Positions 1 to 64,000 of a DNA stretch of 64,000 nucleotides are shown here, one piece after another (the first letter of the stretch is position 1; every line of letters begins with the position of its first letter). Under the pieces are notes generated by a model. It did not search any database. It saw only the letters and a program-made list of their open reading frames with translations, and was not told where the DNA came from. The translations under genes were made by a program, and so were the position numbers. Location of the stretch: assembly GCA_918797485.1 (NCBI GenBank), contig CAKKNE010000002.1, positions 2,976,001 to 3,040,000 of the forward strand. Reading direction: 5' to 3'. Source of the DNA: Pelagomonas calceolata (taxonomy: Eukaryota).

Positions 1-7
1 CAAGAAG

Positions 8-1042
8 TCACAGATCCTCGCAGTCGCCCAGCACCTCCCCCTCAGCGAGATCCCAGAGCCCGAGGTACTGGTCCGCGTGCGCATCGAGATACAACCTCGA
101 TGGGTCGCGCGCGCAGTAGGGCCGCTTCAACAGATTCGTCCGGTGCCCATTCGCCAGGACGTATGAAGTATCGAAGTCGTCTGCTTTCACGTACGTCGAG
201 GTCAACAAGTACGAAGCGCCGGACCCATGCAAGTGTCTGAGGACGGCCCTCCCATCACCAACGGGCAGGTGGAACAGCAAATGTCTACACAAAATCAACG
301 TGCGGCGCCCCCGGACCAGGCTCCTCAACTGATCAACTGATGATTCATCAGCGACGTCCAGCGCCATGAAAGTGAGGGAGGGATGCTTCTCAATGTTGGA
401 AGCTATCACACTCTGGACGACGTCAATGCCCACGTACTCCACACCTCGTAAATCGACAGAAGCCATCCAGGTCATATCACCACAAGGGGCGTCGATCAAC
501 AACTCGATGTCAAACTCCCTGATGAGCTGCTCTATGGTCGTGATGGCGTTCTTCGCCGCGTCCAGAGTGGATCCGGGACCACTCGCGGGGACCCCTGGCA
601 TCTTGTGCTGCGCCGCCCAGTACCCCAATTCATACACTGTCGAGAAATATGAACTACGGTCCCATTCCGTTGTTGTTCCCGTGTGACTTTTGATATCCAC
701 GTTGCCGCTTCCTACTCCTACACTGAACTGGGTCGAAGCGGACGCGACTTCTGTACCATCGGAGAACATGGTCAATACGAGCGACCGTTTACCGGGCAAG
801 AGTGACGTGAGCACGAGCTGCTCGCGGGCCATCACATCTAGTTGATTGCAGGTCATGGGCTCGCCGTCGAGCGCCACGCAGACGCGGTAGGCCTCCGCTC
901 GGTCGCCTTCCGGGAGCGTGCCCGTGAATCCTAATGTTACGTCTCTCTCCGATGTTTCCGAATTATTTTGAGGCGACCAGACGTCGAGGCGCTGGGCGCT
1001 TGCGATGGTCAGGAGCGCGCACCACCACCAGAGGCTGCCCAT
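8..1042 (-). CDS. Secreted/membrane class I SAM-dependent methyltransferase-like protein
   Basis: N-terminal signal peptide; SGPGS...LIDAPCGD motif I, GIDVV, CRHLLFHL typical of Methyltransf-like proteins. Confidence 0.7.
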   Translation of the reverse strand: MGSLWWWCALLTIASAQRLDVWSPQNNSETSERDVTLGFTGTLPEGDRAEAYRVCVALDGEPMTCNQLDVMAREQLVLTSLLPGKRSLVLTMFSDGTEVASASTQFSVGVGSGNVDIKSHTGTTTEWDRSSYFSTVYELGYWAAQHKMPGVPASGPGSTLDAAKNAITTIEQLIREFDIELLIDAPCGDMTWMASVDLRGVEYVGIDVVQSVIASNIEKHPSLTFMALDVADESSVDQLRSLVRGRRTLILCRHLLFHLPVGDGRAVLRHLHGSGASYLLTSTYVKADDFDTSYVLANGHRTNLLKRPYCARDPSRLYLDAHADQYLGLWDLAEGEVLGDCEDL

Positions 1043-1492
1043 GTCTTTGTGCTCACGCTCCGGGGCGCATCGATGGCGTGCTCGTTGCGCTGGTTATAGT
1101 GGTACTAATTACAACCCATTCGGCCTGCCTGGTGATGCGTGCGGCGCACAAGGAGCTTGCCAATTGGCATGCGGCCATGGCCATGGCAGCCGGCCTCGGC
1201 GGCGCCTTTGCGGCGGCGCAGGCCGCCAGGGAGTCAAACAGACCGCTCCTAGAGCTCTTCCGGGACTGCTTGGAGATTTCATTTCAGGCCGACGACGGGC
1301 CTCGGCCGCGCGACGAAGGCGCTAATCAGGGCGATACGCGCCCAACAATTAGCCGAACGACAAGCCGCCGTTTCGGCTTCGACCACTGCCCTACGGACCA
1401 CGTCACAGCGGCTGCGCCGGCACGCATATCGCCCGTAACGCCGACGCCCTGAAACCGACAAAATCTAGCCGAGACGCAAGCCCGACGCAGCC

Positions 1493-3172
1493 ATGATCCC
1501 CAGCCCGCGCTCCGTCACGACGCGCCCCCCGAGCCCGGCCGACGACATGGACGTGAGCGACGACGAGTGCCCCATCCCCGAGATGCCCTCGTTTTTGCCG
1601 GCGCTGCTCATCGAGTGCCTCGGCTACCCGGCCGGGCTGGGCGCCATGGTCGCGTGCCAGAGCTGGCGCCAGCAGGCCGAAAGGATATTTAGAGCCGAGT
1701 TAGCTGAATTACGCACCGCCAATGATTGCGTGGCGGAATATCTGGATCTGCCCAAGAGCACCAAATCCACGATCAGCGTGGCCTTCTCCGCGGACCATCG
1801 ACGCTTCGCGTCGACGCACGGCGACCACACGGTCAAAGTTGTGGATTTTGACAGCAAGGAGGTCGTGTCTACGCTCGTCGGCCATCCGCGAACCCCATGG
1901 ACGGTCAAATTTCACCCGACGGATCCGGACATCGTGGCGAGCGGCTGTCTCGGCTTTGAAGCTCGAGTATGGAACTGTACCACTCAAATATGTTTGCGGA
2001 AGGCCGAGTTCAACCGCGCGATCATCTCGCTGTCCTTTCACCCGTCTGGAGACATCCTTGCGGTCGCCGCTGGTACCGCTATTTACTTGTGGGATTATAG
2101 TTCAGGAGCGCCTCCCATAAGAGAATTCGTGCACGAGCACCCCATTCGCTGTTTGCGGTTCTTGCCTTCCCGTGATGCTCTCATTGTCGGGGCGGCGAAC
2201 AGTACGAGAGGCGAAGAGGATGATAGACTGACGTTCCAGCTCATGCTCTGTGCCTTTGACGTGAATGCTGCCAGAGAGGACGCCTCTTCGCACTCTACCA
2301 GAGCAAGACTCACGTCCTCACCTACTTCTTCCCTGGAAAACGAGCCGCCGCTCGTCGCGCGGGAGCAAGGCGGCGGCCGCGCCATCGGCGCGCACCCGCG
2401 CAAGGTGCTGAAACGTGCTTTATTCTACAATGACGGCGGGTTTGACGTCTCGCCGTGCGGGCGCTTTCTAGTGAGCTGCGCGGAGCTGTATGTCCCTGGG
2501 GCCGCGGTGAGCACGGAGACACCTCCTGCGGAAGAGGCGAACGAGCCGCCGCCGCCGCCTCCATTACGTTTGCATCCTTCCACGCCGTCGATGCCGCTGC
2601 CGTCGTTTGTCTCGCGGTCTCCAGCCACACCTGGTAGTAACCAGAGCTTCTTCGGGCGGATCTTCGCGTCGCCGCAGCCGTCGACGCCGCCGCGACCCTG
2701 GTCCGTCACGTCCACGCAAACGCCGCCGCCGCCGCCCGCCCCGGTCCAAGAGGGCCGATACCGGCCTCATCTTGTGGTGGTGTCCCTGACGGAGGAGACC
2801 GAGGAGGGCGAAGGGCGGTTGTTGCAGGCCGCGCCCTTGGACTCGCAGAGCTTCTCGACCAATACCACGGAAGCGGGCGGTTCTGATATCGTCACTTCTG
2901 TGAAGCTGTCGCCGACGGCATCTTTGGTACTACTGGGCCACTCGCGGGGCGGCGACGGGACGTCTTCGGATTCCGCACCGCGAGTCGTGAGCGTCACTTA
3001 TAGAGTGGGCGACATGGCGCGAGTAGACGTCCGAGAAGAGGTCGGCGACGACGTGAACATCGCGCGCTTCCACCCGACGCCGGGCCGCGGCCTCATCTAC
3101 GGGACGAAGCAGGGCAAGCTCTGCCGCATGACGCCGCGGCCGCCGACGCCTACTCCGCCCGCGGGGCCCTAG
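1493..3172 (+). CDS. AMBRA1-like WD40 repeat protein
   Basis: FASTHGDHTVKV, GHPRTPWTVKFHP, SLSFHPSGDILAVA and C-terminal VNIARFHP...YGTKQG resemble the split WD40 of AMBRA1; Pro-rich insert. Confidence 0.75.
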   Translation: MIPSPRSVTTRPPSPADDMDVSDDECPIPEMPSFLPALLIECLGYPAGLGAMVACQSWRQQAERIFRAELAELRTANDCVAEYLDLPKSTKSTISVAFSADHRRFASTHGDHTVKVVDFDSKEVVSTLVGHPRTPWTVKFHPTDPDIVASGCLGFEARVWNCTTQICLRKAEFNRAIISLSFHPSGDILAVAAGTAIYLWDYSSGAPPIREFVHEHPIRCLRFLPSRDALIVGAANSTRGEEDDRLTFQLMLCAFDVNAAREDASSHSTRARLTSSPTSSLENEPPLVAREQGGGRAIGAHPRKVLKRALFYNDGGFDVSPCGRFLVSCAELYVPGAAVSTETPPAEEANEPPPPPPLRLHPSTPSMPLPSFVSRSPATPGSNQSFFGRIFASPQPSTPPRPWSVTSTQTPPPPPAPVQEGRYRPHLVVVSLTEETEEGEGRLLQAAPLDSQSFSTNTTEAGGSDIVTSVKLSPTASLVLLGHSRGGDGTSSDSAPRVVSVTYRVGDMARVDVREEVGDDVNIARFHPTPGRGLIYGTKQGKLCRMTPRPPTPTPPAGP

Positions 3173-3207
3173 CTAACTTGCTTGATTACGATAGTATTGC
3201 CGGATAC

Positions 3208-4488
3208 TTAGGTTGTCATCGCTCCCACCGCCTCGCAGATGGAGGTCACGTCGCCCGACGCTGCATCTTCCACCGGCGCGGCATCGGCGGCGAGCGTCTT
3301 TGCGAGCTCTGCGCGCTCCTGGGCGAGTTTCGCGCGCGCCGTTCGAAACGCGTCCTGGGCAAGCGTCTCAGGCGTTTCGCGGGCGCGGAGCGTGGCTCGC
3401 GCATTTTGCAGGGTCCCCTCAATGTTCTTTGTGAGGGGATGCGAGCCACCGAGCACACGCCGCGCGGTCCGTCCAGCGTCCTCGAGCGTCGACACGGCCT
3501 CACGGAGATCGTCGAGCGTGGCGGCCGGGTCGTCGTAGAGCGCCGTCGCATAAATCGACCTCATCATGAGCACGAGTTGTTCATTCTCCCCGAGAATGCG
3601 CCGCGCAACGGGCATCGTTTTACGCACGAGCGACTTGGCTTCTTCGAAGCGGCCAAGACCAAAAAGGGATGTCGCGTAATTGTTGGCTGCTATGAGAGTG
3701 TGTCTATGTTGCTCGCCATTGAGCTTCAAATGTCCGGAGTATACGTCTCGCTTCATTTCTAGGGCCTCTTCATCCCGTCCTAGCTGGTCATACGTCACCG
3801 CAAGATTGCTCTGTACGTCGAGCACATCTTCTTCTGATGCGCCAATGCGCCGCATCATAGACAAATTAGCCTCTTCCACGGACAACGCGTCCTCGTGATT
3901 TCTTGTAGCGGCTAAACCGCTCCCAAGCACACTCATCGCCATGCCCCGAATCTCGTCCTCCGGCCGCCCCAAGTACGTCTTCCAGCATGCCCACCCCAGC
4001 GCGCAATACACGACGCCATGGTAGTCTTGCTTGCACAAGCTGCACGTGTTCCACCGATGCCACCGATCATTCATCATCTTCCCGTCCAAATTGTTCTCCT
4101 CGCCCTCCGCGAACAAAATCTTGGCCTGCTCCGCCAAGCACGAAACGTGCGCGAAACCTGCCGTCCCGCGGCACGAGCACCCGCGCACGAGGCCCTCCTT
4201 CGTTTTCCAGTGCAAAGCTTGTGTACAGATGTAGCACGTCTGGCCCTTGGTGTCCTCCGCGCACGCCTCCGCCGCGTCCGTCACGGCCTCCGCGTACTTC
4301 TTATTTGCGTTGTATTGCTCAGCGCCGCCTGCTTTTTTTATTGGTTTGCAGAGCTTGTCGTGCCCGCCTTCTTTCCAGTGCTGCACCTGGCATTCGGGTC
4401 CGCAGTAGCGCGTGCTGCAGCGGCCGCATTTCTTGCCCAAGGTTAGCCCAAGGTCGGTGGCGCAGACGGCGCACTGCGTGAGGATCAT
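3208..4488 (-). CDS. MYND zinc finger + RING-CH (C4HC3) + TPR repeat protein
   Basis: CAVC..CGRC..YCGPECQVQHW..H..C (MYND); CYIC..CSCRG..HVSCL..CSLC (RING-variant); SNLAVTY/ANNYA/VLGGSHP kinesin-light-chain-type TPRs; first ATG at 4488. Confidence 0.85.
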   Translation of the reverse strand: MILTQCAVCATDLGLTLGKKCGRCSTRYCGPECQVQHWKEGGHDKLCKPIKKAGGAEQYNANKKYAEAVTDAAEACAEDTKGQTCYICTQALHWKTKEGLVRGCSCRGTAGFAHVSCLAEQAKILFAEGEENNLDGKMMNDRWHRWNTCSLCKQDYHGVVYCALGWACWKTYLGRPEDEIRGMAMSVLGSGLAATRNHEDALSVEEANLSMMRRIGASEEDVLDVQSNLAVTYDQLGRDEEALEMKRDVYSGHLKLNGEQHRHTLIAANNYATSLFGLGRFEEAKSLVRKTMPVARRILGENEQLVLMMRSIYATALYDDPAATLDDLREAVSTLEDAGRTARRVLGGSHPLTKNIEGTLQNARATLRARETPETLAQDAFRTARAKLAQERAELAKTLAADAAPVEDAASGDVTSICEAVGAMTT

Positions 4489-4545
4489 CTCGTATATGGT
4501 CAAATCGCTCGGGGCAGCCGCGACGCCGTCGACGCGAAAGGCGAG

Positions 4546-4566
4546 CTAGCGGTCGTAAGACACTAG
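4546..4566 (+). promoter_or_regulatory. Recurrent intergenic dyad motif
   Basis: CTAGCGGTCGTAAGACACTAG between divergent genes. Confidence 0.7.
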
Positions 4567-4726
4567 CATTTAGGCCGGCCGGGCGCGCAGCAGCCTCATA
4601 CATGCGCGTCGCGGCCATAGACGTGGACAGCGAACGCTTAACAAGCACCGCAAACCGCCGCGCCAGCTCTGCACCGCGAGAAGGCGCCGCGGGCAGCCAT
4701 CATCGCACCACACCCATGGCCCGCAC

Positions 4727-6325
4727 ATGAGAAGTGCATTGCTCCTAGCCGCCGCAGCCGTCGCCGACGACGCGCCGGACTGGCTGCCGGCGTCGCTGCG
4801 GCGCCTCGGGCCCGTGACGCGGTCCGAACGCCACTGGCAAGAACTGAAAAACTTCTTCCGACCCGGCGGCCCCTCGGAAAACTTCCGCATAGCCGTCGAC
4901 GCGAGCTGCGTCGAGGACGACCTGAGTTATGACACGCGCTTCCGACCGCCGCGACCCTTTTCGGACAGGTCGATGCCCTGGTGGCGCCTCGGGTCTTATC
5001 AGTTAACACATCCGAAATGGTCGCTGGAAGTGTGGCTGCCTCTGGTGATTGCGAGGAGTCGGTGGTACACCGATCACAAGCCGAACATTACCTTAGTACC
5101 TCATGCAAATACTCCGAGAACAAAAAACGGCAAGACGCGGCCGCGCCATGCTTTAGGTTGGTGCCGCGACCGCGTCGCGGCCACGAATCCGCACTGGGGT
5201 GCCAATGGTGATTCATTTTTCTTCGTGGCAGCGTCGTCGCGAGGGCCTTGCTGTGATGGGGGCCAACCGCGCGACCCCGGGTTGTTGCGGCACCACTTCA
5301 TCGGCCACGTTGGGGAGAGGTCAGATGGGCCCTGGCTGTTCCGAGAAGCGCGGTTCGCGGATCGGCTATTGCGGGACTCGCAGTACAAGGCCCCCGTGAC
5401 GAGAGATACGGCGCCGCGCATTCGCTGCTTCGACGAGAGGAAGGACATTTCCGTACCTCCACCAGTATTCCTACTTCGCGACCGCGGGGCCGGCGACATT
5501 CGCGGGAGAAGTGAAGGTGAGGTACCTTCGTCAGACCGAGATGTTTTGGTGCTCGGTGCGGAAGGGGCTTCCGGAGGCCTCGAATATGATTTGAGGAGGG
5601 CCCTGACGGATTTTTACGACCCCGGGGGCCCGGACCGACGGAAATACAATCAGGAGGACCCGCCGATTGCTGGAGACGTCGTCATCCGTTTCCGCGTGCC
5701 CTCGAAAAATTACACGTCCCTGTTAAAGAGGGCGAAGTACTGTCTGGTGACGGAAGGCTTCTCACCCTGGTCACCTCGCTTAACGGAGGCCGTCGCGCAC
5801 GGCTGCGTGCCCGTATTTTTATCTCCTTTGTTAAGGCCGCCCTACGCGTCTGTGCTGGACTACGCGAAGTTTAGTATTTGGTTGACTGAAAAGGACATAC
5901 CGCACATACCTTCTCTCCTAAGAAGGTACGACCATGCGTCATTATTTGAGAATCTGATGCGCGTCAGACCATTATTTGCGTTCTGCGTCGATGGTGGAGG
6001 CGAGGACGGCTGCGGGCGCGGTGGTAGTCTGGGCGTGCCCGGCGACGGGCTGCCCTTTTTGGTGTATGAGATGTTCTCTCGTCAAGTGAACGCTTATACT
6101 GATACGTCCTCCACTCTATTGACGGAGGGCGGCTATACATCCGTGGACTACGCCTGCAACGCGGAGGACGGATCGTGTTCCCTCTCCCTGAAGGACGAAA
6201 GGTGGCGCTGCGCCATGGCGAACCGCCACGCGTGCATGTGCCAGCGCGAAGTGGATGGGGTCTACCGCTACGTGGGCAACACCACAAACCTCAAGGGCCA
6301 CAAGAAAAATTTATATCACAACTAA
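4727..6325 (+). CDS. Exostosin-family glycosyltransferase (GT47)
   Basis: Signal peptide; Y..LLKRAKYCLVTEGFSPWSPRLTEAVAHGCVPVFL..PPYASVLDY GT47 signature. Confidence 0.85.
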   Translation: MRSALLLAAAAVADDAPDWLPASLRRLGPVTRSERHWQELKNFFRPGGPSENFRIAVDASCVEDDLSYDTRFRPPRPFSDRSMPWWRLGSYQLTHPKWSLEVWLPLVIARSRWYTDHKPNITLVPHANTPRTKNGKTRPRHALGWCRDRVAATNPHWGANGDSFFFVAASSRGPCCDGGQPRDPGLLRHHFIGHVGERSDGPWLFREARFADRLLRDSQYKAPVTRDTAPRIRCFDERKDISVPPPVFLLRDRGAGDIRGRSEGEVPSSDRDVLVLGAEGASGGLEYDLRRALTDFYDPGGPDRRKYNQEDPPIAGDVVIRFRVPSKNYTSLLKRAKYCLVTEGFSPWSPRLTEAVAHGCVPVFLSPLLRPPYASVLDYAKFSIWLTEKDIPHIPSLLRRYDHASLFENLMRVRPLFAFCVDGGGEDGCGRGGSLGVPGDGLPFLVYEMFSRQVNAYTDTSSTLLTEGGYTSVDYACNAEDGSCSLSLKDERWRCAMANRHACMCQREVDGVYRYVGNTTNLKGHKKNLYHN

Positions 6326-6326
6326 G

Positions 6327-6800
6327 TTATTGTTCTAGCTTCCGCCGTTTCCGCTTCTCCATCGCATTATTGCGATCCCTCTCGTCCACAAGCGCCTGGA
6401 ACTCGCCGACCTCCCGCTTCGCCGCCGCGTCGGCCAGCCGTTGGCGAGACTCTTCCACTTTCCTATCGTAGGCCTGCTTCTCCGTCAAATGGCGCCACTC
6501 GAAGCCTCGCAAGTATTTCATAGACCAAAGGTCGTCGGCGTGCCGATCGCGCGACCCGCGGCCCATCCTTTCCCCATTGAGAGACGCCGCGACGCGTTTC
6601 GCGATCTTCTTCTCGGCAAATTCCACCCAGCCCTCGACGAAGCGCTTGCCCCGCCCATATTTCTTCTTGTCCTCGCGCGTTTTATTTGCCGCCGCCAGAT
6701 AAAGGTTCGTGATCTCGCCGTGCTGCTCGAGCAGGCGTCTTACCTTGCCCGGCCTTAAGTGGGGCGGGATTCGCGACAAGTAGACGACGCCGCGCGTCAT
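6327..6800 (-). CDS. ESF2: Pre-rRNA-processing protein ESF2/ABT1
   Basis: GVVYLSRIPP, EGWVEF, AKRVAASLNG, DLWSMKYLRGFEWRHL. Confidence 0.9.
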   Translation of the reverse strand: MTRGVVYLSRIPPHLRPGKVRRLLEQHGEITNLYLAAANKTREDKKKYGRGKRFVEGWVEFAEKKIAKRVAASLNGERMGRGSRDRHADDLWSMKYLRGFEWRHLTEKQAYDRKVEESRQRLADAAAKREVGEFQALVDERDRNNAMEKRKRRKLEQ

Positions 6801-7037
6801 GGTTGCTGTTCAGGTGCTCAGCCGGCAGGCGGCTGATCGGCTGAAAGCGGTGCGTTTAGAGACTTCCGCACTCGAAGACGTTGCTTACGTGCTGTCCGCA
6901 GCTGTTTGTCAAGAGCTGTGAGGCTATATGGCAGAGCATCGCCCGCGCAAAGGACTCAGCCAAAAAGTTGACCTAGTGCATCAACTTACTAGCACCGAAA
7001 ATCGCAGGCCAAGTCGCTCATTAATTTTGACACACCA

Positions 7038-7613
7038 TTACTCGTCCTCATCATCCTCGTCCTCGTCGTCCTCGTCCTCCTCGAACAAGTCCACCAGCTC
7101 GAGCCCGCCCGCGTCCCAGCCCTTCAGCCCGCCGGCCACGGCGACGGCGTCGACGCCGAACTGGAGCAGGTACTCCACGGCCAGCGCGCTCTTCGGTCCG
7201 GCCGTGCACGTGCACACAACGATCCGGCCCCCACCGCCGAGCATCGGAGGCGGCCCGCCCGCGATGACCCAGTTGTCCAGCGCGATGCGTCTCGCATTTT
7301 TCGCCGTGAGGGCCGGCACGCCCTCTCGTACTTCGTGCTCCAGCACTTGTTGTTCTGTGCGGACGTCGATGAGCGCTGCGCCTTTCCTCACCATCTCCGC
7401 GGCGTCCGCGGGCGTGACAAAGCGCTCAGGGTGTTCTTCCTTCACACGTGTGGCTCGTGCGACCATCTCTGGGCTCTTTGGGATGAGCTCCTCGGGCGTG
7501 AGCGGCACGTAGTCGGTGCCGGGCCGCACGTCGGCGTATAGGCGCGTCAGTCGTCTCGTATGCAGCGGCCGCGCGAGACGCAGGAGGAGGGCCATCGTCA
7601 CGGTGCGAAGCAT
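7038..7613 (-). CDS. Rhodanese-domain protein with acidic tail
   Basis: ALIDVRT, IVVCTCTAGPKS active-site loop, GGLKGW. Confidence 0.8.
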   Translation of the reverse strand: MLRTVTMALLLRLARPLHTRRLTRLYADVRPGTDYVPLTPEELIPKSPEMVARATRVKEEHPERFVTPADAAEMVRKGAALIDVRTEQQVLEHEVREGVPALTAKNARRIALDNWVIAGGPPPMLGGGGRIVVCTCTAGPKSALAVEYLLQFGVDAVAVAGGLKGWDAGGLELVDLFEEDEDDEDEDDEDE

Positions 7614-7809
7614 CTGTGGTGGCGTCGCGTCAAGCCGTCGCGTCAAGTGCTGCACCAAGCGCTCTCACTGGCAAGTTTCACACACAACGCACGCAATCGC
7701 ACAAAAATGCACGTGGGCGCCGAGCGATCAATGCGGACAACTACTGGGCCCACAGCGTGTGCGTAGGCACGGCCAATGTCTACTTTTTGTGCCGAGCTCT
7801 TACCTGGTG

Positions 7810-7831
7810 CTAGCGGTCGGTAAGACTCTAG
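7810..7831 (+). promoter_or_regulatory. Recurrent intergenic dyad motif (variant)
   Basis: CTAGCGGTCGGTAAGACTCTAG between divergent genes. Confidence 0.6.
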
Positions 7832-8009
7832 GCTTCGGCCGGTACTTTTGCCAAAAGGCTGCCCCGCAGCCCAACGCATGGCCGCCTGGGCGACGGACGC
7901 GTGACCTGGACGCCAACCGAGGCTACCGACGGACTGCGGGCAGCCTCGACGCCACCGAGGCGAGCCCAAACCAACAGCCACCACGGCGCTCGCGAAGGAA
8001 GCCGAGGCC

Positions 8010-9059
8010 GTGGCGCGCTGCCAGGAATTGATTGGAGAAGAACCGATCCACGACCCTCTCAAAACTTTCCGCAACCAGCAATCGACTCTTGGATTGAGCA
8101 AGAAGGCGATGACGGCCAAGACCCATCGCACCCATAAGGAGGTCGACCCCGGCACGCAGTCGCTCATAGACCGCATCGCTGACGACTCTTCGTTGAAAGC
8201 GCCGCCTATGCCGAAAAGGCCCAATCTCAAGTCGGGCACCACCAAAAGCAAGCTCCAGGCGCTGTCGAGATATATTCATGCGTTCGAGTATAACCATACG
8301 GGCAAGTCGTATTTCAAGATGAGCCGCGACCGGGGGCTGAAACATGTGCACTTCACGGCCCGGGAAATTATTCGCGAGGCGTTACCTATCCAGTGCGTGG
8401 AGGCCGTGTTCCTGGCGGTGCATTTGACTGCAGAGTTGGAGTGTCTGGATCTGCGAGTGCCGCTATCGTTCAAGTCGAAATGCGGCGAAGCGCATTATAG
8501 ACATATTGTATTGGCTGTACGGGACGCTTCGACGGGCAAGTGGGGCTCGTTAGGTATCTCTCGAAGAAAAGTATTAGCTTTCAAGGAGCCCACCTTCGAG
8601 AGTTTGTCAACTCTAGTATTAGATTTCCAGCTCTCCTACAAGCAGTGCGACCACGACCTCGTCAAGGTTTATCTCGGGCTGCCCTTCCCGTCAGGGTTAC
8701 ATTCCGTCGACCCCATAAAATGGAGAGTACTGAAACAGGAGTTAACTGATGAGTGGGCGAAAAAAGTCGACAAGTACTCGAAGGACTGCAACTGGGTCCG
8801 CGAGTACCATTTGTCGACCGGTGGGCTCCCGGAGCCCTACAACGGTACCACTAAGGAGCCGAAGGCGGCCGTGCCAAAGAACAAGAAGCGTCGGAGGAAG
8901 AAAAAGAAGAAGAAGGCTGTTGACGAGCCGGCGGACGAGGAGTACGACCCGGAGAAGTACACGGAAGATGACGAGGTCCTCGGCAGCGACAGCGAGGACG
9001 AGAGCGGCTGCGAGAGCGACGGGGCCGTCGTGGCGAGCGACGGCGGCGAGGAGTCTTGA
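8010..9059 (+). CDS. VASH: Vasohibin (tubulinyl-Tyr carboxypeptidase)-like protein; start uncertain
   Basis: YNHTG, EALPIQCVEAVFL (catalytic Cys), FKS, YRHIVL (His), GSLGISRR. Confidence 0.88.
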   Translation: MARCQELIGEEPIHDPLKTFRNQQSTLGLSKKAMTAKTHRTHKEVDPGTQSLIDRIADDSSLKAPPMPKRPNLKSGTTKSKLQALSRYIHAFEYNHTGKSYFKMSRDRGLKHVHFTAREIIREALPIQCVEAVFLAVHLTAELECLDLRVPLSFKSKCGEAHYRHIVLAVRDASTGKWGSLGISRRKVLAFKEPTFESLSTLVLDFQLSYKQCDHDLVKVYLGLPFPSGLHSVDPIKWRVLKQELTDEWAKKVDKYSKDCNWVREYHLSTGGLPEPYNGTTKEPKAAVPKNKKRRRKKKKKKAVDEPADEEYDPEKYTEDDEVLGSDSEDESGCESDGAVVASDGGEES

Positions 9060-9156
9060 ATCTCCGACGCGGCGGCCGCGGCGACGGCGTGGGGGGCGGC
9101 GCGCTAAGTTTTAGTTTGTGTTATCGATATCATGATTCTTATGCGCAATTTGACCC

Positions 9157-11064
9157 CTAGAAGTTGTTCGGCGTGAAGTCGCTGAAGCCGCAGAGCGACA
9201 GCACCTTCGCCGTTAATAGAAAGGCCGCCGTGATGGAGCACTCCAGGAAGTCGCCGACGGGCTGCTTCGAGTAGACCAGCGCCGCCCTCCTAGGATTCGC
9301 GAAGGGCCCCTGGAGCAAGTACTGGTGCATCGTGAACGGCCCGAACATAATCTTCCACCAGATGCGCGGCTTCGTCAGGAAGAGCTTCATTAAAGGTGGT
9401 AAACACCCCATCCGTTCCGCTAGATCGTCCGTATATAACTGGAAATCAACTAAACCTTTGACTCTTTTAGCATCGTACCCAAAGCGCCACTCCCAGTTGG
9501 CCTGGTCCTTTTTGGCTTGGTCCTCCATGCACTTCGTGTCTGGTAAGCAAATGCGGCCATCTACCACCAAAGCGAAATACTTCGCCTGCATCTCGGCGGT
9601 CGGCGGCACAGACCCAAAGGCCGGTCGCGCGAAGCCAAAGAACGCGACTTGTCCGTCGGGAAAGACAGGAACAAAAATCTGCTTGTACAATCTTCTCGGA
9701 TTCTGACCAAAAGCATTTAAATCTTTGGTGCGACACCCGCACTTCGAGCAGATGACGTCTTCCCGGCAGTCGGGGTGGTCGAACATCGGAAATGAGTTCC
9801 TGTAGCCCGTACAAGCGACCACCGCGTCGCAGTCGAAGGTAGAACCATCCGCAAAACAAGCACCGGTATCAGTGAGCTTGAACGCATCTCTGTGGAGTTC
9901 CGCGCCCTTGCACACCATGGCCGTGACGAAGCCCTCGTTCTTACAACCGAACTTACTGAACGCACTGGTCCCTTGCTCGATGTTTAATTCCCCGATCTTC
10001 TGCAGGATCTTCCGCTCCTCCATGGGCTTATCTTGCGAGCCATGTTTCGCGACGAACTTCTTCGCGAGCTGATTGACGTAGCCGACCCAGTCCCCGAGCA
10101 CGTACGGGTTGCTGTAGCGGCACCTGTTGGTGTTGAGATCCGTGACCCTACCGTCAGCTTGCTTCCTCGGTATCAAGTGGCCATGTTTACCTCTCACGAC
10201 AATAGCTACTTTTGATGCTTCACTGGCAATTTCATTGGTGATGTCCGAGCCGGATTCTCCAGCACCTACTACCAGTACTCTTTTACCCTTGAAGACCTCC
10301 GGCTTCTTGTAGTTCTCGGAGTGTACCAAAGTACCTCCATTCTTAATGAAGCAGTCCTGGCCCTCGAAGCGAGGTAAGGAGGCCCAATGATTTGTTCCGG
10401 TACAAATCGCGACGTGGTCGACCGCGTACGTCACGAGCTCGAAGACCGCCTCGGGCTGCATTTTTTTTCTGTCACCGGTCACGTGGTCGAAGTAGTCGTA
10501 CGCATAAGCAGATTTGACTTTTTTGAAGCCTTCTACCTCACATTTCGCATAAAATGCTTTGAGGGTCTTCGCGCCTTCGGTTCTCGCGGCACAACGCTGC
10601 TTTTCGGAAATGTGCCGCCCGAGCAAGAACGTACTACGATGGGGCGCGACGTGGGCGCCGCCGACCTTCACCGTGACGAGCCATTTGCCCGACTTCGGGC
10701 ATTTCGTGACCTTCAGTACTGAGGACCGGAAGCTGATGTGCTGGTACAGCGAGAACTCGTTCGCGAAGCCATCCAAGTAGTTCAGGTACTCCTCGTCGGA
10801 CCAGAAGACGGGCTTGTCTTCTCTCCCATCACTGTAGTCGCTGTACGCGGTGAGCAGCGACGACGTCGTGAGCATCGTCCTGTCGTACGAAGAAGTATAC
10901 ACGCCGCCGATGCGCACGTTCTCGTCGAAGCACTTCACCGTGTGGTTCAGTGCCGTTAATTCTTTCATGACAGCCAGGCCCGAGGCGCCGGCTCCAACAA
11001 CTAAGCAGGACTTCTTCCCCTCCGCTGCTTTTACGACCTCCATGCGTGGCTGCTTCTTGAACAT
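9157..11064 (-). CDS. Flavin-containing monooxygenase (FMO)
   Basis: GAGASG FAD motif, LVHSENYK FMO fingerprint, GAGESG NADPH motif, CTGY. Confidence 0.9.
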   Translation of the reverse strand: MFKKQPRMEVVKAAEGKKSCLVVGAGASGLAVMKELTALNHTVKCFDENVRIGGVYTSSYDRTMLTTSSLLTAYSDYSDGREDKPVFWSDEEYLNYLDGFANEFSLYQHISFRSSVLKVTKCPKSGKWLVTVKVGGAHVAPHRSTFLLGRHISEKQRCAARTEGAKTLKAFYAKCEVEGFKKVKSAYAYDYFDHVTGDRKKMQPEAVFELVTYAVDHVAICTGTNHWASLPRFEGQDCFIKNGGTLVHSENYKKPEVFKGKRVLVVGAGESGSDITNEIASEASKVAIVVRGKHGHLIPRKQADGRVTDLNTNRCRYSNPYVLGDWVGYVNQLAKKFVAKHGSQDKPMEERKILQKIGELNIEQGTSAFSKFGCKNEGFVTAMVCKGAELHRDAFKLTDTGACFADGSTFDCDAVVACTGYRNSFPMFDHPDCREDVICSKCGCRTKDLNAFGQNPRRLYKQIFVPVFPDGQVAFFGFARPAFGSVPPTAEMQAKYFALVVDGRICLPDTKCMEDQAKKDQANWEWRFGYDAKRVKGLVDFQLYTDDLAERMGCLPPLMKLFLTKPRIWWKIMFGPFTMHQYLLQGPFANPRRAALVYSKQPVGDFLECSITAAFLLTAKVLSLCGFSDFTPNNF

Positions 11065-11254
11065 GGTCGTCTAGGAGCTGCTGCGTTAATTGGGCTGCCT
11101 CTTGGTGCCGCGCGGCTTGGCTTCCAGCCTCCGATATGAGGTGGACGCCTCTCCGAAATTCGTGGGTGAAGCGGAGATTTTGGTGGTGAAGCAGCGCTCC
11201 GGGCGACGCCTCGGCTTCGTAGAGGCGCTCCCTAATACGGATGACGGCTGTGTG

Positions 11255-11274
11255 CTAGTGTCTTACACCGCTAG
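11255..11274 (-). promoter_or_regulatory. Recurrent intergenic dyad motif
   Basis: CTAGTGTCTTACACCGCTAG between divergent genes. Confidence 0.7.
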
Positions 11275-11395
11275 CTAGCTACAGTGCTCGGGAGCAAAAA
11301 ACGCTCTGTTTGCCGGTGACGGTGCTATTACGTGCCTGCACATACATCAGGAGACGACTTGCAGTAGCTCTCTGCAGCGACATCGATTTCGTGCC

Positions 11396-12346
11396 ATGCG
11401 AGCCCTCACTGCAGCCACTGCCCTCAGTGTGCTCGCGCTGCAGGCGCCCCGCGGCCCGTTACGCGGCCCGCAGCGCCGACAAAACACGAGACCGGCGATG
11501 CCACCCGCAGTGGTGGCAGAAGCACTAGCCAAGGGGCCGCTCGGGGTGCCGGCGCTCGCGGCCGTCGCGGGGGCGGTCCTGGCGCCGCTGACGCTGTATC
11601 GGCAGGGCTACTCGTTCAGCGTCGGCTACGGGTCCGCCGTCGGCGTCATGGCCCTCGCGGCGATGCGAGCGGTGCCGCCCACGACGCAGCTCGCGACGCT
11701 CACGGCGGGCGCGACGCTCTTCTACGGCTTTCGACTGGCCCTGCATTTGCTGGCGCGGCAGCTCACGGTACCGGACATCGCCGAGCGCATCAAGGCCTTT
11801 GACAAGACGCCGCGGCTCAAGAGATTGCCGCTGATCCCGCCGCTGGCACTGTTCTACGCCTGCATGACGTCGCCCTTACTTTTTGCATTACGAACGCCGC
11901 CCACGAAGTACCTGAAGGTGGCGCAAATCGGCTGCGGCCTCGCCTGGGCCGGCGCGGCCATCGAGGCGATCGCCGACGCCCAGAAGTTTCTCCAAAAAAG
12001 GCGCGACTACGCCCAGAAGGCGGGCGGCACGTTTACCGGCCCGATGGGCGGCCTCTACGCGTCGTGCCGCCACCCGAACTACTTCGGGGAAGTGCTCTTC
12101 TGGTTCGGGCTCTTCGTGGCCGGGCTGCCGTCCTTCGGCTCGCAGATTATACCGTATGCGGCGGGCGGGCTCGGGCTCTGGGGCATCTACGGCATCATGA
12201 GCGGGGCCACAAAACGCCTCGACGGCAAGCAGAAAGAGAAGTACGGCGGCCAGCCGGTCTACGACGCGTGGCGCGCGCGGACGGGCGGCCTGTTTCCCAA
12301 GTTCTTCGCCGGCGGCGACGCGGGGCGCGTCTTCTACGACGTATGA
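11396..12346 (+). CDS. DUF1295 / steroid 5-alpha-reductase-like membrane protein
   Basis: EAIADAQK, GGLYASCRHPNYFGEVLFWFG, multiple TM helices. Confidence 0.85.
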   Translation: MRALTAATALSVLALQAPRGPLRGPQRRQNTRPAMPPAVVAEALAKGPLGVPALAAVAGAVLAPLTLYRQGYSFSVGYGSAVGVMALAAMRAVPPTTQLATLTAGATLFYGFRLALHLLARQLTVPDIAERIKAFDKTPRLKRLPLIPPLALFYACMTSPLLFALRTPPTKYLKVAQIGCGLAWAGAAIEAIADAQKFLQKRRDYAQKAGGTFTGPMGGLYASCRHPNYFGEVLFWFGLFVAGLPSFGSQIIPYAAGGLGLWGIYGIMSGATKRLDGKQKEKYGGQPVYDAWRARTGGLFPKFFAGGDAGRVFYDV

Positions 12347-13461
12347 GATCTAACCACTGATTATTGAAGTGTATCTAGACGGCGGCCATGGGCTTTTAGA
12401 GGACAAAAAAACTGCCAAGCAGAGCAATCAACGCGATTTTTGCGCCTAGTGTGTTAGACGGCCCGGCTGACGCAGGCCAACGACCCGGCGCGCGGCATCG
12501 TCTTCTGCAACCGCTGTTGCACGGAGCGGGAGCCGAATAAGCACGGCGCCAGGGGCTACGTGTGCGGCGTGTGCATGTCGAAAGATGTTAGAATCGTCGA
12601 GGAGCCGACTGGCCGCTGGGCCATCTAATTCACTACACGCATCCGCCGGACTCATGGCTGCACAAGCGCCGGCGAGAACCCCTCCTGACTGACTTATCCC
12701 TTCCCCTGACTAATATTCGTTCTTGATATACTTACTCGCTCTTCGTCGAGACCTCGAGGTCTCCTTTATCCGGGGTTGAGCGAGCGACGCTCGGCCCGGC
12801 GAGAGCGCGCAACCTGTCGGTCGACCTCCACGCCGTCGCGGCGGCGTAGCTCGGCTTGGCTCGAGTTCATTGACTTTGGCTCCGCCAGCCGGAGCGCGCG
12901 GTGAATGCCCCCCCCGGGCGGGCCCTGGCCCAGCCCTCCGCAGCGGTCCTGCCCGCCCCCGAGAACCCTCCCGCGACGCCGAACTAGCGGTACATTAGTG
13001 AACCCAGATTGCAGTCCAGATTGCGTGGCCGCCGCACAGACGTGGATCTGCTATCGTCGACTAAAACCTCTGCATTTGCCGGCGTCCGCTGTTTGCAACC
13101 GCGCAACCTGGTGCCTTCTCCCCACCCCCGGACCCCGCGCCGACTCGCTGCGCGGCGCCGCGCGCTGCCCCGCGCGCGCATGGTGCATCATCAATCGCCG
13201 TCGCTCTCCGGGGCCTCGCCGGCGCCGCGGCCGCGCCGCGGCCCGCACCCGCGCGCGCGCACGATGGTCCCGTGCGCCCGGCCCGGGCGCGCGCGCGTGC
13301 CGGTGCGCCGCGCCGCCGGCGAGCCTCGCGCGGGCGCCGCGCGCGGCGCCGGACGTGGGGCATCGCCGACGCCGCGACCGCGCCGCGCCCCGCACCACAC
13401 ACTTGCATAAGGGATCCCGCGCGCCCCACTCACGGTGTCGTTGCACGCAGCTCTCACAAAA

Positions 13462-14046
13462 ATGGCCAAGCTCGCCCTCGCCCTCGCCCTCGCCCCGGCC
13501 GTCACGGCCTTCGCGCCCGTCGCGGCCCCCAAGGCCGCCACGAAGCTCGACGCGTCCATCGCCGACACCCTCGCCTCGATGGAGGGCCCGGAGATCTTCT
13601 GGGGCTCGGACGGCGTGCTCCTCGGCCACGACGAGGCCGACATCAAGGGCTACGACAACTTCGACCAGCTCGCGGCCGCGCTCTCCAAGGAGGGCGTCGA
13701 CCTCTCGGGCGGTGAGTACACGCTCCTCGCGCCGTCCAACTCGGCCTTCGACAAGCACAACAACGAGGTCGGCACGCCGGTCACGGCTGACGTGCTCAAG
13801 TACCACGTGATCGAGGGCAAGAAGACGATGGACGCCCTCAACTCGGACCAGAAGACGCTCAACGGCGGCACGCTGACCTACTACCGCAAGTTCCGCAAGA
13901 ACTGGCTCGACTACGCCATCATCGGCCTCAAGTCGGAGGGCCCGTCCAAGTCGTCCAACTGGCCGGCGGACGTCCAGTGCGACAACGGCGTCATCCACGC
14001 CATCGACACGGTGCTCGTGCCCGGCGCCTACGACGGCTCGCGGTAA
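13462..14046 (+). CDS. Fasciclin (FAS1) domain protein, plastid-targeted
   Basis: Signal peptide + AFAP bipartite motif; YTLLAPSNSAF, LKYHVI, NGVIHAIDTVL; strong GC3 codon bias. Confidence 0.9.
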   Translation: MAKLALALALAPAVTAFAPVAAPKAATKLDASIADTLASMEGPEIFWGSDGVLLGHDEADIKGYDNFDQLAAALSKEGVDLSGGEYTLLAPSNSAFDKHNNEVGTPVTADVLKYHVIEGKKTMDALNSDQKTLNGGTLTYYRKFRKNWLDYAIIGLKSEGPSKSSNWPADVQCDNGVIHAIDTVLVPGAYDGSR

Positions 14047-14712
14047 ACGCGACGCCCGTTGTCGGCGAGGAGGCCTCCCGCCGGGCAGACGGTTCGGCGG
14101 TGCCTCACGCGCCCCCATGTTTAAAGGAAGTTTATCTTCAATCTTTTGTGCTGCGGCTTGTGAAAGGAGACGGGCTGTGGACTCAGGGGCGTTTTTGGCC
14201 CTATTTGGTTTGTATCGTCGGCCAGCCGTTCGGGGAGAGGTCCTTGCACCGAAAGACGTGCTAAACAGATCCGTGCGTGTTTGTGTTTACTAGTATGCTA
14301 GCAGCTAGGTGCTCAGGATTTAGTGTGCAAGACGGACTAAATCGCTCTGTCCGCCACCGTGTCCACGTAAATCGCAGCGAAATTGCTATAGAACGACTTC
14401 AATTAGACGTGTGCACGGCCTCTGGCGAAAGACACGGCTGCGGGACGTCCCTTGGGGGCTAAAAGCCAAGGCCGGCTGGCACCGAAGAGCTGCGGCTCCA
14501 CTCGGCCCGGACGGACCAATGGACTCGCACGCAACACCCGTGGGTCGTGGACAGCCCGCGGCACCAGCGACCGGTGGCCTTCCCGGCGAGACGGGGCGTT
14601 ACACCTGCCTCGCCGGGCTCTGGACATCCGACTCGCATCACTGGTTCCGCCGCGCCGCCGCCGGCGCATGCGACCGCGCGCTCACCCATACGACACGCAG
14701 GTGTGTGCCAGG

Positions 14713-15321
14713 ATGTACCGGCTCGTCGCGCTCGCGAGCGTCGCCGGCGCGCTCGTCGCGCCGCCCGCCGCGCGGCCGACGACGCGGCTCAGCGCCACGG
14801 AGGGCGCGTCGGCGCCGCTCGGCTTCTGGGACCCCGCGGGCCTGAGCGAGCTCGGCTCGGACCGGACGCAGGCCTGGTTCAAGGCGGCCGAGACGAAGCA
14901 CGGCCGCGTGGCCATGGCGGCCTGCACGGGCTGGATCGTGACCGAGATGGGCTTCCGCTGGCCCGGCGCCTACGACATGGCGGGCCACAAGTTCAGCGAC
15001 GTGCCCGGCGGCCTGGCCGCCGAGGCCGTCTTCCGCGACAACGGCGGCATGGTCCAGATCCTCTTCTCGGCCGGCCTCGTCGAGTTCTGGTCCGAGCTCC
15101 AGAAGCCGCACTACATGTCCGGCGGCGGCTCCCAGAAGCTGCCCATCTGGGACCCCGTCGGCTTCACGGCGGGCCTGTCGGCCGACGAGCTCAAGACGAA
15201 GCGCCAGGCCGAGACGAACAACGGGCGCCTGGCGATGATCGGTGCGGCGGGCTTCTGGTCGGCGACGTACCTCGACGGCTCCGTGCCGGCGCTGACGGGC
15301 ACGGCCTTCTTCCAGTCCTAG
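14713..15321 (+). CDS. Light-harvesting fucoxanthin-chlorophyll a/c binding protein
   Basis: PLGFWDPAGL, AETKHGRVAM, WDPVG, AETNNGRLAMIG. Confidence 0.95.
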   Translation: MYRLVALASVAGALVAPPAARPTTRLSATEGASAPLGFWDPAGLSELGSDRTQAWFKAAETKHGRVAMAACTGWIVTEMGFRWPGAYDMAGHKFSDVPGGLAAEAVFRDNGGMVQILFSAGLVEFWSELQKPHYMSGGGSQKLPIWDPVGFTAGLSADELKTKRQAETNNGRLAMIGAAGFWSATYLDGSVPALTGTAFFQS

Positions 15322-15378
15322 ATTGTGGTCTCGGGCGCTCCGCGCGTTGTTGGGTAAGCGGGGCATAGTATACTATTC

Positions 15379-15961
15379 TTAGGGCAGCGACCGGAAGTGC
15401 CGCATGTAAACCCGCCCCGCCGGCGCGTTCGGGACGTGGTCGGCGACGCCGCGCTGCTTGTTCTTGCCGACGGTAAACGTGCAGTTGTCTGGCCGCGCCA
15501 GGCGCGCGTCGTACTGGTTTTGTGTGGCGCGGATGTCTACCAAAGTGCGGTCGAACGTCGACAGCCCCGCGTAGCCGACGTAATACCTGTGCGGATGGAG
15601 TCGCGGCGATGGCTTAACCCGACAATAAGTCAACGCCGACGCGCACGCCGCGTCCGCGACCGAGCTTCCACTCGCGCCGCCGCTGGGCGACGCGCTCGGC
15701 GTGCGTGCGATAGGCGACGGGATTGCCCGGCGCGGCCGCCGGCCGGACGTGCGCGGCCCGCGGCGCGTCGAAGGGGTTATCGGCCTTCGCACAGGTCTTG
15801 TCCGCCCAGCACCGCTTGTCCTCCTGGCCGCGGCCGCCGCGGCACCGGCGGCCGGCGTGGCAGTACGTCGTCACGGCTGGCCTGTGCACGACGTCGACCG
15901 CCGCGGCGACGACGAGCGCGACTATGAAACGGTTACAGGTCATACGCGTCGCGGCCTTCAT
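15379..15961 (-). CDS. Hypothetical signal-anchored protein, probably 2 exons (intron about 15587-15644)
   Basis: Two ORFs join in frame (..RGV|YYVGYAG..) using a GC donor at 15644 and GCACAG acceptor at 15587. Confidence 0.45.
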
Positions 15962-16257
15962 CACTGTGGGACCAGGTCTGACTGATAGTCTGGTGAGTCT
16001 GGTGACTCTGGTCCTCTAAAATTCAGAGAGTTTCGCGTTTCAATTGTTTTGATTCGTTCGCCGACGTAAATTTAACAATAAACAGATCCCAAGCGCGTGA
16101 GTATGGTGACTGGTCTTTCGAGCCTAGTGTGTCGACCACGCTAGCCTCACATAATGTTGGTAACAGCACCACTAGCAGCGTGAGCGCAGCGATACCGACG
16201 TGCGTGTGTCATTGCGTTCGCGACGCGCAGAAGTGCTTTCATTTATTCGCTGGAGGC

Positions 16258-16390
16258 GTGCCGCGCGCAGCCAAGCCCAGTAGCCAAAATAGAGTGTCCG
16301 GAGAGCACCAGCCTGCAGTCGTCAAATAACTCTCGCAGCAGTGCCGCGCAGCTGTCCCAGTAGCCTCAAATAGTGTCCCGGAGAGCGCAC
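16258..16390. repeat. Imperfect ~50-bp direct duplication upstream of THUMP gene
   Basis: GTGCCGCGC..CCCAGTAGCC..AAATAG..TGTCC.GGAGAGC twice, about 83 bp apart. Confidence 0.75.
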
Positions 16391-16404
16391 ATCAGCCCTC
16401 AAAC

Positions 16405-17349
16405 ATGGCCTCATTATTCGGCAAACTAAAACGCGCCGTCGCGGCCGACGACGAAGAGAAAGCCACCGAAGCACCGCCCAAAAAGCAGAAGACCGAAACA
16501 AAACCGAAACAAACAGGTGGCCAGGGCCGGCGCCTCGGCGACCTGCGGAAGCTGCGGGGCAAGGCGGCGATCCTCTTCACGTGCCCGACGCGCATGGAGC
16601 GCAAGGCGTGCCACGAGGCCTGGGAGTTGCTATCTGAAAAAGTCGATGAGGAACAGGAATCATCACAAAAGAAATCGCTGGCGGCCTCATTAAAAGCCGA
16701 GGCCCGGGCGTCCAAGGCGTCGAAGGTCGCGACCTACGATCTAGGGAGCCAGGGCGTCGGCTGGGCGACCGTCGACGGCGTGGATGTGGTCGAGCTCGCG
16801 ACGCGGCTCGTGCGCGACGCGTCCGAGGACCCGGCGTCGCTCGCGGCGGGGTCGCGGATGGTCATCCGCATCATGCCGATGCAGTCTGTTACGTTTGCTT
16901 CACTGAGTGATCTCGTCGAGGGCGCCGCGCCACTCATCTCCCAGTCATTCGGCGGGCTGCGGACGAGTCCCCACAGAGCGATCGTCGAGGCGTTGGAATC
17001 TATGAAGACGCGGGACGAGGAGCTACTGAAGACCGCGCGGGAAAAGGCCGCGGCGGAGTCTGGGACAGAGCCGGGCTCGGCGTCTTCAGTCAAGTACGCG
17101 GTGCGGCTCCAGCGCCGGTCCGCCGCGGGCTTTCCCAAGGACGCGGCCGTGCGCGCGCTGGCGGCCCTCGTGCCGCCCCAGCACACCGTTAGTTTAGGTG
17201 CGCCGGAGGTGACGATCCTCGTGGAGGTGTTCAAGTCGCTCTGCGGCGTCGCCGTCGTGCCGGGCTACCACGCGATGCACGACTTTAACCTGCACGCGGC
17301 GGCGGGGAAGCAGGTCGTGCCTCCGCCGCCGAAGAGTAAGAAGAAGTAG
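16405..17349 (+). CDS. THUMP domain protein (THUMPD1/Tan1-like)
   Basis: ILFTC..ERKA..EA; VIRIMPMQ; HTVSLGAPEVTILVEVFKSLCGVAVV; FNL. Confidence 0.8.
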   Translation: MASLFGKLKRAVAADDEEKATEAPPKKQKTETKPKQTGGQGRRLGDLRKLRGKAAILFTCPTRMERKACHEAWELLSEKVDEEQESSQKKSLAASLKAEARASKASKVATYDLGSQGVGWATVDGVDVVELATRLVRDASEDPASLAAGSRMVIRIMPMQSVTFASLSDLVEGAAPLISQSFGGLRTSPHRAIVEALESMKTRDEELLKTAREKAAAESGTEPGSASSVKYAVRLQRRSAAGFPKDAAVRALAALVPPQHTVSLGAPEVTILVEVFKSLCGVAVVPGYHAMHDFNLHAAAGKQVVPPPPKSKKK

Positions 17350-17427
17350 TGCGTTTTCGCGTCGATGGCGTCGATGCGCACGCCCGAAACTCACGAAACT
17401 CGCGATTCGAGCGCGCCAAAAATTCAG

Positions 17428-17448
17428 CTAGCGTCTGTAAGACACTAG
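17428..17448 (+). promoter_or_regulatory. Recurrent intergenic dyad motif
   Basis: CTAGCGTCTGTAAGACACTAG, about 140 bp upstream of ATG 17590. Confidence 0.7.
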
Positions 17449-17589
17449 CAAGCAGCAAAATTGGCACTGCCACTGAACAGGGCCTTGCGCCGCGGCCTCC
17501 GGCGCGATCTGTCGCCTGCGAGCCACCAGTGGTGACCTCGAACCACACCGGCAGCGGTGTGCCACAACAATGGGCAGCCTCCCTAGACG

Positions 17590-18579
17590 ATGAACCGCGA
17601 GGAGAAGGGCCAGACGCGCGTCGAGCTGACGCTCGACTCGAACCACCAATTGCCGGTCCCGCACGGCCTCAGCTTCCCCCTCGACCAGCGCGACATCGAG
17701 CTCAAAGAGCTGAGACGATTGTGCGCGACGGCGTCCGGCGAACAGAAGGCCCACCTCGAAGCCGAGATCCGAAAGCTAGAAAAGGGCTCGGAGTCGCCGA
17801 CACACCGTAACGGGCCCAAAAAGAACGCCGCGCGGCCCTGGTCCGCGCGGCCCGTGTCCAGACAACAGGGTTCGCATGTGATGAAAACAATTCCGGAGTC
17901 GCGGCAGCATGTCAGGCCGTTGTCGTCGAAGATGCGCGGGGTGTCTGGCATATCATCGTTGCTAAACGGTGAAGCCGATCTACAGGCGCTGCATCGCTCT
18001 AGGCCGCGGCACAGCCGCGGCGATTTGTCGAGTGCCGCATCGGAAGCGTCGGAAGAATCCGTGGACCTCTTCGCGGACCATCCTTCAGCGGACGAGGTCA
18101 CGGAGCTCGATATCAATCGATTAACCGCGACGTGCTTCGATTCCAGACACCCGCCGCGGCATTGTGTTGATAGATCTCCAGAAACGTTCTTTTCAGCTTC
18201 TGGGATGTGTCCCCAAATTTTGTGCGTCAAATTCAGGCGATCCGTACATTTACGTAGAGTCTCGGTCGTCTGCAGCGGCGTCCGGTCCATGCGCCTGAGG
18301 TGGAAGGCGGGCGACGCGTGGCGGTCGCAGATGCAGACGCTGTCGCGGGGCGCGCCCCACCAGGCCACGACGGAGTTCGCCTTCGATCCTAGCAGAGAGG
18401 GCCGCAGCGAAACAAATGAGGTGCTCGTCGAGATTGTGGCCGCGTTCGCCGCGTTTTGTCGGGTGCGCCATTTGGGCTTCGTCGAGGCGTCGGGGCGAAA
18501 GTCGCGGCCCTCTTTGGACTATGACGAACCATCCCCGGTCCACGGGCCGAAGTCGCCTCCTAGATTATGTCCCCCTTGA
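17590..18579 (+). CDS. Protein with C-terminal IFT25/HSPB11-like (galactose-binding fold) domain
   Basis: HPPRHCVDRSPETFFSASGMCPQILCVKF resembles IFT25 HPPENIIDG.PETFW.TTGMFPQ. Confidence 0.6.
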   Translation: MNREEKGQTRVELTLDSNHQLPVPHGLSFPLDQRDIELKELRRLCATASGEQKAHLEAEIRKLEKGSESPTHRNGPKKNAARPWSARPVSRQQGSHVMKTIPESRQHVRPLSSKMRGVSGISSLLNGEADLQALHRSRPRHSRGDLSSAASEASEESVDLFADHPSADEVTELDINRLTATCFDSRHPPRHCVDRSPETFFSASGMCPQILCVKFRRSVHLRRVSVVCSGVRSMRLRWKAGDAWRSQMQTLSRGAPHQATTEFAFDPSREGRSETNEVLVEIVAAFAAFCRVRHLGFVEASGRKSRPSLDYDEPSPVHGPKSPPRLCPP

Positions 18580-18612
18580 TTGTAACATGTTAACACGAAT
18601 CGATTGTTAGAC

Positions 18613-20082
18613 TTATGATACTTCAAGACAGACGACGGTGACGTCGTCGGGCATGCCGCCGCCCCACATGACGTCGTTCTCCTTGGCGAGTAGGGCGAAG
18701 GGCGAGTCGACCGCGTCGTCCAACGAACGTTTTCGCGCTTCCTCGCAGAGACGCTCCGCCAAACTCGTACTTTTATCGTGCTCCCACTGATCACACACTT
18801 CGGCCACCGTCTCCAGAGCCACATTATCAAATAATCCATCGGTAGCCATCACGATGATGTCGTCGGCAAAAACCGGAACAGTGCCCACGTTCGCGTTACT
18901 AGGCGCCTCGAAGGGCTTCGTGCCGCCCTCGTTCGTCCAGCCGAGCTGGTAGGGGAGGTTGAAGTCCCTTAGTTGCTGCGCGGCGACTAGTAATGGCGCT
19001 CGCGTCGCCGATATTCCCGTGTGGGCCGCGGTGCCGGCCACGTCCGGTTTTCTCAGAACAACCACTCCGCAGTCTCCTAACGAACAGTAGGCTAATTGAG
19101 AGCGAGAAACGGACAATAGGAGTGCCGTAGAAGACCCGGGGATTTCTTCCTTCGTTACGTGCCGCCAGGCCCGTTCTAGTATTTCATCAGGCCTTAAGGA
19201 AGGGTGGTCGTCGATCGACGCTTCACAGGCCTCGGACAGCGCCCGAGGATACAGTCTCGGATCGACGCCTAATTTCCGCCAGCTTCCAACACCATCAAAA
19301 ACGCCCACGTGCGTGATGTTGTTGATCCTCTTGACAAAGTGGGCGTCCTCGGACAGGTTCACATCTGTCGTAGGCTCGGCGCCATTTAAATCCGAGATAC
19401 TTCGCGCCGAGTGGCCTGTTTCCAATTTGAGGGGATTTGGCAAACAACAATGCGTCAGGTTCACTTCATGGTCATCGATTGCATGTGAAGCACCAGCCAA
19501 GGCAGAAACCATGGTCTGCAACCGTTCTGATGAGACCGTTTTCGAACCACTAGGCAGCCCGCGCCGAGCTGCTGTCGTCTCCAGGAACGCCTCCTTCGTC
19601 TTTGTTGAGGTTCGCAGCTCCATGAGGTAGTCCCCAATGTCCTTCGCCGTCAGCATCCCCAAAACTTCGCCGTTCTGGGCCACCGGTAAATTCCTAACAC
19701 CTAAAGTGCGCATCAACGCTTGCGTCCGCTCGATCGGATCTTCCGGCGCGCACCAGGCGATTTTCTGGCGTGGCGTCGCGAAGTCCGCGCATCTATCTTC
19801 TAATCCGTCGCAGCCGTTCTCGTGGAGCCTTACTAATAAATCTCTTGCTGTCACTACTCCGGCGACGGTGCCCTCTTCGTCATGGGTCAGCGCCGACGTG
19901 AAGCGCTGCTCTATTAGTTCCCTAATAGCTTCTCGTACTGGTAGAGTTTCATCAATCTCCGGCGCCGTCCTCAAACCTCGTTCTATGATCAAATCGCGGA
20001 CGCGGAGGTCGGCGAGGCTTGCTCTGCTTCGCGAGGGCGGGGCGCGCCTTATGACGCGGGCACGCAGCGCGGCGCGGCGCAT
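18613..20082 (-). CDS. CBS-pair + PP2C (PTC7-like) protein phosphatase
   Basis: N-terminal CBS (GVVTARDL, LGMLTAKDI); SEDAHF, GVFDGVGSW, GSSTA, LGDCG, MATDGLFDN, GGMPDDVTV. Confidence 0.88.
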   Translation of the reverse strand: MRRAALRARVIRRAPPSRSRASLADLRVRDLIIERGLRTAPEIDETLPVREAIRELIEQRFTSALTHDEEGTVAGVVTARDLLVRLHENGCDGLEDRCADFATPRQKIAWCAPEDPIERTQALMRTLGVRNLPVAQNGEVLGMLTAKDIGDYLMELRTSTKTKEAFLETTAARRGLPSGSKTVSSERLQTMVSALAGASHAIDDHEVNLTHCCLPNPLKLETGHSARSISDLNGAEPTTDVNLSEDAHFVKRINNITHVGVFDGVGSWRKLGVDPRLYPRALSEACEASIDDHPSLRPDEILERAWRHVTKEEIPGSSTALLLSVSRSQLAYCSLGDCGVVVLRKPDVAGTAAHTGISATRAPLLVAAQQLRDFNLPYQLGWTNEGGTKPFEAPSNANVGTVPVFADDIIVMATDGLFDNVALETVAEVCDQWEHDKSTSLAERLCEEARKRSLDDAVDSPFALLAKENDVMWGGGMPDDVTVVCLEVS

Positions 20083-20292
20083 TGTGCACCCGTTCCCGTG
20101 TTTTTAGGATGATTCCGCGCGGCACGCGCTTTGCGGAAAGGAGTGGATCAGGAGGAGCTCGCCCTAGGGGTTGCGCGTCGGCTGCAGCGCTTGGCCACGA
20201 AACAAGGACAGCGCAGGGCGTTGCGCTCCCAGCGCTGTGATTGAAATGATAACTGAACGCCTGCAAAACACGGATGCAAAGCCGGCATGGAG

Positions 20293-20314
20293 CTAGCGGT
20301 CAGTAAGACACTAG
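20293..20314 (+). promoter_or_regulatory. Recurrent intergenic dyad motif
   Basis: CTAGCGGTCAGTAAGACACTAG between divergent genes. Confidence 0.7.
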
Positions 20315-20554
20315 GAAGCATGGGATGCGGGCGCGTCGACTTGCGCTATCGTGCCGTCGTGTAGGCGTGTAGTGACCGCTCGCAGCCGTTCACAGCGCGC
20401 AGCCTCGCGCCAAAGCGCCGCCGCACACCGGCAGCTCTCTGCACCACCGGAGCCAGGGAGGCGTTTCCAGCCGCGCGTTGACAGCGCGCAGCCGTCGCGC
20501 CAATAGCTCAGCCGCCGCCACGCAAGCTCCGCGCGCGGCGCCAAACAAGGAACC

Positions 20555-20935
20555 ATGGGAAAGAAGGACGAAGAGCCGCCGCCAATGGACGCCGCCACGC
20601 GCCGGACCGTGGCAAACATCCAGGCGGACTGGGACAACCGCGAACTTGTGGAAATTGTACAATTGAACCTCCTGACGATCACGAAGTTCCTGAACGACTT
20701 TGATAGCGCGACGCGCTACAAGCTAGCTAGAGTCAACGAGAAGCTCACGCGGCTGGAACGGACGCTGGACTCGTGCGAGGCCGCGGTGAGGGCGACGCTC
20801 GAGGGCGAGAGCTCCTCATCATCGCCGCCGCCGCGGAAGCCGCCGCCGCCGTCGTCATCGCCTACGAAAAAGAAGCCGCCGCCACCGCCCTCGCCGCCCA
20901 AGAAGAAGCCTCCGCCGCCGCCTCCGAAGAAGTGA
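20555..20935 (+). CDS. BRK1: BRICK1/HSPC300 (SCAR/WAVE complex subunit) with poly-Pro tail
   Basis: IQADWDNRE..I..FLNDFDSATRYKLARVNEKLTRLERTL. Confidence 0.88.
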   Translation: MGKKDEEPPPMDAATRRTVANIQADWDNRELVEIVQLNLLTITKFLNDFDSATRYKLARVNEKLTRLERTLDSCEAAVRATLEGESSSSSPPPRKPPPPSSSPTKKKPPPPPSPPKKKPPPPPPKK

Positions 20936-21226
20936 GTGTGGTTGGCCCCAGGCGTGTGTAATGTGAATGTCTACTGATTTTCAGTTGACCGGAACCGTTC
21001 GTGGCGCTAGTGTGTCTGCGAACACTAGGTGTCGAAACTTCGACGAAAGCGGGCCGGACAAAAAAGACGCTGTGTGGGAATCGAACGCCTCATTGCTGCC
21101 GTTCGAAGCTGAGTTACTCCTCGTACCTAGACCCCTCGCGCGCGCCAGCGTTCGGGTCCCTTGGGCGCCGTAGGGCACCAAACAGAGACGCCGGCCGCCC
21201 CGCGGCGGCGCCGAGCAAAGGGTAGC

Positions 21227-24200
21227 ATGTACGCCCGCCGCCGCACCCGCCAAGCCGTAGTCCCGCCGAGCCCCAGCTCCCTGAGCACGGCCACGCAGCG
21301 ATCCCGGAGGCGCTATCCTAGGCGAGACGACACGGAACGTGTAGATGCATTACTCCAAAGACATAGAGCGCCGCTGCGAGCTCTCTATTGCCACCTCGAG
21401 GCCCAATCTAGAAGAGAAACGGAACACACCGATTCATCCTACTTTGGCGGGTACTTTGGGGACGGCGCATCCCCATTAGCTTGGGATGTGGTACAGAGGG
21501 AACGTCTAAGACCCCGCTCCTCAGTGGTCGCACGAGCGGCAGCTAGATGGAGGAACGCGGGTAGCGACGTGCAGCGATATCTTCGCGGTAGATTCCGGAG
21601 CGACACGGTCGAGTTCGAGGGCTTCGAGGCTTTTTTCGCCGGCTGGGCGCGGCGGTCGGAGGGCGGGCTCGAGGCCTGTTTACGCGCTTTAGCGGAGGAG
21701 AGTTGTGGTGTGATCGAGGCTTCGTTAGCTTCCTCGCTGAAACTCAAGGCCCCGGTTTGGTTACTGTCGCGGGACGAACGACCTTCATCAAGTGTAGATG
21801 AGGTCTGGCGCCTGGCCTTCAAGACGCTCGCCACGAATGGCGAGTGGAGATGTGGAGACGCTTATAGATTTTGTAGGAGTGCGGGGTTGCTCGGCGACGC
21901 GTTGTCGCCCTCGTTTTTGCTCGCGGCCTTCGAGAACGCATTTACCTGTGTGGAAATCAAATTTCGGGCGCCCCACGTTGTCTCCGTAGTTGTATCTGCT
22001 CGATGGCGTGGAGGTTCACGAAGTATAACCTAACTCACTGGTCGATTTCCACACAGGCGTGTTCGGCAGGTAGCGGCACGAACGTCGCCCACTCGTCCTC
22101 CGTGTTGGGCTATGTAGCTAGACAAGAACCATCACTAACGACAGAAAGGGCCTGCGAGCAGTTCCTGAGGAAGGTCGCGAGTTGCTGGTGGCGCGGCGAG
22201 AACGGTTCAGATGATGTTAAGAGGGATGTGTTCCAGTGTTTTGTGGGCGAAAGGGTGCTACCTTTACTAGCTTGTACCAGAAAAGATGTACCCACAACCA
22301 GAGATGATCTCGAGGTGGACGCTTCTACATTGAGAGTGGTCCGAGACCACGATATGGCTTTACGGTGCCTCTTCGCGGCCTACTGCCAAGAGTCCACTGA
22401 GTGTGTACCATTGCTGGGCGTGCTGCACTTCGCGCGGGACTTTCGGTTGCTGACCGCGGGTCGATTCCCCCCTGCGATCGTCGTGGACTGCGCGCGGTCG
22501 GCACGACACGCGCGCCACCCGAAGGCCATGAACACGTCCCTGAGATGGCCGGAGTTCGTCGAGGCGCTGTTGCGACTGGCCCAATCTTCTGACGGGGATG
22601 AGTCACTCGCGGAGAAGACTCGCAAGTTGCTCCAAGTGATGGATCCGACGGGACGAGTGTTCAAGCGCGGGACCGACGTGGAGGTCGAGGCGACGGCGAC
22701 GGAGACTGATGAGAGTACAGTGGAGGAGCCTTTATCACGTACGAATGATCTCTTGGACGCGTCGGACGCTGTTACGCGGCGAGCGCAAGCGACGCGGGCC
22801 GCGGCGGCGCAGTGCCTTGCCGCGGCCGCTGATGCTACGCTACAGTTAGCAGCTGCCTCCGGAGAAGAAGCCCAGGAATTGCGAGCCATCGCGGACGGCA
22901 TGGCCGTGGCCGCGCGAGCTGCGGCTCGTCGAGGCGTGGCGCGGCCGCCGCCTCTGCCGCGCATCGAGGCGCCTCCGCTCTCACCGGAATCGTCGGAACG
23001 GGAGTGGCCGCCGCCGTCGCGGAAATCCGCTGATGAGCTCTGGAGGTCACCTAGGGGCGCGTCGAGCCCGCCGCCGCCACCGAAACGGAAAGTGCCGGCC
23101 ATCGACCTCTCAGAGGCTACAGTAGAAGAGAAGGCGGAGGAGCCGGACCACTGGTGGTGGGTCGACCGGGTGGACAAGCCCGTGGAGGCGGCTAGGCATG
23201 TGGGTGCGACGGCGGTGCAGTCCCACTGTCGCGGCTTTTTGCTGCGGAAGCGGCTGGCTCGTTTAGTGGAGGAGGTGGCTACGTCTCAAAAGTCGGAGAG
23301 CGTCGAAGAGCCAGAAGAAGTACAGGAGGAGGAGGAAGAACCGATCAAGAGCGAGGAGGAAGTAGTACAATCCCAACAAGAAGCGTGCACCGAGGACGAG
23401 CGGGCCGTGATTCATGCCTTTGCGCTGGCGGCGTTGCTAGGTGATGGAAGTCCCAGGCGTATTGCTAGAGCTCGTGTCTTAGTAGAAACGCTCAAGAAGC
23501 TGCCGGACGTGGAGGATGGCGGCGAAGCTGTGGTTGCGGCCCTCGATAAAGCGGGCGACCTGCATGTCGACGAGGACAAGCCGACCTTGGAGAAGCTCGA
23601 AGTTGCTCTCAGGGATGCTCTATCGAGAGTCGCGGTCGCGGAGAAGTTCAACCCGGCCGCGGCTCGGGACGCGCGCGTCACGGCTGAAAGATTAGGTGCT
23701 GCGGTTCGGCGCCATCCTGGGTTTTGGGCTCGTAGAGCGGCGGCGGATGCGGCCTGGGAGGCGCGGGAGCGACCAGCCAATAGAGACGCCTTAGCTGCCA
23801 TGCGGAAACTGGTTCCAAGAGATGTGAGGAACATGAGGGTCGAGGAGGTAGCTGCATTTCTTGGCGGTCGCGTGGGCTTGCACTCCGACGACGCGCGGCT
23901 GAAACCCCTGGCTAAAAGGATCGTGGACCAGAAGATTCTGTGGCTGGTGCACCACGATCCCGCTCGAACGGCGAAAATACACATCGCGGATTTACGTTCT
24001 AGATATATGTACCACGACCTCGATGCCGTTGAGTTACGCGCTGTGTACGCCGCCCTGCCGTCGGAATTCGAACACGACGAGGACAATGCCAAGCAGACTT
24101 GGAGAAGGGACGTCCGGAGGAAGCTCGAGGACAGCGTGAAGAAGTGCGACGCTGGGGATTCTAGGGCGGGCCACCCGGCTTATGATGTCCTGTCCACCGC

Positions 24201-24639
24201 TACGAGACCGCCGACGCCGCCGCCCCAAGAATCGACGGATGTGAGCGCCGAGGCGTCCGACGCGTCGGGACCCGTCAGTGTGCCGAAACGCGTGGCTTCG
24301 GCAGGGACGCTGGAAAGCGCGTTGAGCTTTGAAGATTTGATGGAGAAGCAAGGGCCGTTTCGGGCGGCTTCACCAGTGCCGCCTCCACAACAGGAGGAGA
24401 AGCCGCCGGACTGGCGCGAGTGCTACGACGCAAATTATAAACGGACGTACTTTTTTAACGTGGCTTCTGGTGAAAGCCGGTGGCGGGCGCCCGACGATAG
24501 GTACGTGCCCTACGAGAAACCTATCGAAGGGCCGGTCCGGGCGCAGTCTGTGGATCCTGCAGCTTTGAAGATGGCGGCGGAACGGGTCAAACGGTCGCTG
24601 TCCGAGAGCGCGATGCCCTTCGTCGCCGAACACGGGTAA
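21227..24639 (+). CDS. Large hypothetical protein with EF-hand-like segments, IQ motif and WW domain; 2 exons (intron 21938-22056)
   Basis: In-frame join FEN|ACS after removal of the GC-AG introner; AVQSHCRGFLLRK (IQ); PPDWRECYD..YFFN..GESRWRAP (WW). Confidence 0.75.
21946..22056. mobile_element. Introner element 1 (GC-AG intron 21938-22056, + strand gene)
   Basis: TIR CTGTGTGGAAATC..GATTTCCACACAG; 8-bp flanks GCATTTAC/GCGTGTTC (5/8); phase-0 in-frame join. Confidence 0.9.
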
Positions 24640-24672
24640 TGGTTTTGCGATCAATTAGTCGATGGGGAGGCC

Positions 24673-27600
24673 CTAACCGGGTAAGTGAAAGCTGCGGGGC
24701 TTTTTCGCCACCACCTTGGGTGCCGCCCGGGGATCGATGCCCACGCGCGATATCTCTCTTTTCCGGGCCTTGGCTGCCGCGGTCGCCTTGGTTGCGGCGG
24801 CTTGCTGCCGCGGCGTCTGCGCGCCCCCGGCCGGCGGACGAGGAGGTGGCGGCGTCGGTGCGCGGCGGTGATACACGCGCCCGAGAGAGCGCTTCTCTCC
24901 CGCGACCTTAGGAATCACGCGCCCGTCGGGTCCGACCGGGTTGAGGCGGCAGCAGTGCTCCAGGCCGCGCCTCTTGATCTCGGCGTTGACCGCCTTCGCG
25001 GCCTCCTCGTCGTCGTGGAACGTCCCCAAATAGCCCGCGCCGCCCTGGAGCCGCGCCTGCCAGTAGCCTCGAGCCGCCACCCAAGAGACCCCATGGAAGC
25101 GTGACGGTCGATGAGGATGTCGCGGCTTTCCTTCTGGCTTTCTCGTTGATTTCGTCACGCCCTCCTTGCGCCAGGGCGGCGAGCGGCCGCCCTTCCTAGG
25201 ATGAATGGGCGGCCGCGCGTCCCACTCCTCCTCCTCCTCGTCCTCCGAGCTCTCGGCTTTGACCCGCGCGGGTCGGACGGGCTTCTCGGCCTTGTGCGCC
25301 CGCAGCTTCCTTCTAAAATCGGCCGGCGTGTCGTACGCGCCGCGGCCGACGCCTCGGGCTTTCATCGCCTCCTTCAGCTGCTTGGTATTCATTCCAGAAA
25401 ACTCGTCGCCCTTCTCCTCGTCGCCGTCGTCCTTGGCGTCGCGCTCAAGCGCCAGCACCCGCGGAACCGCGCCCTTGCCACCCCCGAGGCCCGCTTCCTC
25501 GACGAGCGTTTCGAGCCCATTGGCCGTGCGCGGGTCGATGCCGACGCGCGCGATCTCGTCGGCGCGCTGCTTCGCGTAGGCCGCAGCTTTGGCCGCCGCG
25601 GCCTGCTGGCGGGGCGTCGCCGCGGGCGGCGGGCGGGGCGGCGCGGGTTCCGTTTTGACCCGCGTCCTGGGATCGCGCGGCGCCGGTTCCTCAGAAAGAG
25701 GCGCCTTCGTCAAATCAATAATCAGCTCGAACTTCTCCTCCCGCCCGGGCCCGGTCAGGTTCAGGAGCTCGGCGTCGCCGTCGTCATACCTAACGACGTG
25801 CTTGAACCCGTCGAAGGCCGTCACGACCTGTGTGGAAATCAAAATTTTACGGCGCGCTCGTGCTGAATCGCCGCATCGTCCTCCACGCCATCGACGCGAC
25901 GCCTGCTCGATGGCGTGGCGATGCCGGTGCCTCGCCGCTCGAGCGAGCCAGCACCGCCGCGTCATCGCCGAGAAATGACTTGTACACAGGTCGCGACGCC
26001 CTCGTACCACTTCTCGTCGTCCCGCCACCAGACCTTGATGCGCTGATTTAACAACTCGTTGCCGATGGGCCGCACGGCGTGCCCGTTCCCGTCGAGGTTG
26101 CACCCGACTCGAAAGTCGAGCGGCCCCCGCTCCGCGATCGCTTTCTTCGTGCGCTTTTTTGTGAGAGGGAACCGCCCGAACTTGCCCAAATCTTCAATTT
26201 TTCTAGGACCCTTCTCGCCCCGTTGATGTCTACCGTAGCAGATATCACAAAGGGTATAAGGGCCGTCGGGCCCCGGCTTGGCTCTTCCGGTAGTCCCCAC
26301 CCCGCTCCCGCACCAGTTGCAGCGCCAGGTCTTGGGGTCGATCTTGGGCGGCGGCTGGTACGGCACGTACGTCGGATCGTTCCGCCTCCGCTCCTTCTCG
26401 CGCTCCCAAGGTGTTAATTTCGCCGCGTTCGCTTCTGCGGACCCTAGACACTTCTTCTCATGATTACTTCGAGCGGGTGGATGTCTTGTACTAAAAGCGC
26501 CGCACTTCCGACACGTTAACAACGGCCTCGTATCTGGACCCATTTCTTCTTCAGAGGACTCCTCCTCGCGGAGCTGCTCCCTCCGTTGATGGCGCTTCCG
26601 CCGCAGATGGTCCACATCGACACCATTCCCTTCGCGCTCCATGGACACGAAGGCCATGACCGCCTTTTGAATCGACTCGTATTCCCGACCCCGCGGGTCC
26701 GCGTAGTAATACGAATGGCCGTTCGGCTTGGACTTCAGCCAGTTCTGCTTGCGCCAGGCGCGCCAGCCTTCTAAGTTTGGAGGGCCGAGGCCGTACCTTT
26801 CATGGGCGAGCTTGGCCTTGAACGCCACAAAAGCTAGCCTTTGATCCTTCGCCTCGTCGTCGTCGTCGTCGTCGTCCTCAGCTTCCTCGGCGGCCCGCAC
26901 GGCGCGCTCGGCGACGACGTCGCGCTTGTGGTGCTCGCGCTTCGACGGCGGCGCGCGCGGCCGTACGGGCGCCGCGTCGTCGTCGGACGGGGCCTCGGCC
27001 GCGCGGCGCTTCGGCGCGGGCGCGGGCTTGCGCGCCTTCGGCGGCGGCGCGCGCTTCGCTGCCGTCACGACGAGCTCCCAGCGCCTCTGTTCAAGGTCCT
27101 CGTCCCAGTCTTCGCCGTCCTCATACCGAATTTCGTGCAGCCTCCCGCCGTCGAAGGCGTTGACATGACCAACGAACCAGGCGCGGTCGTGGGGCCACCA
27201 CACTCTGATTTTGTGACCAATGAGTCCAGCGCCGTGCGGCGCATTGGCGGGCCAGGCGTGCTTCTCTTCTTGTGAAGGATGCTTCATCTGGGAGCGCTTC
27301 GGCGGGTCGCGCCTCCTTTTGGGAGGCGGCTTCTCCCTCGATACCGGCGGGCCGCGGCGCTTTGGTGTGGGCATGACCTCGTCGTCACTAAGCTCGTCGT
27401 CGTCGGGGCGCGGCGGCGGCTCATCTATACAAATCTCGGAGATGATGCTCACGTCGTCTCCATCTTCGTTGTCGACGAGGACGAGGCGGACGCGCTCCTG
27501 CGTTGGGTGGGGCGCGCGTTTGCTCTCCGCTCTACCTCTCGATCCCCCTAGGGAGTGTGCGCGCCGCCGAGGAGGCGCGGCCGCGTTCGCGCAACATCTT

Positions 27601-27685
27601 CTCCCAGGTGGGCTGCCCAGGTGCGGTCGCTGTGAAGGGACAGGGCTGCCCGCATTGTGTGGACGCGGGCGCAGACCTCGGCCAT
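24673..27685 (-). CDS. Multidomain chromatin protein: 2 Tudor-like, MBD-like, Zn fingers (one GATA-like), SAP-like, AP2 domain; 2-3 exons
   Basis: IGHKIRVWWP..YEDG and RIKVWWRDDEKWYEG|VVTAFDG..YDDGD (Tudor); YYYADPRGREYESI (MBD-like); CNWC..GPDGPYTLCDIC; SRFHGVSW..WQARL..YLGTFHDDEEAA (AP2). Start inferred through putative intron 27498-27676. Confidence 0.8.
25828..25989. mobile_element. Introner element 2 (GT-AG intron 25997->25828, - strand gene)
   Basis: Ends CTGTGTGGAAATCAA / TGACTTGTACACAG; TSD GTCACGAC/GTCGCGAC (7/8); splicing rebuilds a Tudor domain. Confidence 0.92.
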
Positions 27686-27867
27686 CGTGCTGGGGTCGAC
27701 CTGTGTCCCCGCGCTCCCCGGGAACTGCGAGAAACAAGCGAAATTGCGGAGAGCACTTCCTAGTGCGTTACATGCCGCTAGCTGCGAAGCATTGACCAAC
27801 CAGCCTATAGCTTGCCTATAGCTTGCCCAAAAGCGTTACGAACGTTCTAACTATTCATTGATCGACC

Positions 27868-28641
27868 ATGATGCGCTACAGCCCAGTTGTATTGCTTATC
27901 ACCACGAATGCCCTGCAGCACTCACCACGCCGCCGCTGCCCACGCACCATCCGCCGCAGCAATGATGAGGAGCTCTCGATCGACGAGTTGGAAAGGAGGG
28001 AACGGGCCCTATCCAATGACGACGACGGGATCTGGATGGATGCCTTCCACCCTCCAGATATTCACGAGTGCGCGCGCTATCGCTGGAGTCAGGACGCCAC
28101 CCATGTCAAGGTAGAGGTGCCGTTACCAAACCGGCCGTCGCAGACGGACGTGGCCCTTGTTGTTGGTGAAACGAGTTTCGACCTAAGTGTCGTAAACGCG
28201 GACGTGACGATTCGCGGCCAACTCGCCGGTGAGGCGAATCCGGGGAGGTGCGGCTGGGATTTGTTTGAGGAGGGCGATGGACTGGTGGTGCGCGTCGCGA
28301 AGCGGGGCAATGGGGACTGGGACGCGTTCCTCGTTGATGAAGTCCCGGCGCCGACGGCGTCCTATAAGGGCGTCTGTGAGGCGACGGGCGCCTCTTACGA
28401 ACAGACCTCCACGGAAATGCGAATCGAGGTGGCCCTGCCGGATCATGTCGAGGCGCGCGATGTGAACGTGGCGGTGGCGGGCGACGCGTGGTCGGTCGAG
28501 GCGGGCGCCTGGTCCCTTGGAGGGGCATTAATGGGCGCCGTCCGCGCGGACGACACGGCGTGGGTTGTCGACGATGGAGTGGTTTTCATGACGCTCACGA
28601 AGCGGGCCGCCAGGACGTGGTGGGCGGGGTTGACACGGTGA
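27868..28641 (+). CDS. Tandem CS (p23/NudC-like) domain protein with N-terminal targeting peptide
   Basis: YRWSQDATHVKVEVPL and SYEQTSTEMRIEVALP; W....L.K....W.. ends. Confidence 0.75.
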   Translation: MMRYSPVVLLITTNALQHSPRRRCPRTIRRSNDEELSIDELERRERALSNDDDGIWMDAFHPPDIHECARYRWSQDATHVKVEVPLPNRPSQTDVALVVGETSFDLSVVNADVTIRGQLAGEANPGRCGWDLFEEGDGLVVRVAKRGNGDWDAFLVDEVPAPTASYKGVCEATGASYEQTSTEMRIEVALPDHVEARDVNVAVAGDAWSVEAGAWSLGGALMGAVRADDTAWVVDDGVVFMTLTKRAARTWWAGLTR

Positions 28642-29095
28642 TAGTTCTCTGTTTGTGTAATTGTTTTCTGTTGTCTTCACCTACGGTCTTGCCGCTGTGT
28701 CTGCGCATGCTCTCCGCTTGATGGGTGGAAGGTCGCTCGTCTATAGAGCTCGTCTAGGCCGGTCGTCTAGGCCGGTCGCGTGACTCGCGTCGACGGCCCG
28801 GCGGGTTGTGATATCCAGCCTCGCGGCGTCCCCGCCGGCCTGAGCGGCGTCTCGCAGGCGTGGGGCGACGCGGTCGTGCCCTTGGAGGAGTGTTCGTAGG
28901 GCGAGGCTAGTGTGTCACCGCTATGATTATCGAAGTCTCTACGCGCGGCAGGTCGGTGCCCTGAGATTACAAAAACAACGTAAGTACGACACCCACCCTT
29001 GGCGCGCGCGAGGCGCCCGCTGCGCCGGAGCCCAGCGCTCGTGTCTCGCGCGCCGCGGCGCCCGCCCGCTTACACATCACACATGGCTCAGCTGA

Positions 29096-31663
<2,568 letters not shown>

Positions 31664-31734
31664 GCGCGCGTGGCCCTGGCCCCTGAGTAACTCATTCTAC
31701 TTGAACACTTACATACACTTGCGTTGAACCTCTC

Positions 31735-32493
31735 TCAGCAACCTCGCATCTCTGCTATGCAGTCGAGCTGGTCGCCGTCCTCCATACCGATGTCGGCAGG
31801 CGTCTGGTCGCAGCGGACGCGCGAGCCGTCGAAGAGGAATCTCACGCTCGCCGCACAGACACCCACCTGGGTAGACCAGGCGTCGAAGACTCGCTCCAGG
31901 GGCGTCGTCGGCATGACCTTGAAGTACTCCTCCCTTCCGGACGCGGAACGGACGCGGATGTTCAGACTGCCGCCGGATGTCGACGGCTGCGGCCCCTGCT
32001 CGTCCCGCACGACGGCGTATTTGCGCTTGAAGGAATTTTCCAGAGGATAGGTCCAGATATGCCTGTCGTACTCGTCCTCGAAGCATTCCTTCAGCTTGTG
32101 GAGTGTCCTCTCGCGGCGCACGCGGCGGGCGCCGCAGTCCAGGACCCCGTCCGGATCGTGATCCACGAATTGCTTGAACGCCGCGTCGCAAAACGCGCGG
32201 TACCCTCGGGTATCAAGGATGTGTTCGTGCCAAATTTCGTCGACGAGCGGCGGCGGTGATAACTTCGTCGCATCGAAATCTTTGCAAACGGCCTTCAGTA
32301 CCATAAATTGCTTGTATGCTGCCAGCGCATCAAACACCTCATCTTCGTTGAGATTGAGGTTGCGCGCACAGCGCAGTACGAGCCGGCCACCAGGTTCGAC
32401 CCTTTTTGTCGTATAAGGGTCGAACGGGAGCGCCACGTCGACCGCAAAAATCGCAGCAGCGATGGCGGTCTCGTCGGCTGCGTCTTCACTCAT
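31735..32493 (-). CDS. GRDP/DUF1399-like domain fused to a C-terminal SUMO-like domain
   Basis: YKQFM.L, SPPPLVDEIWHEHILDT.GY..FC..FVDHDP; LNIRVR..FKV..TTPL..RFLFDGSRV..DQTPADIGMEDGDQLD. Confidence 0.8.
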   Translation of the reverse strand: MSEDAADETAIAAAIFAVDVALPFDPYTTKRVEPGGRLVLRCARNLNLNEDEVFDALAAYKQFMVLKAVCKDFDATKLSPPPLVDEIWHEHILDTRGYRAFCDAAFKQFVDHDPDGVLDCGARRVRRERTLHKLKECFEDEYDRHIWTYPLENSFKRKYAVVRDEQGPQPSTSGGSLNIRVRSASGREEYFKVMPTTPLERVFDAWSTQVGVCAASVRFLFDGSRVRCDQTPADIGMEDGDQLDCIAEMRGC

Positions 32494-32686
32494 CTCGGCT
32501 CGCGCGCGCCGCAGGAGCGGGCTGCAGCCTCCAGGCACTGATGCCTGTTTTTATGGCAGGGCGTCGGGGAGCCACCAAGGCGCCAGCGCTGCGGCGGCCA
32601 AGCTCACTGGAGATTGTGAGGAGGCGCAGGTTATCGTATTGCTGCGTATTCGCCGCAGAACCACGGCAAACGTGATCAGCCGCTAA

Positions 32687-32708
32687 CTAGCGTGCTGTAA
32701 GACACTAG
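32687..32708 (+). promoter_or_regulatory. Recurrent intergenic dyad motif
   Basis: CTAGCGTGCTGTAAGACACTAG, about 190 bp upstream of minus-strand ATG 32493. Confidence 0.7.
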
Positions 32709-32786
32709 CAAGCAGATCGATAAGTGTCTTCCCCCCAGGGGCTCCGCCCACTAATCCTAGCACCGTAACAATAAGACCCGAATACA

Positions 32787-34003
32787 TCAACTTAACCCCC
32801 GAAACCCGTCCGTCGCCTCGACGAGCCGCTCCACGATCTCCGGCTCGAAGGCCGAGTGGCCCGTCGTCGTGATGTGGAGCGTCGAGCCGGGCAGCTTCCG
32901 ATGGAGCTCCCACGCCGACGTCGCCGGGCAGACGACGTCGTAGCGCCCCTGGACGATGACGCACGGGATGTCCTTGATCCTACTAATCTGCGCGTCCTCC
33001 AACAGCCAGCCGTCCCTCTCAAAGAAGCCGCGGTTCGTAAAATAGTGGTTCTCGATGCGCGCAAAAGCGAGTGAAAAGTCGTCGCCGGCCCACTGCGCCT
33101 CGAGCGCCTCCGGCGTCGGCGGAAGCAAACGACTGACGGAGCCTTCCCACACGCTCCAGGCCCGCGCCGCCCTCCGCATCTCTTCCTCACCTAACTCGCC
33201 ACGCAAACGCTTGCCATACGCGGCCACGTAGCCGTCCCGTTCGACCTCTTCAGTGGGAATAATTTCAGCGTACTTCTCCCAGGCCTCCGGGAAGACAAAG
33301 GCGGTGCCCGAGCCCTCGTAGAAGAAGTCGAGTTCCTTCTTTCTCAGTAAAAAGATGCCTCGTAAAACTAACGCTGTCACGCGCTCCGGGTGTTTGACCG
33401 CGTACGAGAGACCGAGCGTCGAACCCCAGCTCCCGCCGAAGACGAGCCAGCGCTCGATGCCCAGTTTCTCCCTTATTTTCTCGTAGTCCGCGACGAGGTC
33501 CCACGTCGTGTTGTCCTCCAACCTGCGTAGAATTCTCATGTCAACCCCCACGCCATCGATGCGACGCCTGCTCGACGGCGTGCACCCGACGCTCGGGTTG
33601 ATTTTCACACGGGACGGAACGAAGCGAAGGGTGTCGACTTCCCGCAGCCGCGCTGATCAACTAAAATGATGCGGTAATGATCTGGATCGAAATAACGCGC
33701 GTGGTTTGGGACTGTGCCGCCGCCCGGCCCGCCATGCACGAAGAGCGCTGGGGTACCTTGCGGGTTGCCGTAGATGGAGTATGCGACTTCATGGATGCCG
33801 ACGGTTATGGAGCCGGTCTCGTGGGCGTCGAGCGCCGGGTAGAGCCGCGACGTGCCATCATCAGACTCCGCTCCTTCGGCGGCTCCACCGCGCAACACGA
33901 GTCGTCGCAGCGGCGCCGGCAGTGGTGCTACACGGCTTGCGCGTGAAACGACGAGCGCTGCGGCTGGCTGCAATGTTGCCAGCAGCACGAGCAGGAGACG
34001 CAT
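32787..34003 (-). CDS. PIP: Proline iminopeptidase, 2 exons (intron 33523-33620)
   Basis: HGGPGGG, DQRGCGKSTPFAS|LEDNTTWDLVAD, FGGSWGST, VQGRYDVVCP, GHSAFE. Confidence 0.95.
33523..33612. mobile_element. Introner element 3, diverged (GT-AG intron 33620->33523)
   Basis: Ends CTGCGTAGAATT / TTGATTTTCACACGG; internal CCACGCCATCGATGCGACGCCTGCTCGA shared with element 2; donor 8 nt outside the element; restores the conserved PIP motif. Confidence 0.88.
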
Positions 34004-34407
34004 GATGTATGAGAGCTCTCTGTTATTTCGTCGCAGCGATGGCGTAACGCTGCGGAACTCGACTCGAGCTCGACCCAGTGATAAGTGCGCAACTCCTGCT
34101 GAATTGTCCGGTGCACCCAGACCAGCACAGCGCGAGCAGACTGCCACTGAGTGGCAGCCTAGGCCTCGAGGCCCGTGCTAGTGCCTCTCTACGCTAGGAC
34201 ATGCGCGCCATCCCTCCCGAAGCCGTTGCGGCACAAACAAGGCGTGAATACACCGACTCTCTAGACGAGGGGCACCTCCTTCTAGTGTACTTTGCGTGAG
34301 CGCAGCGCCCTGAGAGGCAGGCGCATTGCGGCGCCTGGGGCGCCGAGGGGCAGCCTTCAGCCGCGCGGGCAGCCTTTTTCGGGTCTCTCTCGTCGCGCAG
34401 TGGACAA

Positions 34408-35715
34408 ATGGAAATGCTCGCCGCGCCCGCGCCCGCCGCGCTCTCGCCCACCAAAGTGCTGTTTGCAGACAGCTTCGCGGACGACGAGGGCCCGCCCTTA
34501 TCCCCCGCCGCGCGGCCCTACACGGCATCTCTGCTAGCGGACCGCCCAGGAACAACAGCGTCGAGTTCGAGAGGCCGGAGCCCGGCGCGGACGCCAGTCA
34601 CCTCCCCACTCCGTGTTTCTTTTGACGATCTCGCGGCGCCTGTAGAAGCACCTACGCGAAGGACCACGACGAAATTGCATGTGGACGATGGCATTCCCCA
34701 CTCCCAGAAGTATAGAACTAGAAGAAGCACGGGACCTGTCATGACGCGAGACTTAACGAGAGCCGGACGGCAAGCTTCTGTGAATGACGTGGGCACGCGC
34801 AACTTCACGATACCCAAGGACTTGACCGCTTCTCTCTTCTCGGCGAACGACGAAAGCGAACGCATCCTCCAGTCCTTTGCGGGGAACAATTTTTCATCAA
34901 TCAGTTCCTTGCCGGTCAAGCTGCTCCCAGGCAACGTCATCAAGGAACTCGTGAAGAGACAAGAGAGCCATAGCGAGTTCCACGTCGGGCCTGTGTTCTT
35001 ACCGACCTCGAAAAATGAAAAGCGCCCGACGAAATGGCAAGCTTGGCCGATGAAAGAATACGTAAATGCTCACTGTTCCATAGACTACTCGAGGGAACCG
35101 ACGCCCAAGAAGGTCTACCCCAACTACCTATCGTCGGGTACTGAGGACGATAAAGCGCCTCCTAAATTCAAGCTTGGGAATGACTGGCGCGCCGACGTAA
35201 ACAAACCCAAGCCCTGGTGCAACATGCTCAGTAAGGATCTAGACAAGGAGCCGGAGTACAAGACGTCGCCGTACCCGCGGCGGAAGCGGTTTCCCGAATC
35301 TCGGCCGGAGTGGTTGGATCCTAATTTAAGGAGTGCATGGCCGATGGCGTCGACGTACGAATTTTTGCCTGCTGGCCGTTCTGTGAAACGCATCCGTCCC
35401 CTCAATAAAGCTATTTTAAGGAAGCTGAGAGCGATGATTGAGAAGCGGTGGCCCCGGCTGGCTTTTTCTATTGAACAGGCGCCCGAGGACTGCCTCCGTA
35501 TTGTTGTAGAGAAGGCCTCGTTCGACCCGGCGTCCCATCTGGCCCTGCGGGCATTTTTACGGAACCTGACCTGGGACGACCGGCTGCTCGATAGACGCGT
35601 GGCGTTCAAGCACTCCGAGGAGGACACCGAGGCGACGGTGAGCGCGCTGTACTACGTCCTGCGGACCGGCGTGAAGCCCCACGCCTCGAAGACGAGCTTC
35701 GGGCACATTAAGTAG
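34408..35715 (+). CDS. Hypothetical protein
   Basis: 435-aa ORF with gene-like composition; no family recognised. Confidence 0.6.
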   Translation: MEMLAAPAPAALSPTKVLFADSFADDEGPPLSPAARPYTASLLADRPGTTASSSRGRSPARTPVTSPLRVSFDDLAAPVEAPTRRTTTKLHVDDGIPHSQKYRTRRSTGPVMTRDLTRAGRQASVNDVGTRNFTIPKDLTASLFSANDESERILQSFAGNNFSSISSLPVKLLPGNVIKELVKRQESHSEFHVGPVFLPTSKNEKRPTKWQAWPMKEYVNAHCSIDYSREPTPKKVYPNYLSSGTEDDKAPPKFKLGNDWRADVNKPKPWCNMLSKDLDKEPEYKTSPYPRRKRFPESRPEWLDPNLRSAWPMASTYEFLPAGRSVKRIRPLNKAILRKLRAMIEKRWPRLAFSIEQAPEDCLRIVVEKASFDPASHLALRAFLRNLTWDDRLLDRRVAFKHSEEDTEATVSALYYVLRTGVKPHASKTSFGHIK

Positions 35716-35725
35716 TGAGATTAGT

Positions 35726-35960
35726 CTACGTTTCGCGGCGGTAGCGTAGGAGTTCGATCCGGGCCGCGTCGGCGTCGGCCGCGACCATGCCGCGACCCAC
35801 TGCTTCGAAGACTCGCGGCGGTCCGCGTCGAGAGGACTCCTACGCCACGAGCCCGCGCCTCGCATCGATGGCGTGGGGCCGCGCCGTGACCCCGCACGAC
35901 CATTTTCATTTGGCAGCGCTGCACGGCGTTCGCGGCTCCCGCGGCGCCAGTGCTCGACAT
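35726..35960 (-). CDS. Small hypothetical protein, putatively 2 exons (intron 35840-35900)
   Basis: ATG 35960; a GT..TAG intron carrying the introner core CCCCACGCCATCGATGCGA gives a 57-aa product. Confidence 0.35.
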
Positions 35961-36033
35961 AGCCGTTGCGATGCGGTCGACATAAATCGATTAGTCGCCT
36001 CGGCGCGAATAACAGCTGCCCAACAACAGGACG

Positions 36034-39000
36034 ATGCCCGAGTCCAAGGCCCAGCGCAAGGCCCGCATGAAAGCAGAGAAGAAAGCTAAATTAGAGGCCA
36101 AGCGCGCCGCGGCCAAGGACGAGCGCGCGCTCCGCGAGGACGCCGAGCGCGCCGCGGAAGTCGCGAACGCGGCGATCAAGGTCTACGTGGACCGCGGCAT
36201 CGACGAAGTGACCGGACCGCTCATCACAAATGCAATACAAGGCGCTCTAGATGATGCAATCTGGCTCCAACCTGCAGCGGCGCCCGCGCCCGCGCCCGCG
36301 CCCGCGCACGAACCACCAAAATGGGCTGTAGGAGACGTCGTGGTCTGCGATTTAAGGTTGCCCGTCGCCCGCCAAATATGCGAAGAGAAGCGCGAGGAAT
36401 TGGAGGAAGCTCGAGGTTTGTTAGTGGAGGCCCAGGCGGCGGCCGACGAAAAACCGGGCGATCGCGACGCCATCCAAGCATTGTACAAGGCGCAGAACCG
36501 GTTGCCGGACTTCGAAGAAGCTTTTCAGGAGGCCGAGGACTACGTCCATTCGTTGGTCGTGGCCGGCCTGTCCGCGAAGGATGGAGGTGTCGTCATTGTC
36601 GGTACGGTGCGCGACATTATCATATCAGATGAAGCCCAGGCCCTAGAACAGTACTGGGACGACTACGCGGAAAAGGAGAAAGATCTCGGGGAGATTTTGA
36701 ACGAGCGACCGGACCTGTTGATGCAAGCCCGGGCGCGTTTGGACGACGTCCCCGCCTGGGGCGAGCAACCGAAGCTATCAATCGCGGAAGTGGCGAAGCA
36801 GCTCTTCGCGTCTGGAGACATGTTCGACGTCGCGTTGGTCGAGGAGTGCTGGAAGCACCGGAACCCTCCACAAATACCGGAGGGCGACGCCGAAAGGCCG
36901 AACACGGCCGCGCGCGACGCCGCGGCGGACATCACGCAGAGTGTGTTGGACGATCTTGGTGACGACGACGACGAACAGGACGCCGGCGAGGACGCTGCCG
37001 CCGCTGCCGAAGCCCTAGCGGCGAAGATCGCCGCGGCCGAGGAGGCGGCCGCGGCCGATCAAGTGGTCGAGGAGGAGGCCCCTCCCGCAGAGGAACCAGT
37101 AGACGAGTGGCAGGAGACCGTGAAAGAGCAATTAGCGAAGGTCGAGGACATGCTGAAGGACGATCCCGAGAACGAGCAGTTCAAGGAATTGAGGCAGACG
37201 CTGCTTGACGAGATCGCGAAGGCGCCCGCACCTCCACCGGAACCCTACGCCGTCAAAGGGCAAGTGAGTTGCTATGTCATTGAGCGACATAATGGGCAGA
37301 TGGTGGTCATGCCTTTCGATTGGTGCGAGAAGTACCGACCGGTCGACGTGAGCGAACCCGACGTCTCGAGGTACGACCCCTTCTTACTCGCAGAAGACCA
37401 TCTTGCAGAAACGGTGAACGAGCTCCAGATCGGTCTGGTGAGGGCCCACTCACTAGCCATAAGAGACTTGAGGAAGTGGTACCAGAAAAAAGACACTATC
37501 GAGTCCTCCGATCCGAGGGTCGTGTTTTCGATCAAGGGTCGGCCGGACATCCAGCTAAGATCTACTGTGAGAGAAAAGACCCTGTCCCCGGCCTGGGCCG
37601 AGTCCTTTGAGCTCGAACTCATGTGGGATGAGATCAAGGAGGACCCTACCCTTACCATACGTATAGAAGATTACGACGGTAAACTCTCAAAGTCCGAGTC
37701 GATGGGCATCTGCGAAATTCCATTGAGCGGGAGGGAACATACGCGTTCTAGGGAATGGTATACTTTACAAGTAGACCCATCAAACAAGAAGGGCCTCGTG
37801 ACCGGAGAAGTCGAAATTGTCCTAAGGTGGCGCCACGTCCCTTCTAGGGTCTTCAAGCCCTTCGCTGGCTTGGAAGATAACCTCCAGAAGTGCCCCAACG
37901 AACTTATCATAGGATTGGGACGAGGTCGAAACCTACCGATCATGGACCGGAGTCTCTTCAGTAAGGGTGGCTCTTCTGACCCTCGAGTAGTCGTGTGGAT
38001 CGAAGGTGTCGATGAACCTTTGGTGTCATCCACGAAGAAGAAGTCCCTGAACCCTTGTTGGCGGGAGGTCTTTAAGTTGGAAGTGCCGCCTACCTTAGAG
38101 GACCCCATACTACGTATAAAGTGCGAGGACTGGGATTTAGTAGGGAAGCCCGATTCCATGGGGTTGGTTGATGTCCCGCTCATAGACTATAGGATACAAC
38201 TAGGATTCACGTCGATCGATCATCGCCAGAAGACGCGGCAGTGGCTCGCATTGGGTCCTGATCCCAAGGCAAAAAAACTAAAACCACAAGGTGAGTTGGA
38301 AATAGAGCTCTGGATGCGCTACTCCCTCGAACTCGACTTCGACCCGTTCCTAGATCGAAACTTCTTCAAAATCGAAAGGCCGAACGAGTTGCAAGTCGGG
38401 TTGATACGAGGCCGCGATTTAGCCGCGAAGGACGGCGGCACGTTCACGACGGCTACGTCCGATCCGCAAGTCGTTTTTACCATAAACGGCACGGAACTCG
38501 TCTACAAGTCGACCTACAAGGTGAAAACTCTGGCCCCGCGGTGGAACGAAATATTTTTAATTGAATTCGAAGATGGCATGACCGAGGATGATACGCCTAC
38601 TTTAAGGTGTACTTGTGAGGACTACGACGATTTTTCCGCGAACGACTTCATGGGCTTCGTGGAGTTTGACATTAGGAAGTATACGCATCGGCGGCATCGC
38701 GACTGGTACGACTTGCTCCCAGATCCGAAGAGGCCCAAGGAACAAGTGTCTGGGAAGTTGGAAATTGTGCTGCGGTGGTGGCACAACCCGGAATTGGCCT
38801 GGGAGCCCTTTCTTGACTCGACGGATGTGGATGACGTAGAGCCGAACGAGTTGTTAGTCGCGCTCGTGAGGGGAAGGGAACTCGCACCGCGCGACGCCTG
38901 CGGTCTGTCGTTCAAGCCCGTCACGAGCGACCCGCAAGTGCGGTTTCGGATTATTGATACGGACGAAAGGCAGCAGTCCACACATAAGATAAAAACGTTG

Positions 39001-42000
39001 GCACCGCGGTGGAACGAAGAGTTCGGCCTTTATTGCGTGCCCGGTGAACTGCCCGTCCTCAGAGTCGTATGTGAGGATTATGATAAGTGGTCAGCGAATG
39101 ACAGCATGGGCGTGTTTGAAATCGACTTGCATGAAATAAAAACGTTGCTGGCGCAGCCGCGGTCGCGGCATCGCGCCTGGTTCCAACTTGAGACAGATCC
39201 GGCGTGTCCGAAGGATCCCGTAACTGGTGCGCTGGAATTAGTGCTGAGGTGGCGCCACAACCCGGAACTGCATTTTACGCCCTTTGGCGGTTTTGTCGAA
39301 CCGGAAAAGTACCTGGAGAAGCCGCCTAATGAATTGCGCGTGTGTTTGATACGAGGCAAAGGTTTAATTCCTCGGGAACGCTCAAAAAGGAAGGACGACC
39401 CCGGGTCGGCCTCGCCGCGGTGCGTGTTTACGTACGCCGGGAGCGACCTACGCGTCGCGAGTGAACATAGAGAAGCGACGCTGTCGCCGACCTGGAAGCA
39501 GGAACTTATCTTACCGATCGAGGAGTTCCAGAAGTCCGTGGAGGGTCCTCACTTATCTGTTAAGCTAGAAAGCGTCGCTTCCGGTAGTAGCATGGGTACC
39601 TTCGAAGTACCCCTAAGGCCGGCCATGCATTCTCTGTACAGAACGTGGTGCGCCGTAATGCCCGATGCTGATGGCAAGGAGGTCAAAGGGCGCGTGGAGA
39701 TCGCGCTGTACTGGGGTTACAATCCCGAGTTGGCCTACGAGCCTTACGAGGAGGAGGTCGACGAGTATCCCACAAAAGTTAGAAATGAGTTATTATTAGC
39801 TGTCGTGCGCGCGCGCGATCTAGCGCCGAAGAAGGGCGGTTTATTTTCGACAGGTGGTTTACCTAGTCCTTCCGTGAGACTGCGGGTCCCCGGGACAGAT
39901 GTGGAAGTGACCACAACCAAGAGGAAGAACACGCAGCACCCCGTCTTCAAAGAAGAATTTAAACAGGAGTACGAGGCCTCGGATGAGAGGAAACCGGGCT
40001 TGATGGAGGTTATTGTCGAACACAACAAAAAAGTACTGGGCATAGGTATCCTACCTCTGTCCGGTGTGAGAAGGGAGTTTCGGTTAAGACAATGGCTCAC
40101 GCTGAAAGACCCAGAAACAAGAAATGCGAGCGGCAGTATTTGTTTGATAGGATGCTGGCGGCACAACCCCGCCTTAGTGTTCGACCCCTTCGGGGGCCCT
40201 GTCATCCACAAGGACCGGTTGCAGAACGAACTGCAGATATCTGTGTATCGATGTCGCTGTTTACCGCTGCGCGAGAACGGCAACGAGCCCTCTCCCTCGG
40301 TGTCTGTGGCTCTCGGCATGGCACCCGCTGTCAATACAGATAAGAAGAAGGCCCAAGCCGCGCCCACGTTCAAGAACAACTTTGCGTTCAATGTGGAGGT
40401 CGGTGATCCTGTTGACTGTGATATAACAGTATATGACCATCAAACGATAAGCAAGAAGGTGATCGGGATTGTCAAGCTCCGCGATTTAACAGAGGGCCTC
40501 TCGAATCGATTGCCCTTCCGGAAGTGGTATCCTCTGGAATCGAAGGACGCGCAGTATGTCGAACGGCCGCTCATAGACCCGCCGCGAGCGCCGGGCGAGG
40601 AGGCTCGCAAGGAGGACGCGCCGCTCGGCCAAGTCCAGCTCTTATTTAGATGGCGGCACAACCCGGCCTGCGAGCCGCAACTATTAGGGGATTTGATGGA
40701 CACGCCGGCGAAAGAGGCGAACGAGTTGCTGGTGCTGGTGGGAAGAGCGCGGGACCTGAGACCTTCACGTCTAGAGATACCTGATGAGATAAAAATCAAA
40801 GATAGCATGTTCGGCAATAGTACAGAGGAGGGGAAGATGCGGGCGTTTTTGCAAGCGTCCTACGTGATTGATGAGGAATCTACATCCATAAATACTCGAC
40901 TCCAAAAAGGCACGTACGGGCCGCGCTGGTTCGAACTTTTAAGGGTTGGTTTACATGAACACGCCGTGGACACGGACGAAGTGTCTGACTTGGCAATTGA
41001 AATAAGAGATCGGATAGTGAGAGGTACTGATGGCAACCAGCCGATCCTCGGCAGTATTACATTGGACCTGCGAGACGCACTTAAACAGCGCCGCAAACAC
41101 TCAAATGAGGAACTACCGGCGCCGGACTGGCGCTGGCACTCTTTGATCAAACCCGAGGTCCCCGTCAAGAAGCTAGCTTTTAACGAGGAGCCGCCTCCCC
41201 CCGACCCTCTAGCCACGCTCAAAATCGCGTATCTCTTCCGACACGACCCCGATCGAGCGCCGGAGTACTACACTGGGCCCGATCTGTTCCCCGCCGAAGA
41301 ACCGAACGAGTTGAGGTTAGCTATTGTCGCCGCGAGAAATCTCGGCAAGCGCCCCGACTTACTCATTTACCAGAGACCGAAGACGCCACCTAAGTTAGAA
41401 GAAGGCGCACGTATTGAATTCGAAGGCAAGGGAGGTTTGGTGATCCAAGCGCCGGACACGAAAGGGGGCTGGTGGAAAATACGTTTAGATGGAGAGGCCA
41501 AGCTCAAATCGGTAAGGGCACCGAAGCTCACCGTGCTCGAGGGGGCCAAAAGGGCATCAAAATCCTCGCGGGCCTCGACGGCGGCGGGCCCGGCGCCGGC
41601 GCCGGCGCCCGCGCCGGCCGCGGCGCCGGCGCCCGCCGCGCCCTGGGCCGAGGATTTGTCAATCGCCTCGGCCGTGCCGCCGGACGCCGGCTCGCCCTTC
41701 CCTTCTACGTGGGTCCGCGTCTCGGCCCACATCTCCAAGACGACCATCGAGACGGAGATCGTCCAGAGGACCCGGCGACCCACGTATGGAGAGGAGTTCA
41801 CGTTCGAGGTCGACGAGCTCTTGCTGGATCAGGTCGTCGATGACACTTCTACTGTTAAAATAGAGGTCTTTGATTCGCGGGGCGACGAGGATACGTGTCT
41901 GGGTGTCTGTACGGTGCCCATCCTTCCGATGCTCGACAAGAACGTGAGAAGGCGGTGGATGGCCCTCGACTCGCCTTATGCGAAGCCGTCCTGCAAGGGC

Positions 42001-43170
42001 GCGGCTTATGGGGACGTGCCCGGCTGGTCGCGCTTGAAAGATGTACTCCATGAGAAAGATATTGCGCCCCTCGGTCTACTCGACGTGTGTCTACGGCTGG
42101 AGACGGGCGCGGAAAGAGCTGCCTACATGGCATCACCTATAGGAAGAATTCGACGGGCGTGCCGCAAGTACCGACTCAAAGAAGGGGAGGACGCGATATT
42201 GACTCTGCGACGCGTCAAAGTCTCGCTCAAGAACTGTACCTTGATCACGGCGCTCCTGGACCCGCAAATTGCGAGAGACGCCTTACCGGACGCCGTCGCA
42301 CCTCTCCTGATAAAGGCCGATCTGCGGACCTGCGGTTTAGATGGTGAGAAGCTAGAGAGATTGGCTCAAGCGCTGCCTCAGAATAATATACTGAGGGAGA
42401 TCGACCTCTCCGGAAATAATTTTGATGACGGAAATCGGACCAAGGCCGTCCAGAGGCGCTACGAGGCCGATATCGTGCAGGACACGGGCCACGGCTTCCG
42501 CATGGCCTTCGGGAAGAAGACGATTGCGGAGCACGTCTTATCAGATGAATACACCGTGAAAGACGACGAGGATTCTTTGGCGGCGAATATCGGACTCAAA
42601 GCGTTGGGCGAGGCCCTGAAGACCAATACTGGACTAGTATCAATAAACCTGTCCGAGAGCCGCGTCGAGGCGAACGGCCTCGCGGCTCTATCACAGGGGT
42701 TAAGGAGGAACGCGTCCCTGACCGAACTCAAGCTAGCAAGGAACATGGTCTGCGACGTCAGTCCGCAGGGCTGGGGCGCGCACTCGTCGCGGGGCGTCGA
42801 CGCGCTCGGCGAGGCCCTTGCGTACAACGACACGCTGCAGAAGCTGGATCTGTCGCAGAACCAGTTGTGTGGGGTCACAAGCCCGTGGTGTTCTGGTTCG
42901 AAAGGGACCTTCGCGCCCGGGGCGCTCTTGGCTCTGCGACGGCCGCTGTCTCGGAACGCCGCGCTTCGCGAATTGAATCTGACGGACAACGGGGTCCTGG
43001 AAACGGCCCGGCCGCTGGTCGACGACCTGAGCGGCGCGCGGTTGAGGGGAGGCGGCGACTTCCGGTTGCTGGAGCGCGTCGGCCGGGCGAAGCGGGCCTA
43101 CTGCATTTTGAGAAGGGCGGAGTACTACGCCGAGGTGGCTGCCAATGCGCGGGGCGAGTCGGCCTACTAA
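36034..43170 (+). CDS. 2378-aa protein with ~9 tandem C2 domains and C-terminal RI-type leucine-rich repeats
   Basis: Nine 'NEL..L.R..L...(S)DP.V...P.W.E.F...G...LRWRHNP' units; LREIDLSGN, LVSINLSES, LTELKLARN, LQKLDLSQN, LRELNLTDN. Confidence 0.9.
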   Translation: MPESKAQRKARMKAEKKAKLEAKRAAAKDERALREDAERAAEVANAAIKVYVDRGIDEVTGPLITNAIQGALDDAIWLQPAAAPAPAPAPAHEPPKWAVGDVVVCDLRLPVARQICEEKREELEEARGLLVEAQAAADEKPGDRDAIQALYKAQNRLPDFEEAFQEAEDYVHSLVVAGLSAKDGGVVIVGTVRDIIISDEAQALEQYWDDYAEKEKDLGEILNERPDLLMQARARLDDVPAWGEQPKLSIAEVAKQLFASGDMFDVALVEECWKHRNPPQIPEGDAERPNTAARDAAADITQSVLDDLGDDDDEQDAGEDAAAAAEALAAKIAAAEEAAAADQVVEEEAPPAEEPVDEWQETVKEQLAKVEDMLKDDPENEQFKELRQTLLDEIAKAPAPPPEPYAVKGQVSCYVIERHNGQMVVMPFDWCEKYRPVDVSEPDVSRYDPFLLAEDHLAETVNELQIGLVRAHSLAIRDLRKWYQKKDTIESSDPRVVFSIKGRPDIQLRSTVREKTLSPAWAESFELELMWDEIKEDPTLTIRIEDYDGKLSKSESMGICEIPLSGREHTRSREWYTLQVDPSNKKGLVTGEVEIVLRWRHVPSRVFKPFAGLEDNLQKCPNELIIGLGRGRNLPIMDRSLFSKGGSSDPRVVVWIEGVDEPLVSSTKKKSLNPCWREVFKLEVPPTLEDPILRIKCEDWDLVGKPDSMGLVDVPLIDYRIQLGFTSIDHRQKTRQWLALGPDPKAKKLKPQGELEIELWMRYSLELDFDPFLDRNFFKIERPNELQVGLIRGRDLAAKDGGTFTTATSDPQVVFTINGTELVYKSTYKVKTLAPRWNEIFLIEFEDGMTEDDTPTLRCTCEDYDDFSANDFMGFVEFDIRKYTHRRHRDWYDLLPDPKRPKEQVSGKLEIVLRWWHNPELAWEPFLDSTDVDDVEPNELLVALVRGRELAPRDACGLSFKPVTSDPQVRFRIIDTDERQQSTHKIKTLAPRWNEEFGLYCVPGELPVLRVVCEDYDKWSANDSMGVFEIDLHEIKTLLAQPRSRHRAWFQLETDPACPKDPVTGALELVLRWRHNPELHFTPFGGFVEPEKYLEKPPNELRVCLIRGKGLIPRERSKRKDDPGSASPRCVFTYAGSDLRVASEHREATLSPTWKQELILPIEEFQKSVEGPHLSVKLESVASGSSMGTFEVPLRPAMHSLYRTWCAVMPDADGKEVKGRVEIALYWGYNPELAYEPYEEEVDEYPTKVRNELLLAVVRARDLAPKKGGLFSTGGLPSPSVRLRVPGTDVEVTTTKRKNTQHPVFKEEFKQEYEASDERKPGLMEVIVEHNKKVLGIGILPLSGVRREFRLRQWLTLKDPETRNASGSICLIGCWRHNPALVFDPFGGPVIHKDRLQNELQISVYRCRCLPLRENGNEPSPSVSVALGMAPAVNTDKKKAQAAPTFKNNFAFNVEVGDPVDCDITVYDHQTISKKVIGIVKLRDLTEGLSNRLPFRKWYPLESKDAQYVERPLIDPPRAPGEEARKEDAPLGQVQLLFRWRHNPACEPQLLGDLMDTPAKEANELLVLVGRARDLRPSRLEIPDEIKIKDSMFGNSTEEGKMRAFLQASYVIDEESTSINTRLQKGTYGPRWFELLRVGLHEHAVDTDEVSDLAIEIRDRIVRGTDGNQPILGSITLDLRDALKQRRKHSNEELPAPDWRWHSLIKPEVPVKKLAFNEEPPPPDPLATLKIAYLFRHDPDRAPEYYTGPDLFPAEEPNELRLAIVAARNLGKRPDLLIYQRPKTPPKLEEGARIEFEGKGGLVIQAPDTKGGWWKIRLDGEAKLKSVRAPKLTVLEGAKRASKSSRASTAAGPAPAPAPAPAAAPAPAAPWAEDLSIASAVPPDAGSPFPSTWVRVSAHISKTTIETEIVQRTRRPTYGEEFTFEVDELLLDQVVDDTSTVKIEVFDSRGDEDTCLGVCTVPILPMLDKNVRRRWMALDSPYAKPSCKGAAYGDVPGWSRLKDVLHEKDIAPLGLLDVCLRLETGAERAAYMASPIGRIRRACRKYRLKEGEDAILTLRRVKVSLKNCTLITALLDPQIARDALPDAVAPLLIKADLRTCGLDGEKLERLAQALPQNNILREIDLSGNNFDDGNRTKAVQRRYEADIVQDTGHGFRMAFGKKTIAEHVLSDEYTVKDDEDSLAANIGLKALGEALKTNTGLVSINLSESRVEANGLAALSQGLRRNASLTELKLARNMVCDVSPQGWGAHSSRGVDALGEALAYNDTLQKLDLSQNQLCGVTSPWCSGSKGTFAPGALLALRRPLSRNAALRELNLTDNGVLETARPLVDDLSGARLRGGGDFRLLERVGRAKRAYCILRRAEYYAEVAANARGESAY

Positions 43171-43662
43171 CATTTGTGTGCGTTTATTGGTGATGATGTC
43201 GTTAGTTATAGACGCCTCGCGCGTAACTGACGTTCCTACGCCGTCGGCTTAAAGCTGTCGCGCTCCCCGCTACACCCGTAGACGCGGCCCTCCTCCGCGC
43301 CATGCGCTACGTAATGCCCGCGCATCTTTTCCGCGCAGCTCGGCTGGTATCGGCCGCTGGGGCAGAGTTTCCGTTCGACATCTTGATACCGCTTCGCGTA
43401 ACACCGTCCGCGACGCGTACCACGTACTCGCCGCCGAGCGGCGGCCCGCGCCGCGGCCGCCGCCGGTCGTCGAGGCGCTCGCGCCCGCGACGGAGCGGCC
43501 GTCCGCGGGGCTCAACGCGCTCGCGCTCGCGACGCAGATGGAGCTATAGGTTTTCCTTGTGTGGATTCTTACTCTCTCTTGCCCGACTACTCTAGTGACT
43601 TAGCTCCGCTGGCATATCATTAACTTGTCAGTTGACGCATTTGACTTCGGAGGGAGAGTACA

Positions 43663-43944
43663 TCATTTGTCTTCCAAAACAATCCCGCAATAAATCTTCC
43701 AACTCTCTCTGTCTCTCTCCCAGCTTTCCCGCGCCGCCTTGCAATCCTCGACGAGGTCTTGGTCGAGCTCCATCGCGGCCCGCGAAGGAGCCTCAGGGCC
43801 TCCGACAAAGGCGATGGTTCCCAACGTGCCGATGATTACGCCAACACACACGGCGACGACTAGGCCGTAACCGCGCCGGACTGGCCCAGGGGCCTGGTTC
43901 TTAGGCCGCTTTGCCTCGGCGTCCTCAGGAATCGTCGCGTACAT
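43663..43944 (-). CDS. Small single-TM hypothetical protein or gene fragment
   Basis: MYATIPE...GLVVAVCVGVIIGTLGTIAFV; downstream exons unresolved. Confidence 0.35.
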   Translation of the reverse strand: MYATIPEDAEAKRPKNQAPGPVRRGYGLVVAVCVGVIIGTLGTIAFVGGPEAPSRAAMELDQDLVEDCKAARESWERDRESWKIYCGIVLEDK

Positions 43945-44037
43945 CTTCAAATGTTGTGAATTTATGACTTTGAGTGAGGATGGTAATGTGTGATGGACGT
44001 GTAGCGTGGGGGACTAAGCAAAGCCAAACCCGACAAT

Positions 44038-44057
44038 CTACGGCTGTAAGACACTAG
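44038..44057 (+). promoter_or_regulatory. Recurrent intergenic dyad motif
   Basis: CTACGGCTGTAAGACACTAG, about 150 bp upstream of ATG 44210. Confidence 0.65.
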
Positions 44058-44209
44058 CGAGCAAGCTCCGCCAGGCGAGGCTGCTCGAGCAGCCAGCCCA
44101 GCGCACCGCATACCTCGTCCAGAGCCGCGCCAAGGTCGCATCTCTTCGCTGCAACCCGCATTTTACCGGACCGCTATCGACGGTGCCGGCTCTGGCGCAG
44201 ACAAATAGT

Positions 44210-45150
44210 ATGGGCCTAACAGGCTACATCTGCTTCATGACTGCACTATCAGTCGCAGCCGCCCTGCTGTATACGCCGTCGCAGCGATTGCTCGAATGCG
44301 TCCACTGCCCAAAGTACTTCGTCGTGCGACGCGTCGACTACCTGCACTACCGAATCGAGCGGGCGCACTACCTGCTGCGCTTTGTTGCCTCAAGCTTTAC
44401 GGTGCGCGTCGTGCGCGGTGCAGAGGCGTTCGCCGGGCTCGTTTCCCTCGTCGGCGCCGCGACGGTGCTGAACCTTTGCATGGAGGTCGGCCTGCGGGTC
44501 ACGGGCCAGCGGCAGATGCGGCTCCGCGCGTACAGCCGCCTGCCAAGTGCACTCGCGGTGCTCGTTCAGGCGTTCTTCGAGGGCGGCATGCGTCAGCGTG
44601 GTTGTGCCTTCGACTCTGCTCCTACCTGCCCCCATGCCATCGCCACGCCTCACGAAACGCGCAAAACGCAGGCGTTTACTTTGGCACGTTCTTCGCCTTT
44701 GCGCTGCATTTGAACGCGGGCGACGCGACATGCGTCCTGGCTTACGCGACAGCGTGGGTCGTCTTTCCGCTCTGGTCCCTGCTACACGGATGGCCGCGAC
44801 CGCGCGCCTACGGCGCGAAGGACCACCTCTCGCGGCGCGAGATCGTGTCGACGGCGCCGAGCCGGCTCCTTCAGGTGGCGGCCGCGGCCGTGTGTTGGCG
44901 CACCGTGGCGCGGCCGCCGGCGCCGTTCCTTCGGGCGGTTGTGGCGACGCAGTTGTGCTTTTTCCCCTGGTATTTCGGGGCGCTCCGCTGGCTCGGCCGC
45001 TCGTTCATCGAGTGTGAGTCCTCCGCGCCGTCCGCGCTCGCCGACGCGCTGTGCACGGCGTACCGCGCGGCCGAGCCCGTGGCCGGGGCGTTTTCCATCG
45101 TCGCGGCGTTCGCGCTGTTTTTTCCCGAATGTTGTGAGAAATATGTATAA
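44210..45150 (+). CDS. Multi-pass membrane hypothetical protein, 2 exons (intron 44586-44671)
   Basis: In-frame join FFEG(G)|VYFGTFF via a GC-AG intron; hydrophobic helices in both exons. Confidence 0.65.
44594..44671. mobile_element. Introner element 4, highly decayed (GC-AG intron 44586-44671)
   Basis: Ends CAGCGTGG / AAAACGCAG, donor 8 nt outside; internal CCCCATGCCATCG core. Confidence 0.55.
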
Positions 45151-45157
45151 GTTTAAG

Positions 45158-46999
45158 CTACTCCCCGCCGTCGATGGAGTCGTCGGCGGCGCCCTCGTAG
45201 TCGTCGATCGTCTGCTCGGCCTCGGCCTGGTCCCAGGGCCGCGTCGTCACGCACCAGCGCGGCCCGTTACTATAGACGCCGTCGGTCAGTTGTCTCAGAA
45301 AAGCATGGGCCCTATCTAAAAACCCCGAGGACATCGCGTCGAGCGACCCGCGCAGCGCCAGCCGCAGCGGCGCGTTGTAGCGACATAAAGATTTGGTGGA
45401 ACCGCCGTGGGCGTCAAACACTAAACGGGAGGTAGATGCCAACCGCGGCACGCCCCGATCCACGTCCGCGTAGTCGTTGATCGCGTATAGAGCCGGCATC
45501 GTTAACGATGAGGCGGCCTTCGCGCATCGCACCGATCTCGGATCCACCCTTGTCCTTTTTTCTACCGAGTGACATAACACCTCCAAAGCAGTGGCAAGTA
45601 ACGGCTCAAGTAGCCCCGTGAGGATCGGTTCCCGTTCGGCCGCGTGACCCTTCAAAGCCTCTACCACATCTACGGGCGAATCCACCACACAGTCCAGGAT
45701 CAAGCCCGATGGTATCGGTAAATCGTCGCCGAAGAAACTTTGTCGAGTTGCGTCGGTCTTACGGAAGACGTGCAGCTTCTTCGAGGAGACCTTCTTCAAC
45801 AAATCCCTCAATTCTTGGGAAGAGTGCGGGAGGTGCGTCGACGTCCCAATGCCGCAGATGACGTCCCCTACTAACAAACCGCTGGCGGGCATGCACTTTG
45901 ATATTTGTAGGGTCGGCTTCGAGGCGACCCAGACGTAAGTCGTCTGTTCCACTTCCGTGCCCCTCATAAACTCATCCACGTCTTCAATATCAATGGTAAT
46001 TTCTGTGGAAGACGGGTAGGGGTCCTTCTCTCCCACAGCATCCTCGAGGCCCATGTACGCGACGGCGTCCCCAAAATAGGATGTATCCTTCGATGGAGGT
46101 GTCGCGACGGATGCATATAACACGCAGGCCACGGCGCCCGCGCCGCGGCCCCACAGCACAACATCCGTGAAGCCTCTTCTTTTGACAAGCTCTTGCGCGA
46201 GACAAGCGACGTCCCATCGTTCCAGAGATCCGAAGGACACGCGCCGCCCTCCTGACTCGCCGCAGGCCGTCGTATCTAACGCGCAGTAGCCCGCGGCGCC
46301 CGCGTCGAGAGCTACGCCTAGGCACGACAACGCGCCCAGTCTACTCCCACCCACATCATGGACGTACAATACACACGTCTTCTTCGACCTCCATCTATAT
46401 AACTTGGAACCCAATCCCAAATCGTCGCGCCACAAAGAACACTGGAGGTCGTGGCCACGATCACAAACCACCGCAAAGTCGTCCCGCACGATACTCCGTC
46501 CCCGAAACTCGAATTGTACAGGACCGAGCTTCCGTGTACATCGTTCCCGTTTCGGCGCCAGGAGCATTCTCAACAATTGCGCATAATGAGCTCTAGCATA
46601 ATCTCGCAATTTGCCAAAGCCCGGGTCTTTTTGCGACTTGAAAGAAGTCCACGCGTCAGCAAAAGCCACGGCGTTGTCTCCTCCGAAATCGTCGTCGTCG
46701 TCGTCGTCCTCGCGACGGCTGCGGTCCTCGAGCTCGATCTCGACGTCCTTCGTCGGTGATTCTCCATCGGACACGTCCTCCTCGATCGAGGCGCGCCAGG
46801 CCTTCGGGGGCGAGGGCGGCACCACTGGACTCGGCACGGAGGCCGTGGAGCTGCCGCTCGGCGGGCTCGGCGGCGTCTTGGGCAGCTGTGCTTCCTGCCG
46901 CGGCGGCGTCGCGGGCTGTGGTGGAGGCGCCGGGGGCTGCCGAACTTGGGGTTTCTCATCCGGCGCGTCGTCGGCACGCTTGCTGCAGGAGCAGCCCAT
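45158..46999 (-). CDS. N-acylated alpha/beta-hydrolase-fold protein, probably catalytically inactive
   Basis: MGCSCS; GHDLQCSLW, CVLYVH, ALDTTACGESGG..VSFGSLERWD, VVLWGRGAGA. Confidence 0.75.
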   Translation of the reverse strand: MGCSCSKRADDAPDEKPQVRQPPAPPPQPATPPRQEAQLPKTPPSPPSGSSTASVPSPVVPPSPPKAWRASIEEDVSDGESPTKDVEIELEDRSRREDDDDDDDFGGDNAVAFADAWTSFKSQKDPGFGKLRDYARAHYAQLLRMLLAPKRERCTRKLGPVQFEFRGRSIVRDDFAVVCDRGHDLQCSLWRDDLGLGSKLYRWRSKKTCVLYVHDVGGSRLGALSCLGVALDAGAAGYCALDTTACGESGGRRVSFGSLERWDVACLAQELVKRRGFTDVVLWGRGAGAVACVLYASVATPPSKDTSYFGDAVAYMGLEDAVGEKDPYPSSTEITIDIEDVDEFMRGTEVEQTTYVWVASKPTLQISKCMPASGLLVGDVICGIGTSTHLPHSSQELRDLLKKVSSKKLHVFRKTDATRQSFFGDDLPIPSGLILDCVVDSPVDVVEALKGHAAEREPILTGLLEPLLATALEVLCHSVEKRTRVDPRSVRCAKAASSLTMPALYAINDYADVDRGVPRLASTSRLVFDAHGGSTKSLCRYNAPLRLALRGSLDAMSSGFLDRAHAFLRQLTDGVYSNGPRWCVTTRPWDQAEAEQTIDDYEGAADDSIDGGE

Positions 47000-47410
47000 C
47001 GCGGCTGCGACGACGCCTGCGCGCCGGCGAGGCGGGCAGCACTTGGGTGCCGGGCAGCACCCTGGCCTGATGAATCGATTTTTGAGCTAACTGGCGGGTT
47101 TTACGCGGTCTCTGCCAGAATTACTTTGCTTGTCCCACGGACTCGCCTGTTTCGCGCAAAGTCGTCTCTCGGCCAGGAGGGCTAGTGGCTTGTAAGTCTC
47201 TAGAACAAGCAGCAGACTCGAGGCACATCCAAGCTACGGCGCGGTACGAGCTGCGCCGCTTATGAGGCGTTCGTGATCGTCGTCTCAGGTAGCAAATTGG
47301 TCGCGAACCAACTTTCAAGACGTTCGTCCCGGCGCCGCTGAGTACAGCATAGTGCTCTCCCGACACAGCCTTGGCCACACGTCGCCGCAGGGCGCCGCGC
47401 GGCGTAAACG

Positions 47411-48511
47411 ATGGTCCTGCTCGCGCGAAGGGCCGCGCAGCTATGCACGAAACGCTACGCGTCGCAACCGCACGACCCGCGCACGCTGCGGGCGCGCCGG
47501 CTCCTTAGCACTGAAACTCAAAAGCAAGACCCGCGCACGCTAAGCGGGGCCTGGTCCTTCCTACAGCGCGCGAACCCGTTCACCGTCTGGGGCGAAACTA
47601 TTGGGAGAGAGCCGAGCGACCGCCTCCCGAAGGTGACGGACCTGGTCAAGGCCGTGGTCGGTTTAAGTGGCAAATCGCCGGACGAATTACAAAGGTACGC
47701 GACGGAGAGCAACGCGGCCTTTGAGGCCTATGTAGATGATTTGGGCTTCGAGCGGCGGTCCTTGCTCGAGATCGCGCCGAAGGACGAGGAGCAGTCGCTG
47801 GACGAGTTTTTGGAGGGTGCTAGAGATGCGGTGGCCTTCGTCGCGCCGCTGTTGAAGGACGCGGTCGCGCACGAGGCCGAGTTGTCGAAGGTCGTCTCCG
47901 CGAAATTGCTTGAAAAGGCCAAGGAGGGCTCCATGGCCGTGGCTGAGGATAAAGAGGACGAAGGCGTCAGAAGGGTCACCTTCGGCGTCTTCGGACAACA
48001 ATTGCGCCAGAAGGACCTCGCGCCGCGGTCGACGGGCGCCATGGCGCTCTTCGAGCAAGCTTTGCAGAAGTGGGGATACGACGCCGAGGCGCGGGACGAC
48101 GCTATATTGCTGAGGGAGTCCAATGGATTGTTTGTGGCCAAATTCTCACTCGCGGACGAGCTCGCGGATTTACTAAAAGCAGCCAAGGACACGGACGCGG
48201 GCCGGGCCGTCGAAGCCTTACTCTACGCGGTGAGCCGCGCCGAGGGCCGCGCGCTGACCTGGCCGCTGCCGAGCGACGCCCATTCGAGACTCGCGGGTGA
48301 CGCGGAGGCTTGCGCTCTCACGATGCGCGGCTGGCTCCTCGTCGACGTGGCGGTCTCAAAATGTTTGTACACGTTCGCGCGCGAGGTTGATAGGAGATCG
48401 GCCTACCGCTGGGGCCACGACTGGCGCATCGTCGATGTGGGCGGCGCCGTCTTCGACAACGACGACGGCGCGCTCCTCGACGGGCTAGTTGCCGAGGATA
48501 ATACACCATAA
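47411..48511 (+). CDS. Hypothetical protein with mitochondrial-type presequence
   Basis: Arg-rich amphipathic N-terminus; 366-aa ORF. Confidence 0.6.
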   Translation: MVLLARRAAQLCTKRYASQPHDPRTLRARRLLSTETQKQDPRTLSGAWSFLQRANPFTVWGETIGREPSDRLPKVTDLVKAVVGLSGKSPDELQRYATESNAAFEAYVDDLGFERRSLLEIAPKDEEQSLDEFLEGARDAVAFVAPLLKDAVAHEAELSKVVSAKLLEKAKEGSMAVAEDKEDEGVRRVTFGVFGQQLRQKDLAPRSTGAMALFEQALQKWGYDAEARDDAILLRESNGLFVAKFSLADELADLLKAAKDTDAGRAVEALLYAVSRAEGRALTWPLPSDAHSRLAGDAEACALTMRGWLLVDVAVSKCLYTFAREVDRRSAYRWGHDWRIVDVGGAVFDNDDGALLDGLVAEDNTP

Positions 48512-48515
48512 AAAA

Positions 48516-48962
48516 TTAAGTGGGCACGACCTGCTTCGGCCGGCAGCAGCCCTGGGCGTACCAGAGAATAATGAAAAGCATCGGCACGAAGACGATCAGC
48601 AGGATGATGCCGGGCGCGTCCAGTCCATCCGTCATCTTTTCGCCCTGGAGGCGCCGCCGCCGTCTCTCGGCAGCCGCCGCGTCGCGGCGCGGCTCCTCGC
48701 CGGGCGCGTGCTCGCGCGCGAGGGCGGACGCGAGGCCCGCGAAGTACCTTGTTGGAATATCCTCGAGGCGCGGGAGGCGGCGCGTCCAGGCCTCCTCGTA
48801 GGTCGTCAGCTCGCGCGCGTCCGTCTGGGCAGGCAGCGGGGGCAGCTCGTAGAGCGCCTCGACCGCGTCGGCGACGAGGAGCTCGCGGGGCGACGAGCTC
48901 CTCGCGCCGGGCGTTGCTCGGGCCGCGCCGGCGGCGAGGAGCGTCACGGGCCATCGTCGCAT
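48516..48962 (-). CDS. Small protein with signal peptide and C-terminal TM helix
   Basis: MRRWPVTLLAAGAARA; IILLIVFVPMLFIILWY. Confidence 0.55.
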   Translation of the reverse strand: MRRWPVTLLAAGAARATPGARSSSPRELLVADAVEALYELPPLPAQTDARELTTYEEAWTRRLPRLEDIPTRYFAGLASALAREHAPGEEPRRDAAAAERRRRRLQGEKMTDGLDAPGIILLIVFVPMLFIILWYAQGCCRPKQVVPT

Positions 48963-49316
48963 GGTGACGGGTCGCGTGGGCGGCGGCGTCCTGGCTGCCC
49001 TGCTATGGAACAAATCCAATCCACGGGCAGCGCGCCGCGCAAGCGTTTCCCGTTGGCACGGGTCGAAGGGCTGCCTCGACCGAGACAACGGTGCTTTCGC
49101 CGCTCTTGGGCGGCTTTTCGAGCGGATCAAAGCGCCCAGCGGCAGGATGCCAAGGCGCTGGAAGCTCCCCCCGAAGTTTGAAGTCCCGCCGACGCGTGCG
49201 CGCCTTGTGACAGGTCGAACGCGCCCCGAGACGGATCTTCGCGACGACGGCAAAAACCCGCAGCCTCTCGTTTTGTAGCGCCGGAGAGCAGCCGCAAAAG
49301 GCTGCCCAAAGCAGCC

Positions 49317-51935
49317 ATGGTGGCCTCGCCCGACCGCACAACGCTAAACGCAGGCATGACCACGGGCACCATGTCCCTCGCCTACCCCGAACGCATCCCC
49401 AAGGCCCGGCTGGAAGCCACCTTACTCAATCGCGAGCTCGACGACACCCTATTCGACGCGCGCACGCGGCAAACGAAGTCGACCGACAGCTGGCTCACCG
49501 CGGCTCAAGACCGCACGGTCGACGAGCTGCTGCGCCCGGAACCGCGGCCCGAGGTGAGTCAAGTGCCACTGGAACTTCCGGCTATAGATCAACTGCCCCC
49601 GGGCGGCCACGGCGCCTGCTACACGATCACGCTCGATTCTGGTGAGAAGGCGATGGACGAGTGTCTTGGTGGGTTGTTGAGTCAGACGCGGGCCAAGGCG
49701 TCGCGGCTGCGGCAAGCGTTACGAAGGGCGCTGGCCCGCGAGGACTCTCTGACCATAGAGAACGAGAAGCTGCGCGACGCGAATATGCGAGCCACGCTAT
49801 CCACTGAAAAGGGCGAGCCCGCGCTGATTGCGAGACGCAAGCTCAAGGCCGCGCGCGACGTGCTGAGGGATTTGCCCGAGGCGTCGCACGCGCTGAAGCA
49901 TTTGGCAGGTTTGAGAAAGGACGTCGACGAGCTGGCGAGGGAACGGGACGCTGCGTTAAAAGCCCAGCGGGCGGCGGAGGCGCGCGCTCTTGATAATGAA
50001 AAGCGCGCGACGGACGCGCTCGCCGAGGTCCACCTCGTGGGCGGGCGGTTAGATCGTGCTAAACGAGAGCTCGCGGCGCGGGCGCGCGCGGGCGCCGCCG
50101 GGCCGGCGATCCTGTCCGCGGCCGTGTCCGCGGCGCTCACGGAGGAGGAGGCCGTGCCGGTGCTCCTCGCGGCGCCGGGCGACGCGGGCGACGCGCTGCG
50201 CGCGCTGCGGGACCGGCTGACGTCGATGCGCGGGCCGCGCGCGCCGCGCTGCGTCGGGCGGCCGCTGGCGCCGGCGCCCGCCGAGGGCTTCGGGGACGCG
50301 CCGCCCGAGCACGCCGTGCACCTGGCTGGAGAGGGAGGCGACGCCGCGGCCGACGCGGTCGTCGCGGCGCACGATCTAGTAAGGGCCCTGGGCGCCGCGG
50401 AGGCCATATCCGTCGATTGGGCAGCCAAGGCCCCCGGGGACTCGGGCGACGCTTTTTTAGACGCTGCTGAAAGGTTGGTGCGAGCGGGCGTGCTGAAGGA
50501 TCCCGGCCTTGACGAAGCCCGGGCGTTGCCGGCGGGCCGCGAGAGGTGGCACGCGATCCTGCAAGGCGTGCACCCGGCAGCGGGCGCGCTGGCCGCGGTT
50601 GAGTTTGATGATGCGTCGCCGGCGGCCCAGCGTTTACATAGGGCATGTTTGCTGGGCTGTCTGCTCCTCGCCGCGACGCCCGACGCCTGCCGCGCGCTCG
50701 AGGATCGGGCGGCGAGCAAGCGCGCGCCGCCGCCGGCTATTGCAAAGCAGCCGGTCACGACCGTGGGCGGCTACATTAGTGAACTCCACGTCGACCTCGA
50801 AGAGATGGAGCCGCTCGACGACGTGACGGCTGACATCGCGGCAATTGTTGACGCGGCCGTCGCCGGAACGATCAAAGGGCGCTCGCTCGCGCACGTGGCG
50901 CGGAAATTCTTATGTAGACGCCACGCCTCGCGGGCCAAGGCCGATGAAGAGCTTTGTAGCTTGGCGCTGGGCGTCGACGCTTTAGCAAGCGAGAGCGCTT
51001 TGCCTCGTCTGTTCGCGCGCCTTGCCGGCGTGCCTCGCGGATTATTGGAGAAGCGCCACGCGTTCGATGATAGAGCCGTCAAGAACGCGCTCGTGGCGTC
51101 GGCGGCCCACGATCCCTTGGCCGCGGACGGGGCGTATGCCTTTTTACTCGAGGCGGTCGGCACGATCGTGCCGCCGGGCAAAACTAAAGCGTGGCTCGGC
51201 GCCGCCGAGCCGCGCCTCGTCGAGCTGGCGGCCGTGCTGGCCGCGGCGCCGGCGCTCTACGAGCGCGAGGTTATTGCTCGCTCAAAACTTTATCCGTCCG
51301 CCGAGAACGCTGCAACCCCCGAGCTGCCCTTCTTCCTCCAATTAAGCAGCGTGTTACAAGAGCGAGCGTCAACGGTCGAGGCGGACCCCGTGTCCGCGGC
51401 GCTGCGCGTCTCGGTCGTGGACGCCCTCGAGGCGCTCGTGGCCCAGTGGCCCGTGTGCGTCGCATGGGTCGCGCACCAGACGCGGCGGCGGGCCGCGCGG
51501 GATCTGCAGCGCGTGCACCGCGGCGGGATGGGTCGGACGCGCGTCGCCGACCTCAAGCGGCAGCGCGCCCACGACGACTTCGAGCGAAGGGTCCGGACGG
51601 AGTTCCGCAAGCTCGACACGAAGAAGGACGGCCTCTTTTCACCGGATATTTTCGCCCACATGGTCAAGGCGACGACGGGCGGCGACGCCGACGCCGCGCT
51701 GGACGCCTACGACCGGGCCGTGGACGCGTCGCGGCGCGCGAGGGCCGCAGACGCGCAGCGGCGGCGCGACGACGGCGGGGACGTCGAGAGTGACGACGAG
51801 GACGAGGACGCTCTGGTGGTGGGCGAGGTCGTCGCCGTGCTCGCGCAGACGGACTCCGGGGCGAGCGTGCCTCAAGCTTACGCGCAGTTGCCCATTGTGA
51901 CGGAGCGGCAGCACCGGATCTGGGGGAGTGGCTAA
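49317..51935 (+). CDS. Coiled-coil protein with IQ motif and EF-hand
   Basis: AARDLQRVHRGGMGR (IQ); FRKLDTKKDGLFS (EF-hand). Confidence 0.65.
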   Translation: MVASPDRTTLNAGMTTGTMSLAYPERIPKARLEATLLNRELDDTLFDARTRQTKSTDSWLTAAQDRTVDELLRPEPRPEVSQVPLELPAIDQLPPGGHGACYTITLDSGEKAMDECLGGLLSQTRAKASRLRQALRRALAREDSLTIENEKLRDANMRATLSTEKGEPALIARRKLKAARDVLRDLPEASHALKHLAGLRKDVDELARERDAALKAQRAAEARALDNEKRATDALAEVHLVGGRLDRAKRELAARARAGAAGPAILSAAVSAALTEEEAVPVLLAAPGDAGDALRALRDRLTSMRGPRAPRCVGRPLAPAPAEGFGDAPPEHAVHLAGEGGDAAADAVVAAHDLVRALGAAEAISVDWAAKAPGDSGDAFLDAAERLVRAGVLKDPGLDEARALPAGRERWHAILQGVHPAAGALAAVEFDDASPAAQRLHRACLLGCLLLAATPDACRALEDRAASKRAPPPAIAKQPVTTVGGYISELHVDLEEMEPLDDVTADIAAIVDAAVAGTIKGRSLAHVARKFLCRRHASRAKADEELCSLALGVDALASESALPRLFARLAGVPRGLLEKRHAFDDRAVKNALVASAAHDPLAADGAYAFLLEAVGTIVPPGKTKAWLGAAEPRLVELAAVLAAAPALYEREVIARSKLYPSAENAATPELPFFLQLSSVLQERASTVEADPVSAALRVSVVDALEALVAQWPVCVAWVAHQTRRRAARDLQRVHRGGMGRTRVADLKRQRAHDDFERRVRTEFRKLDTKKDGLFSPDIFAHMVKATTGGDADAALDAYDRAVDASRRARAADAQRRRDDGGDVESDDEDEDALVVGEVVAVLAQTDSGASVPQAYAQLPIVTERQHRIWGSG

Positions 51936-51941
51936 GTTGCT

Positions 51942-52874
51942 TTACCCAACGCCTCCCCGCACCACCTCGAAGACCCGTATGTGGTCCGGCCGGAAGTCGG
52001 GCGCGAGGTCGCCCCGCGGGACTTCGGAGCACGCGAGGCCGCGGCGTGCCAGCGCCTCGAACAGGGCGTCGTCGACGGCGGTACTCCGCGTCTGGTGCGC
52101 CAGGAGGAGCCGCCCGCCGTCCGCGAGCAGCGCCGCGGCGCACGCCACGAACGGCTCGACGAGATCCGCCAACCAAACGACGTCCGCGGCGAGCACGACG
52201 TCCGCGGCGAGGCCCCCGACGCCGCCGCGCCAGTCCAGGGCGGCGACCGTCACGTTGGGCACTGCAACGCTGTCGACGCGGCGCCGTACGACGGGCATCG
52301 CTTCGTCGACGTCCGTGAGCACTACAGATGCGCCGAGAAGCGCGGCCGCGAGGCCCGGCAGCGCCGCGGCGCCGCAGCCCAGCTCGACGACGCTTTTACC
52401 ACGGAACAGCTCCGGCCGCGTCGCCGCGTAAGCCGCAAGGACGACGCCGCCGTCCCACGGCGTCGCCGCCGTCGCCGCCGCGTGGTTGCCGTCGACGACG
52501 GCGTCGCGCGCGGGGAGGGGCAGGGAGGCGCCTTTGACGTCGAGCGCGGCGAGCGTCGCGAAGGCGCGGCCCGGCAGCGCCTTCGGGTCTCGTCGTCGCG
52601 AGACGGCCGCCGTCGCGACGTCGGCGCGGCGCCACCGCACGTCGACCAATGAGTCGTCCTCGACGCGCAACGCGCGCCGCGCGGCATCGGCGACGGCCGC
52701 GTCGCGGTCCGCGCTGGAGGCGTCCGCCGGGGGCGTCGCGGTGCAGCGTATTCGCGTCGTCGTAGCTTCGTCTACGTCGTGCTCGACGAGGACAGTGACT
52801 CGTCTCGCCTCGCGTGGTGGTGCGGCAGCAGCCATGGATGCCATCACAGCGCCGCAGGCGATGGTTAAGCGCAT
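51942..52874 (-). CDS. Protein-lysine methyltransferase (METTL21/Methyltransf_16 family)
   Basis: PWDGGVVLA, SVVELGCGAAALPGL, VVLTD, ALDW, VVLAADVVW. Confidence 0.85.
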   Translation of the reverse strand: MRLTIACGAVMASMAAAAPPREARRVTVLVEHDVDEATTTRIRCTATPPADASSADRDAAVADAARRALRVEDDSLVDVRWRRADVATAAVSRRRDPKALPGRAFATLAALDVKGASLPLPARDAVVDGNHAAATAATPWDGGVVLAAYAATRPELFRGKSVVELGCGAAALPGLAAALLGASVVLTDVDEAMPVVRRRVDSVAVPNVTVAALDWRGGVGGLAADVVLAADVVWLADLVEPFVACAAALLADGGRLLLAHQTRSTAVDDALFEALARRGLACSEVPRGDLAPDFRPDHIRVFEVVRGGVG

Positions 52875-53059
52875 TTATGCGGCATGCTCTCCAGAGCGGT
52901 TTTGGCTCTCACACCATACAGATGGAATAGAGCGGCGTAAACGTGCTGTCACGTCTTGATGACGACCGCTGACGTTCGTATTCAAGGCTGCGGCTTGCGT
53001 AACGCGCCTCGGACGCTTGCTAGCGTCGTACAGGCACTAGCCCGATCCAGACCTGGCCA

Positions 53060-54690
53060 GGGTTGGGTTTTTTGGCCTTGGGGGGGGGCCGTGGGGTAGT
53101 TTTAGGGGGGGGTGGGGGGGGTTCACCCATCATTACTCGCCGGCTCGAGGGTGGGGGGTGGGGGGGGTCGACGGCGCCGGAGGTGACTACCGTCGCGCGC
53201 GCCGGGCGCGGATTCCGCGAGGAACTCCTAGACGCGACATGAAGTTGTTTGAGCATCGTTCCGTTGGCTGATGGGCCAGAGAGATCAATGGGACACTTAC
53301 TGGGGGGCGAAAAAAATAATTTTTTAAATTCGCGATATTGACGGTCCTACCATGACGGACGCGCCGGTGGAATCCTGTCGGTTCGTGGCGCGGAGGTGTC
53401 CCTGGGGTCGCCTAGGGTCGGTACTAGACACGCGCAAGCGCCTACACCGCATGCGCCGGCGCTTCAAGCATTTTTGGCCGATTTCTCTCAGCAGACCACT
53501 CGGTTTAGCCATCTTTTAGCCATGGTTTGCTTCCAGAGCCCTCCGAGACCACTAGGCTGCTGCATCAATGGCGTATGCGGTACATGCGCTTACCCACTAC
53601 CAGACCTACCCCGAGAGACCTCCAGGAGCCGATCTGCCCCCGAAAAAAGTGTGCAATTTGGACCCGATGGCACCTCGTTCCCGGCAAAAACGCCAATTAC
53701 CTGAGGGCCCCCAGTAGTCGCCGTAGCGGTCTCGTTGGACCCCATACTACCCCAACGATAGTCAATTACGAGTATATGCCATCTACATTATACGAAGGGT
53801 ACTTTTTGCTGCCCACACTCGGGACGTGAACATCTTTATCTGGAGCTCGCTTAAGTCGGTCGATCATGAAACAAATGATCGCGTCATGGTCTATGGTAAT
53901 GGTACACGGGCTGATGGTGCTAGGTCCAGTCAGATGCACGTATTTGGCGAGATACCGTGGTCCCGAGACGGCCGAGCCGCCAAGAGTGTACGGAACCGTT
54001 AATCAAATGTAGTACACGTTTAGGCCGGTTATCTGGCCCGTCCCATAACCGAAGCGCCTGAAACGCGAATTTATTTTATAACTCACCGGTCTGGGGCCTT
54101 TCTGTGGCTCCGTCAACGCACCGTCGTCCGCGGAGAACTGGCAAGTCGGTCGATTGTGAATAGAACAACGGCGTTATGGTCCATCTGGGTGGTGGCGTCG
54201 CTGATACTCGCGGGTTCAGGTTCTGAGCGCGGTTTCAACATAAACGCGGGGCGCGAATTCGTCGTTTCGCGCGGCTCCAACGGGTCATCCAAAATACCTC
54301 AGTAGTCGCTGATTCGGGCTAGATGGAGTCTACCACTACCAAACGGAAGGAAACGAACATAAACGCGAGAGTTGTCTAGTAGAATTCTTTTCCCGCCCTC
54401 CGAGCGCGGGCCGTCGGCTCCGGTTCCGTCGAATGTGTATGAAAACTGGGCTGGAGTTGATATGATGTACCATTTGGATAGTTGATGGCGGCGTCAAACG
54501 CTGGTGTATTTTGGCGAGCCGCAAGACCTGGTGAGCTAGCGTATGGACATACTAGGATCCGTATTTTGAGAGGGTGTTGGGGGGGGTCGTCTCATTTCTC
54601 CGACCGGTCCCAGGGAGGGGGGTAGGGGGGGTGGCACGAGGTCTCTAAAAGGGGGGGACGGCCCCCCTGGCTGGCAAAAAAACCCAACCC
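53060..54690. mobile_element. Non-autonomous TIR element (~1.63 kb), no transposase ORF
   Basis: Ungapped 46-bp imperfect inverted repeats (33/46, first 14 bp identical: GGGTTGGGTTTTTT); lower-GC interior; no TSD found. Confidence 0.7.
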
Positions 54691-54795
54691 AGCGCAGACT
54701 TTTAACGAGCTGCCAGCCCATTGATACATTCTATAGCCCGAGAAAAATCAAACCAAAAGAAGTCTCGTTGCATGCGAAACTTGGCACAAGCTAAG

Positions 54796-55872
54796 ATGGC
54801 TGCAAAACCGACCACCATGGACCGCTGGGTCCTGACGCAGAGACCGCAAGGCAAGTTCGACGCGTCGCGGGACGTCGCGAAGCGGACGGAGCCCATCCCG
54901 GAACTCAAAAAAGACGACGTTCTCGTCGAAGTAGAAATGCTGTCGGTCGACGCGTTCGTGCGGACGATGCTCGACGAGCAGGCGTACCACGGCCGCGTCG
55001 AGATTGGCGGCGCGTTGCCAGCGCTGGGCTACGGAACCGTCGTCGGAGCGGGCGCCGACGCTCAATCACACATCGGCAAGCGCGTCCTCGGCATGGTCAC
55101 CGCGTCGTCGCACGCCGTGGGACCGATGAGCATGAGCGAAGGCGGGTTCACGCAAGTGTTGAGCATCCCGGGCGTGCCCCAGCGCCTGAGCCTGAGTCTG
55201 CTCTCGTTCGCGACGGGGCTGGCCGCCTACGTCGGTTGCTTCAAGGTCCTCAAGCCTCCTCGCGCTGGTGAGACGGCGGTGGTCTCGGCGGCGGCCGGCG
55301 GCGTCGGTTCGATCGCCGTTCAGCTCCTGAAGACGACGGGCTGCCGCGTCGTCGGCGTCGCCGGCGGCCCCGTCAAGTGCGAGTTTCTCAAAAAGCTGGG
55401 CTGCGATGCGGCCGTCGACTACAAGGCGGGCTCGTTCCTCGGGGACCTCGACGTCGCCTGCCCCGACGGCGTCAATTTCTTCTTCGATAATGCGGGCGGT
55501 AGCACCCTGGACGCGGTACTCGATAGTTTGGCGCTCCACAGCCGCGTGGTCATCTGCGGCGCGGCGTCCCAGTACTCCGGGAACCTGAACGCGGGTCGCG
55601 ACGCGAAGGGCCGCGGCGGCGACGTCCAGGGCCCGAAGACGTATTTAAAATTAGCGGAGCGCTCGTCGACGATGGCAGGCTTCAACGTGATGCACTACAT
55701 GACATCTCTGCCCGGCGCCATCGCCAATTTGTGCTGGATGCACTGGCGGGGAAAAGTAGTCGTCCACGAGCAGGTCGAGGCCGGTCTGGACAGCTTTCCG
55801 GCAGCGCTCGAGAAGATGTTCTCCGGCGGGCACTGCGGCAAGATGCTCGTCGACCTGTCTAAGAAGTCCTAA
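54796..55872 (+). CDS. NADP-dependent oxidoreductase (prostaglandin reductase/CurA-like MDR)
   Basis: LSVDAFVR, VSAAAGGVGS, VVGVAGG, CPDGVNFFFDNAGG, ICGAASQY, GKMLV. Confidence 0.9.
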   Translation: MAAKPTTMDRWVLTQRPQGKFDASRDVAKRTEPIPELKKDDVLVEVEMLSVDAFVRTMLDEQAYHGRVEIGGALPALGYGTVVGAGADAQSHIGKRVLGMVTASSHAVGPMSMSEGGFTQVLSIPGVPQRLSLSLLSFATGLAAYVGCFKVLKPPRAGETAVVSAAAGGVGSIAVQLLKTTGCRVVGVAGGPVKCEFLKKLGCDAAVDYKAGSFLGDLDVACPDGVNFFFDNAGGSTLDAVLDSLALHSRVVICGAASQYSGNLNAGRDAKGRGGDVQGPKTYLKLAERSSTMAGFNVMHYMTSLPGAIANLCWMHWRGKVVVHEQVEAGLDSFPAALEKMFSGGHCGKMLVDLSKKS

Positions 55873-55894
55873 TTGTATGCACACACACATTGCC

Positions 55895-57140
55895 TTACGC
55901 AGCCGATGACCGCGCGATGAGCACGATCGCCGCGCCGTACAGACACAACATTGCCCCAATGTAAGCGAGGGCCCGCGGCGACGCGTGCTCGGCCTCGCCC
56001 CAGTAAAACAGCCCCCATAATGCCGCGACCGTCGGCGAACAACGAGCGACGGACACGGCAACCGTCACGCCGATATCTTCGCCCGCGATGAACACCAGCA
56101 CGGCCCCGCAGAACCAGGCCGCGCCCGCGACGAACCCGTAGCCCCAGGCGGCGCTGCAGATACCGACGCTCGGCGGCTGTTTCGAGCCCGACCGTCGGAG
56201 GTAGGCGGCTCGGACGGGCAGGAGGACGAGGCAGAATAGCAAATGCGACAGGCCCAGGACGACCATGAAGGCCGGGACCTGAGTGGAAATCAAATTCACG
56301 GCGCCCCGCGACGTTGTCCTGTAATTGCGTCAACCTAATTCACTGGTTGATTTCCACACAGGCCGGGACCGTCGCTCCCGCGTCCACGGCCAGCGCCTCG
56401 CCCGCGGGCCAGAAGCTCAGCAGCACGCCCGCCGCCACAGCGCGGCGGACGCCTCTCCGTGCGCCCTGCGGCTTGTCGTCCCACTGATTCTTCGTCTTCG
56501 TCGGCGAGAGCGCGTCGACCAGGCGCTCGATCGGGACGCACGCGTCGTCGCTATGGTCGCTGTCGAAGACGTAGTCGAGCTCGTCATCATCTCCTTCCGG
56601 GAGGAACTCGACCTTGCCCAGCGACCGGCCGCGCTTCAACGCTGAGGCTCCGAGCAGGCCGTCCTCCTCCGGCGGCGCCCCCCGGGGCTCGTTGTCCGCG
56701 AGCCGGAGCTGCGCCAGGGCGTCGAGGGCCACGGCTCCGAGCACGCACAGCAGCGCCCCGAGCAGCGGCCCCACGTTTAGGGCGTCCCGGTCCAGCAGGT
56801 AGAGCAGGAACGTCCCCAAGGTCATTTCGATACCCATCACCACAGGATAGCTCAACGTCACGCCGACCATCTCGATGGAGGACAGGAAGCACATGCTGCC
56901 CCCGCACCCGCACAAGCCGCCAAAGATGCCGTAGAACGCCGCGCCGCGGTGCCCGCCGATCGCTCGTACCTCCGGTGCCGCCGCGACGGCGAGCACCATT
57001 GCGCTCGCGCCGACGCCGACGCTATAAGCTTTAAAGAATAAGGACCACTGCACGGCGCTGGCCTTGGCTAGGGTCCCGATGCTGCCCCACAGGCAGAGTG
57101 CCGTGAGGCAGAGGAGCCAGCCTGCTATTGATGAGTTCAT
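55895..57140 (-). CDS. DMT-superfamily membrane transporter (TMEM144/sugar-transport-like), 2 exons (intron 56279-56369)
   Basis: LWGS, G.TLSYP, P.VAALWGLFYWGE; join AGAT|VPAFM. Confidence 0.75.
56279..56361. mobile_element. Introner element 5 (GT-AG intron 56369->56279)
   Basis: TIR CTGAGTGGAAATCAA / TTGATTTCCACACAG; perfect 8-bp TSD GCCGGGAC (56271-56278, 56362-56369). Confidence 0.95.
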
Positions 57141-57500
57141 CACGAGTTACGAACAGCTTGTGGGCTGCCCATGGCATGGCATCTCTTGCCTCGGGTATTC
57201 GCAGAGCATTCCAGCCACCGCCGGAAAAGCGGTGTTCAAAGGTCGCCGGCGACGCATCCAAGCCGCCTCCGGACGGTTCCGTGCGCGTTTGGAAGGCTGC
57301 GTTTTGGGCCGGCTGAAAAAGTCTGCTTTTTACCCAGTCCAAAAAACAGGCTGCGTTTGAGCCTATAATACACCCCAGGACGCGCAGGACGCTGCGCAAT
57401 GGCGTCTCGGATACGGCGCTGTATACGCTGAAACGCGAGGGCGACTAAAACGGGTTAGCAGAGCCGATAGACAACACCAGAAGGCCTGGTTCTCTCCGCC

Positions 57501-58235
57501 ATGTTAGCCGCGACGAGGATACCCCGCGCCCTCGCCGCGCTGGCCGAGGGCCCCACAGCTTTGTATACGCGCGGCGACGCCGTCGCGACGGCCCATCCCG
57601 TGCTCTTTGGCATGGTTTGCGCGGGCTTGAAAACGGTGGCCGCCGACCTGACCGTCCAGACCGTGGTAGAAAAAAAACAACTGCATGAAGTAGACAAACG
57701 AAGAACTATTACTTTTGGGCTCTTCGGCGTGGGTTACTTGGGAGGTATACAGTACGCGGTTTTTAACAAAGTCCTGCCGGCCATGTGGCCGCGCGCGTCG
57801 AACTTCGCCATGCGGAGCTCCCACGACAAAATAAACAACACGAAGGCTCTACGGAGCCTAGTTGGTTTAGTTGCTACCGAACAACTCATTCATACACCGT
57901 TTGTTTTTTTACCGTGCTTCTACATGACCAAGGAGGTCGTCGAGGGCGACGGTAATGTTGATGTTGCTTTGACGAAGTGGCGCAGAAATATAATCCCGGA
58001 CATGTGCGCGGACATGGTCATCTGGGTGCCCTCGAACCTTGTTAATTTTGCGTTCGTCCCCCAACACTTCCGCGTGCCGTTCGTCGCGCTGACGTCGTTC
58101 GCCTACACGATGGTGCTGTCGTTCATGCGCGGCGGCCAGAAGCGCGATGTTGTCGTCGAGGAGCCTGTCGTGCTCGAAGAAGCGCCGGTTATTGAGCCGC
58201 TCGCGGCCGTCGCGTGCGTCGCCGCGACGCCGTAG
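57501..58235 (+). CDS. Mpv17/PMP22 family membrane protein
   Basis: ADLTVQ, D.RRT..F, IWVPSNLVNFAFVPQHFRVPFV..SF. Confidence 0.88.
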   Translation: MLAATRIPRALAALAEGPTALYTRGDAVATAHPVLFGMVCAGLKTVAADLTVQTVVEKKQLHEVDKRRTITFGLFGVGYLGGIQYAVFNKVLPAMWPRASNFAMRSSHDKINNTKALRSLVGLVATEQLIHTPFVFLPCFYMTKEVVEGDGNVDVALTKWRRNIIPDMCADMVIWVPSNLVNFAFVPQHFRVPFVALTSFAYTMVLSFMRGGQKRDVVVEEPVVLEEAPVIEPLAAVACVAATP

Positions 58236-58504
58236 AATTTGCAGAAGAAGACCCCCCCGCCCGTGTGCATTGCTGTAGCATGCTGTTGCCGCTCGTTCGT
58301 ACTAAGAAACATGTAGATAGTCGTCTTCTTCGGCGCGGCGATGGCGTGGAGGCTTGACCTCCGTCCGGCGCGACGCGCCGACTCCCCGGGCCCCTGTACA
58401 TAAAAGTATGCGCCTCGAGGTATTGTTACGGTGCTAGGACTAGTGGTATGCGCCTCGACGAAACGCTCAGGCTCAGGCTAGTTACGTCGCAGGGTAAACG
58501 CCGG

Positions 58505-58526
58505 CTAGTGTCTTACACGCCGCTAG
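58505..58526 (-). promoter_or_regulatory. Recurrent intergenic dyad motif
   Basis: CTAGTGTCTTACACGCCGCTAG upstream of msrA. Confidence 0.7.
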
Positions 58527-58844
58527 CTCCGGGACAGCGTTCATTACCTCGACGTGTTTCGACCGTGCCGTCGATATTTGTCGCTGGAGAAGCTGCGCAA
58601 ATTGTTGTTCAATCCCAGCGCTCGCTGAGCTCGATACTGCTTTGCTGCGCTGCTCGCTGAGCTCGACACTGCTTGCAAGTGCTGCGCAGCGAGTGCAGCA
58701 CATACATGGCAGTGCGCACGCGCAGCGGCCGCCGCAGCGGCGCAACACCCCTCAACGGAAGTGCAGCGGCGCCATACGAGTGGAAGCTCGACGCCCTCCT
58801 CACCGTCGTCTACCTCGCGGTGCTCTACTACTGGCGCTAGAACG

Positions 58845-59642
58845 ATGAGAAGAGCACTCGTCCTCGCCACAACAACCGCGCGGGCCGTGCGCTTCGGCCG
58901 CGTGCTGGCGCCCGTGGGTTTGTTGGGAGGCGCGAGCCTGCTGTCCAGTGCGCGCGCACCCGTGCACGAATCAAATGTCGCTCGCCCACAGCTGACGCGA
59001 CGCTCTCATCGTTGATTTGCACACAGGCGAGCGCGGAAAAAGATCGACTACGAATCATTGACGGGCCTGCCCGAGAGCTGGGCCGCCGAAGCCGCCAAAC
59101 ACGCATTAGCTGGCAACACACCCACAAGGTCCGACGGCGGGTACGAGATAGCGACCTTCGCCGGCGGCTGCTTCTGGGGCGTCGAGCTGCGCTTCCAGCG
59201 CGTGCCCGGCGTCATCGCGACGGCGAGCGGCTACGTCCAAGGGCATAAATCTGAGCCGACCTACAAGGAGGTCTCGGCGCGGTCCACGGGCCACACGGAA
59301 GCGGTCCAGCTCATTTTCGATCCGGGCGTTGTGAGTTATGCGGACTTGCTGGAGATCTACTGGGACCGACTGGGCGACGACGCCACGCGCGCCAACGCCG
59401 TTGGCAACGACCGCGGGCCGCAGTACCGCTCCGGCGTCTACGCGCTTTCCGAGAGACAGCTCGCCGCCGCGGAGGCGTCGCTATCAAAGCGCCAGGAGCG
59501 CTTCGCGAAGCCGATCGCGACGGAGGTCGAAATGCAAAGAGGCGTCTTCTGGCCCGCGGAGGAGTACCACCAGCAGTACCTCGAGAAGGGCGGCCAGTCC
59601 GCCAGGAAAAAGGAGACGGAGCCGATCCGGTGTTATGGGTAA
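58845..59642 (+). CDS. msrA: Peptide methionine sulfoxide reductase A, 2 exons (intron 58952-59026)
   Basis: FAGGCFWGVE, TGHTEAV, GNDRGPQYRS, AEEYHQQYLEKGG, IRCYG; targeting-peptide exon joins in frame. Confidence 0.93.
58960..59026. mobile_element. Introner element 6 (GC-AG intron 58952-59026)
   Basis: Ends CCGTGCACGAATCAA / TTGATTTGCACACAG; TSD GCGCGCAC/GCGAGCGC (6/8). Confidence 0.85.
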
Positions 59643-59647
59643 GAGCC

Positions 59648-60433
59648 TTATGTTACACTACCAAACATCTTGCCGAACAGCGTCGGCCGCCGCCGCTGGT
59701 ACAGGAACACGTCGGTCCCGCCGCCGGCCGCGTTCCACGACATCGCCGCGCGGCGCTTGCCTACCCGATCAAAGGACTCGCTCGGGAAGTCGCTCAGCGT
59801 CGCAATACTCGCGACGGTACTCGCGTCGAGCGCGCGGCCGAGCTTCGCCAGCATGCAGTCGTCGAAGAGGAGCGAGGCGACGTACGCGTGCGACACCTCC
59901 AGCTCCGGCAGTGCGGCGAGGATGTCGCCGTGCACGAACTCGGGCGCGGCCGCTGTTGACAAAGCGGCGGGTGCGTCGTCGTCGACGAGCAGGCGCGCGA
60001 GGCCCTCGACCGCGCAGTCGTGCCGCGTGCGCGAGAGCTCGACGCCCACCGACGACTGCACATGACATTCGAGCCAGCACTGCGCGACCATCCGCCCGGC
60101 ACCCGAGCCGAGGTCGGCGAATGACGCATCCTCAGGCGCGTCGTGGAGCAGCCCGAGCATGTCGAAGACGGTGCGCGCGCCGCCCGCGACGACCTCTCCA
60201 TAAGTATTGCCGAACTCGCCCGCGATTTCATCGATCGCGGCCTCCTCGTCCGGCGTCGCGCGGTGGCCGTCCAGGCCGCGCCAGGCGCGCTCGACGGCGC
60301 CATCAATGGCCTCGCGGCGCAGCATCTCGGCCGGCGTCCGCGGCGCCGGCGGCGCCACCGGGGCCTGCGGCACGAGCCCGGACGCCGCCAGCGAGGCGAC
60401 GGCGACCGCCGTCGTAAAGGGGTCGACGCGCAT
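59648..60433 (-). CDS. DOT1-like SAM-dependent methyltransferase
   Basis: TYGEV, FADLGSGAGRMVAQ, SVGVELS..RH, HGDI, AYVASLLF, MSW. Confidence 0.8.
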   Translation of the reverse strand: MRVDPFTTAVAVASLAASGLVPQAPVAPPAPRTPAEMLRREAIDGAVERAWRGLDGHRATPDEEAAIDEIAGEFGNTYGEVVAGGARTVFDMLGLLHDAPEDASFADLGSGAGRMVAQCWLECHVQSSVGVELSRTRHDCAVEGLARLLVDDDAPAALSTAAAPEFVHGDILAALPELEVSHAYVASLLFDDCMLAKLGRALDASTVASIATLSDFPSESFDRVGKRRAAMSWNAAGGGTDVFLYQRRRPTLFGKMFGSVT

Positions 60434-60669
60434 ATTCTTTTTTCAATTATCGAAGCTTCGTAACTTGTTTTTTGGGGTCCGCGCGTACTCCGCTTCCAGC
60501 TCCTTGATCTTGTCCTCAGTGGTTTATATCTGTGGCGCAGCGATGTACTCTGAGCTGCCTGCAGCTCACTGATGCGTGCGATTGCTGCCACAGCGATAGC
60601 TACGAGCTATGCCTAGTGCCAGTAACACGCTCACCAGTAACACGCTCACCAGCACCGGCAAAACGCGAG

Positions 60670-60689
60670 CTAGCGTTGTAAGACACTAG
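60670..60689 (+). promoter_or_regulatory. Recurrent intergenic dyad motif
   Basis: CTAGCGTTGTAAGACACTAG upstream of minus-strand ATG 60433. Confidence 0.7.
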
Positions 60690-60781
60690 GAATCAGGTAC
60701 GCGAGACACTTAGCCAAGCGAGAGACCGAGTTGGTCTGTCATGCGGGTTGCCCCGGCGGGCGGGGGGAGACGGGCGCGGCT

Positions 60782-61827
60782 CTACCACTGGTCCTGGCGA
60801 TCCGGCCGGCGGACGCCAGCCTCATCGCGGATCTTCTCGCGGAAGACGAAGCCCGGCCGCCCGCCGTCGTCCGCGTGCTCGTAGGGGTGCTCCTGGCGGA
60901 ACTCGACCGCGCGCACCGTGAGGTCGAGGCCGTTCGCCTCGATCGCCGCGACGGACCGCGGTGGCAAGAGCCATGCGCGCGCGATCGTCACCGTGTCCAA
61001 GTAGGGCGTGAGTACCTGTGTAAGCGACCACGTCAAGCATATAAAGTGCGATGGTGCGCTGGTGCGAGCCCAGATCCGGTTCCCGGTGCCGTCGGAGAAG
61101 ACGTCGACGCGGATGCGGTGAGCTTCGAGGAGGCCTTCCGCGGGGAACATGTGCTCCGGGCCATAGAGCACGACCCGAAACGCCATGCCGAACCAGAGCG
61201 ACAACCAGTGGACCTCCTCCCACTTCGACCTCTCCTTCAGCTTCGCCAGGAGCGCGATGACGGCCAGCAGTAGCGACAGCATGTGCGCGTGGTGCCAGCC
61301 CACCGGTATAGTAATGTTTTCGAAGTAAGAGTCGTCCCACTCGCCGACGCCCTCGTTTGCCAGTTTATAACCAATACAACCGAACAAGTAGTGCGCCGTC
61401 CCGTAGAGCTTACCGAGGTCGTCGTTACCAACACCGATCGGTCTCTCTTCGAAGGGGCCTACGTGCGTCATCTCCAACATGCCCTCAAAGGCCTCGCCTA
61501 GCAGTAGTAACGGGCTCAGCGTCCGCTTGGCCGTGTTGTCCATGAACCTGTGTCGAGACCATGCCATCGACGCGACGACGACTCGTCGACCCCACGCCAT
61601 CGACCCGACGGTACACCGACCGCAACGCAGTCGTCGACGTGACGCGGAGTACTCGAACTCTTTGATTTTCACACGGTCGCGTGCTGCACTGCCATTTTCA
61701 CGCCACCGCCCTCCGCGTATTTTTGCACGAAGCGCGTGGCACCCGCGCAGAACTCCTCCACGTTCTTATCAAATTTTAATTTGTGCTCGGCCGTGGCGCG
61801 GCTATACATGTCCCTGTCTCTTATCAT
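60782..61827 (-). CDS. Hypothetical protein, at least 2 exons (intron 61548-61684); start uncertain
   Basis: In-frame join KMAVQ|FMDNTAK after removal of the introner. Confidence 0.55.
61548..61676. mobile_element. Introner element 7 (GC-AG intron 61684->61548)
   Basis: Ends CTGTGTCGAGACCA / TTGATTTTCACACGG; two copies of the GCCATCGAC core; donor 8 nt outside the element. Confidence 0.85.
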
Positions 61828-62802
61828 CTGATCGCGCCAGAGGCCTGACAGCAAAAAGTCGACGGCGTACCACCCTCGCGCGGAGTCCTGCGTTGGCGGA
61901 TAAACCCCTGACCCCTCCTGAAGTGTATGCTGGTATGGAAGTGTTTTGACCCTTCGTTCTTCCTTCCATGTTGCCGATTTTTACATGTTTTGCCACCAAC
62001 ACGCGATCTCGAACTTGGCGCGGATCGCGCCCCACGCAGCAGTCGCCGCGGCCGGGGCGAGGACGATTACAACAGATCCGGCTCCGCGGCCCACTCCTCT
62101 TCTTCAAAGCGCTTCGAGCGCGGCGAAGGGCAGCTTGTACAACAGGCACGGCTCTGCGGCCATGAACACGCAGACGCTCCGCGTCCGCCGCACGAACTCG
62201 TGCGTCCCAATAATGGTGGACAGTCAGGCGGCCGCTCGCGACTATATACAGCGCATCATCATGCCCCCGTCGGCTCGTCGGCTGCTCCAAGCGGTAGCAA
62301 TGCCTCGCCCGATTTCAACCTCCTTGCCTCGGCACATTCACTCAGGCCGGGCTCCGCCAGCAATGCATCTATCTCTGCATCAGCTGCGAAGCCTGATAGG
62401 TGGTCATGGCGTCGACGCGCATCGTCACCTGCGGGGGGTTCGCTCGTGCCAGCGGTGTGCGAAACGTCTCGGAGACACGAGTCCCGAGCGCGCGTCCTCA
62501 GTTCTCCAAGGTGTGGTTGTGAGTTTCTTCCACATGGCGTTTCCGCTCAGAGTCTCAGGTCTCATTAAGTGATCGTCATCGGACGTGTGCGCGTGAAAAA
62601 TGCGTGGTTACTGCTCGGTGCTGAGCTTGGCAATTTGCCTGAATCCCAGCAGCGGTGCCGCGCCGCTGCAGGCAGCCGCTGCTGTCACTTTTAGAGCCTT
62701 TGCGATAATAATTCGCTCGCGCACTGCCTGTTTGCACAGCTGTGTGGCTTTTGTCCAGGCCTCTCTCTCTCGCTGCTTACCCAAACTCTGAGGCTGGCGC
62801 CG

Positions 62803-62824
62803 CTAGCGCGCTGTAAGACACTAG
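62803..62824 (+). promoter_or_regulatory. Recurrent intergenic dyad motif
   Basis: CTAGCGCGCTGTAAGACACTAG, about 110 bp upstream of the GST ATG. Confidence 0.7.
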
Positions 62825-62936
62825 CATCTAGCTCTGCAACCAAGCAATGTGCCTTAAAATACCCGTTTCGCACCTCTACCGGCCGCATGATACTTGTACG
62901 AGTGGTTTTCACTGCCGAGACATCGATTTTCCAGCA

Positions 62937-63857
62937 ATGCTTGCAGCACTCATCTCCTGTGTGGCAGCAGCCTCAGCAATAGCACCACCGCAAGTCACGA
63001 GCGCCCGCACAGTAGCGCAGCACTTGTGGACGACGAGGCAACTCTTCGATACAGACATCCATGCCATTGTGCAATGCGGCTCCGGCCCGAGCGAGTACAG
63101 GCTCGCGTACATGCCATGCCGCAATCGGGGGGAGATCATCAGATTAATGCTCGAAGAATCCAAGTGCTCTTACGAGCTCGAGGTCGTCGGTTTTCGTGCG
63201 TGGGCTCGGGATGTCAAAATGACGACGCCGGACGGCAAATTGCCGTGTTTGCGGAACTACGATGGTCGGGGTACTGACCTCTGTCAAGAGCAGGCCATTA
63301 CGCGTTTTCTCGCCGACAAGCTCGGCCTCGCGGGTTCTGACGCCGCGGAGCGCGCCGCCGTCGACGCCATGTACTGCTTCTGGTTCTCGACGCTGCGAAA
63401 TAATGGCGTCAGTCACGACGGCGAGCACTATTCGGTTGCTGCATTGAAAGAGGCCGACGAGGGCCTGAGCGCAACAAGTGTGCCGCCGTACGAAGCCGTG
63501 TTCCGCCTGGACCCGCTCTCCCGCGCCGAGCGCTCGCTCGTCGCGCTGAAACGCTTCGAGGAGGTGCTCGGCGCGAGCAAATCGGGCTACCTCGTGGGGG
63601 AAGGCGTGACGTACCCAGACTTAGGTCTCTTCTACATACTGTACGAGTTGGCCGAGGACGACAACGTACCCGACTTCGCCGCGCGGTTCGCGCTGCCCCA
63701 CTGCGGCGCGTTCCTAGACCGGATGAGCTCGCGTTCGCAGCTCGCCGACTTCCTCACGTCGCCGCGGCGCATGCCCCGGTACGCGCGGGACCCGTCCGGC
63801 AGCAGCACGTACCTGTACGTCGCCGGGCGCGCGTCGCCCGAGATCTTGGAGGCGTAA
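62937..63857 (+). CDS. Glutathione S-transferase with N-terminal signal/targeting peptide
   Basis: LAYMPCRNRGEIIRLML, TPDGKLPCL, QEQAITRFLA, YLVGEGVTYPDL. Confidence 0.9.
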   Translation: MLAALISCVAAASAIAPPQVTSARTVAQHLWTTRQLFDTDIHAIVQCGSGPSEYRLAYMPCRNRGEIIRLMLEESKCSYELEVVGFRAWARDVKMTTPDGKLPCLRNYDGRGTDLCQEQAITRFLADKLGLAGSDAAERAAVDAMYCFWFSTLRNNGVSHDGEHYSVAALKEADEGLSATSVPPYEAVFRLDPLSRAERSLVALKRFEEVLGASKSGYLVGEGVTYPDLGLFYILYELAEDDNVPDFAARFALPHCGAFLDRMSSRSQLADFLTSPRRMPRYARDPSGSSTYLYVAGRASPEILEA

Positions 63858-64000
63858 ATTAACACTGAAAAAAACGGGTTTTCCAGAAATAGCGTCGGCG
63901 CATACTGCGTAAGTCAGAACGCCAGGGAGAGCCGGCGGTTGAACACAAACACCAAAAGCTAACGCCGACACATTGATAGGAGGCGCCTGGACATATCTCT

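Follow-up and report, generated by a model that had tools for sequence, protein, structure and literature searches.

Yeast general regulatory factors offer the closest described precedent for one sequence serving the promoters of unrelated genes, and among yeasts a like-for-like switch of such factors, Cbf1-to-Reb1, has been described (PMC2897762). Two further systems are pertinent: the vertebrate CGCG element (TCTCGCGAGA), a perfect palindrome of 10 bp that some promoters carry and that is conserved across vertebrates (PMC6192621), and the oomycete INR+FPR motif, which overlaps the start, is directional and occurs in ~13% of genes (PMC3599244).

Here we analyze a two-armed motif (hereafter the dyad) in a window of 64,000 nt of nuclear DNA from the pelagophyte Pelagomonas calceolata (GCA_918797485.1, contig CAKKNE010000002.1, 2,976,001-3,040,000). 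Like the sites of yeast Reb1, Abf1, Rap1 and Cbf1, the dyad is a single site that precedes many unrelated genes in either orientation, and its apparent wholesale replacement between lineages, with promoter layout kept, recalls the Cbf1-to-Reb1 switch (PMC2897762). However, compared with those sites, it differs in sequence, is longer (~30 bits, two arms, a spacer varying by 3 bp), occupies about two thirds of the window's promoter regions at 11-36 bp from RNA starts, and is replaced at the same aligned position, as known here from sequence and RNA ends. With the CGCG element it shares a palindrome-like form, TATA-less housekeeping promoters and divergent starts on both sides, but it is twice as long, asymmetric and lineage-restricted (PMC6192621). 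With oomycete INR+FPR and DPEP it shares the character of a lineage-specific stramenopile motif near the start, with no TATA box, whereas it lies upstream of the start in either orientation and, by the partial description of INR+FPR, has no sequence in common with that motif (PMC3599244).

The consensus, (AG)CTAGYG-N2-4-GTAAGACACTAG(CA), spans 20-23 bp end to end (Table 1). All 9 exact copies of the 12-mer GTAAGACACTAG reported in an earlier note on this DNA were recovered in place, 7 on the plus and 2 on the minus strand, where fewer than 0.01 are expected by chance (0.0007-0.003 under Markov models of order 0-4 built from the site-masked window); the full CTAGCG left arm is present in 8 of them, with CTACGG at 44038. 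A two-block matrix (>16 bits) finds 19 sites in the window and none in 10 order-4 Markov sequences of equal length, although it was seeded on 16 of the 19, the non-seed matches being 6973, 43592 and 44038 only. Nine of the 10 variants that the note listed pass this matrix, but 28907 is weak, and 43592 had been overlooked. Information amounts to ~30 bits and is confined to the site and 2 bp per side (26 copies). Because the right block carries fixed letters additional to those of the left arm, the site is bipartite and asymmetric and not a strict palindrome; arm-to-arm length varies by 3 bp. The motif is thus confirmed as real. We found no description of it in print, and p53 and RFX sites, a Helitron 3' end, a 12-nt intron and spliced-leader relics were dropped as poor fits.

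Table 1. Dyad sites and related features of the window, with strand, setting and associated observations (L019 belongs to a more distant, syntenic lineage).
Feature	Position	Strand	Setting	Observations
Dyad site	4546..4566	+	divergent promoter, MYND-TPR gene / GT47 gene	
Degenerate dyad	6973..6992	.	tandem region	RNA 5' end 6938 on -, 35 bp off
Dyad site	7810..7831	+	divergent, rhodanese / vasohibin	RNA 5' ends 7797-7799, 11-13 bp off
Dyad site	11255..11274	-	divergent, FMO / DUF1295	listed RNA 5' ends 11132-11140, 115-123 bp off
Weak dyad	14290..14308	-	upstream of light-harvesting gene	8.5 bits, reached by 4.5% of shuffles; aligns with AAAACCCGCAC of L019; RNA 5' end at 14366
Dyad variant	16124..16144	-	divergent promoter, THUMP gene	
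Dyad site	17428..17448	+	tandem region	
Dyad site	20293..20314	+	divergent, PP2C / BRICK1-like	
Dyad variant	21007..21028	-	tandem region	
Dyad variant	27760..27781	-	divergent promoter, CS-domain gene	
Weak dyad	28907..28925	-	upstream of CDC48	5.1 bits, reached by 7.5% of 200 shuffles; aligns with GCACCCGCACG of L019
Dyad site	32687..32708	+	tandem region	
Dyad variant	34178..34197	-	divergent promoter	
Dyad variant	43592..43612	-		17.7 bits; absent from the earlier list
Exact right block, broken left arm	44038..44057	+		AAACCCG word directly upstream, 44026-44032
Dyad variant	47182..47203	+	divergent	RNA 5' end 47222 on +, 19 bp off
AAAAACCCGC word	49252..49261	+	divergent promoter without dyad	39 bp before RNA 5' end 49300
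Dyad variant	53020..53040	+		RNA 5' end 52986 on -, 34 bp off
Degenerate dyad	54536..54555	+	within untranscribed 1.63-kb inverted-repeat element 53061-54689	
Dyad site	58505..58526	-	tandem region	RNA 5' ends 58543-58569 on +, 17-43 bp off
Dyad site	60670..60689	+	tandem region	
Dyad site	62803..62824	+	divergent	RNA 5' ends 62767-62786 on -, 17-36 bp off

As the arms are near-inverted repeats, selection might act on a hairpin or cruciform in the DNA, or on a small structured RNA, but we give this next to no chance: perfectly complementary 6-bp arms occur in 1 of 26 copies, the usual form has a fixed mismatch, compensatory changes were not found among the 26, and the predicted folds are weak (-0.3 to -7.1 kcal/mol). 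Scans of the window for tRNAs and Rfam families gave 0 matches, and the listed RNA ends do not reach the dyad.

Placement was judged against a hand-made model of 38 genes, whose coding spans make up 80% of the window. In that model all 19 sites fall outside coding spans, in keeping with the note's claim that every copy is intergenic. Its statement that the motif marks the upstream regions of most genes stands for 17 of the 25 regions that bear promoters (10 of 13 divergent and 7 of 12 tandem ones) but not for the rest, of which 3 have weak sites and 5 have none; any genome-wide frequency is an extrapolation from this one 64-kb window. Sharing by divergent pairs of unrelated function was likewise borne out, the genes downstream of sites belonging to unrelated Pfam families. 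Promoter regions with a dyad have a single site, without clustering, and none of the 12 convergent gaps—which are only 1-97 bp long—has one.

Transcript 5' ends, read from stranded raw RNA reads (four runs, all of one sample), place transcription close to the dyad. Specifically, the nearest listed 5' end lies 35, 11-13, 19, 34, 17 and 17-36 bp from the site edge in 6 of 7 measurable promoters, distances that rest on those 5' ends that were listed and on RNA-seq read ends, which are not equivalent to capped starts. The exception is the 11255 site. Under an even spread of starts from ATG to site, the chance of finding 6 of 7 within 35 bp is ~2e-4. The proximity of sites to transcript starts, on which the earlier note had staked its promoter reading, is observed at these promoters. 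Starts also occur off either arm, i.e., without the fixed orientation to the start of a TATA- or Inr-type element, and an orthologous site is flipped in two related lineages (L011 and L014), both of which agree with the orientation independence that had been claimed.

Transcription also proceeds without the dyad. Expressed genes start in regions that have no strong site (8 of 25 regions; 49132/49300, 57157/57342 and 13041), the highest-expressed genes have weak sites or none, and a dehydrogenase gene is expressed even though the 1.63-kb inverted-repeat element, inserted ~20 bp to the right of the 53020..53040 site, cuts it off from that site. The main role of the dyad could then be structural—a gene boundary or roadblock, an anchor for nucleosome phasing or a mark for replication licensing—with the promoters beside it a by-product, a reading to which the expressed genes without a site, the free orientation and 5 tandem sites 46-93 bp behind the upstream stop codon all lend themselves. 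We consider it unlikely, since the dyad is commonest in divergent regions (10 of 13), where there is no upstream gene to stop, and since RNA starts hug the site on both sides.

Comparison with relatives argues for selection on the arms. At the one locus compared, four sister lineages (L011, L014, L015 and L016) all keep both arms of 20293..20314, the left with 9/9 letters in all four and the right with 12/12 in three and 9/12 in one; identity is 75-100% in the arms, 25-75% in the spacer and 62-80% in the 60-bp flanks. The arms are thus kept while spacer and flanks drift, as the promoter-element reading would have it, but the dyad is not alone in this, since other promoter blocks (20363-20440) are conserved to the same degree. 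L011 and L014 still have the tandem site 21007..21028, reversed in orientation and at a shifted position. Among 16 listed pieces from two DNA runs there were no differences from the window. The exact pattern has 0 matches in viral contigs and 10 in prokaryotic genomes, where three single matches in plain prokaryotic context (L003, L008 and L009; ~50 expected by uniform arithmetic) are taken as chance and a fourth (L001) is doubtful. The remaining matches lie in eukaryote-like ends of marine MAG contigs, which we take to be mis-assembled algal DNA; by eye, these copies are intergenic and ~125-200 bp from an ATG. Two of them (L006 and L010) are uninformative on conservation because they represent one shared locus with identical intergenic DNA.

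These patterns bear on whether a dispersed transposon with a preference for open promoter DNA left the sites behind as neutral relics or excision footprints. The CTAG at both ends is readable as a target duplication, and this genome has active elements, introner-like ones among them. However, information is at background from 2 bp outside the arms (40 bp per side, 26 copies), which upholds the claim of non-homologous flanks, and neither the extended flank homology nor the target-site duplications expected of transposon remnants were found. The sites are also one per region and unclustered, present again after flipping, and conserved in their arms against drifting surroundings. Neutral relics retain only a very slim chance and, at the level of sequence, are largely refuted by this selective conservation. 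Because homology ends ~2 bp beyond each arm and covariation between the two arms is lacking, we regard the dyad as neither transposon relic nor hairpin.

A more distant lineage (L018/L019), syntenic with the window, has a different word: AAACCCGCAC is present in all 8 of its promoter regions, while L019 has no dyad above 8.3 bits in any of the 8. In L019, AAACCCG/ACCCGCAC occurs in 8/8 promoter regions vs. 1 match in 13,099 coding bases. The word was first spotted by eye; ACCCGCAC is found in 6/8 regions, a level that 0 of 300 shuffled sets reach for any 8-mer, whereas 7-mers taken by themselves are not significant (matched by 74 of 300 shuffles). In 6 of 7 orthologous pairs, the alignment puts the word no more than 25 columns from the dyad (P 2e-5 to 1.5e-3), in a comparison with one outgroup lineage over 8 regions whose flanks are only 35-53% identical. 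Dyad and AAACCCGCAC are mutually exclusive at aligned positions; at the 20293 site, a double AAACCCG word stands in the dyad's place in L018/L019. Distances of the two words to the ATG correlate weakly (Spearman p 0.16, Pearson p 0.03, n 8). AAACCCGCAC resembles AAACCCTA and TTACCCG, presumably telobox/Reb1/Tbf1-type Myb sites—a likeness that concerns the L018/L019 word and not the dyad—and at 660-700 of L019 it is mixed with telomere-like CCCTAA. In the window, the AAAAACCCGC word at 49252..49261 is a possible leftover of the other word, but such AAACCCG copies are anecdotal because the word is not enriched in window promoters (3 of 25 regions; 6 matches in 51,403 genic bases). Viral contigs, searched for a third lineage, yielded six unrelated loci, none with a dyad. 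The lineage restriction of the dyad, the different word in its place in a distant relative, and its bipartite, asymmetric build go beyond the earlier note.

How the dyad came to these positions invites a mobile-element origin, in which an element seeded the sites or a domesticated transposase reads them, the arms being old ends under selection. Its high information (~30 bits), its limitation to one clade, the degenerate copy inside the inverted-repeat element (54536) and the arm CACTA, which matches the opening letters of CACTA-type transposon ends, would suit such an origin. Yet the orientation of the arms is wrong for a single element, flanks are not shared, and dyad and other word are exchanged with little or no length change at BRICK1, the light-harvesting gene and CDC48, so that at these three alignable promoters substitution fits and insertion does not. 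We hold this origin to be improbable, and it would be a route to the explanation preferred here, not its opposite.

That explanation, which we consider likely, is that the dyad is the putative site of a general promoter-opening factor, exchanged in place with another between lineages. The earlier proposal of a general promoter element is supported by the close 5' ends, the kept arms and the lack of extended flank homology or target-site duplications, and the non-coding position at unrelated genes, orientation independence and conservation above flanks are traits of general regulatory factor sites. One abundant protein with a flexible link would recognise both arms, each centred on CTAG, and open a short stretch of DNA, from which transcription could start on either side; by analogy with yeast general regulatory factors, it may keep nucleosomes off and set start sites, and in tandem regions it may also separate adjacent genes. 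Because a different word occupies these places in the distant relative, this factor was probably exchanged in place for another, in one direction or the other. A bolder version, possible though on balance doubtful, is that one pelagophyte clade rewrote its main promoter signature genome-wide, at thousands of promoters, from the Myb/telobox-like AAACCCGCAC to the 30-bit dyad, read by a novel master factor, possibly of transposase origin, which would set the starts of most genes in both directions.

If one long site does mark about two thirds of promoters, it gives access to gene regulation in a highly abundant marine alga and, if the reading is true, would help to predict start sites, supply genetic tools with compact two-way promoters and serve as bait in pull-downs of the master factor. 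In-place exchange between lineages of conserved gene order would also make it testable how thousands of promoters switch their main site yet keep function—metagenomes hold wild lineages at graded distances, and intermediates are therefore searchable.

All nine exact copies of the 12-mer, the right-block core of the dyad reported in the earlier note, were recovered in place, against an expectation of 0.0007–0.003. A two-block matrix scan (spacer 2–4), seeded with 16 of the 19 window sites that it returned above 16 bits, gave no site above that threshold in Markov controls (n = 10). The consensus over 26 copies is (AG)CTAGYG, a loose spacer and GTAAGACACTAG(CA); this set comprises the 19 window sites and seven from other loci, five of them obtained via the exact pattern, and excludes the doubtful prokaryotic-genome match L001, L010 (whose copy repeats that of L006) and three prokaryotic matches. 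The dyad measures 20 bp in seven copies, 21 bp in six and 22 bp in 13, and holds ~30 bits, a figure inflated by the five copies chosen by exact pattern. A single right-block A is unchanged in 26/26 copies, as oriented by us. The flanks are non-homologous, their information equalling background from 3 to 40 bp outside the arms, and the observation as first made is confirmed.

The window DNA is eukaryotic, dense in genes, poor in introns and 62% G+C; its proteins have many marine metagenome relatives in public collections, and one gene has a named relative in Aureococcus anophagefferens, which makes the source a pelagophyte, probably Pelagomonas. In a hand-made gene model (38 genes, 80% of the window), the claimed intergenic placement holds for 19/19 dyads, which lie beyond coding spans. 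Dyads occur in 10/13 divergent and 7/12 tandem regions, and in 0/12 convergent gaps, which are too short for this to count. The absence of strong dyads from 8 of the 25 regions counts against a promoter factor, as do the weak dyads of the strongest genes. Three of these eight hold weak sites (12446, 14290 and 28907) of a strength reached by 4–7.5% of shuffles; neither a strong nor a weak dyad was found in five of the 25 promoter-bearing regions. The MYND-RING-TPR gene at 3208–4545 is one of a very high-copy family, with contig depth greatly exceeding that of its neighbours and many variant reads.

A single sample supplied the RNA evidence, as raw stranded poly(A) reads over 3000–22000 and 44001–64000, with strand sense verified on known genes. 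The 5' ends are read ends rather than capped starts, taken from among the ends listed; 6605 and 13446 were left out as intragenic or at an intron edge. The promoter reading proposed earlier is supported, since an end lies near the dyad edge at six of the seven strong sites with an end listed (see table), with starts on the sides of both arms. The exception is site 11255, where the ends listed are 115–123 bp off; the probability by chance of six of seven within 35 bp is ~2e-4. Further listed ends map to promoters that have no strong dyad (13037–13051, 14366, 49132, 49300, 57142–57157 and 57341–57350). Many leaders are 140–230 nt long, reaching as far as the dyad; long, intron-bearing 5' leaders occur at 13041–13462 and 62427–62626, and the 198-nt leader intron at 62428–62625 is visible in RNA.

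RNA 5' ends near strong dyads in the window
Feature	Position	Distance to dyad edge (bp)
RNA 5' end	6938	35
RNA 5' ends	7797-7799	11-13
RNA 5' end	47222	19
RNA 5' end	52986	34
RNA 5' ends	58543-58569	17-43
RNA 5' ends	62767-62786	17-36

Querying metagenomes with the BRICK1-like gene yielded nine loci, of which L012 and L013 are 98–99% and L011 and L014–L017 74–88% identical to the window. At the counterpart of site 20293, in the divergent PP2C/BRICK1-like promoter, the left arm keeps 9/9 letters in all four informative lineages and the right block 12/12 in three, of which one carries a one-base insertion, and 9/12 in L016, with spacer identity of 25–75% and 60-bp flanks of 62–80%; non-dyad blocks, e.g., 20363–20440, are equally conserved. 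At the counterpart of site 21007, L017 has the window form, L016 a degenerate one, and L011 and L014 a dyad reversed and shifted yet present; what is conserved is thus the function of the site and not one unaltered DNA segment. Another repeated word of 21 bp, TGTTACGGTGCTAGGACTAGT, lies behind stop codons in sense orientation at 32750–32770 (-) and 58424–58444 (+), the copy at 58424 with a 13-bp direct repeat at its flanks; it also stands behind BRICK1 in three sister lineages (L011 2431, L014 1976, L016 1145) and is missing there in the window. Introner-like introns with GTGGAAATCAA / TTGATTTCCAC ends occur at 21942–22056 (absent from L011, L014 and L017), 25830–25990, 33540–33610, 56269–56360, 58952–59026 and 61570–61680, and splicing of two is visible in RNA.

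L018 and L019 represent a single, more distant lineage, collinear with the window across most of 18 kb (aligned blocks 65–82% identical). No dyad above 8.3 bits occurs in its eight promoter-bearing regions, versus 17/25 in the window (Fisher p 9e-4). AAACCCG or ACCCGCAC is found instead in 8/8 of them, compared with one match in 13,099 coding bases and 3/25 window regions (p 1e-5). Having been spotted by eye, this outgroup word was tested against the best word of shuffles: ACCCGCAC occupies 6/8 regions and none of 300 shuffled sets had any 8-mer at six, while 7-mers gave no significance in the same test. Alignment of seven orthologous promoters, with flank identity of only 35–53%, places the word at offsets of -2, -4.5, -4.5, -6, -15 and -24 columns relative to the centre of the dyad, one pair being unalignable (P = 2e-5 for an even null and 1.5e-3 for a stricter null); two aligned pairs rely on weak dyads, chosen before outgroup inspection. 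The exchange fits replacement by substitution, since TGGAGCTA and GCAT are common to both lineages in the BRICK1 promoter with 22 differing letters in between, and the light-harvesting and CDC48 promoters are nearly unchanged in length. The GGGGTTGCGC block of the PP2C/BRICK1 promoter (20166–20176) is kept in L011 and L014–L016 and persists in this dyad-less lineage (L019 8373). The multi-domain gene at 24673–27685, with an AP2-like stretch (judged by eye; no Pfam match), has no counterpart at the syntenic place there, where other genes lie.

A DNA or RNA fold was rejected, with no compensatory changes, weak folds and a fixed arm asymmetry, and the same features point to recognition of the dyad by a protein at the sequence level. 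For the protein and chromatin steps, all of which we infer, the 3-bp length range could reflect two flexibly joined reading heads or two cooperating molecules. The factor would clear a short DNA stretch and polymerase would then start on both sides, which fits with single sites in promoter regions, their free orientation, and transcripts starting some tens of bases away on the side of either arm; the different word that a relative has at this place indicates that location counts for more than the word itself. Counted against this is a dehydrogenase gene still expressed though an insertion put it 1.6 kb from the 53020 dyad. The inserted element (53061–54689; 1.63 kb, untranscribed) lies ~20 bp from that dyad and has G-rich 40-bp terminal inverted repeats, an apparent CAG 3-bp target duplication and no long ORF; we take it to be PIF/Harbinger-like.

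The exact pattern was absent from viral contigs and had ten matches in prokaryotic genomes, seven close to contig ends in marine MAGs, six of these in eukaryote-like segments; eukaryote-like MAG contig ends held two extra dyads that it missed. These matches support a spread that would extend past the window, and extrapolation at window density gives ~9,000 sites for a genome of ~32 Mb. The marine prokaryotic MAG contigs with dyad-bearing, eukaryote-like ends (L002, L004–L007 and L010) are likely chimeric assemblies, and the dyad could mark contamination in assemblies.

Titles and abstract openings on Pelagomonas, pelagophyte and Aureococcus promoter motifs gave no account of the dyad (subscription papers mostly outside this scope), the literal 12-mer matched one unrelated paper, and the main text of the Pelagomonas genome preprint and article, supplements aside, uses "motif" and "promoter" 0 times. 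Published accounts describe a switch in yeasts from Cbf1 to Reb1 as the main factor that opens promoters, via a redundant stage (PMC2897762), divergent starts driven by the vertebrate CGCG element (PMC6192621), and oomycete core motifs that are directional and found in a minority of genes (PMC3599244), whereas the dyad is free in orientation and found in most window promoter regions. Judged from sequence and RNA reads, the dyad appears to work like a general regulatory factor site. Because of the yeast, vertebrate and oomycete cases this kind of element is already known; what is new is the dyad's sequence, length and frequency, and its apparent in-place swap between lineages, which would add to the promoter reading of the earlier note.

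Follow-up and report, generated by a model that had tools for sequence, protein, structure and literature searches.

Six, and probably seven, short introns of the alga Pelagomonas calceolata are probably shrunken copies of a small transposon that likely created introns where it landed

The origin of new introns is a long-standing question to which introners are the best answer so far. In Aureococcus anophagefferens, introner elements reportedly carry one splice site and recruit the other from the target duplication, an account said to go back to Huff et al. in 2016. Miniature elements of the hAT class make an 8-bp target duplication and have short terminal inverted repeats (TIRs) and no coding capacity, and the ends of most hAT elements begin with CAG or TAG.

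Introners of P. calceolata are already in print. The available text of Guerin et al. 2022 (PMC9481584) gives 956 putative introner elements for the species, with GT/GC donors, an AG acceptor and a conserved TIR, and defines them as introns in which a repeat covers upwards of 90% of the length. The available part of Gozashti et al. 2025 (PMC12130899) has 11 introner families for P. calceolata. Family 2 is entered there with 340 copies as a TIR DNA/hAT element of 202 bp with a 13-bp TIR (GT 281, GC 42), and its RepBase match is hATv-2N1_EHux, in a table that, as available, is without a TSD length. A 2022 preprint of Gozashti et al. and a 2020 preprint describe, in their available text, the introner mechanism and credit it to Aureococcus. 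Because such introners have been published for P. calceolata, we class the present observation as already known. The window analyzed here is a clean, RNA-backed introner example in an abundant ocean alga, and the detail added is a measured 8-bp duplication, use in either orientation, and decayed copies of a kind that counts based on repeat overlap may overlook.

The window is a stretch of 64,000 nucleotides (contig CAKKNE010000002.1) with 62% GC, against 63.6% for the published P. calceolata genome in the available text of PMC9481584. The Pfam domains along it are, in order, exostosin, vasohibin, flavin monooxygenase, THUMP, CBS/PP2C, WW+IQ, CDC48, proline iminopeptidase (PIP), C2+LRR, alcohol dehydrogenase, MsrA and GST. 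The same gene order runs from Pca_2p16120 to Pca_2p16440 in the available annotation table of that genome (PMC9481584), a match of gene order and not of aligned DNA. One open frame (2,385 aa) spans positions 36013-43170; it encodes eight C2 domains together with a leucine-rich repeat, and no intron is evident in it. Separately, the motif CTAGTGTCTTAC, followed by CGCTAG after 2-5 nt, has 10 copies in the window (4555, 7820, 11255, 17437, 20303, 32697, 44046, 58505, 60678 and 62813) against 0.13 expected. The copies lie between genes, most of them directed toward a gene start, and at 58505 and 62813 read piles about 27-53 nt downstream may mark RNA 5' ends. With 17 further matches in high-GC metagenome loci and 0/20 in low-GC loci, this motif is likely to be either a promoter element used throughout the genome or a very small repeat; a literature search found no report of it.

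[quoted passage not shown] The element is likely an hAT-type miniature transposon. A preliminary description of this DNA had claimed seven segments with shared ends, at 21946-22056, 25828-25989, 33523-33612, 44594-44671, 56279-56361, 58960-59026 and 61548-61676. All seven segments are present, and the shared ends stand for six of them: the 15-bp inverted ends CTGTGTGGAAATCAA are carried by every element except the one at 44594. When at most one mismatch is allowed, the end pattern CYGTGTGRAAATCAA occurs 8 times in the window, every time at an end of one of the six elements, where 0.01 would be expected, and 8 matches were reached in 0/100 shuffles of the window. Leave-one-out end scores ranged from 6.6 to 25.4 bits in the six elements. 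A loose paired-end PWM scan gave 31 weak pairs in the window and 14-30 in simulated sequence; because weak pairs are as frequent in simulated sequence, only strong pairs count. Weak profile matches at 9082, 12825, 13992, 17357, 35866 and 58339 were without paired ends. A lone end-like sequence (13/15) at 21070-21084, upstream of the WW/IQ gene and without a partner end, is a remnant or chance.

The segment at 44594-44671 is the element of intron 4 (44586..44671, + strand, 86 nt, GC..AG), which is spliced and whose family membership is doubtful. Quite possibly, at somewhat less than an even chance, intron 4 is simply an ordinary intron, which would bring the family down from seven members to six here: its end scores are negative (-7.7/-8.4), it has no profile match, its alignment score to full copies is negative, and its duplication reaches only 3/8. 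On the other hand, it holds the family's 14-nt internal motif with one mismatch, a motif with 5 further occurrences outside the listed elements, and CAGCGTGG follows the GC donor at a distance of exactly 8 nt, the remnants being in the expected order. As a member of the family, 44594-44671 is at best a decayed copy.

No copy in the window is full length. The copies measure 67-162 bp and occur in both orientations relative to the gene; copies 1, 2, 3 and 5 align to the 203-bp copies as internal deletions, and elements 6 and 7 are more decayed. Intron 1 (21938..22056, + strand, 119 nt, GC..AG), in the WW/IQ-domain gene, consists of the target copy 21938-21945 and a 111-bp deletion derivative of subfamily A2. 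Intron 2 (25828..25997, - strand, 170 nt, GT..AG) splits a Tudor-like motif with a 162-bp subfamily A element (profile match E 2e-48), whose target copies at 25990-25997 and 25820-25827 are 7/8 alike. Intron 3 (33523..33620, - strand, 98 nt, GT..AG) has a 90-bp decayed subfamily A element within the PIP gene. Intron 5 (56279..56369, - strand, 91 nt, GT..AG), in an EamA-type transporter gene, has an 83-bp A2-derived element with a perfect 8-bp duplication (56271-56278 = 56362-56369). Intron 6 (58952..59026, + strand, 75 nt, GC..AG), upstream of the MsrA domain, contains an in-frame stop and a 67-bp element with a 6/8 duplication. The predicted intron 7 (61548..61684, - strand, 137 nt, GC..AG) would hold a decayed element of 129 bp and lies in a gene whose function is not known.

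The donor rule proposed earlier, by which GT or GC precedes the element by exactly 8 nt and the element ends in CAG, was confirmed in 7/7 elements when read in the sense orientation. All seven retain the acceptor CAG, and the opposite end is altered at its first three bases in 4/7. The claim of target duplications in all seven was overstated; they are clear in three to four of the seven. Mismatches among the 8 positions number 0 at 56279, 1 at 25828, 2 at 58960 and 3 at 21946, and the copies at 33523, 44594 and 61548 differ at 5/8. Excision had been described as removing the element with one target copy and restoring the frame. A longer open frame was indeed obtained in 7/7 cases; because of the 5/8 mismatches, removal of one target copy is only presumed at 33523, 44594 and 61548.

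RNA reads from four raw polyA runs of one sample (6-12% of each run read) were mapped to 43600-63500 at 98% likeness, and five joints were listed from a 30% share upward. Exact joints were found at three elements: an 86-nt skip at 44586-44671 (26 reads), a 91-nt skip at 56279-56369 (20 reads) and a 75-nt skip at 58952-59026 (182 reads), each placeable at GY..AG on the transcribed strand. Element 7 gave no joint; its gene is barely expressed, with an RNA depth below 1 over most of the second exon. A 36-nt joint within element 5, with 5 reads, probably stems from other copies. The core of the preliminary description, that of non-autonomous TIR transposons with a carried 3' site and a donor taken from the 8-bp target duplication, is thus supported by RNA joints at 3/4 readable listed elements and by 93 related elements described below. 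The statement that such elements account for nearly all introns of the window was not confirmed: 3/4 splice joints in 43.6-63.5 kb belong to listed elements, and one belongs to an unrelated 198-nt GC..AG intron (62429..62626, - strand, 107 junction reads) without the family's ends and without a profile match. This intron, of introner-like length, had been missed.

Exact RNA removal was therefore seen for 3/7 introns and is predicted for the other four. Read mapping of 16000-35900, done at 90% likeness with mixed runs, was swamped by other element copies; none of the 15 joints listed of 305 is a splice joint, and the RNA strand agrees with the three predicted genes that hold them. In run X21, loose read ends occur at 22057 and 25824. 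More than 1,000 RNA reads link an end of the family to a single foreign sequence; an abundant transcript therefore retains a copy that lies elsewhere in the genome.

Homologous proteins bear on introns 2 and 3. Of the 120 homologues of PIP listed, 110 span the intron 3 site and 109 of these align ungapped, which confirms the earlier claim that excision rebuilds the PIP motif; across the intron, the match to the Pfam hydrolase profile is split at positions 43/49. Rebuilding of the Tudor motif at intron 2 found weaker support: both halves are in register but below threshold, the upstream half matching residues 8-30 of PDB 7de9 (E 0.016) and the downstream half positions 17-40 of PF21743 Tudor (E 0.08), and a search for homologues of this gene among longer proteins gave none. 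For introns 1 and 7, splicing is predicted from the reading frame. The frame of the intron 7 gene is 353 aa when spliced vs 103 aa unspliced, and a representative homologue search for this gene returned 3 matches, none spanning the junction.

Related elements were collected from marine metagenomes. A scan for one end gave at least 125 stretches, of which 124 loci were taken; 32 matches were without a partner end (low-GC contigs or contig ends), and removal of duplicates, one incomplete flank and one false long pair left a paired set of 93 elements among the matches listed. A perfect 8-bp duplication flanks 36/93 of these listed elements, and at any of 4-7 or 9-12 bp at most 1 is perfect. With at most one mismatch, duplications number 59/93 listed vs 1.2 in shuffles (maximum 6 in 1000). 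GT/GC..AG is available in at least one orientation in 87/93 elements listed and in both orientations in 21. In the downstream target copy the first G was fixed by the search pattern, and that position is therefore not evidence; the second target position is T or C in 35/36 of the perfect-duplication cases among the matches listed. Lengths among the 93 listed run from 54 to 207 bp, the commonest being 203 bp (17 exactly). By their interiors the 93 listed fall into subfamilies A (46), A2 (18) and B (12), with 17 unassigned; of the window elements, 2 and 3 align to A and 1 and 5 to A2. In one DNA run, which may be the window's own source, summed contig depth at the element end was about 1.4 million vs about 550 for unique DNA, a figure that marks a high-copy repeat and is not a copy number. 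Three viral matches to the ends were lone ends and were taken as chance.

Subfamily B (L002, L005, L008, L018, L025, L027, L045, L049, L061, L074, L078 and L100) has the same ends, is mostly 203 bp long and lies on contigs whose GC content is mostly 70-75%. Its interior runs colinear with that of A and needs no gaps, the mean interior identity being 0.40 at offset 0 vs 0.25 (sd 0.04, maximum 0.38) at 120 other offsets, and judged by this alignment it is likely, though not strongly so, homologous to A. The host is probably a second pelagophyte. For one gene flanking a B element, the pelagophyte Chrysophaeum taylorii is the best named relative (65%), but a single gene is too little to place the host. 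That these ends and a length of exactly 203 bp recur in a host of roughly 73% GC suggests a length constraint kept across species.

From these data we propose how such introns would arise. A transposase encoded elsewhere, of hAT type and acting in trans, would insert the element and duplicate 8 bp. Because both ends read CTG..CAG, either orientation of the element puts AG at the 3' end. Genic copies would come to lie at targets starting with GT or GC, as they do across the family, through target choice or selection. The spliceosome would then take out target copy and element together and leave the original message, as the joints of introns 4-6 show. After fixation, the interior and the donor-side end would decay, and GY and the final CAG would be kept.

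It has to be considered whether the elements entered or replaced older introns at these positions and created none. Three of the seven sites are without a clear duplication, and no empty allele was seen at the DNA level among close PIP relatives, both of which would fit. We nevertheless regard this as very unlikely: the intron limits coincide to the base with target copy plus element, no leftover intron sequence lies beside the elements, and the 8-nt offset is fixed in 87/93 related copies among the matches listed. Among the close PIP relatives, 14 rows are continuous and 12 rows plus the window are broken at intron 3; the two kinds are intermingled and twice identical in exon 2, and on a poorly resolved PIP tree presence and absence require 8 changes vs 10.2 when shuffled, so that the label is not clustered. 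This pattern fits transcripts vs genomic gene calls as well as it fits polymorphism. The DNA runs broke at the elements.

An autonomous hAT-transposase partner with the same ends was not found in 127 loci among the matches listed. A candidate 1,669-bp end pair in L055 proved to be two separate copies, and 53053-54697 of the window was rejected as a partner, having different ends and only short frames. The 53053-54697 segment (1.65 kb) has imperfect inverted ends of 40 nt and subterminal tracts rich in G, shows neither a long frame nor a clear target duplication, and is probably another non-autonomous transposon; it is repeated, since its part 54130-54527 is 85% like locus L011. The missing partner would suit a spread of copies via RNA, by reverse splicing rather than DNA transposition, which we consider extremely improbable. 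Under reverse splicing, all copies would share a single orientation and an invariant 5' end, but no two sites here have the same first 8 intron bases. Inverted ends, a duplication of strictly 8 bp and the occurrence of either orientation in genes are marks of a DNA transposon.

At the scale of the genome, 6-7 copies per 64 kb correspond to about 3,000-3,500 in 32.4 Mb, a figure that may be too high because the window was picked for this feature, vs about 7,500 introns (16,667 genes with 0.45 introns per gene in the available text of PMC9481584). At 0.45 introns per gene, more introns would be predicted in the window than the 8 found. We advance only tentatively, as a conjecture that may well fail, that the published counts (340-956) miss decayed copies, that one transposon lineage made at least 40% of the introns in this alga, which would form a visible gradation between the full element and introns no longer recognisable as copies, and that the 203-bp length is constrained across species. 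The available literature, which is less than a full literature check, yielded no statement on decayed copies or a sister subfamily.

Compared with described systems, the window shows the dispersed similar sequences spanning whole introns that characterize introners, with six copies in six unrelated genes plus 93 related copies among the matches listed, and exact mRNA removal restoring the pre-insertion sequence is documented by RNA joints (introns 4, 5 and 6) and homologues (intron 3). The Aureococcus arrangement, in which the 3' site is carried and the 5' site co-opted, was found in 7/7 window elements and in 87/93 metagenome elements among the matches listed. The introners of Aureococcus anophagefferens, likened here by description and not by end sequences, are also TIR elements of about 200 bp in a pelagophyte, though of a different genus. 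With hAT miniature elements the family has in common the 8-bp duplication, short TIRs (15 bp here) and a non-coding interior without coding capacity; its ends begin with CTG. The intron-length peak near 210 nt in the available text of Guerin et al. 2022 (PMC9481584) equals the 203 + 8 of the elements described here, and that text, as available, gives no mechanism or TSD for its elements, unlike the 8-bp duplication measured here. Families 3 and 39 of PMC12130899 (203 bp, 13-14-bp TIR), as they appear in its available part, could be sister subfamilies. Family 2 in the same part of PMC12130899 comes from the same species and resembles the window elements in its hAT TIR, its co-opted 5' and carried 3' site and its GT/GC donors; it measures 202 bp, whereas the window copies are deletion derivatives of 67-162 bp. 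From these matching properties, compared by property table and not by consensus sequence, we infer that the window elements belong to published family 2.

What the first reader, a model, noticed from the sequence alone, without database searches (positions are those of the whole stretch)
56271..56369. Strand-symmetric intron: palindromic GYnnnnRC target plus TIR gives splice sites on both strands
Seen: the best-preserved target duplications are GCCGGGAC (8/8), GTCRCGAC (7/8), GCGCGCAC/GCGAGCGC and GCATTTAC. All fit GY-N4-RC, which reads as a GT/GC donor on both strands, and the TIR supplies CAG on both strands. Elements 1 and 5 are near-siblings (GGAAATCAAATT..GGCGCCCC and CCTAAYTCACTGGTYGATTTCCACACAG) and lie the same way on the + strand, yet they sit in genes of opposite strand. 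Inference: selection only requires a donor on the transcribed strand, so the symmetry suggests a transposase target preference that makes insertions spliceable in any orientation.
Basis: partly seen in the sequence, partly recalled or inferred. Interest (0 to 1): 0.75.

Follow-up and report, generated by a model that had tools for sequence, protein, structure and literature searches.

The report
Either-way-round transposon-made algal intron
A short mobile element in a marine alga sits in genes either way round and is cut out as an intron (seen in RNA for one neighbouring copy, inferred for this one), which is a known way to gain introns; its landing sites are only weakly palindromic, and some copies share an old splice donor across unrelated genes, likely carried along with them.

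Summary
The finding is an 83-bp inverted-repeat element with a perfect 8-bp target duplication (TSD) in a minus-strand transporter gene of a pelagophyte alga: an introner of the Aureococcus type. The TSD gives the GY donor, the terminal repeat gives CAG. Either-orientation use is real (43:34 among 77 strand-called sites in related marine contigs) and already reported. The strict GY-N4-RC target is not supported: on the transcribed strand 76 of 77 donors are GY but only 27 of 77 sites have RC at positions 7-8. That is still twice the codon-phase-matched expectation (25 of 72 against 11.7, p about 1e-4), so a weak hAT/P-like palindromic preference likely doubles the share of spliceable insertions. 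The unused end decays (13 of 77 altered against 0 of 77). Side lead: 11 copies in three groups share one donor 8-mer across unrelated genes with a poor or absent TSD, one inside the conserved myosin motif at a non-GY site, suggesting donor capture or conversion. Earlier scan notes describe other introners in other genomes, not this element.

The parts
56279..56361 (.). 83-bp non-coding TIR element (MITE-type introner); the finding
56279..56293 (.). left TIR (A end); supplies the CAG acceptor on the - strand transcript, with a TTGAT branch-like motif (A at -12, predicted)
56347..56361 (.). right TIR (B end); its + strand CAG is unused here
56334..56339 (+). CCTAAT branch-like motif, available only when the element is read on + (A at -24); not on the transcribed strand of this copy
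56362..56369 (-). TSD copy that opens the intron (GT donor on the - strand)
56271..56278 (-). TSD copy kept in exon 2 (codes Val-Pro-Ala)
56279..56369 (-). 91-nt phase-0 GT-AG intron (inferred from ORF, RNA strand and continuous homologs; junction reads not displayed)
56370..57140 (-). host exon 1, EamA/ureide-permease-like membrane transporter
55895..56278 (-). host exon 2
21946..22056 (+). E1, sibling element in a + strand WW/IQ-domain gene; GC donor, TSD 5 of 8
25828..25989 (-). E2, element in a - strand gene; TSD 7 of 8; 170-nt intron seen spliced in RNA
33523..33612 (-). E3, element in proline iminopeptidase gene; TSD 3 of 8; unused end reads CCG
58960..59026 (+). E5, element in MsrA gene; GC donor, TSD 6 of 8
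61548..61676 (-). E6, element in a - strand ORF; GC donor, TSD 3 of 8; unused end reads CCG

Best explanation
This is a non-coding inverted-repeat element, likely moved by an unidentified cut-and-paste transposase, that duplicates 8 bp of exon on insertion and is inferred to be spliced out from a GT/GC at the start of the upstream duplicate to the CAG at the far end of the element. Because both element ends finish in CAG when read outward, orientation does not matter (shown). A GY at TSD positions 1-2 on the transcribed strand is required and is enforced by selection (shown as 76 of 77; selection inferred). A weak two-fold symmetric target preference (GT..AC-like, as in hobo and P) likely raises the share of such sites from about 16% to about 35% (RC excess shown; cause inferred). 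After fixation only the used acceptor is maintained (shown).
For: TSD length is 8: mean flank identity 0.78 at 8 against 0.19-0.34 at 2-7 and 9-12, 30 of 100 perfect; perfect TSDs that end in G or start with C (L048, L117) rule out a longer TIR with a shorter TSD. Codon-model strand calls ignore the TSD letters and match all six window hosts. Donor GY 76 of 77; orientation 43:34; used acceptor CAG 77 of 77, unused end intact 64 of 77, p=1.4e-4. RC 27 of 77 (95% interval 25-47%); phase-matched 25 of 72 vs 11.7; AC 12 vs 3.6; C8 35 vs 20.2. 70 of 71 intact-TSD sites have GY or RC. E2 junction seen in RNA, 77/55/57/106 reads in four runs of one sample. Homologs run unbroken across the E4 junction, one from a 41-kb contig; two others read into the same insertion. 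hobo target GTNCGNAC and P target GTCCGGAC (PMC3276498 Table 4, passages).
Against: No autonomous element or transposase was found, so the superfamily is untested. Junction reads for E4, E1, E3, E5, E6 were not among the rows shown. 29 of 100 sites have TSD identity of 5 of 8 or less, against 3-8 expected from Poisson decay; about 4 are explained by small indels, so plain TSD insertion does not explain every site. No unselected intergenic set was available.
Confidence: 0.88

Rival explanations
1. Strict palindromic target: the transposase targets GY-N4-RC, so nearly any insertion is spliceable on either strand.
For: Finding itself, E2 and E5 fit; pooled logo is symmetric; RC is enriched twofold.
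Against: 50 of 77 strand-called sites lack RC; among 30 perfect TSDs 13 have both halves, 10 GY only, 7 RC only, 0 neither; single-half sites always have their half on the host's strand.
Confidence: 0.03
2. No target preference: the RC excess comes from splicing selection (purine at +7 pairing with U1, or C8/R7 pairing with the exon G/Y to lengthen the TIR stem that joins the splice sites).
For: R7 could wobble-pair with U1 (recalled U1 5' sequence, no call); the E4 pre-mRNA folds with the TSD halves extending the TIR stem.
Against: C at +8 would mismatch U1 (recalled) yet is enriched (35 vs 20.2); the excess mirrors the donor side (AC more than GC); it is equal in donor and exon copies and present in perfect TSDs (11 of 28), so it predates decay.
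Confidence: 0.2
3. Part of the family spreads as a whole intron: an old TSD copy was captured as a permanent donor and donor+element is copied to new exon sites without a new TSD (RNA route, or a transposon end that carries its 8-nt overhang).
For: GTCGAGAG at 5 unrelated genes plus a 7/8 variant, GTCTCGGG-type at 3, GTTCAGCA-type at 2; five identical donors never arose in 20,000 simulations of 100 sites; element-only tree joins the GTCTCGGG group (99) and the GTTCAGCA group (94); myosin exons are contiguous in Pfam (147|148) at a target that starts AA; no outer TSD; upstream exons differ, which argues against assembly chimeras.
Against: The GTCGAGAG group is not one clade on a poorly resolved tree (5 changes; 56 of 500 shuffles as low); 10 of 11 targets still start with G and share 1-5 leading bases with the donor; no RNA or empty-allele check at these loci; metagenome assemblies only.
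Confidence: 0.4
4. The shared donors come from ectopic gene conversion or one-sided gap repair between existing copies, which overwrites the donor-side TSD and can rescue insertions at non-GY sites.
For: GTCGAGAG sits on different element backgrounds; leading microhomology with the target; L085/L097 and L075/L107 hold near-identical element ends at the same site of synonymously diverged genes.
Against: 4 of 11 targets are not GY (three GA, one AA), so the first insertion would have been unspliceable until rescued.
Confidence: 0.4

Closest known systems
Aureococcus anophagefferens introner elements (Huff, Zilberman and Roy 2016; not readable here, known from descriptions in 10.1101/2020.10.14.339549 and PMC12403724, passages)
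   Same: MITE-like, one splice site carried, the other co-opted from the TSD, introns made in either orientation; related lineage (E3 host exon 73% identical to a cluster holding Aureococcus proline iminopeptidase).
   Different: Host is not A. anophagefferens; sequence identity of the element families not compared; donor-sharing copies without TSD are not mentioned in the passages read.
Pelagomonas calceolata putative IEs (PMC9481584, supplement file 2 Note 3, passages)
   Same: 956 repeat-derived introns with GT and GC donors, AG acceptor and conserved TIR; possibly this very family (Pelagomonas is my inference for the host).
Polarella glacialis ILE classes 6, 8, 10 (10.1101/2020.10.14.339549, parts 1-2 of 4 read)
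   Same: 8-nt TSD (GHN6), donor from TSD, introns in either orientation.
   Different: Dinoflagellate; GA donors tolerated and one orientation favoured, while here intact-TSD donors are GY in 59 of 59 and orientation is not significantly biased.
hobo (hAT) and P-element target motifs (PMC3276498 passages; PMC2577343 abstract)
   Same: 8-bp TSD with a degenerate palindromic GT..AC motif.
   Different: No transposase found here; TIR starts CTG; no motif beyond the TSD seen in 58 sites.
TSD-free introners: ascomycete ILEs, sister stwintrons, and the Aureococcus sp. family that carries both splice sites (PMC9860276 passages and section 8; PMC12403724 passages)
   Same: Whole intron appears at new sites, as in the donor-sharing groups.
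   Different: Here the carried donor is exactly one TSD length and comes from a TSD-making family; the Aureococcus sp. family still makes an 8-bp TSD and adds 12 nt to the mRNA.

Membership tests
MITE-type introner (Aureococcus type) | multi-copy, sequence-similar introns in unrelated genes | tested here: met
   6 in window, 100 distinct sites among 110 usable of 121 loci
MITE-type introner (Aureococcus type) | terminal inverted repeats | tested here: met
   15 bp, 14 of 15 complementary
MITE-type introner (Aureococcus type) | fixed-length TSD | tested here: met
   8 bp; 71 of 100 at 6 of 8 or better
MITE-type introner (Aureococcus type) | one splice site carried, one co-opted, exact removal from mRNA | tested here: met
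   RNA junction for E2; homolog continuity for E4, E3; direct junction reads for E4 not displayed
MITE-type introner (Aureococcus type) | either orientation | tested here: met
   43:34 of 77; both orientations within one starred clade
MITE-type introner (Aureococcus type) | presence/absence at orthologous sites | tested here: met
   P0004 continuous on a 41-kb contig; P0002/P0003 carry the insertion; P0001 may be a transcript
MITE-type introner (Aureococcus type) | insertion in nucleosome linkers | not testable with these tools
   no nucleosome or methylation data
hAT or P superfamily | 8-bp TSD with degenerate palindromic target | tested here: met
   (weak form)
hAT or P superfamily | autonomous partner with matching TIRs and a hAT or P transposase | not tested
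   no whole genome; elements found were at most 226 bp; record search not possible
   27 of 77
   unused end altered in 13 of 77, used end in 0 of 77
TSD-free whole-intron introner (donor-sharing groups) | same donor travels with the element, exons unchanged, no TSD | tested here: inconclusive
   pattern seen at 11 sites; copying not separated from conversion

The most novel reading that the evidence does not exclude
Within one family, a TSD-co-opting introner turns into a self-contained mobile intron: an old 8-bp target duplicate is captured as a permanent donor, and donor+element then lands at new exon sites, even non-GY ones, with no new duplication and no change to the mRNA. This would link the TSD/TIR class of introners to the TSD-free class and free the element from its target requirement.
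Probability: 0.4. Interest if true: 0.7.

Novelty: already known. Interest (0 to 1): 0.4.

Why it matters
The element at the finding is an ordinary member of a known class. Two things add value. First, the transcript-oriented count separates selection from target preference and gives a number (about 35% against 16%) for how far a transposase's symmetric bias may pre-adapt an element to make introns; it also shows that pooled TSD logos mislead for either-orientation introners. Second, the donor-sharing copies give specific, testable loci for the open question of how TSD-free introners arise and whether introns move as whole units.

Tried and rejected
Longer TIR (RCCTG..CAGGY or CCTG..CAGG) with a 4- or 6-bp TSD: fits the finding alone, rejected by the TSD-length scan and by perfect TSDs ending in G or starting with C. 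Codon-phase artefact for RC (positions 1-2 and 7-8 share a phase): rejected with two phase- and GT/GC-matched backgrounds. Duplicate loci inflating counts: 110 loci collapsed to 100 sites; no further duplicates among the 77; L085/L097 remain as two rows in the 100 and only L085 is in the 77. E1 in a minus-strand gene with a GA donor: rejected. Viral contig scan: 0 matches. No whole genome, so no genome-wide or intergenic logo; contig-level search by handles not available. First read lay mixed DNA contigs with RNA, and contig joints crowded out the RNA junction rows. Huff 2016 not held under three ids. Nearest-neighbour and tree tests did not show one origin for the GTCGAGAG group. Paper searches for a captured or carried donor in TSD-making introners listed 1, 1, 3 and 3 papers; I saw only the listings for PMC5647799, PMC10228655, PMC4815162, PMC4540971, PMC7789003, so absence from print is not established.

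Full report
What is there. At 56279-56361 lies an 83-bp element with 15-bp inverted ends (CTG..CAG) between two copies of GCCGGGAC. A profile of the ends finds six such elements in the window. Removing element plus one TSD copy opens long ORFs on one strand in each case: E1 +, E2 -, E3 -, E4 (the finding) -, E5 +, E6 -. Stranded RNA agrees for E1, E2, E3 and E4, E5; E6 had little coverage. E2 is seen spliced as a 170-nt CT..AC skip, that is element plus 8. For E4 the junction rows were not displayed; homologs P0001 (96%, possibly a transcript) and P0004-P0006 (82%, one from a 41-kb contig) run unbroken across the junction, while P0002 and P0003 read into the same insertion. The host is a pelagophyte: the E3 exon is 73% identical to a cluster that holds Aureococcus anophagefferens proteins; Pelagomonas is my inference.

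E1 and E4 do lie the same way in genes of opposite strand. But GCATTTAC matches its partner at 5 of 8, and E3 and E6 (3 of 8 each) do not fit GY-N4-RC.

Test on many sites. I dropped 11 (9 without a findable second end, 2 with under 8 nt of flank) and collapsed 110 to 100 distinct sites. The TSD is 8 bp (identity 0.78 against 0.19-0.34 at other lengths). Host strand was called with a codon model trained on 17 element-free window ORFs that never sees the TSD letters; it gets all six window hosts right, and 77 of 100 sites were called with margin; 23 were left out.

Result. Pooled by element orientation, the logo looks palindromic (G1 52 of 71, C8 51 of 71), but the 71 intact sites split into 27 GY only, 22 RC only, 21 both, 1 neither. 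On the transcribed strand the donor copy is GY in 76 of 77 and RC at 7-8 is in 27 of 77. Matched for codon phase and GT/GC, 25 of 72 is seen against 11.7 expected (p=8e-5); for TSD of 6 of 8 or better, 19 of 59 against 9.7 (p=0.002); AC 12 against 3.6, GC 13 against 8.1. Background GY in these exons is 16%. If the preference is symmetric and the halves independent (assumed), about a third of exonic insertions would be spliceable instead of a sixth, and the rest are purged (inferred). Orientation is 43:34 (p=0.36). The used acceptor is CAG in 77 of 77, the unused end is intact in 64 of 77 (p=1.4e-4). Phases are 34:16:27. Both TIRs hold a TTGAT branch-like motif; CCTAAC exists in one orientation only; branch use is untested.

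Mechanism. Shown: TIRs, 8-bp TSD, donor in the TSD, acceptor in the TIR, both orientations, RC excess, decay of the unused end. Inferred: cut-and-paste by an unseen transposase, selection for GY, target preference as the cause of the RC excess. A splicing-based cause (U1 pairing at +7, recalled; a longer RNA stem) is not excluded.

Known context. Roy et al. [quoted passage not shown] PMC12403724 (passages) and PMC11282704 (passages) summarise the co-option model of Huff 2016, which I could not read. PMC9481584 (passages and supplement file 2 passages) reports 956 putative IEs with GT/GC donors and TIRs in P. calceolata; its logo figure and file 5 were not visible and may bear on novelty. 10.1101/2024.10.30.620910 (passages) gives 14-17% GC-AG introns in these algae. 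Palindromic targets are general for TIR elements (PMC2577343 abstract), with GTNCGNAC for hobo and GTCCGGAC for P (PMC3276498 passages). PMC9860276 (passages, section 8) and PMC12130899 (passages) cover introner diversity.

Side lead. 29 of 100 sites have TSD identity of 5 of 8 or less; Poisson decay predicts 3-8 and small indels explain about 4. Eight of them, with L033 (6 of 8) and L080 and L100 (dropped from the 100 for short flanks), form three groups that share the donor 8-mer across unrelated genes while the exon copies differ: GTCGAGAG at L012, L080, L100, L115, L118 and a 7/8 variant at L076; GTCTCGGG-type at L003, L033, L106; GTTCAGCA-type at L053, L043. Pfam names the hosts of L115 (GAPDH), L106 (myosin), L043 (IF-2) and L100 (sulfate permease); 4 of the 8 group loci sent gave no hit or were not named (L012, L033, L053 none; L085 is a separate case). 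In L106 the exons meet at myosin profile positions 147|148 and the target starts AA, so the donor cannot have come from it. Five identical donors did not occur in 20,000 simulated sets of 100 sites, and there is no outer TSD. On an element-only tree the GTCTCGGG group (99) and GTTCAGCA group (94) are clades, the GTCGAGAG group is not (5 changes, one origin not ruled out; 73 of 99 forks open). Ten of 11 targets start with G and share 1-5 leading bases with the donor. Whole-intron copying and ectopic conversion both remain open; none of these loci was checked with RNA or long reads.

Verdict. A known kind of introner; the strict strand-symmetric reading fails, a weak symmetric preference holds, and donor carriage is a lead worth a genome-wide test.

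Noticed in passing
L012, L076, L080, L100, L115, L118; L003, L033, L106; L043, L053: Copies share one donor 8-mer across unrelated genes with poor or no TSD (donor capture or conversion).
   Followed up: partly
L085, L097 (ankyrin repeat) and L075, L107: Near-identical element ends at the same site of synonymously diverged genes; in L085/L097 the target is not GY on the sense strand and the two donors differ, and the L097 donor resembles the reverse complement of the right flank (possible hairpin template switch).
   Followed up: partly
window 53053-54697: About 1.6-kb stretch with 40-nt inverted arms (78%), no ORF over 120 aa, very high contig depth at 54000-54660 in DNA runs: likely a separate high-copy element.
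   Followed up: partly
window 4556, 7821, 11255, 17438, 20304, 32698, 44047, 58505, 60679, 62814: Ten copies of a CTAGCG-N-TAAGACACTAG motif, on either strand, mostly between genes; role unknown.
   Followed up: no
window 21070-21084: Single TIR-like end with no partner found, upstream of the E1 host ORF.
   Followed up: no
window 27497-27676 (-) and 28980-29252 (+): Two RNA-supported ordinary GT-AG introns without the family's TIR; the second lies in the 5' leader of a CDC48-like gene.
   Followed up: partly
element interiors, window E2/E3/E6 and L001-L121: Lengths vary from about 60 to about 205 bp through gain and loss of a self-complementary CACGCCATCGACGCGACG-type unit.
   Followed up: no
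window 21946-22056, 25828-25989, 56279-56361: Poly(A) RNA reads from other copies pile up on the element ends in both directions, pointing to intron retention or UTR copies elsewhere.
   Followed up: no
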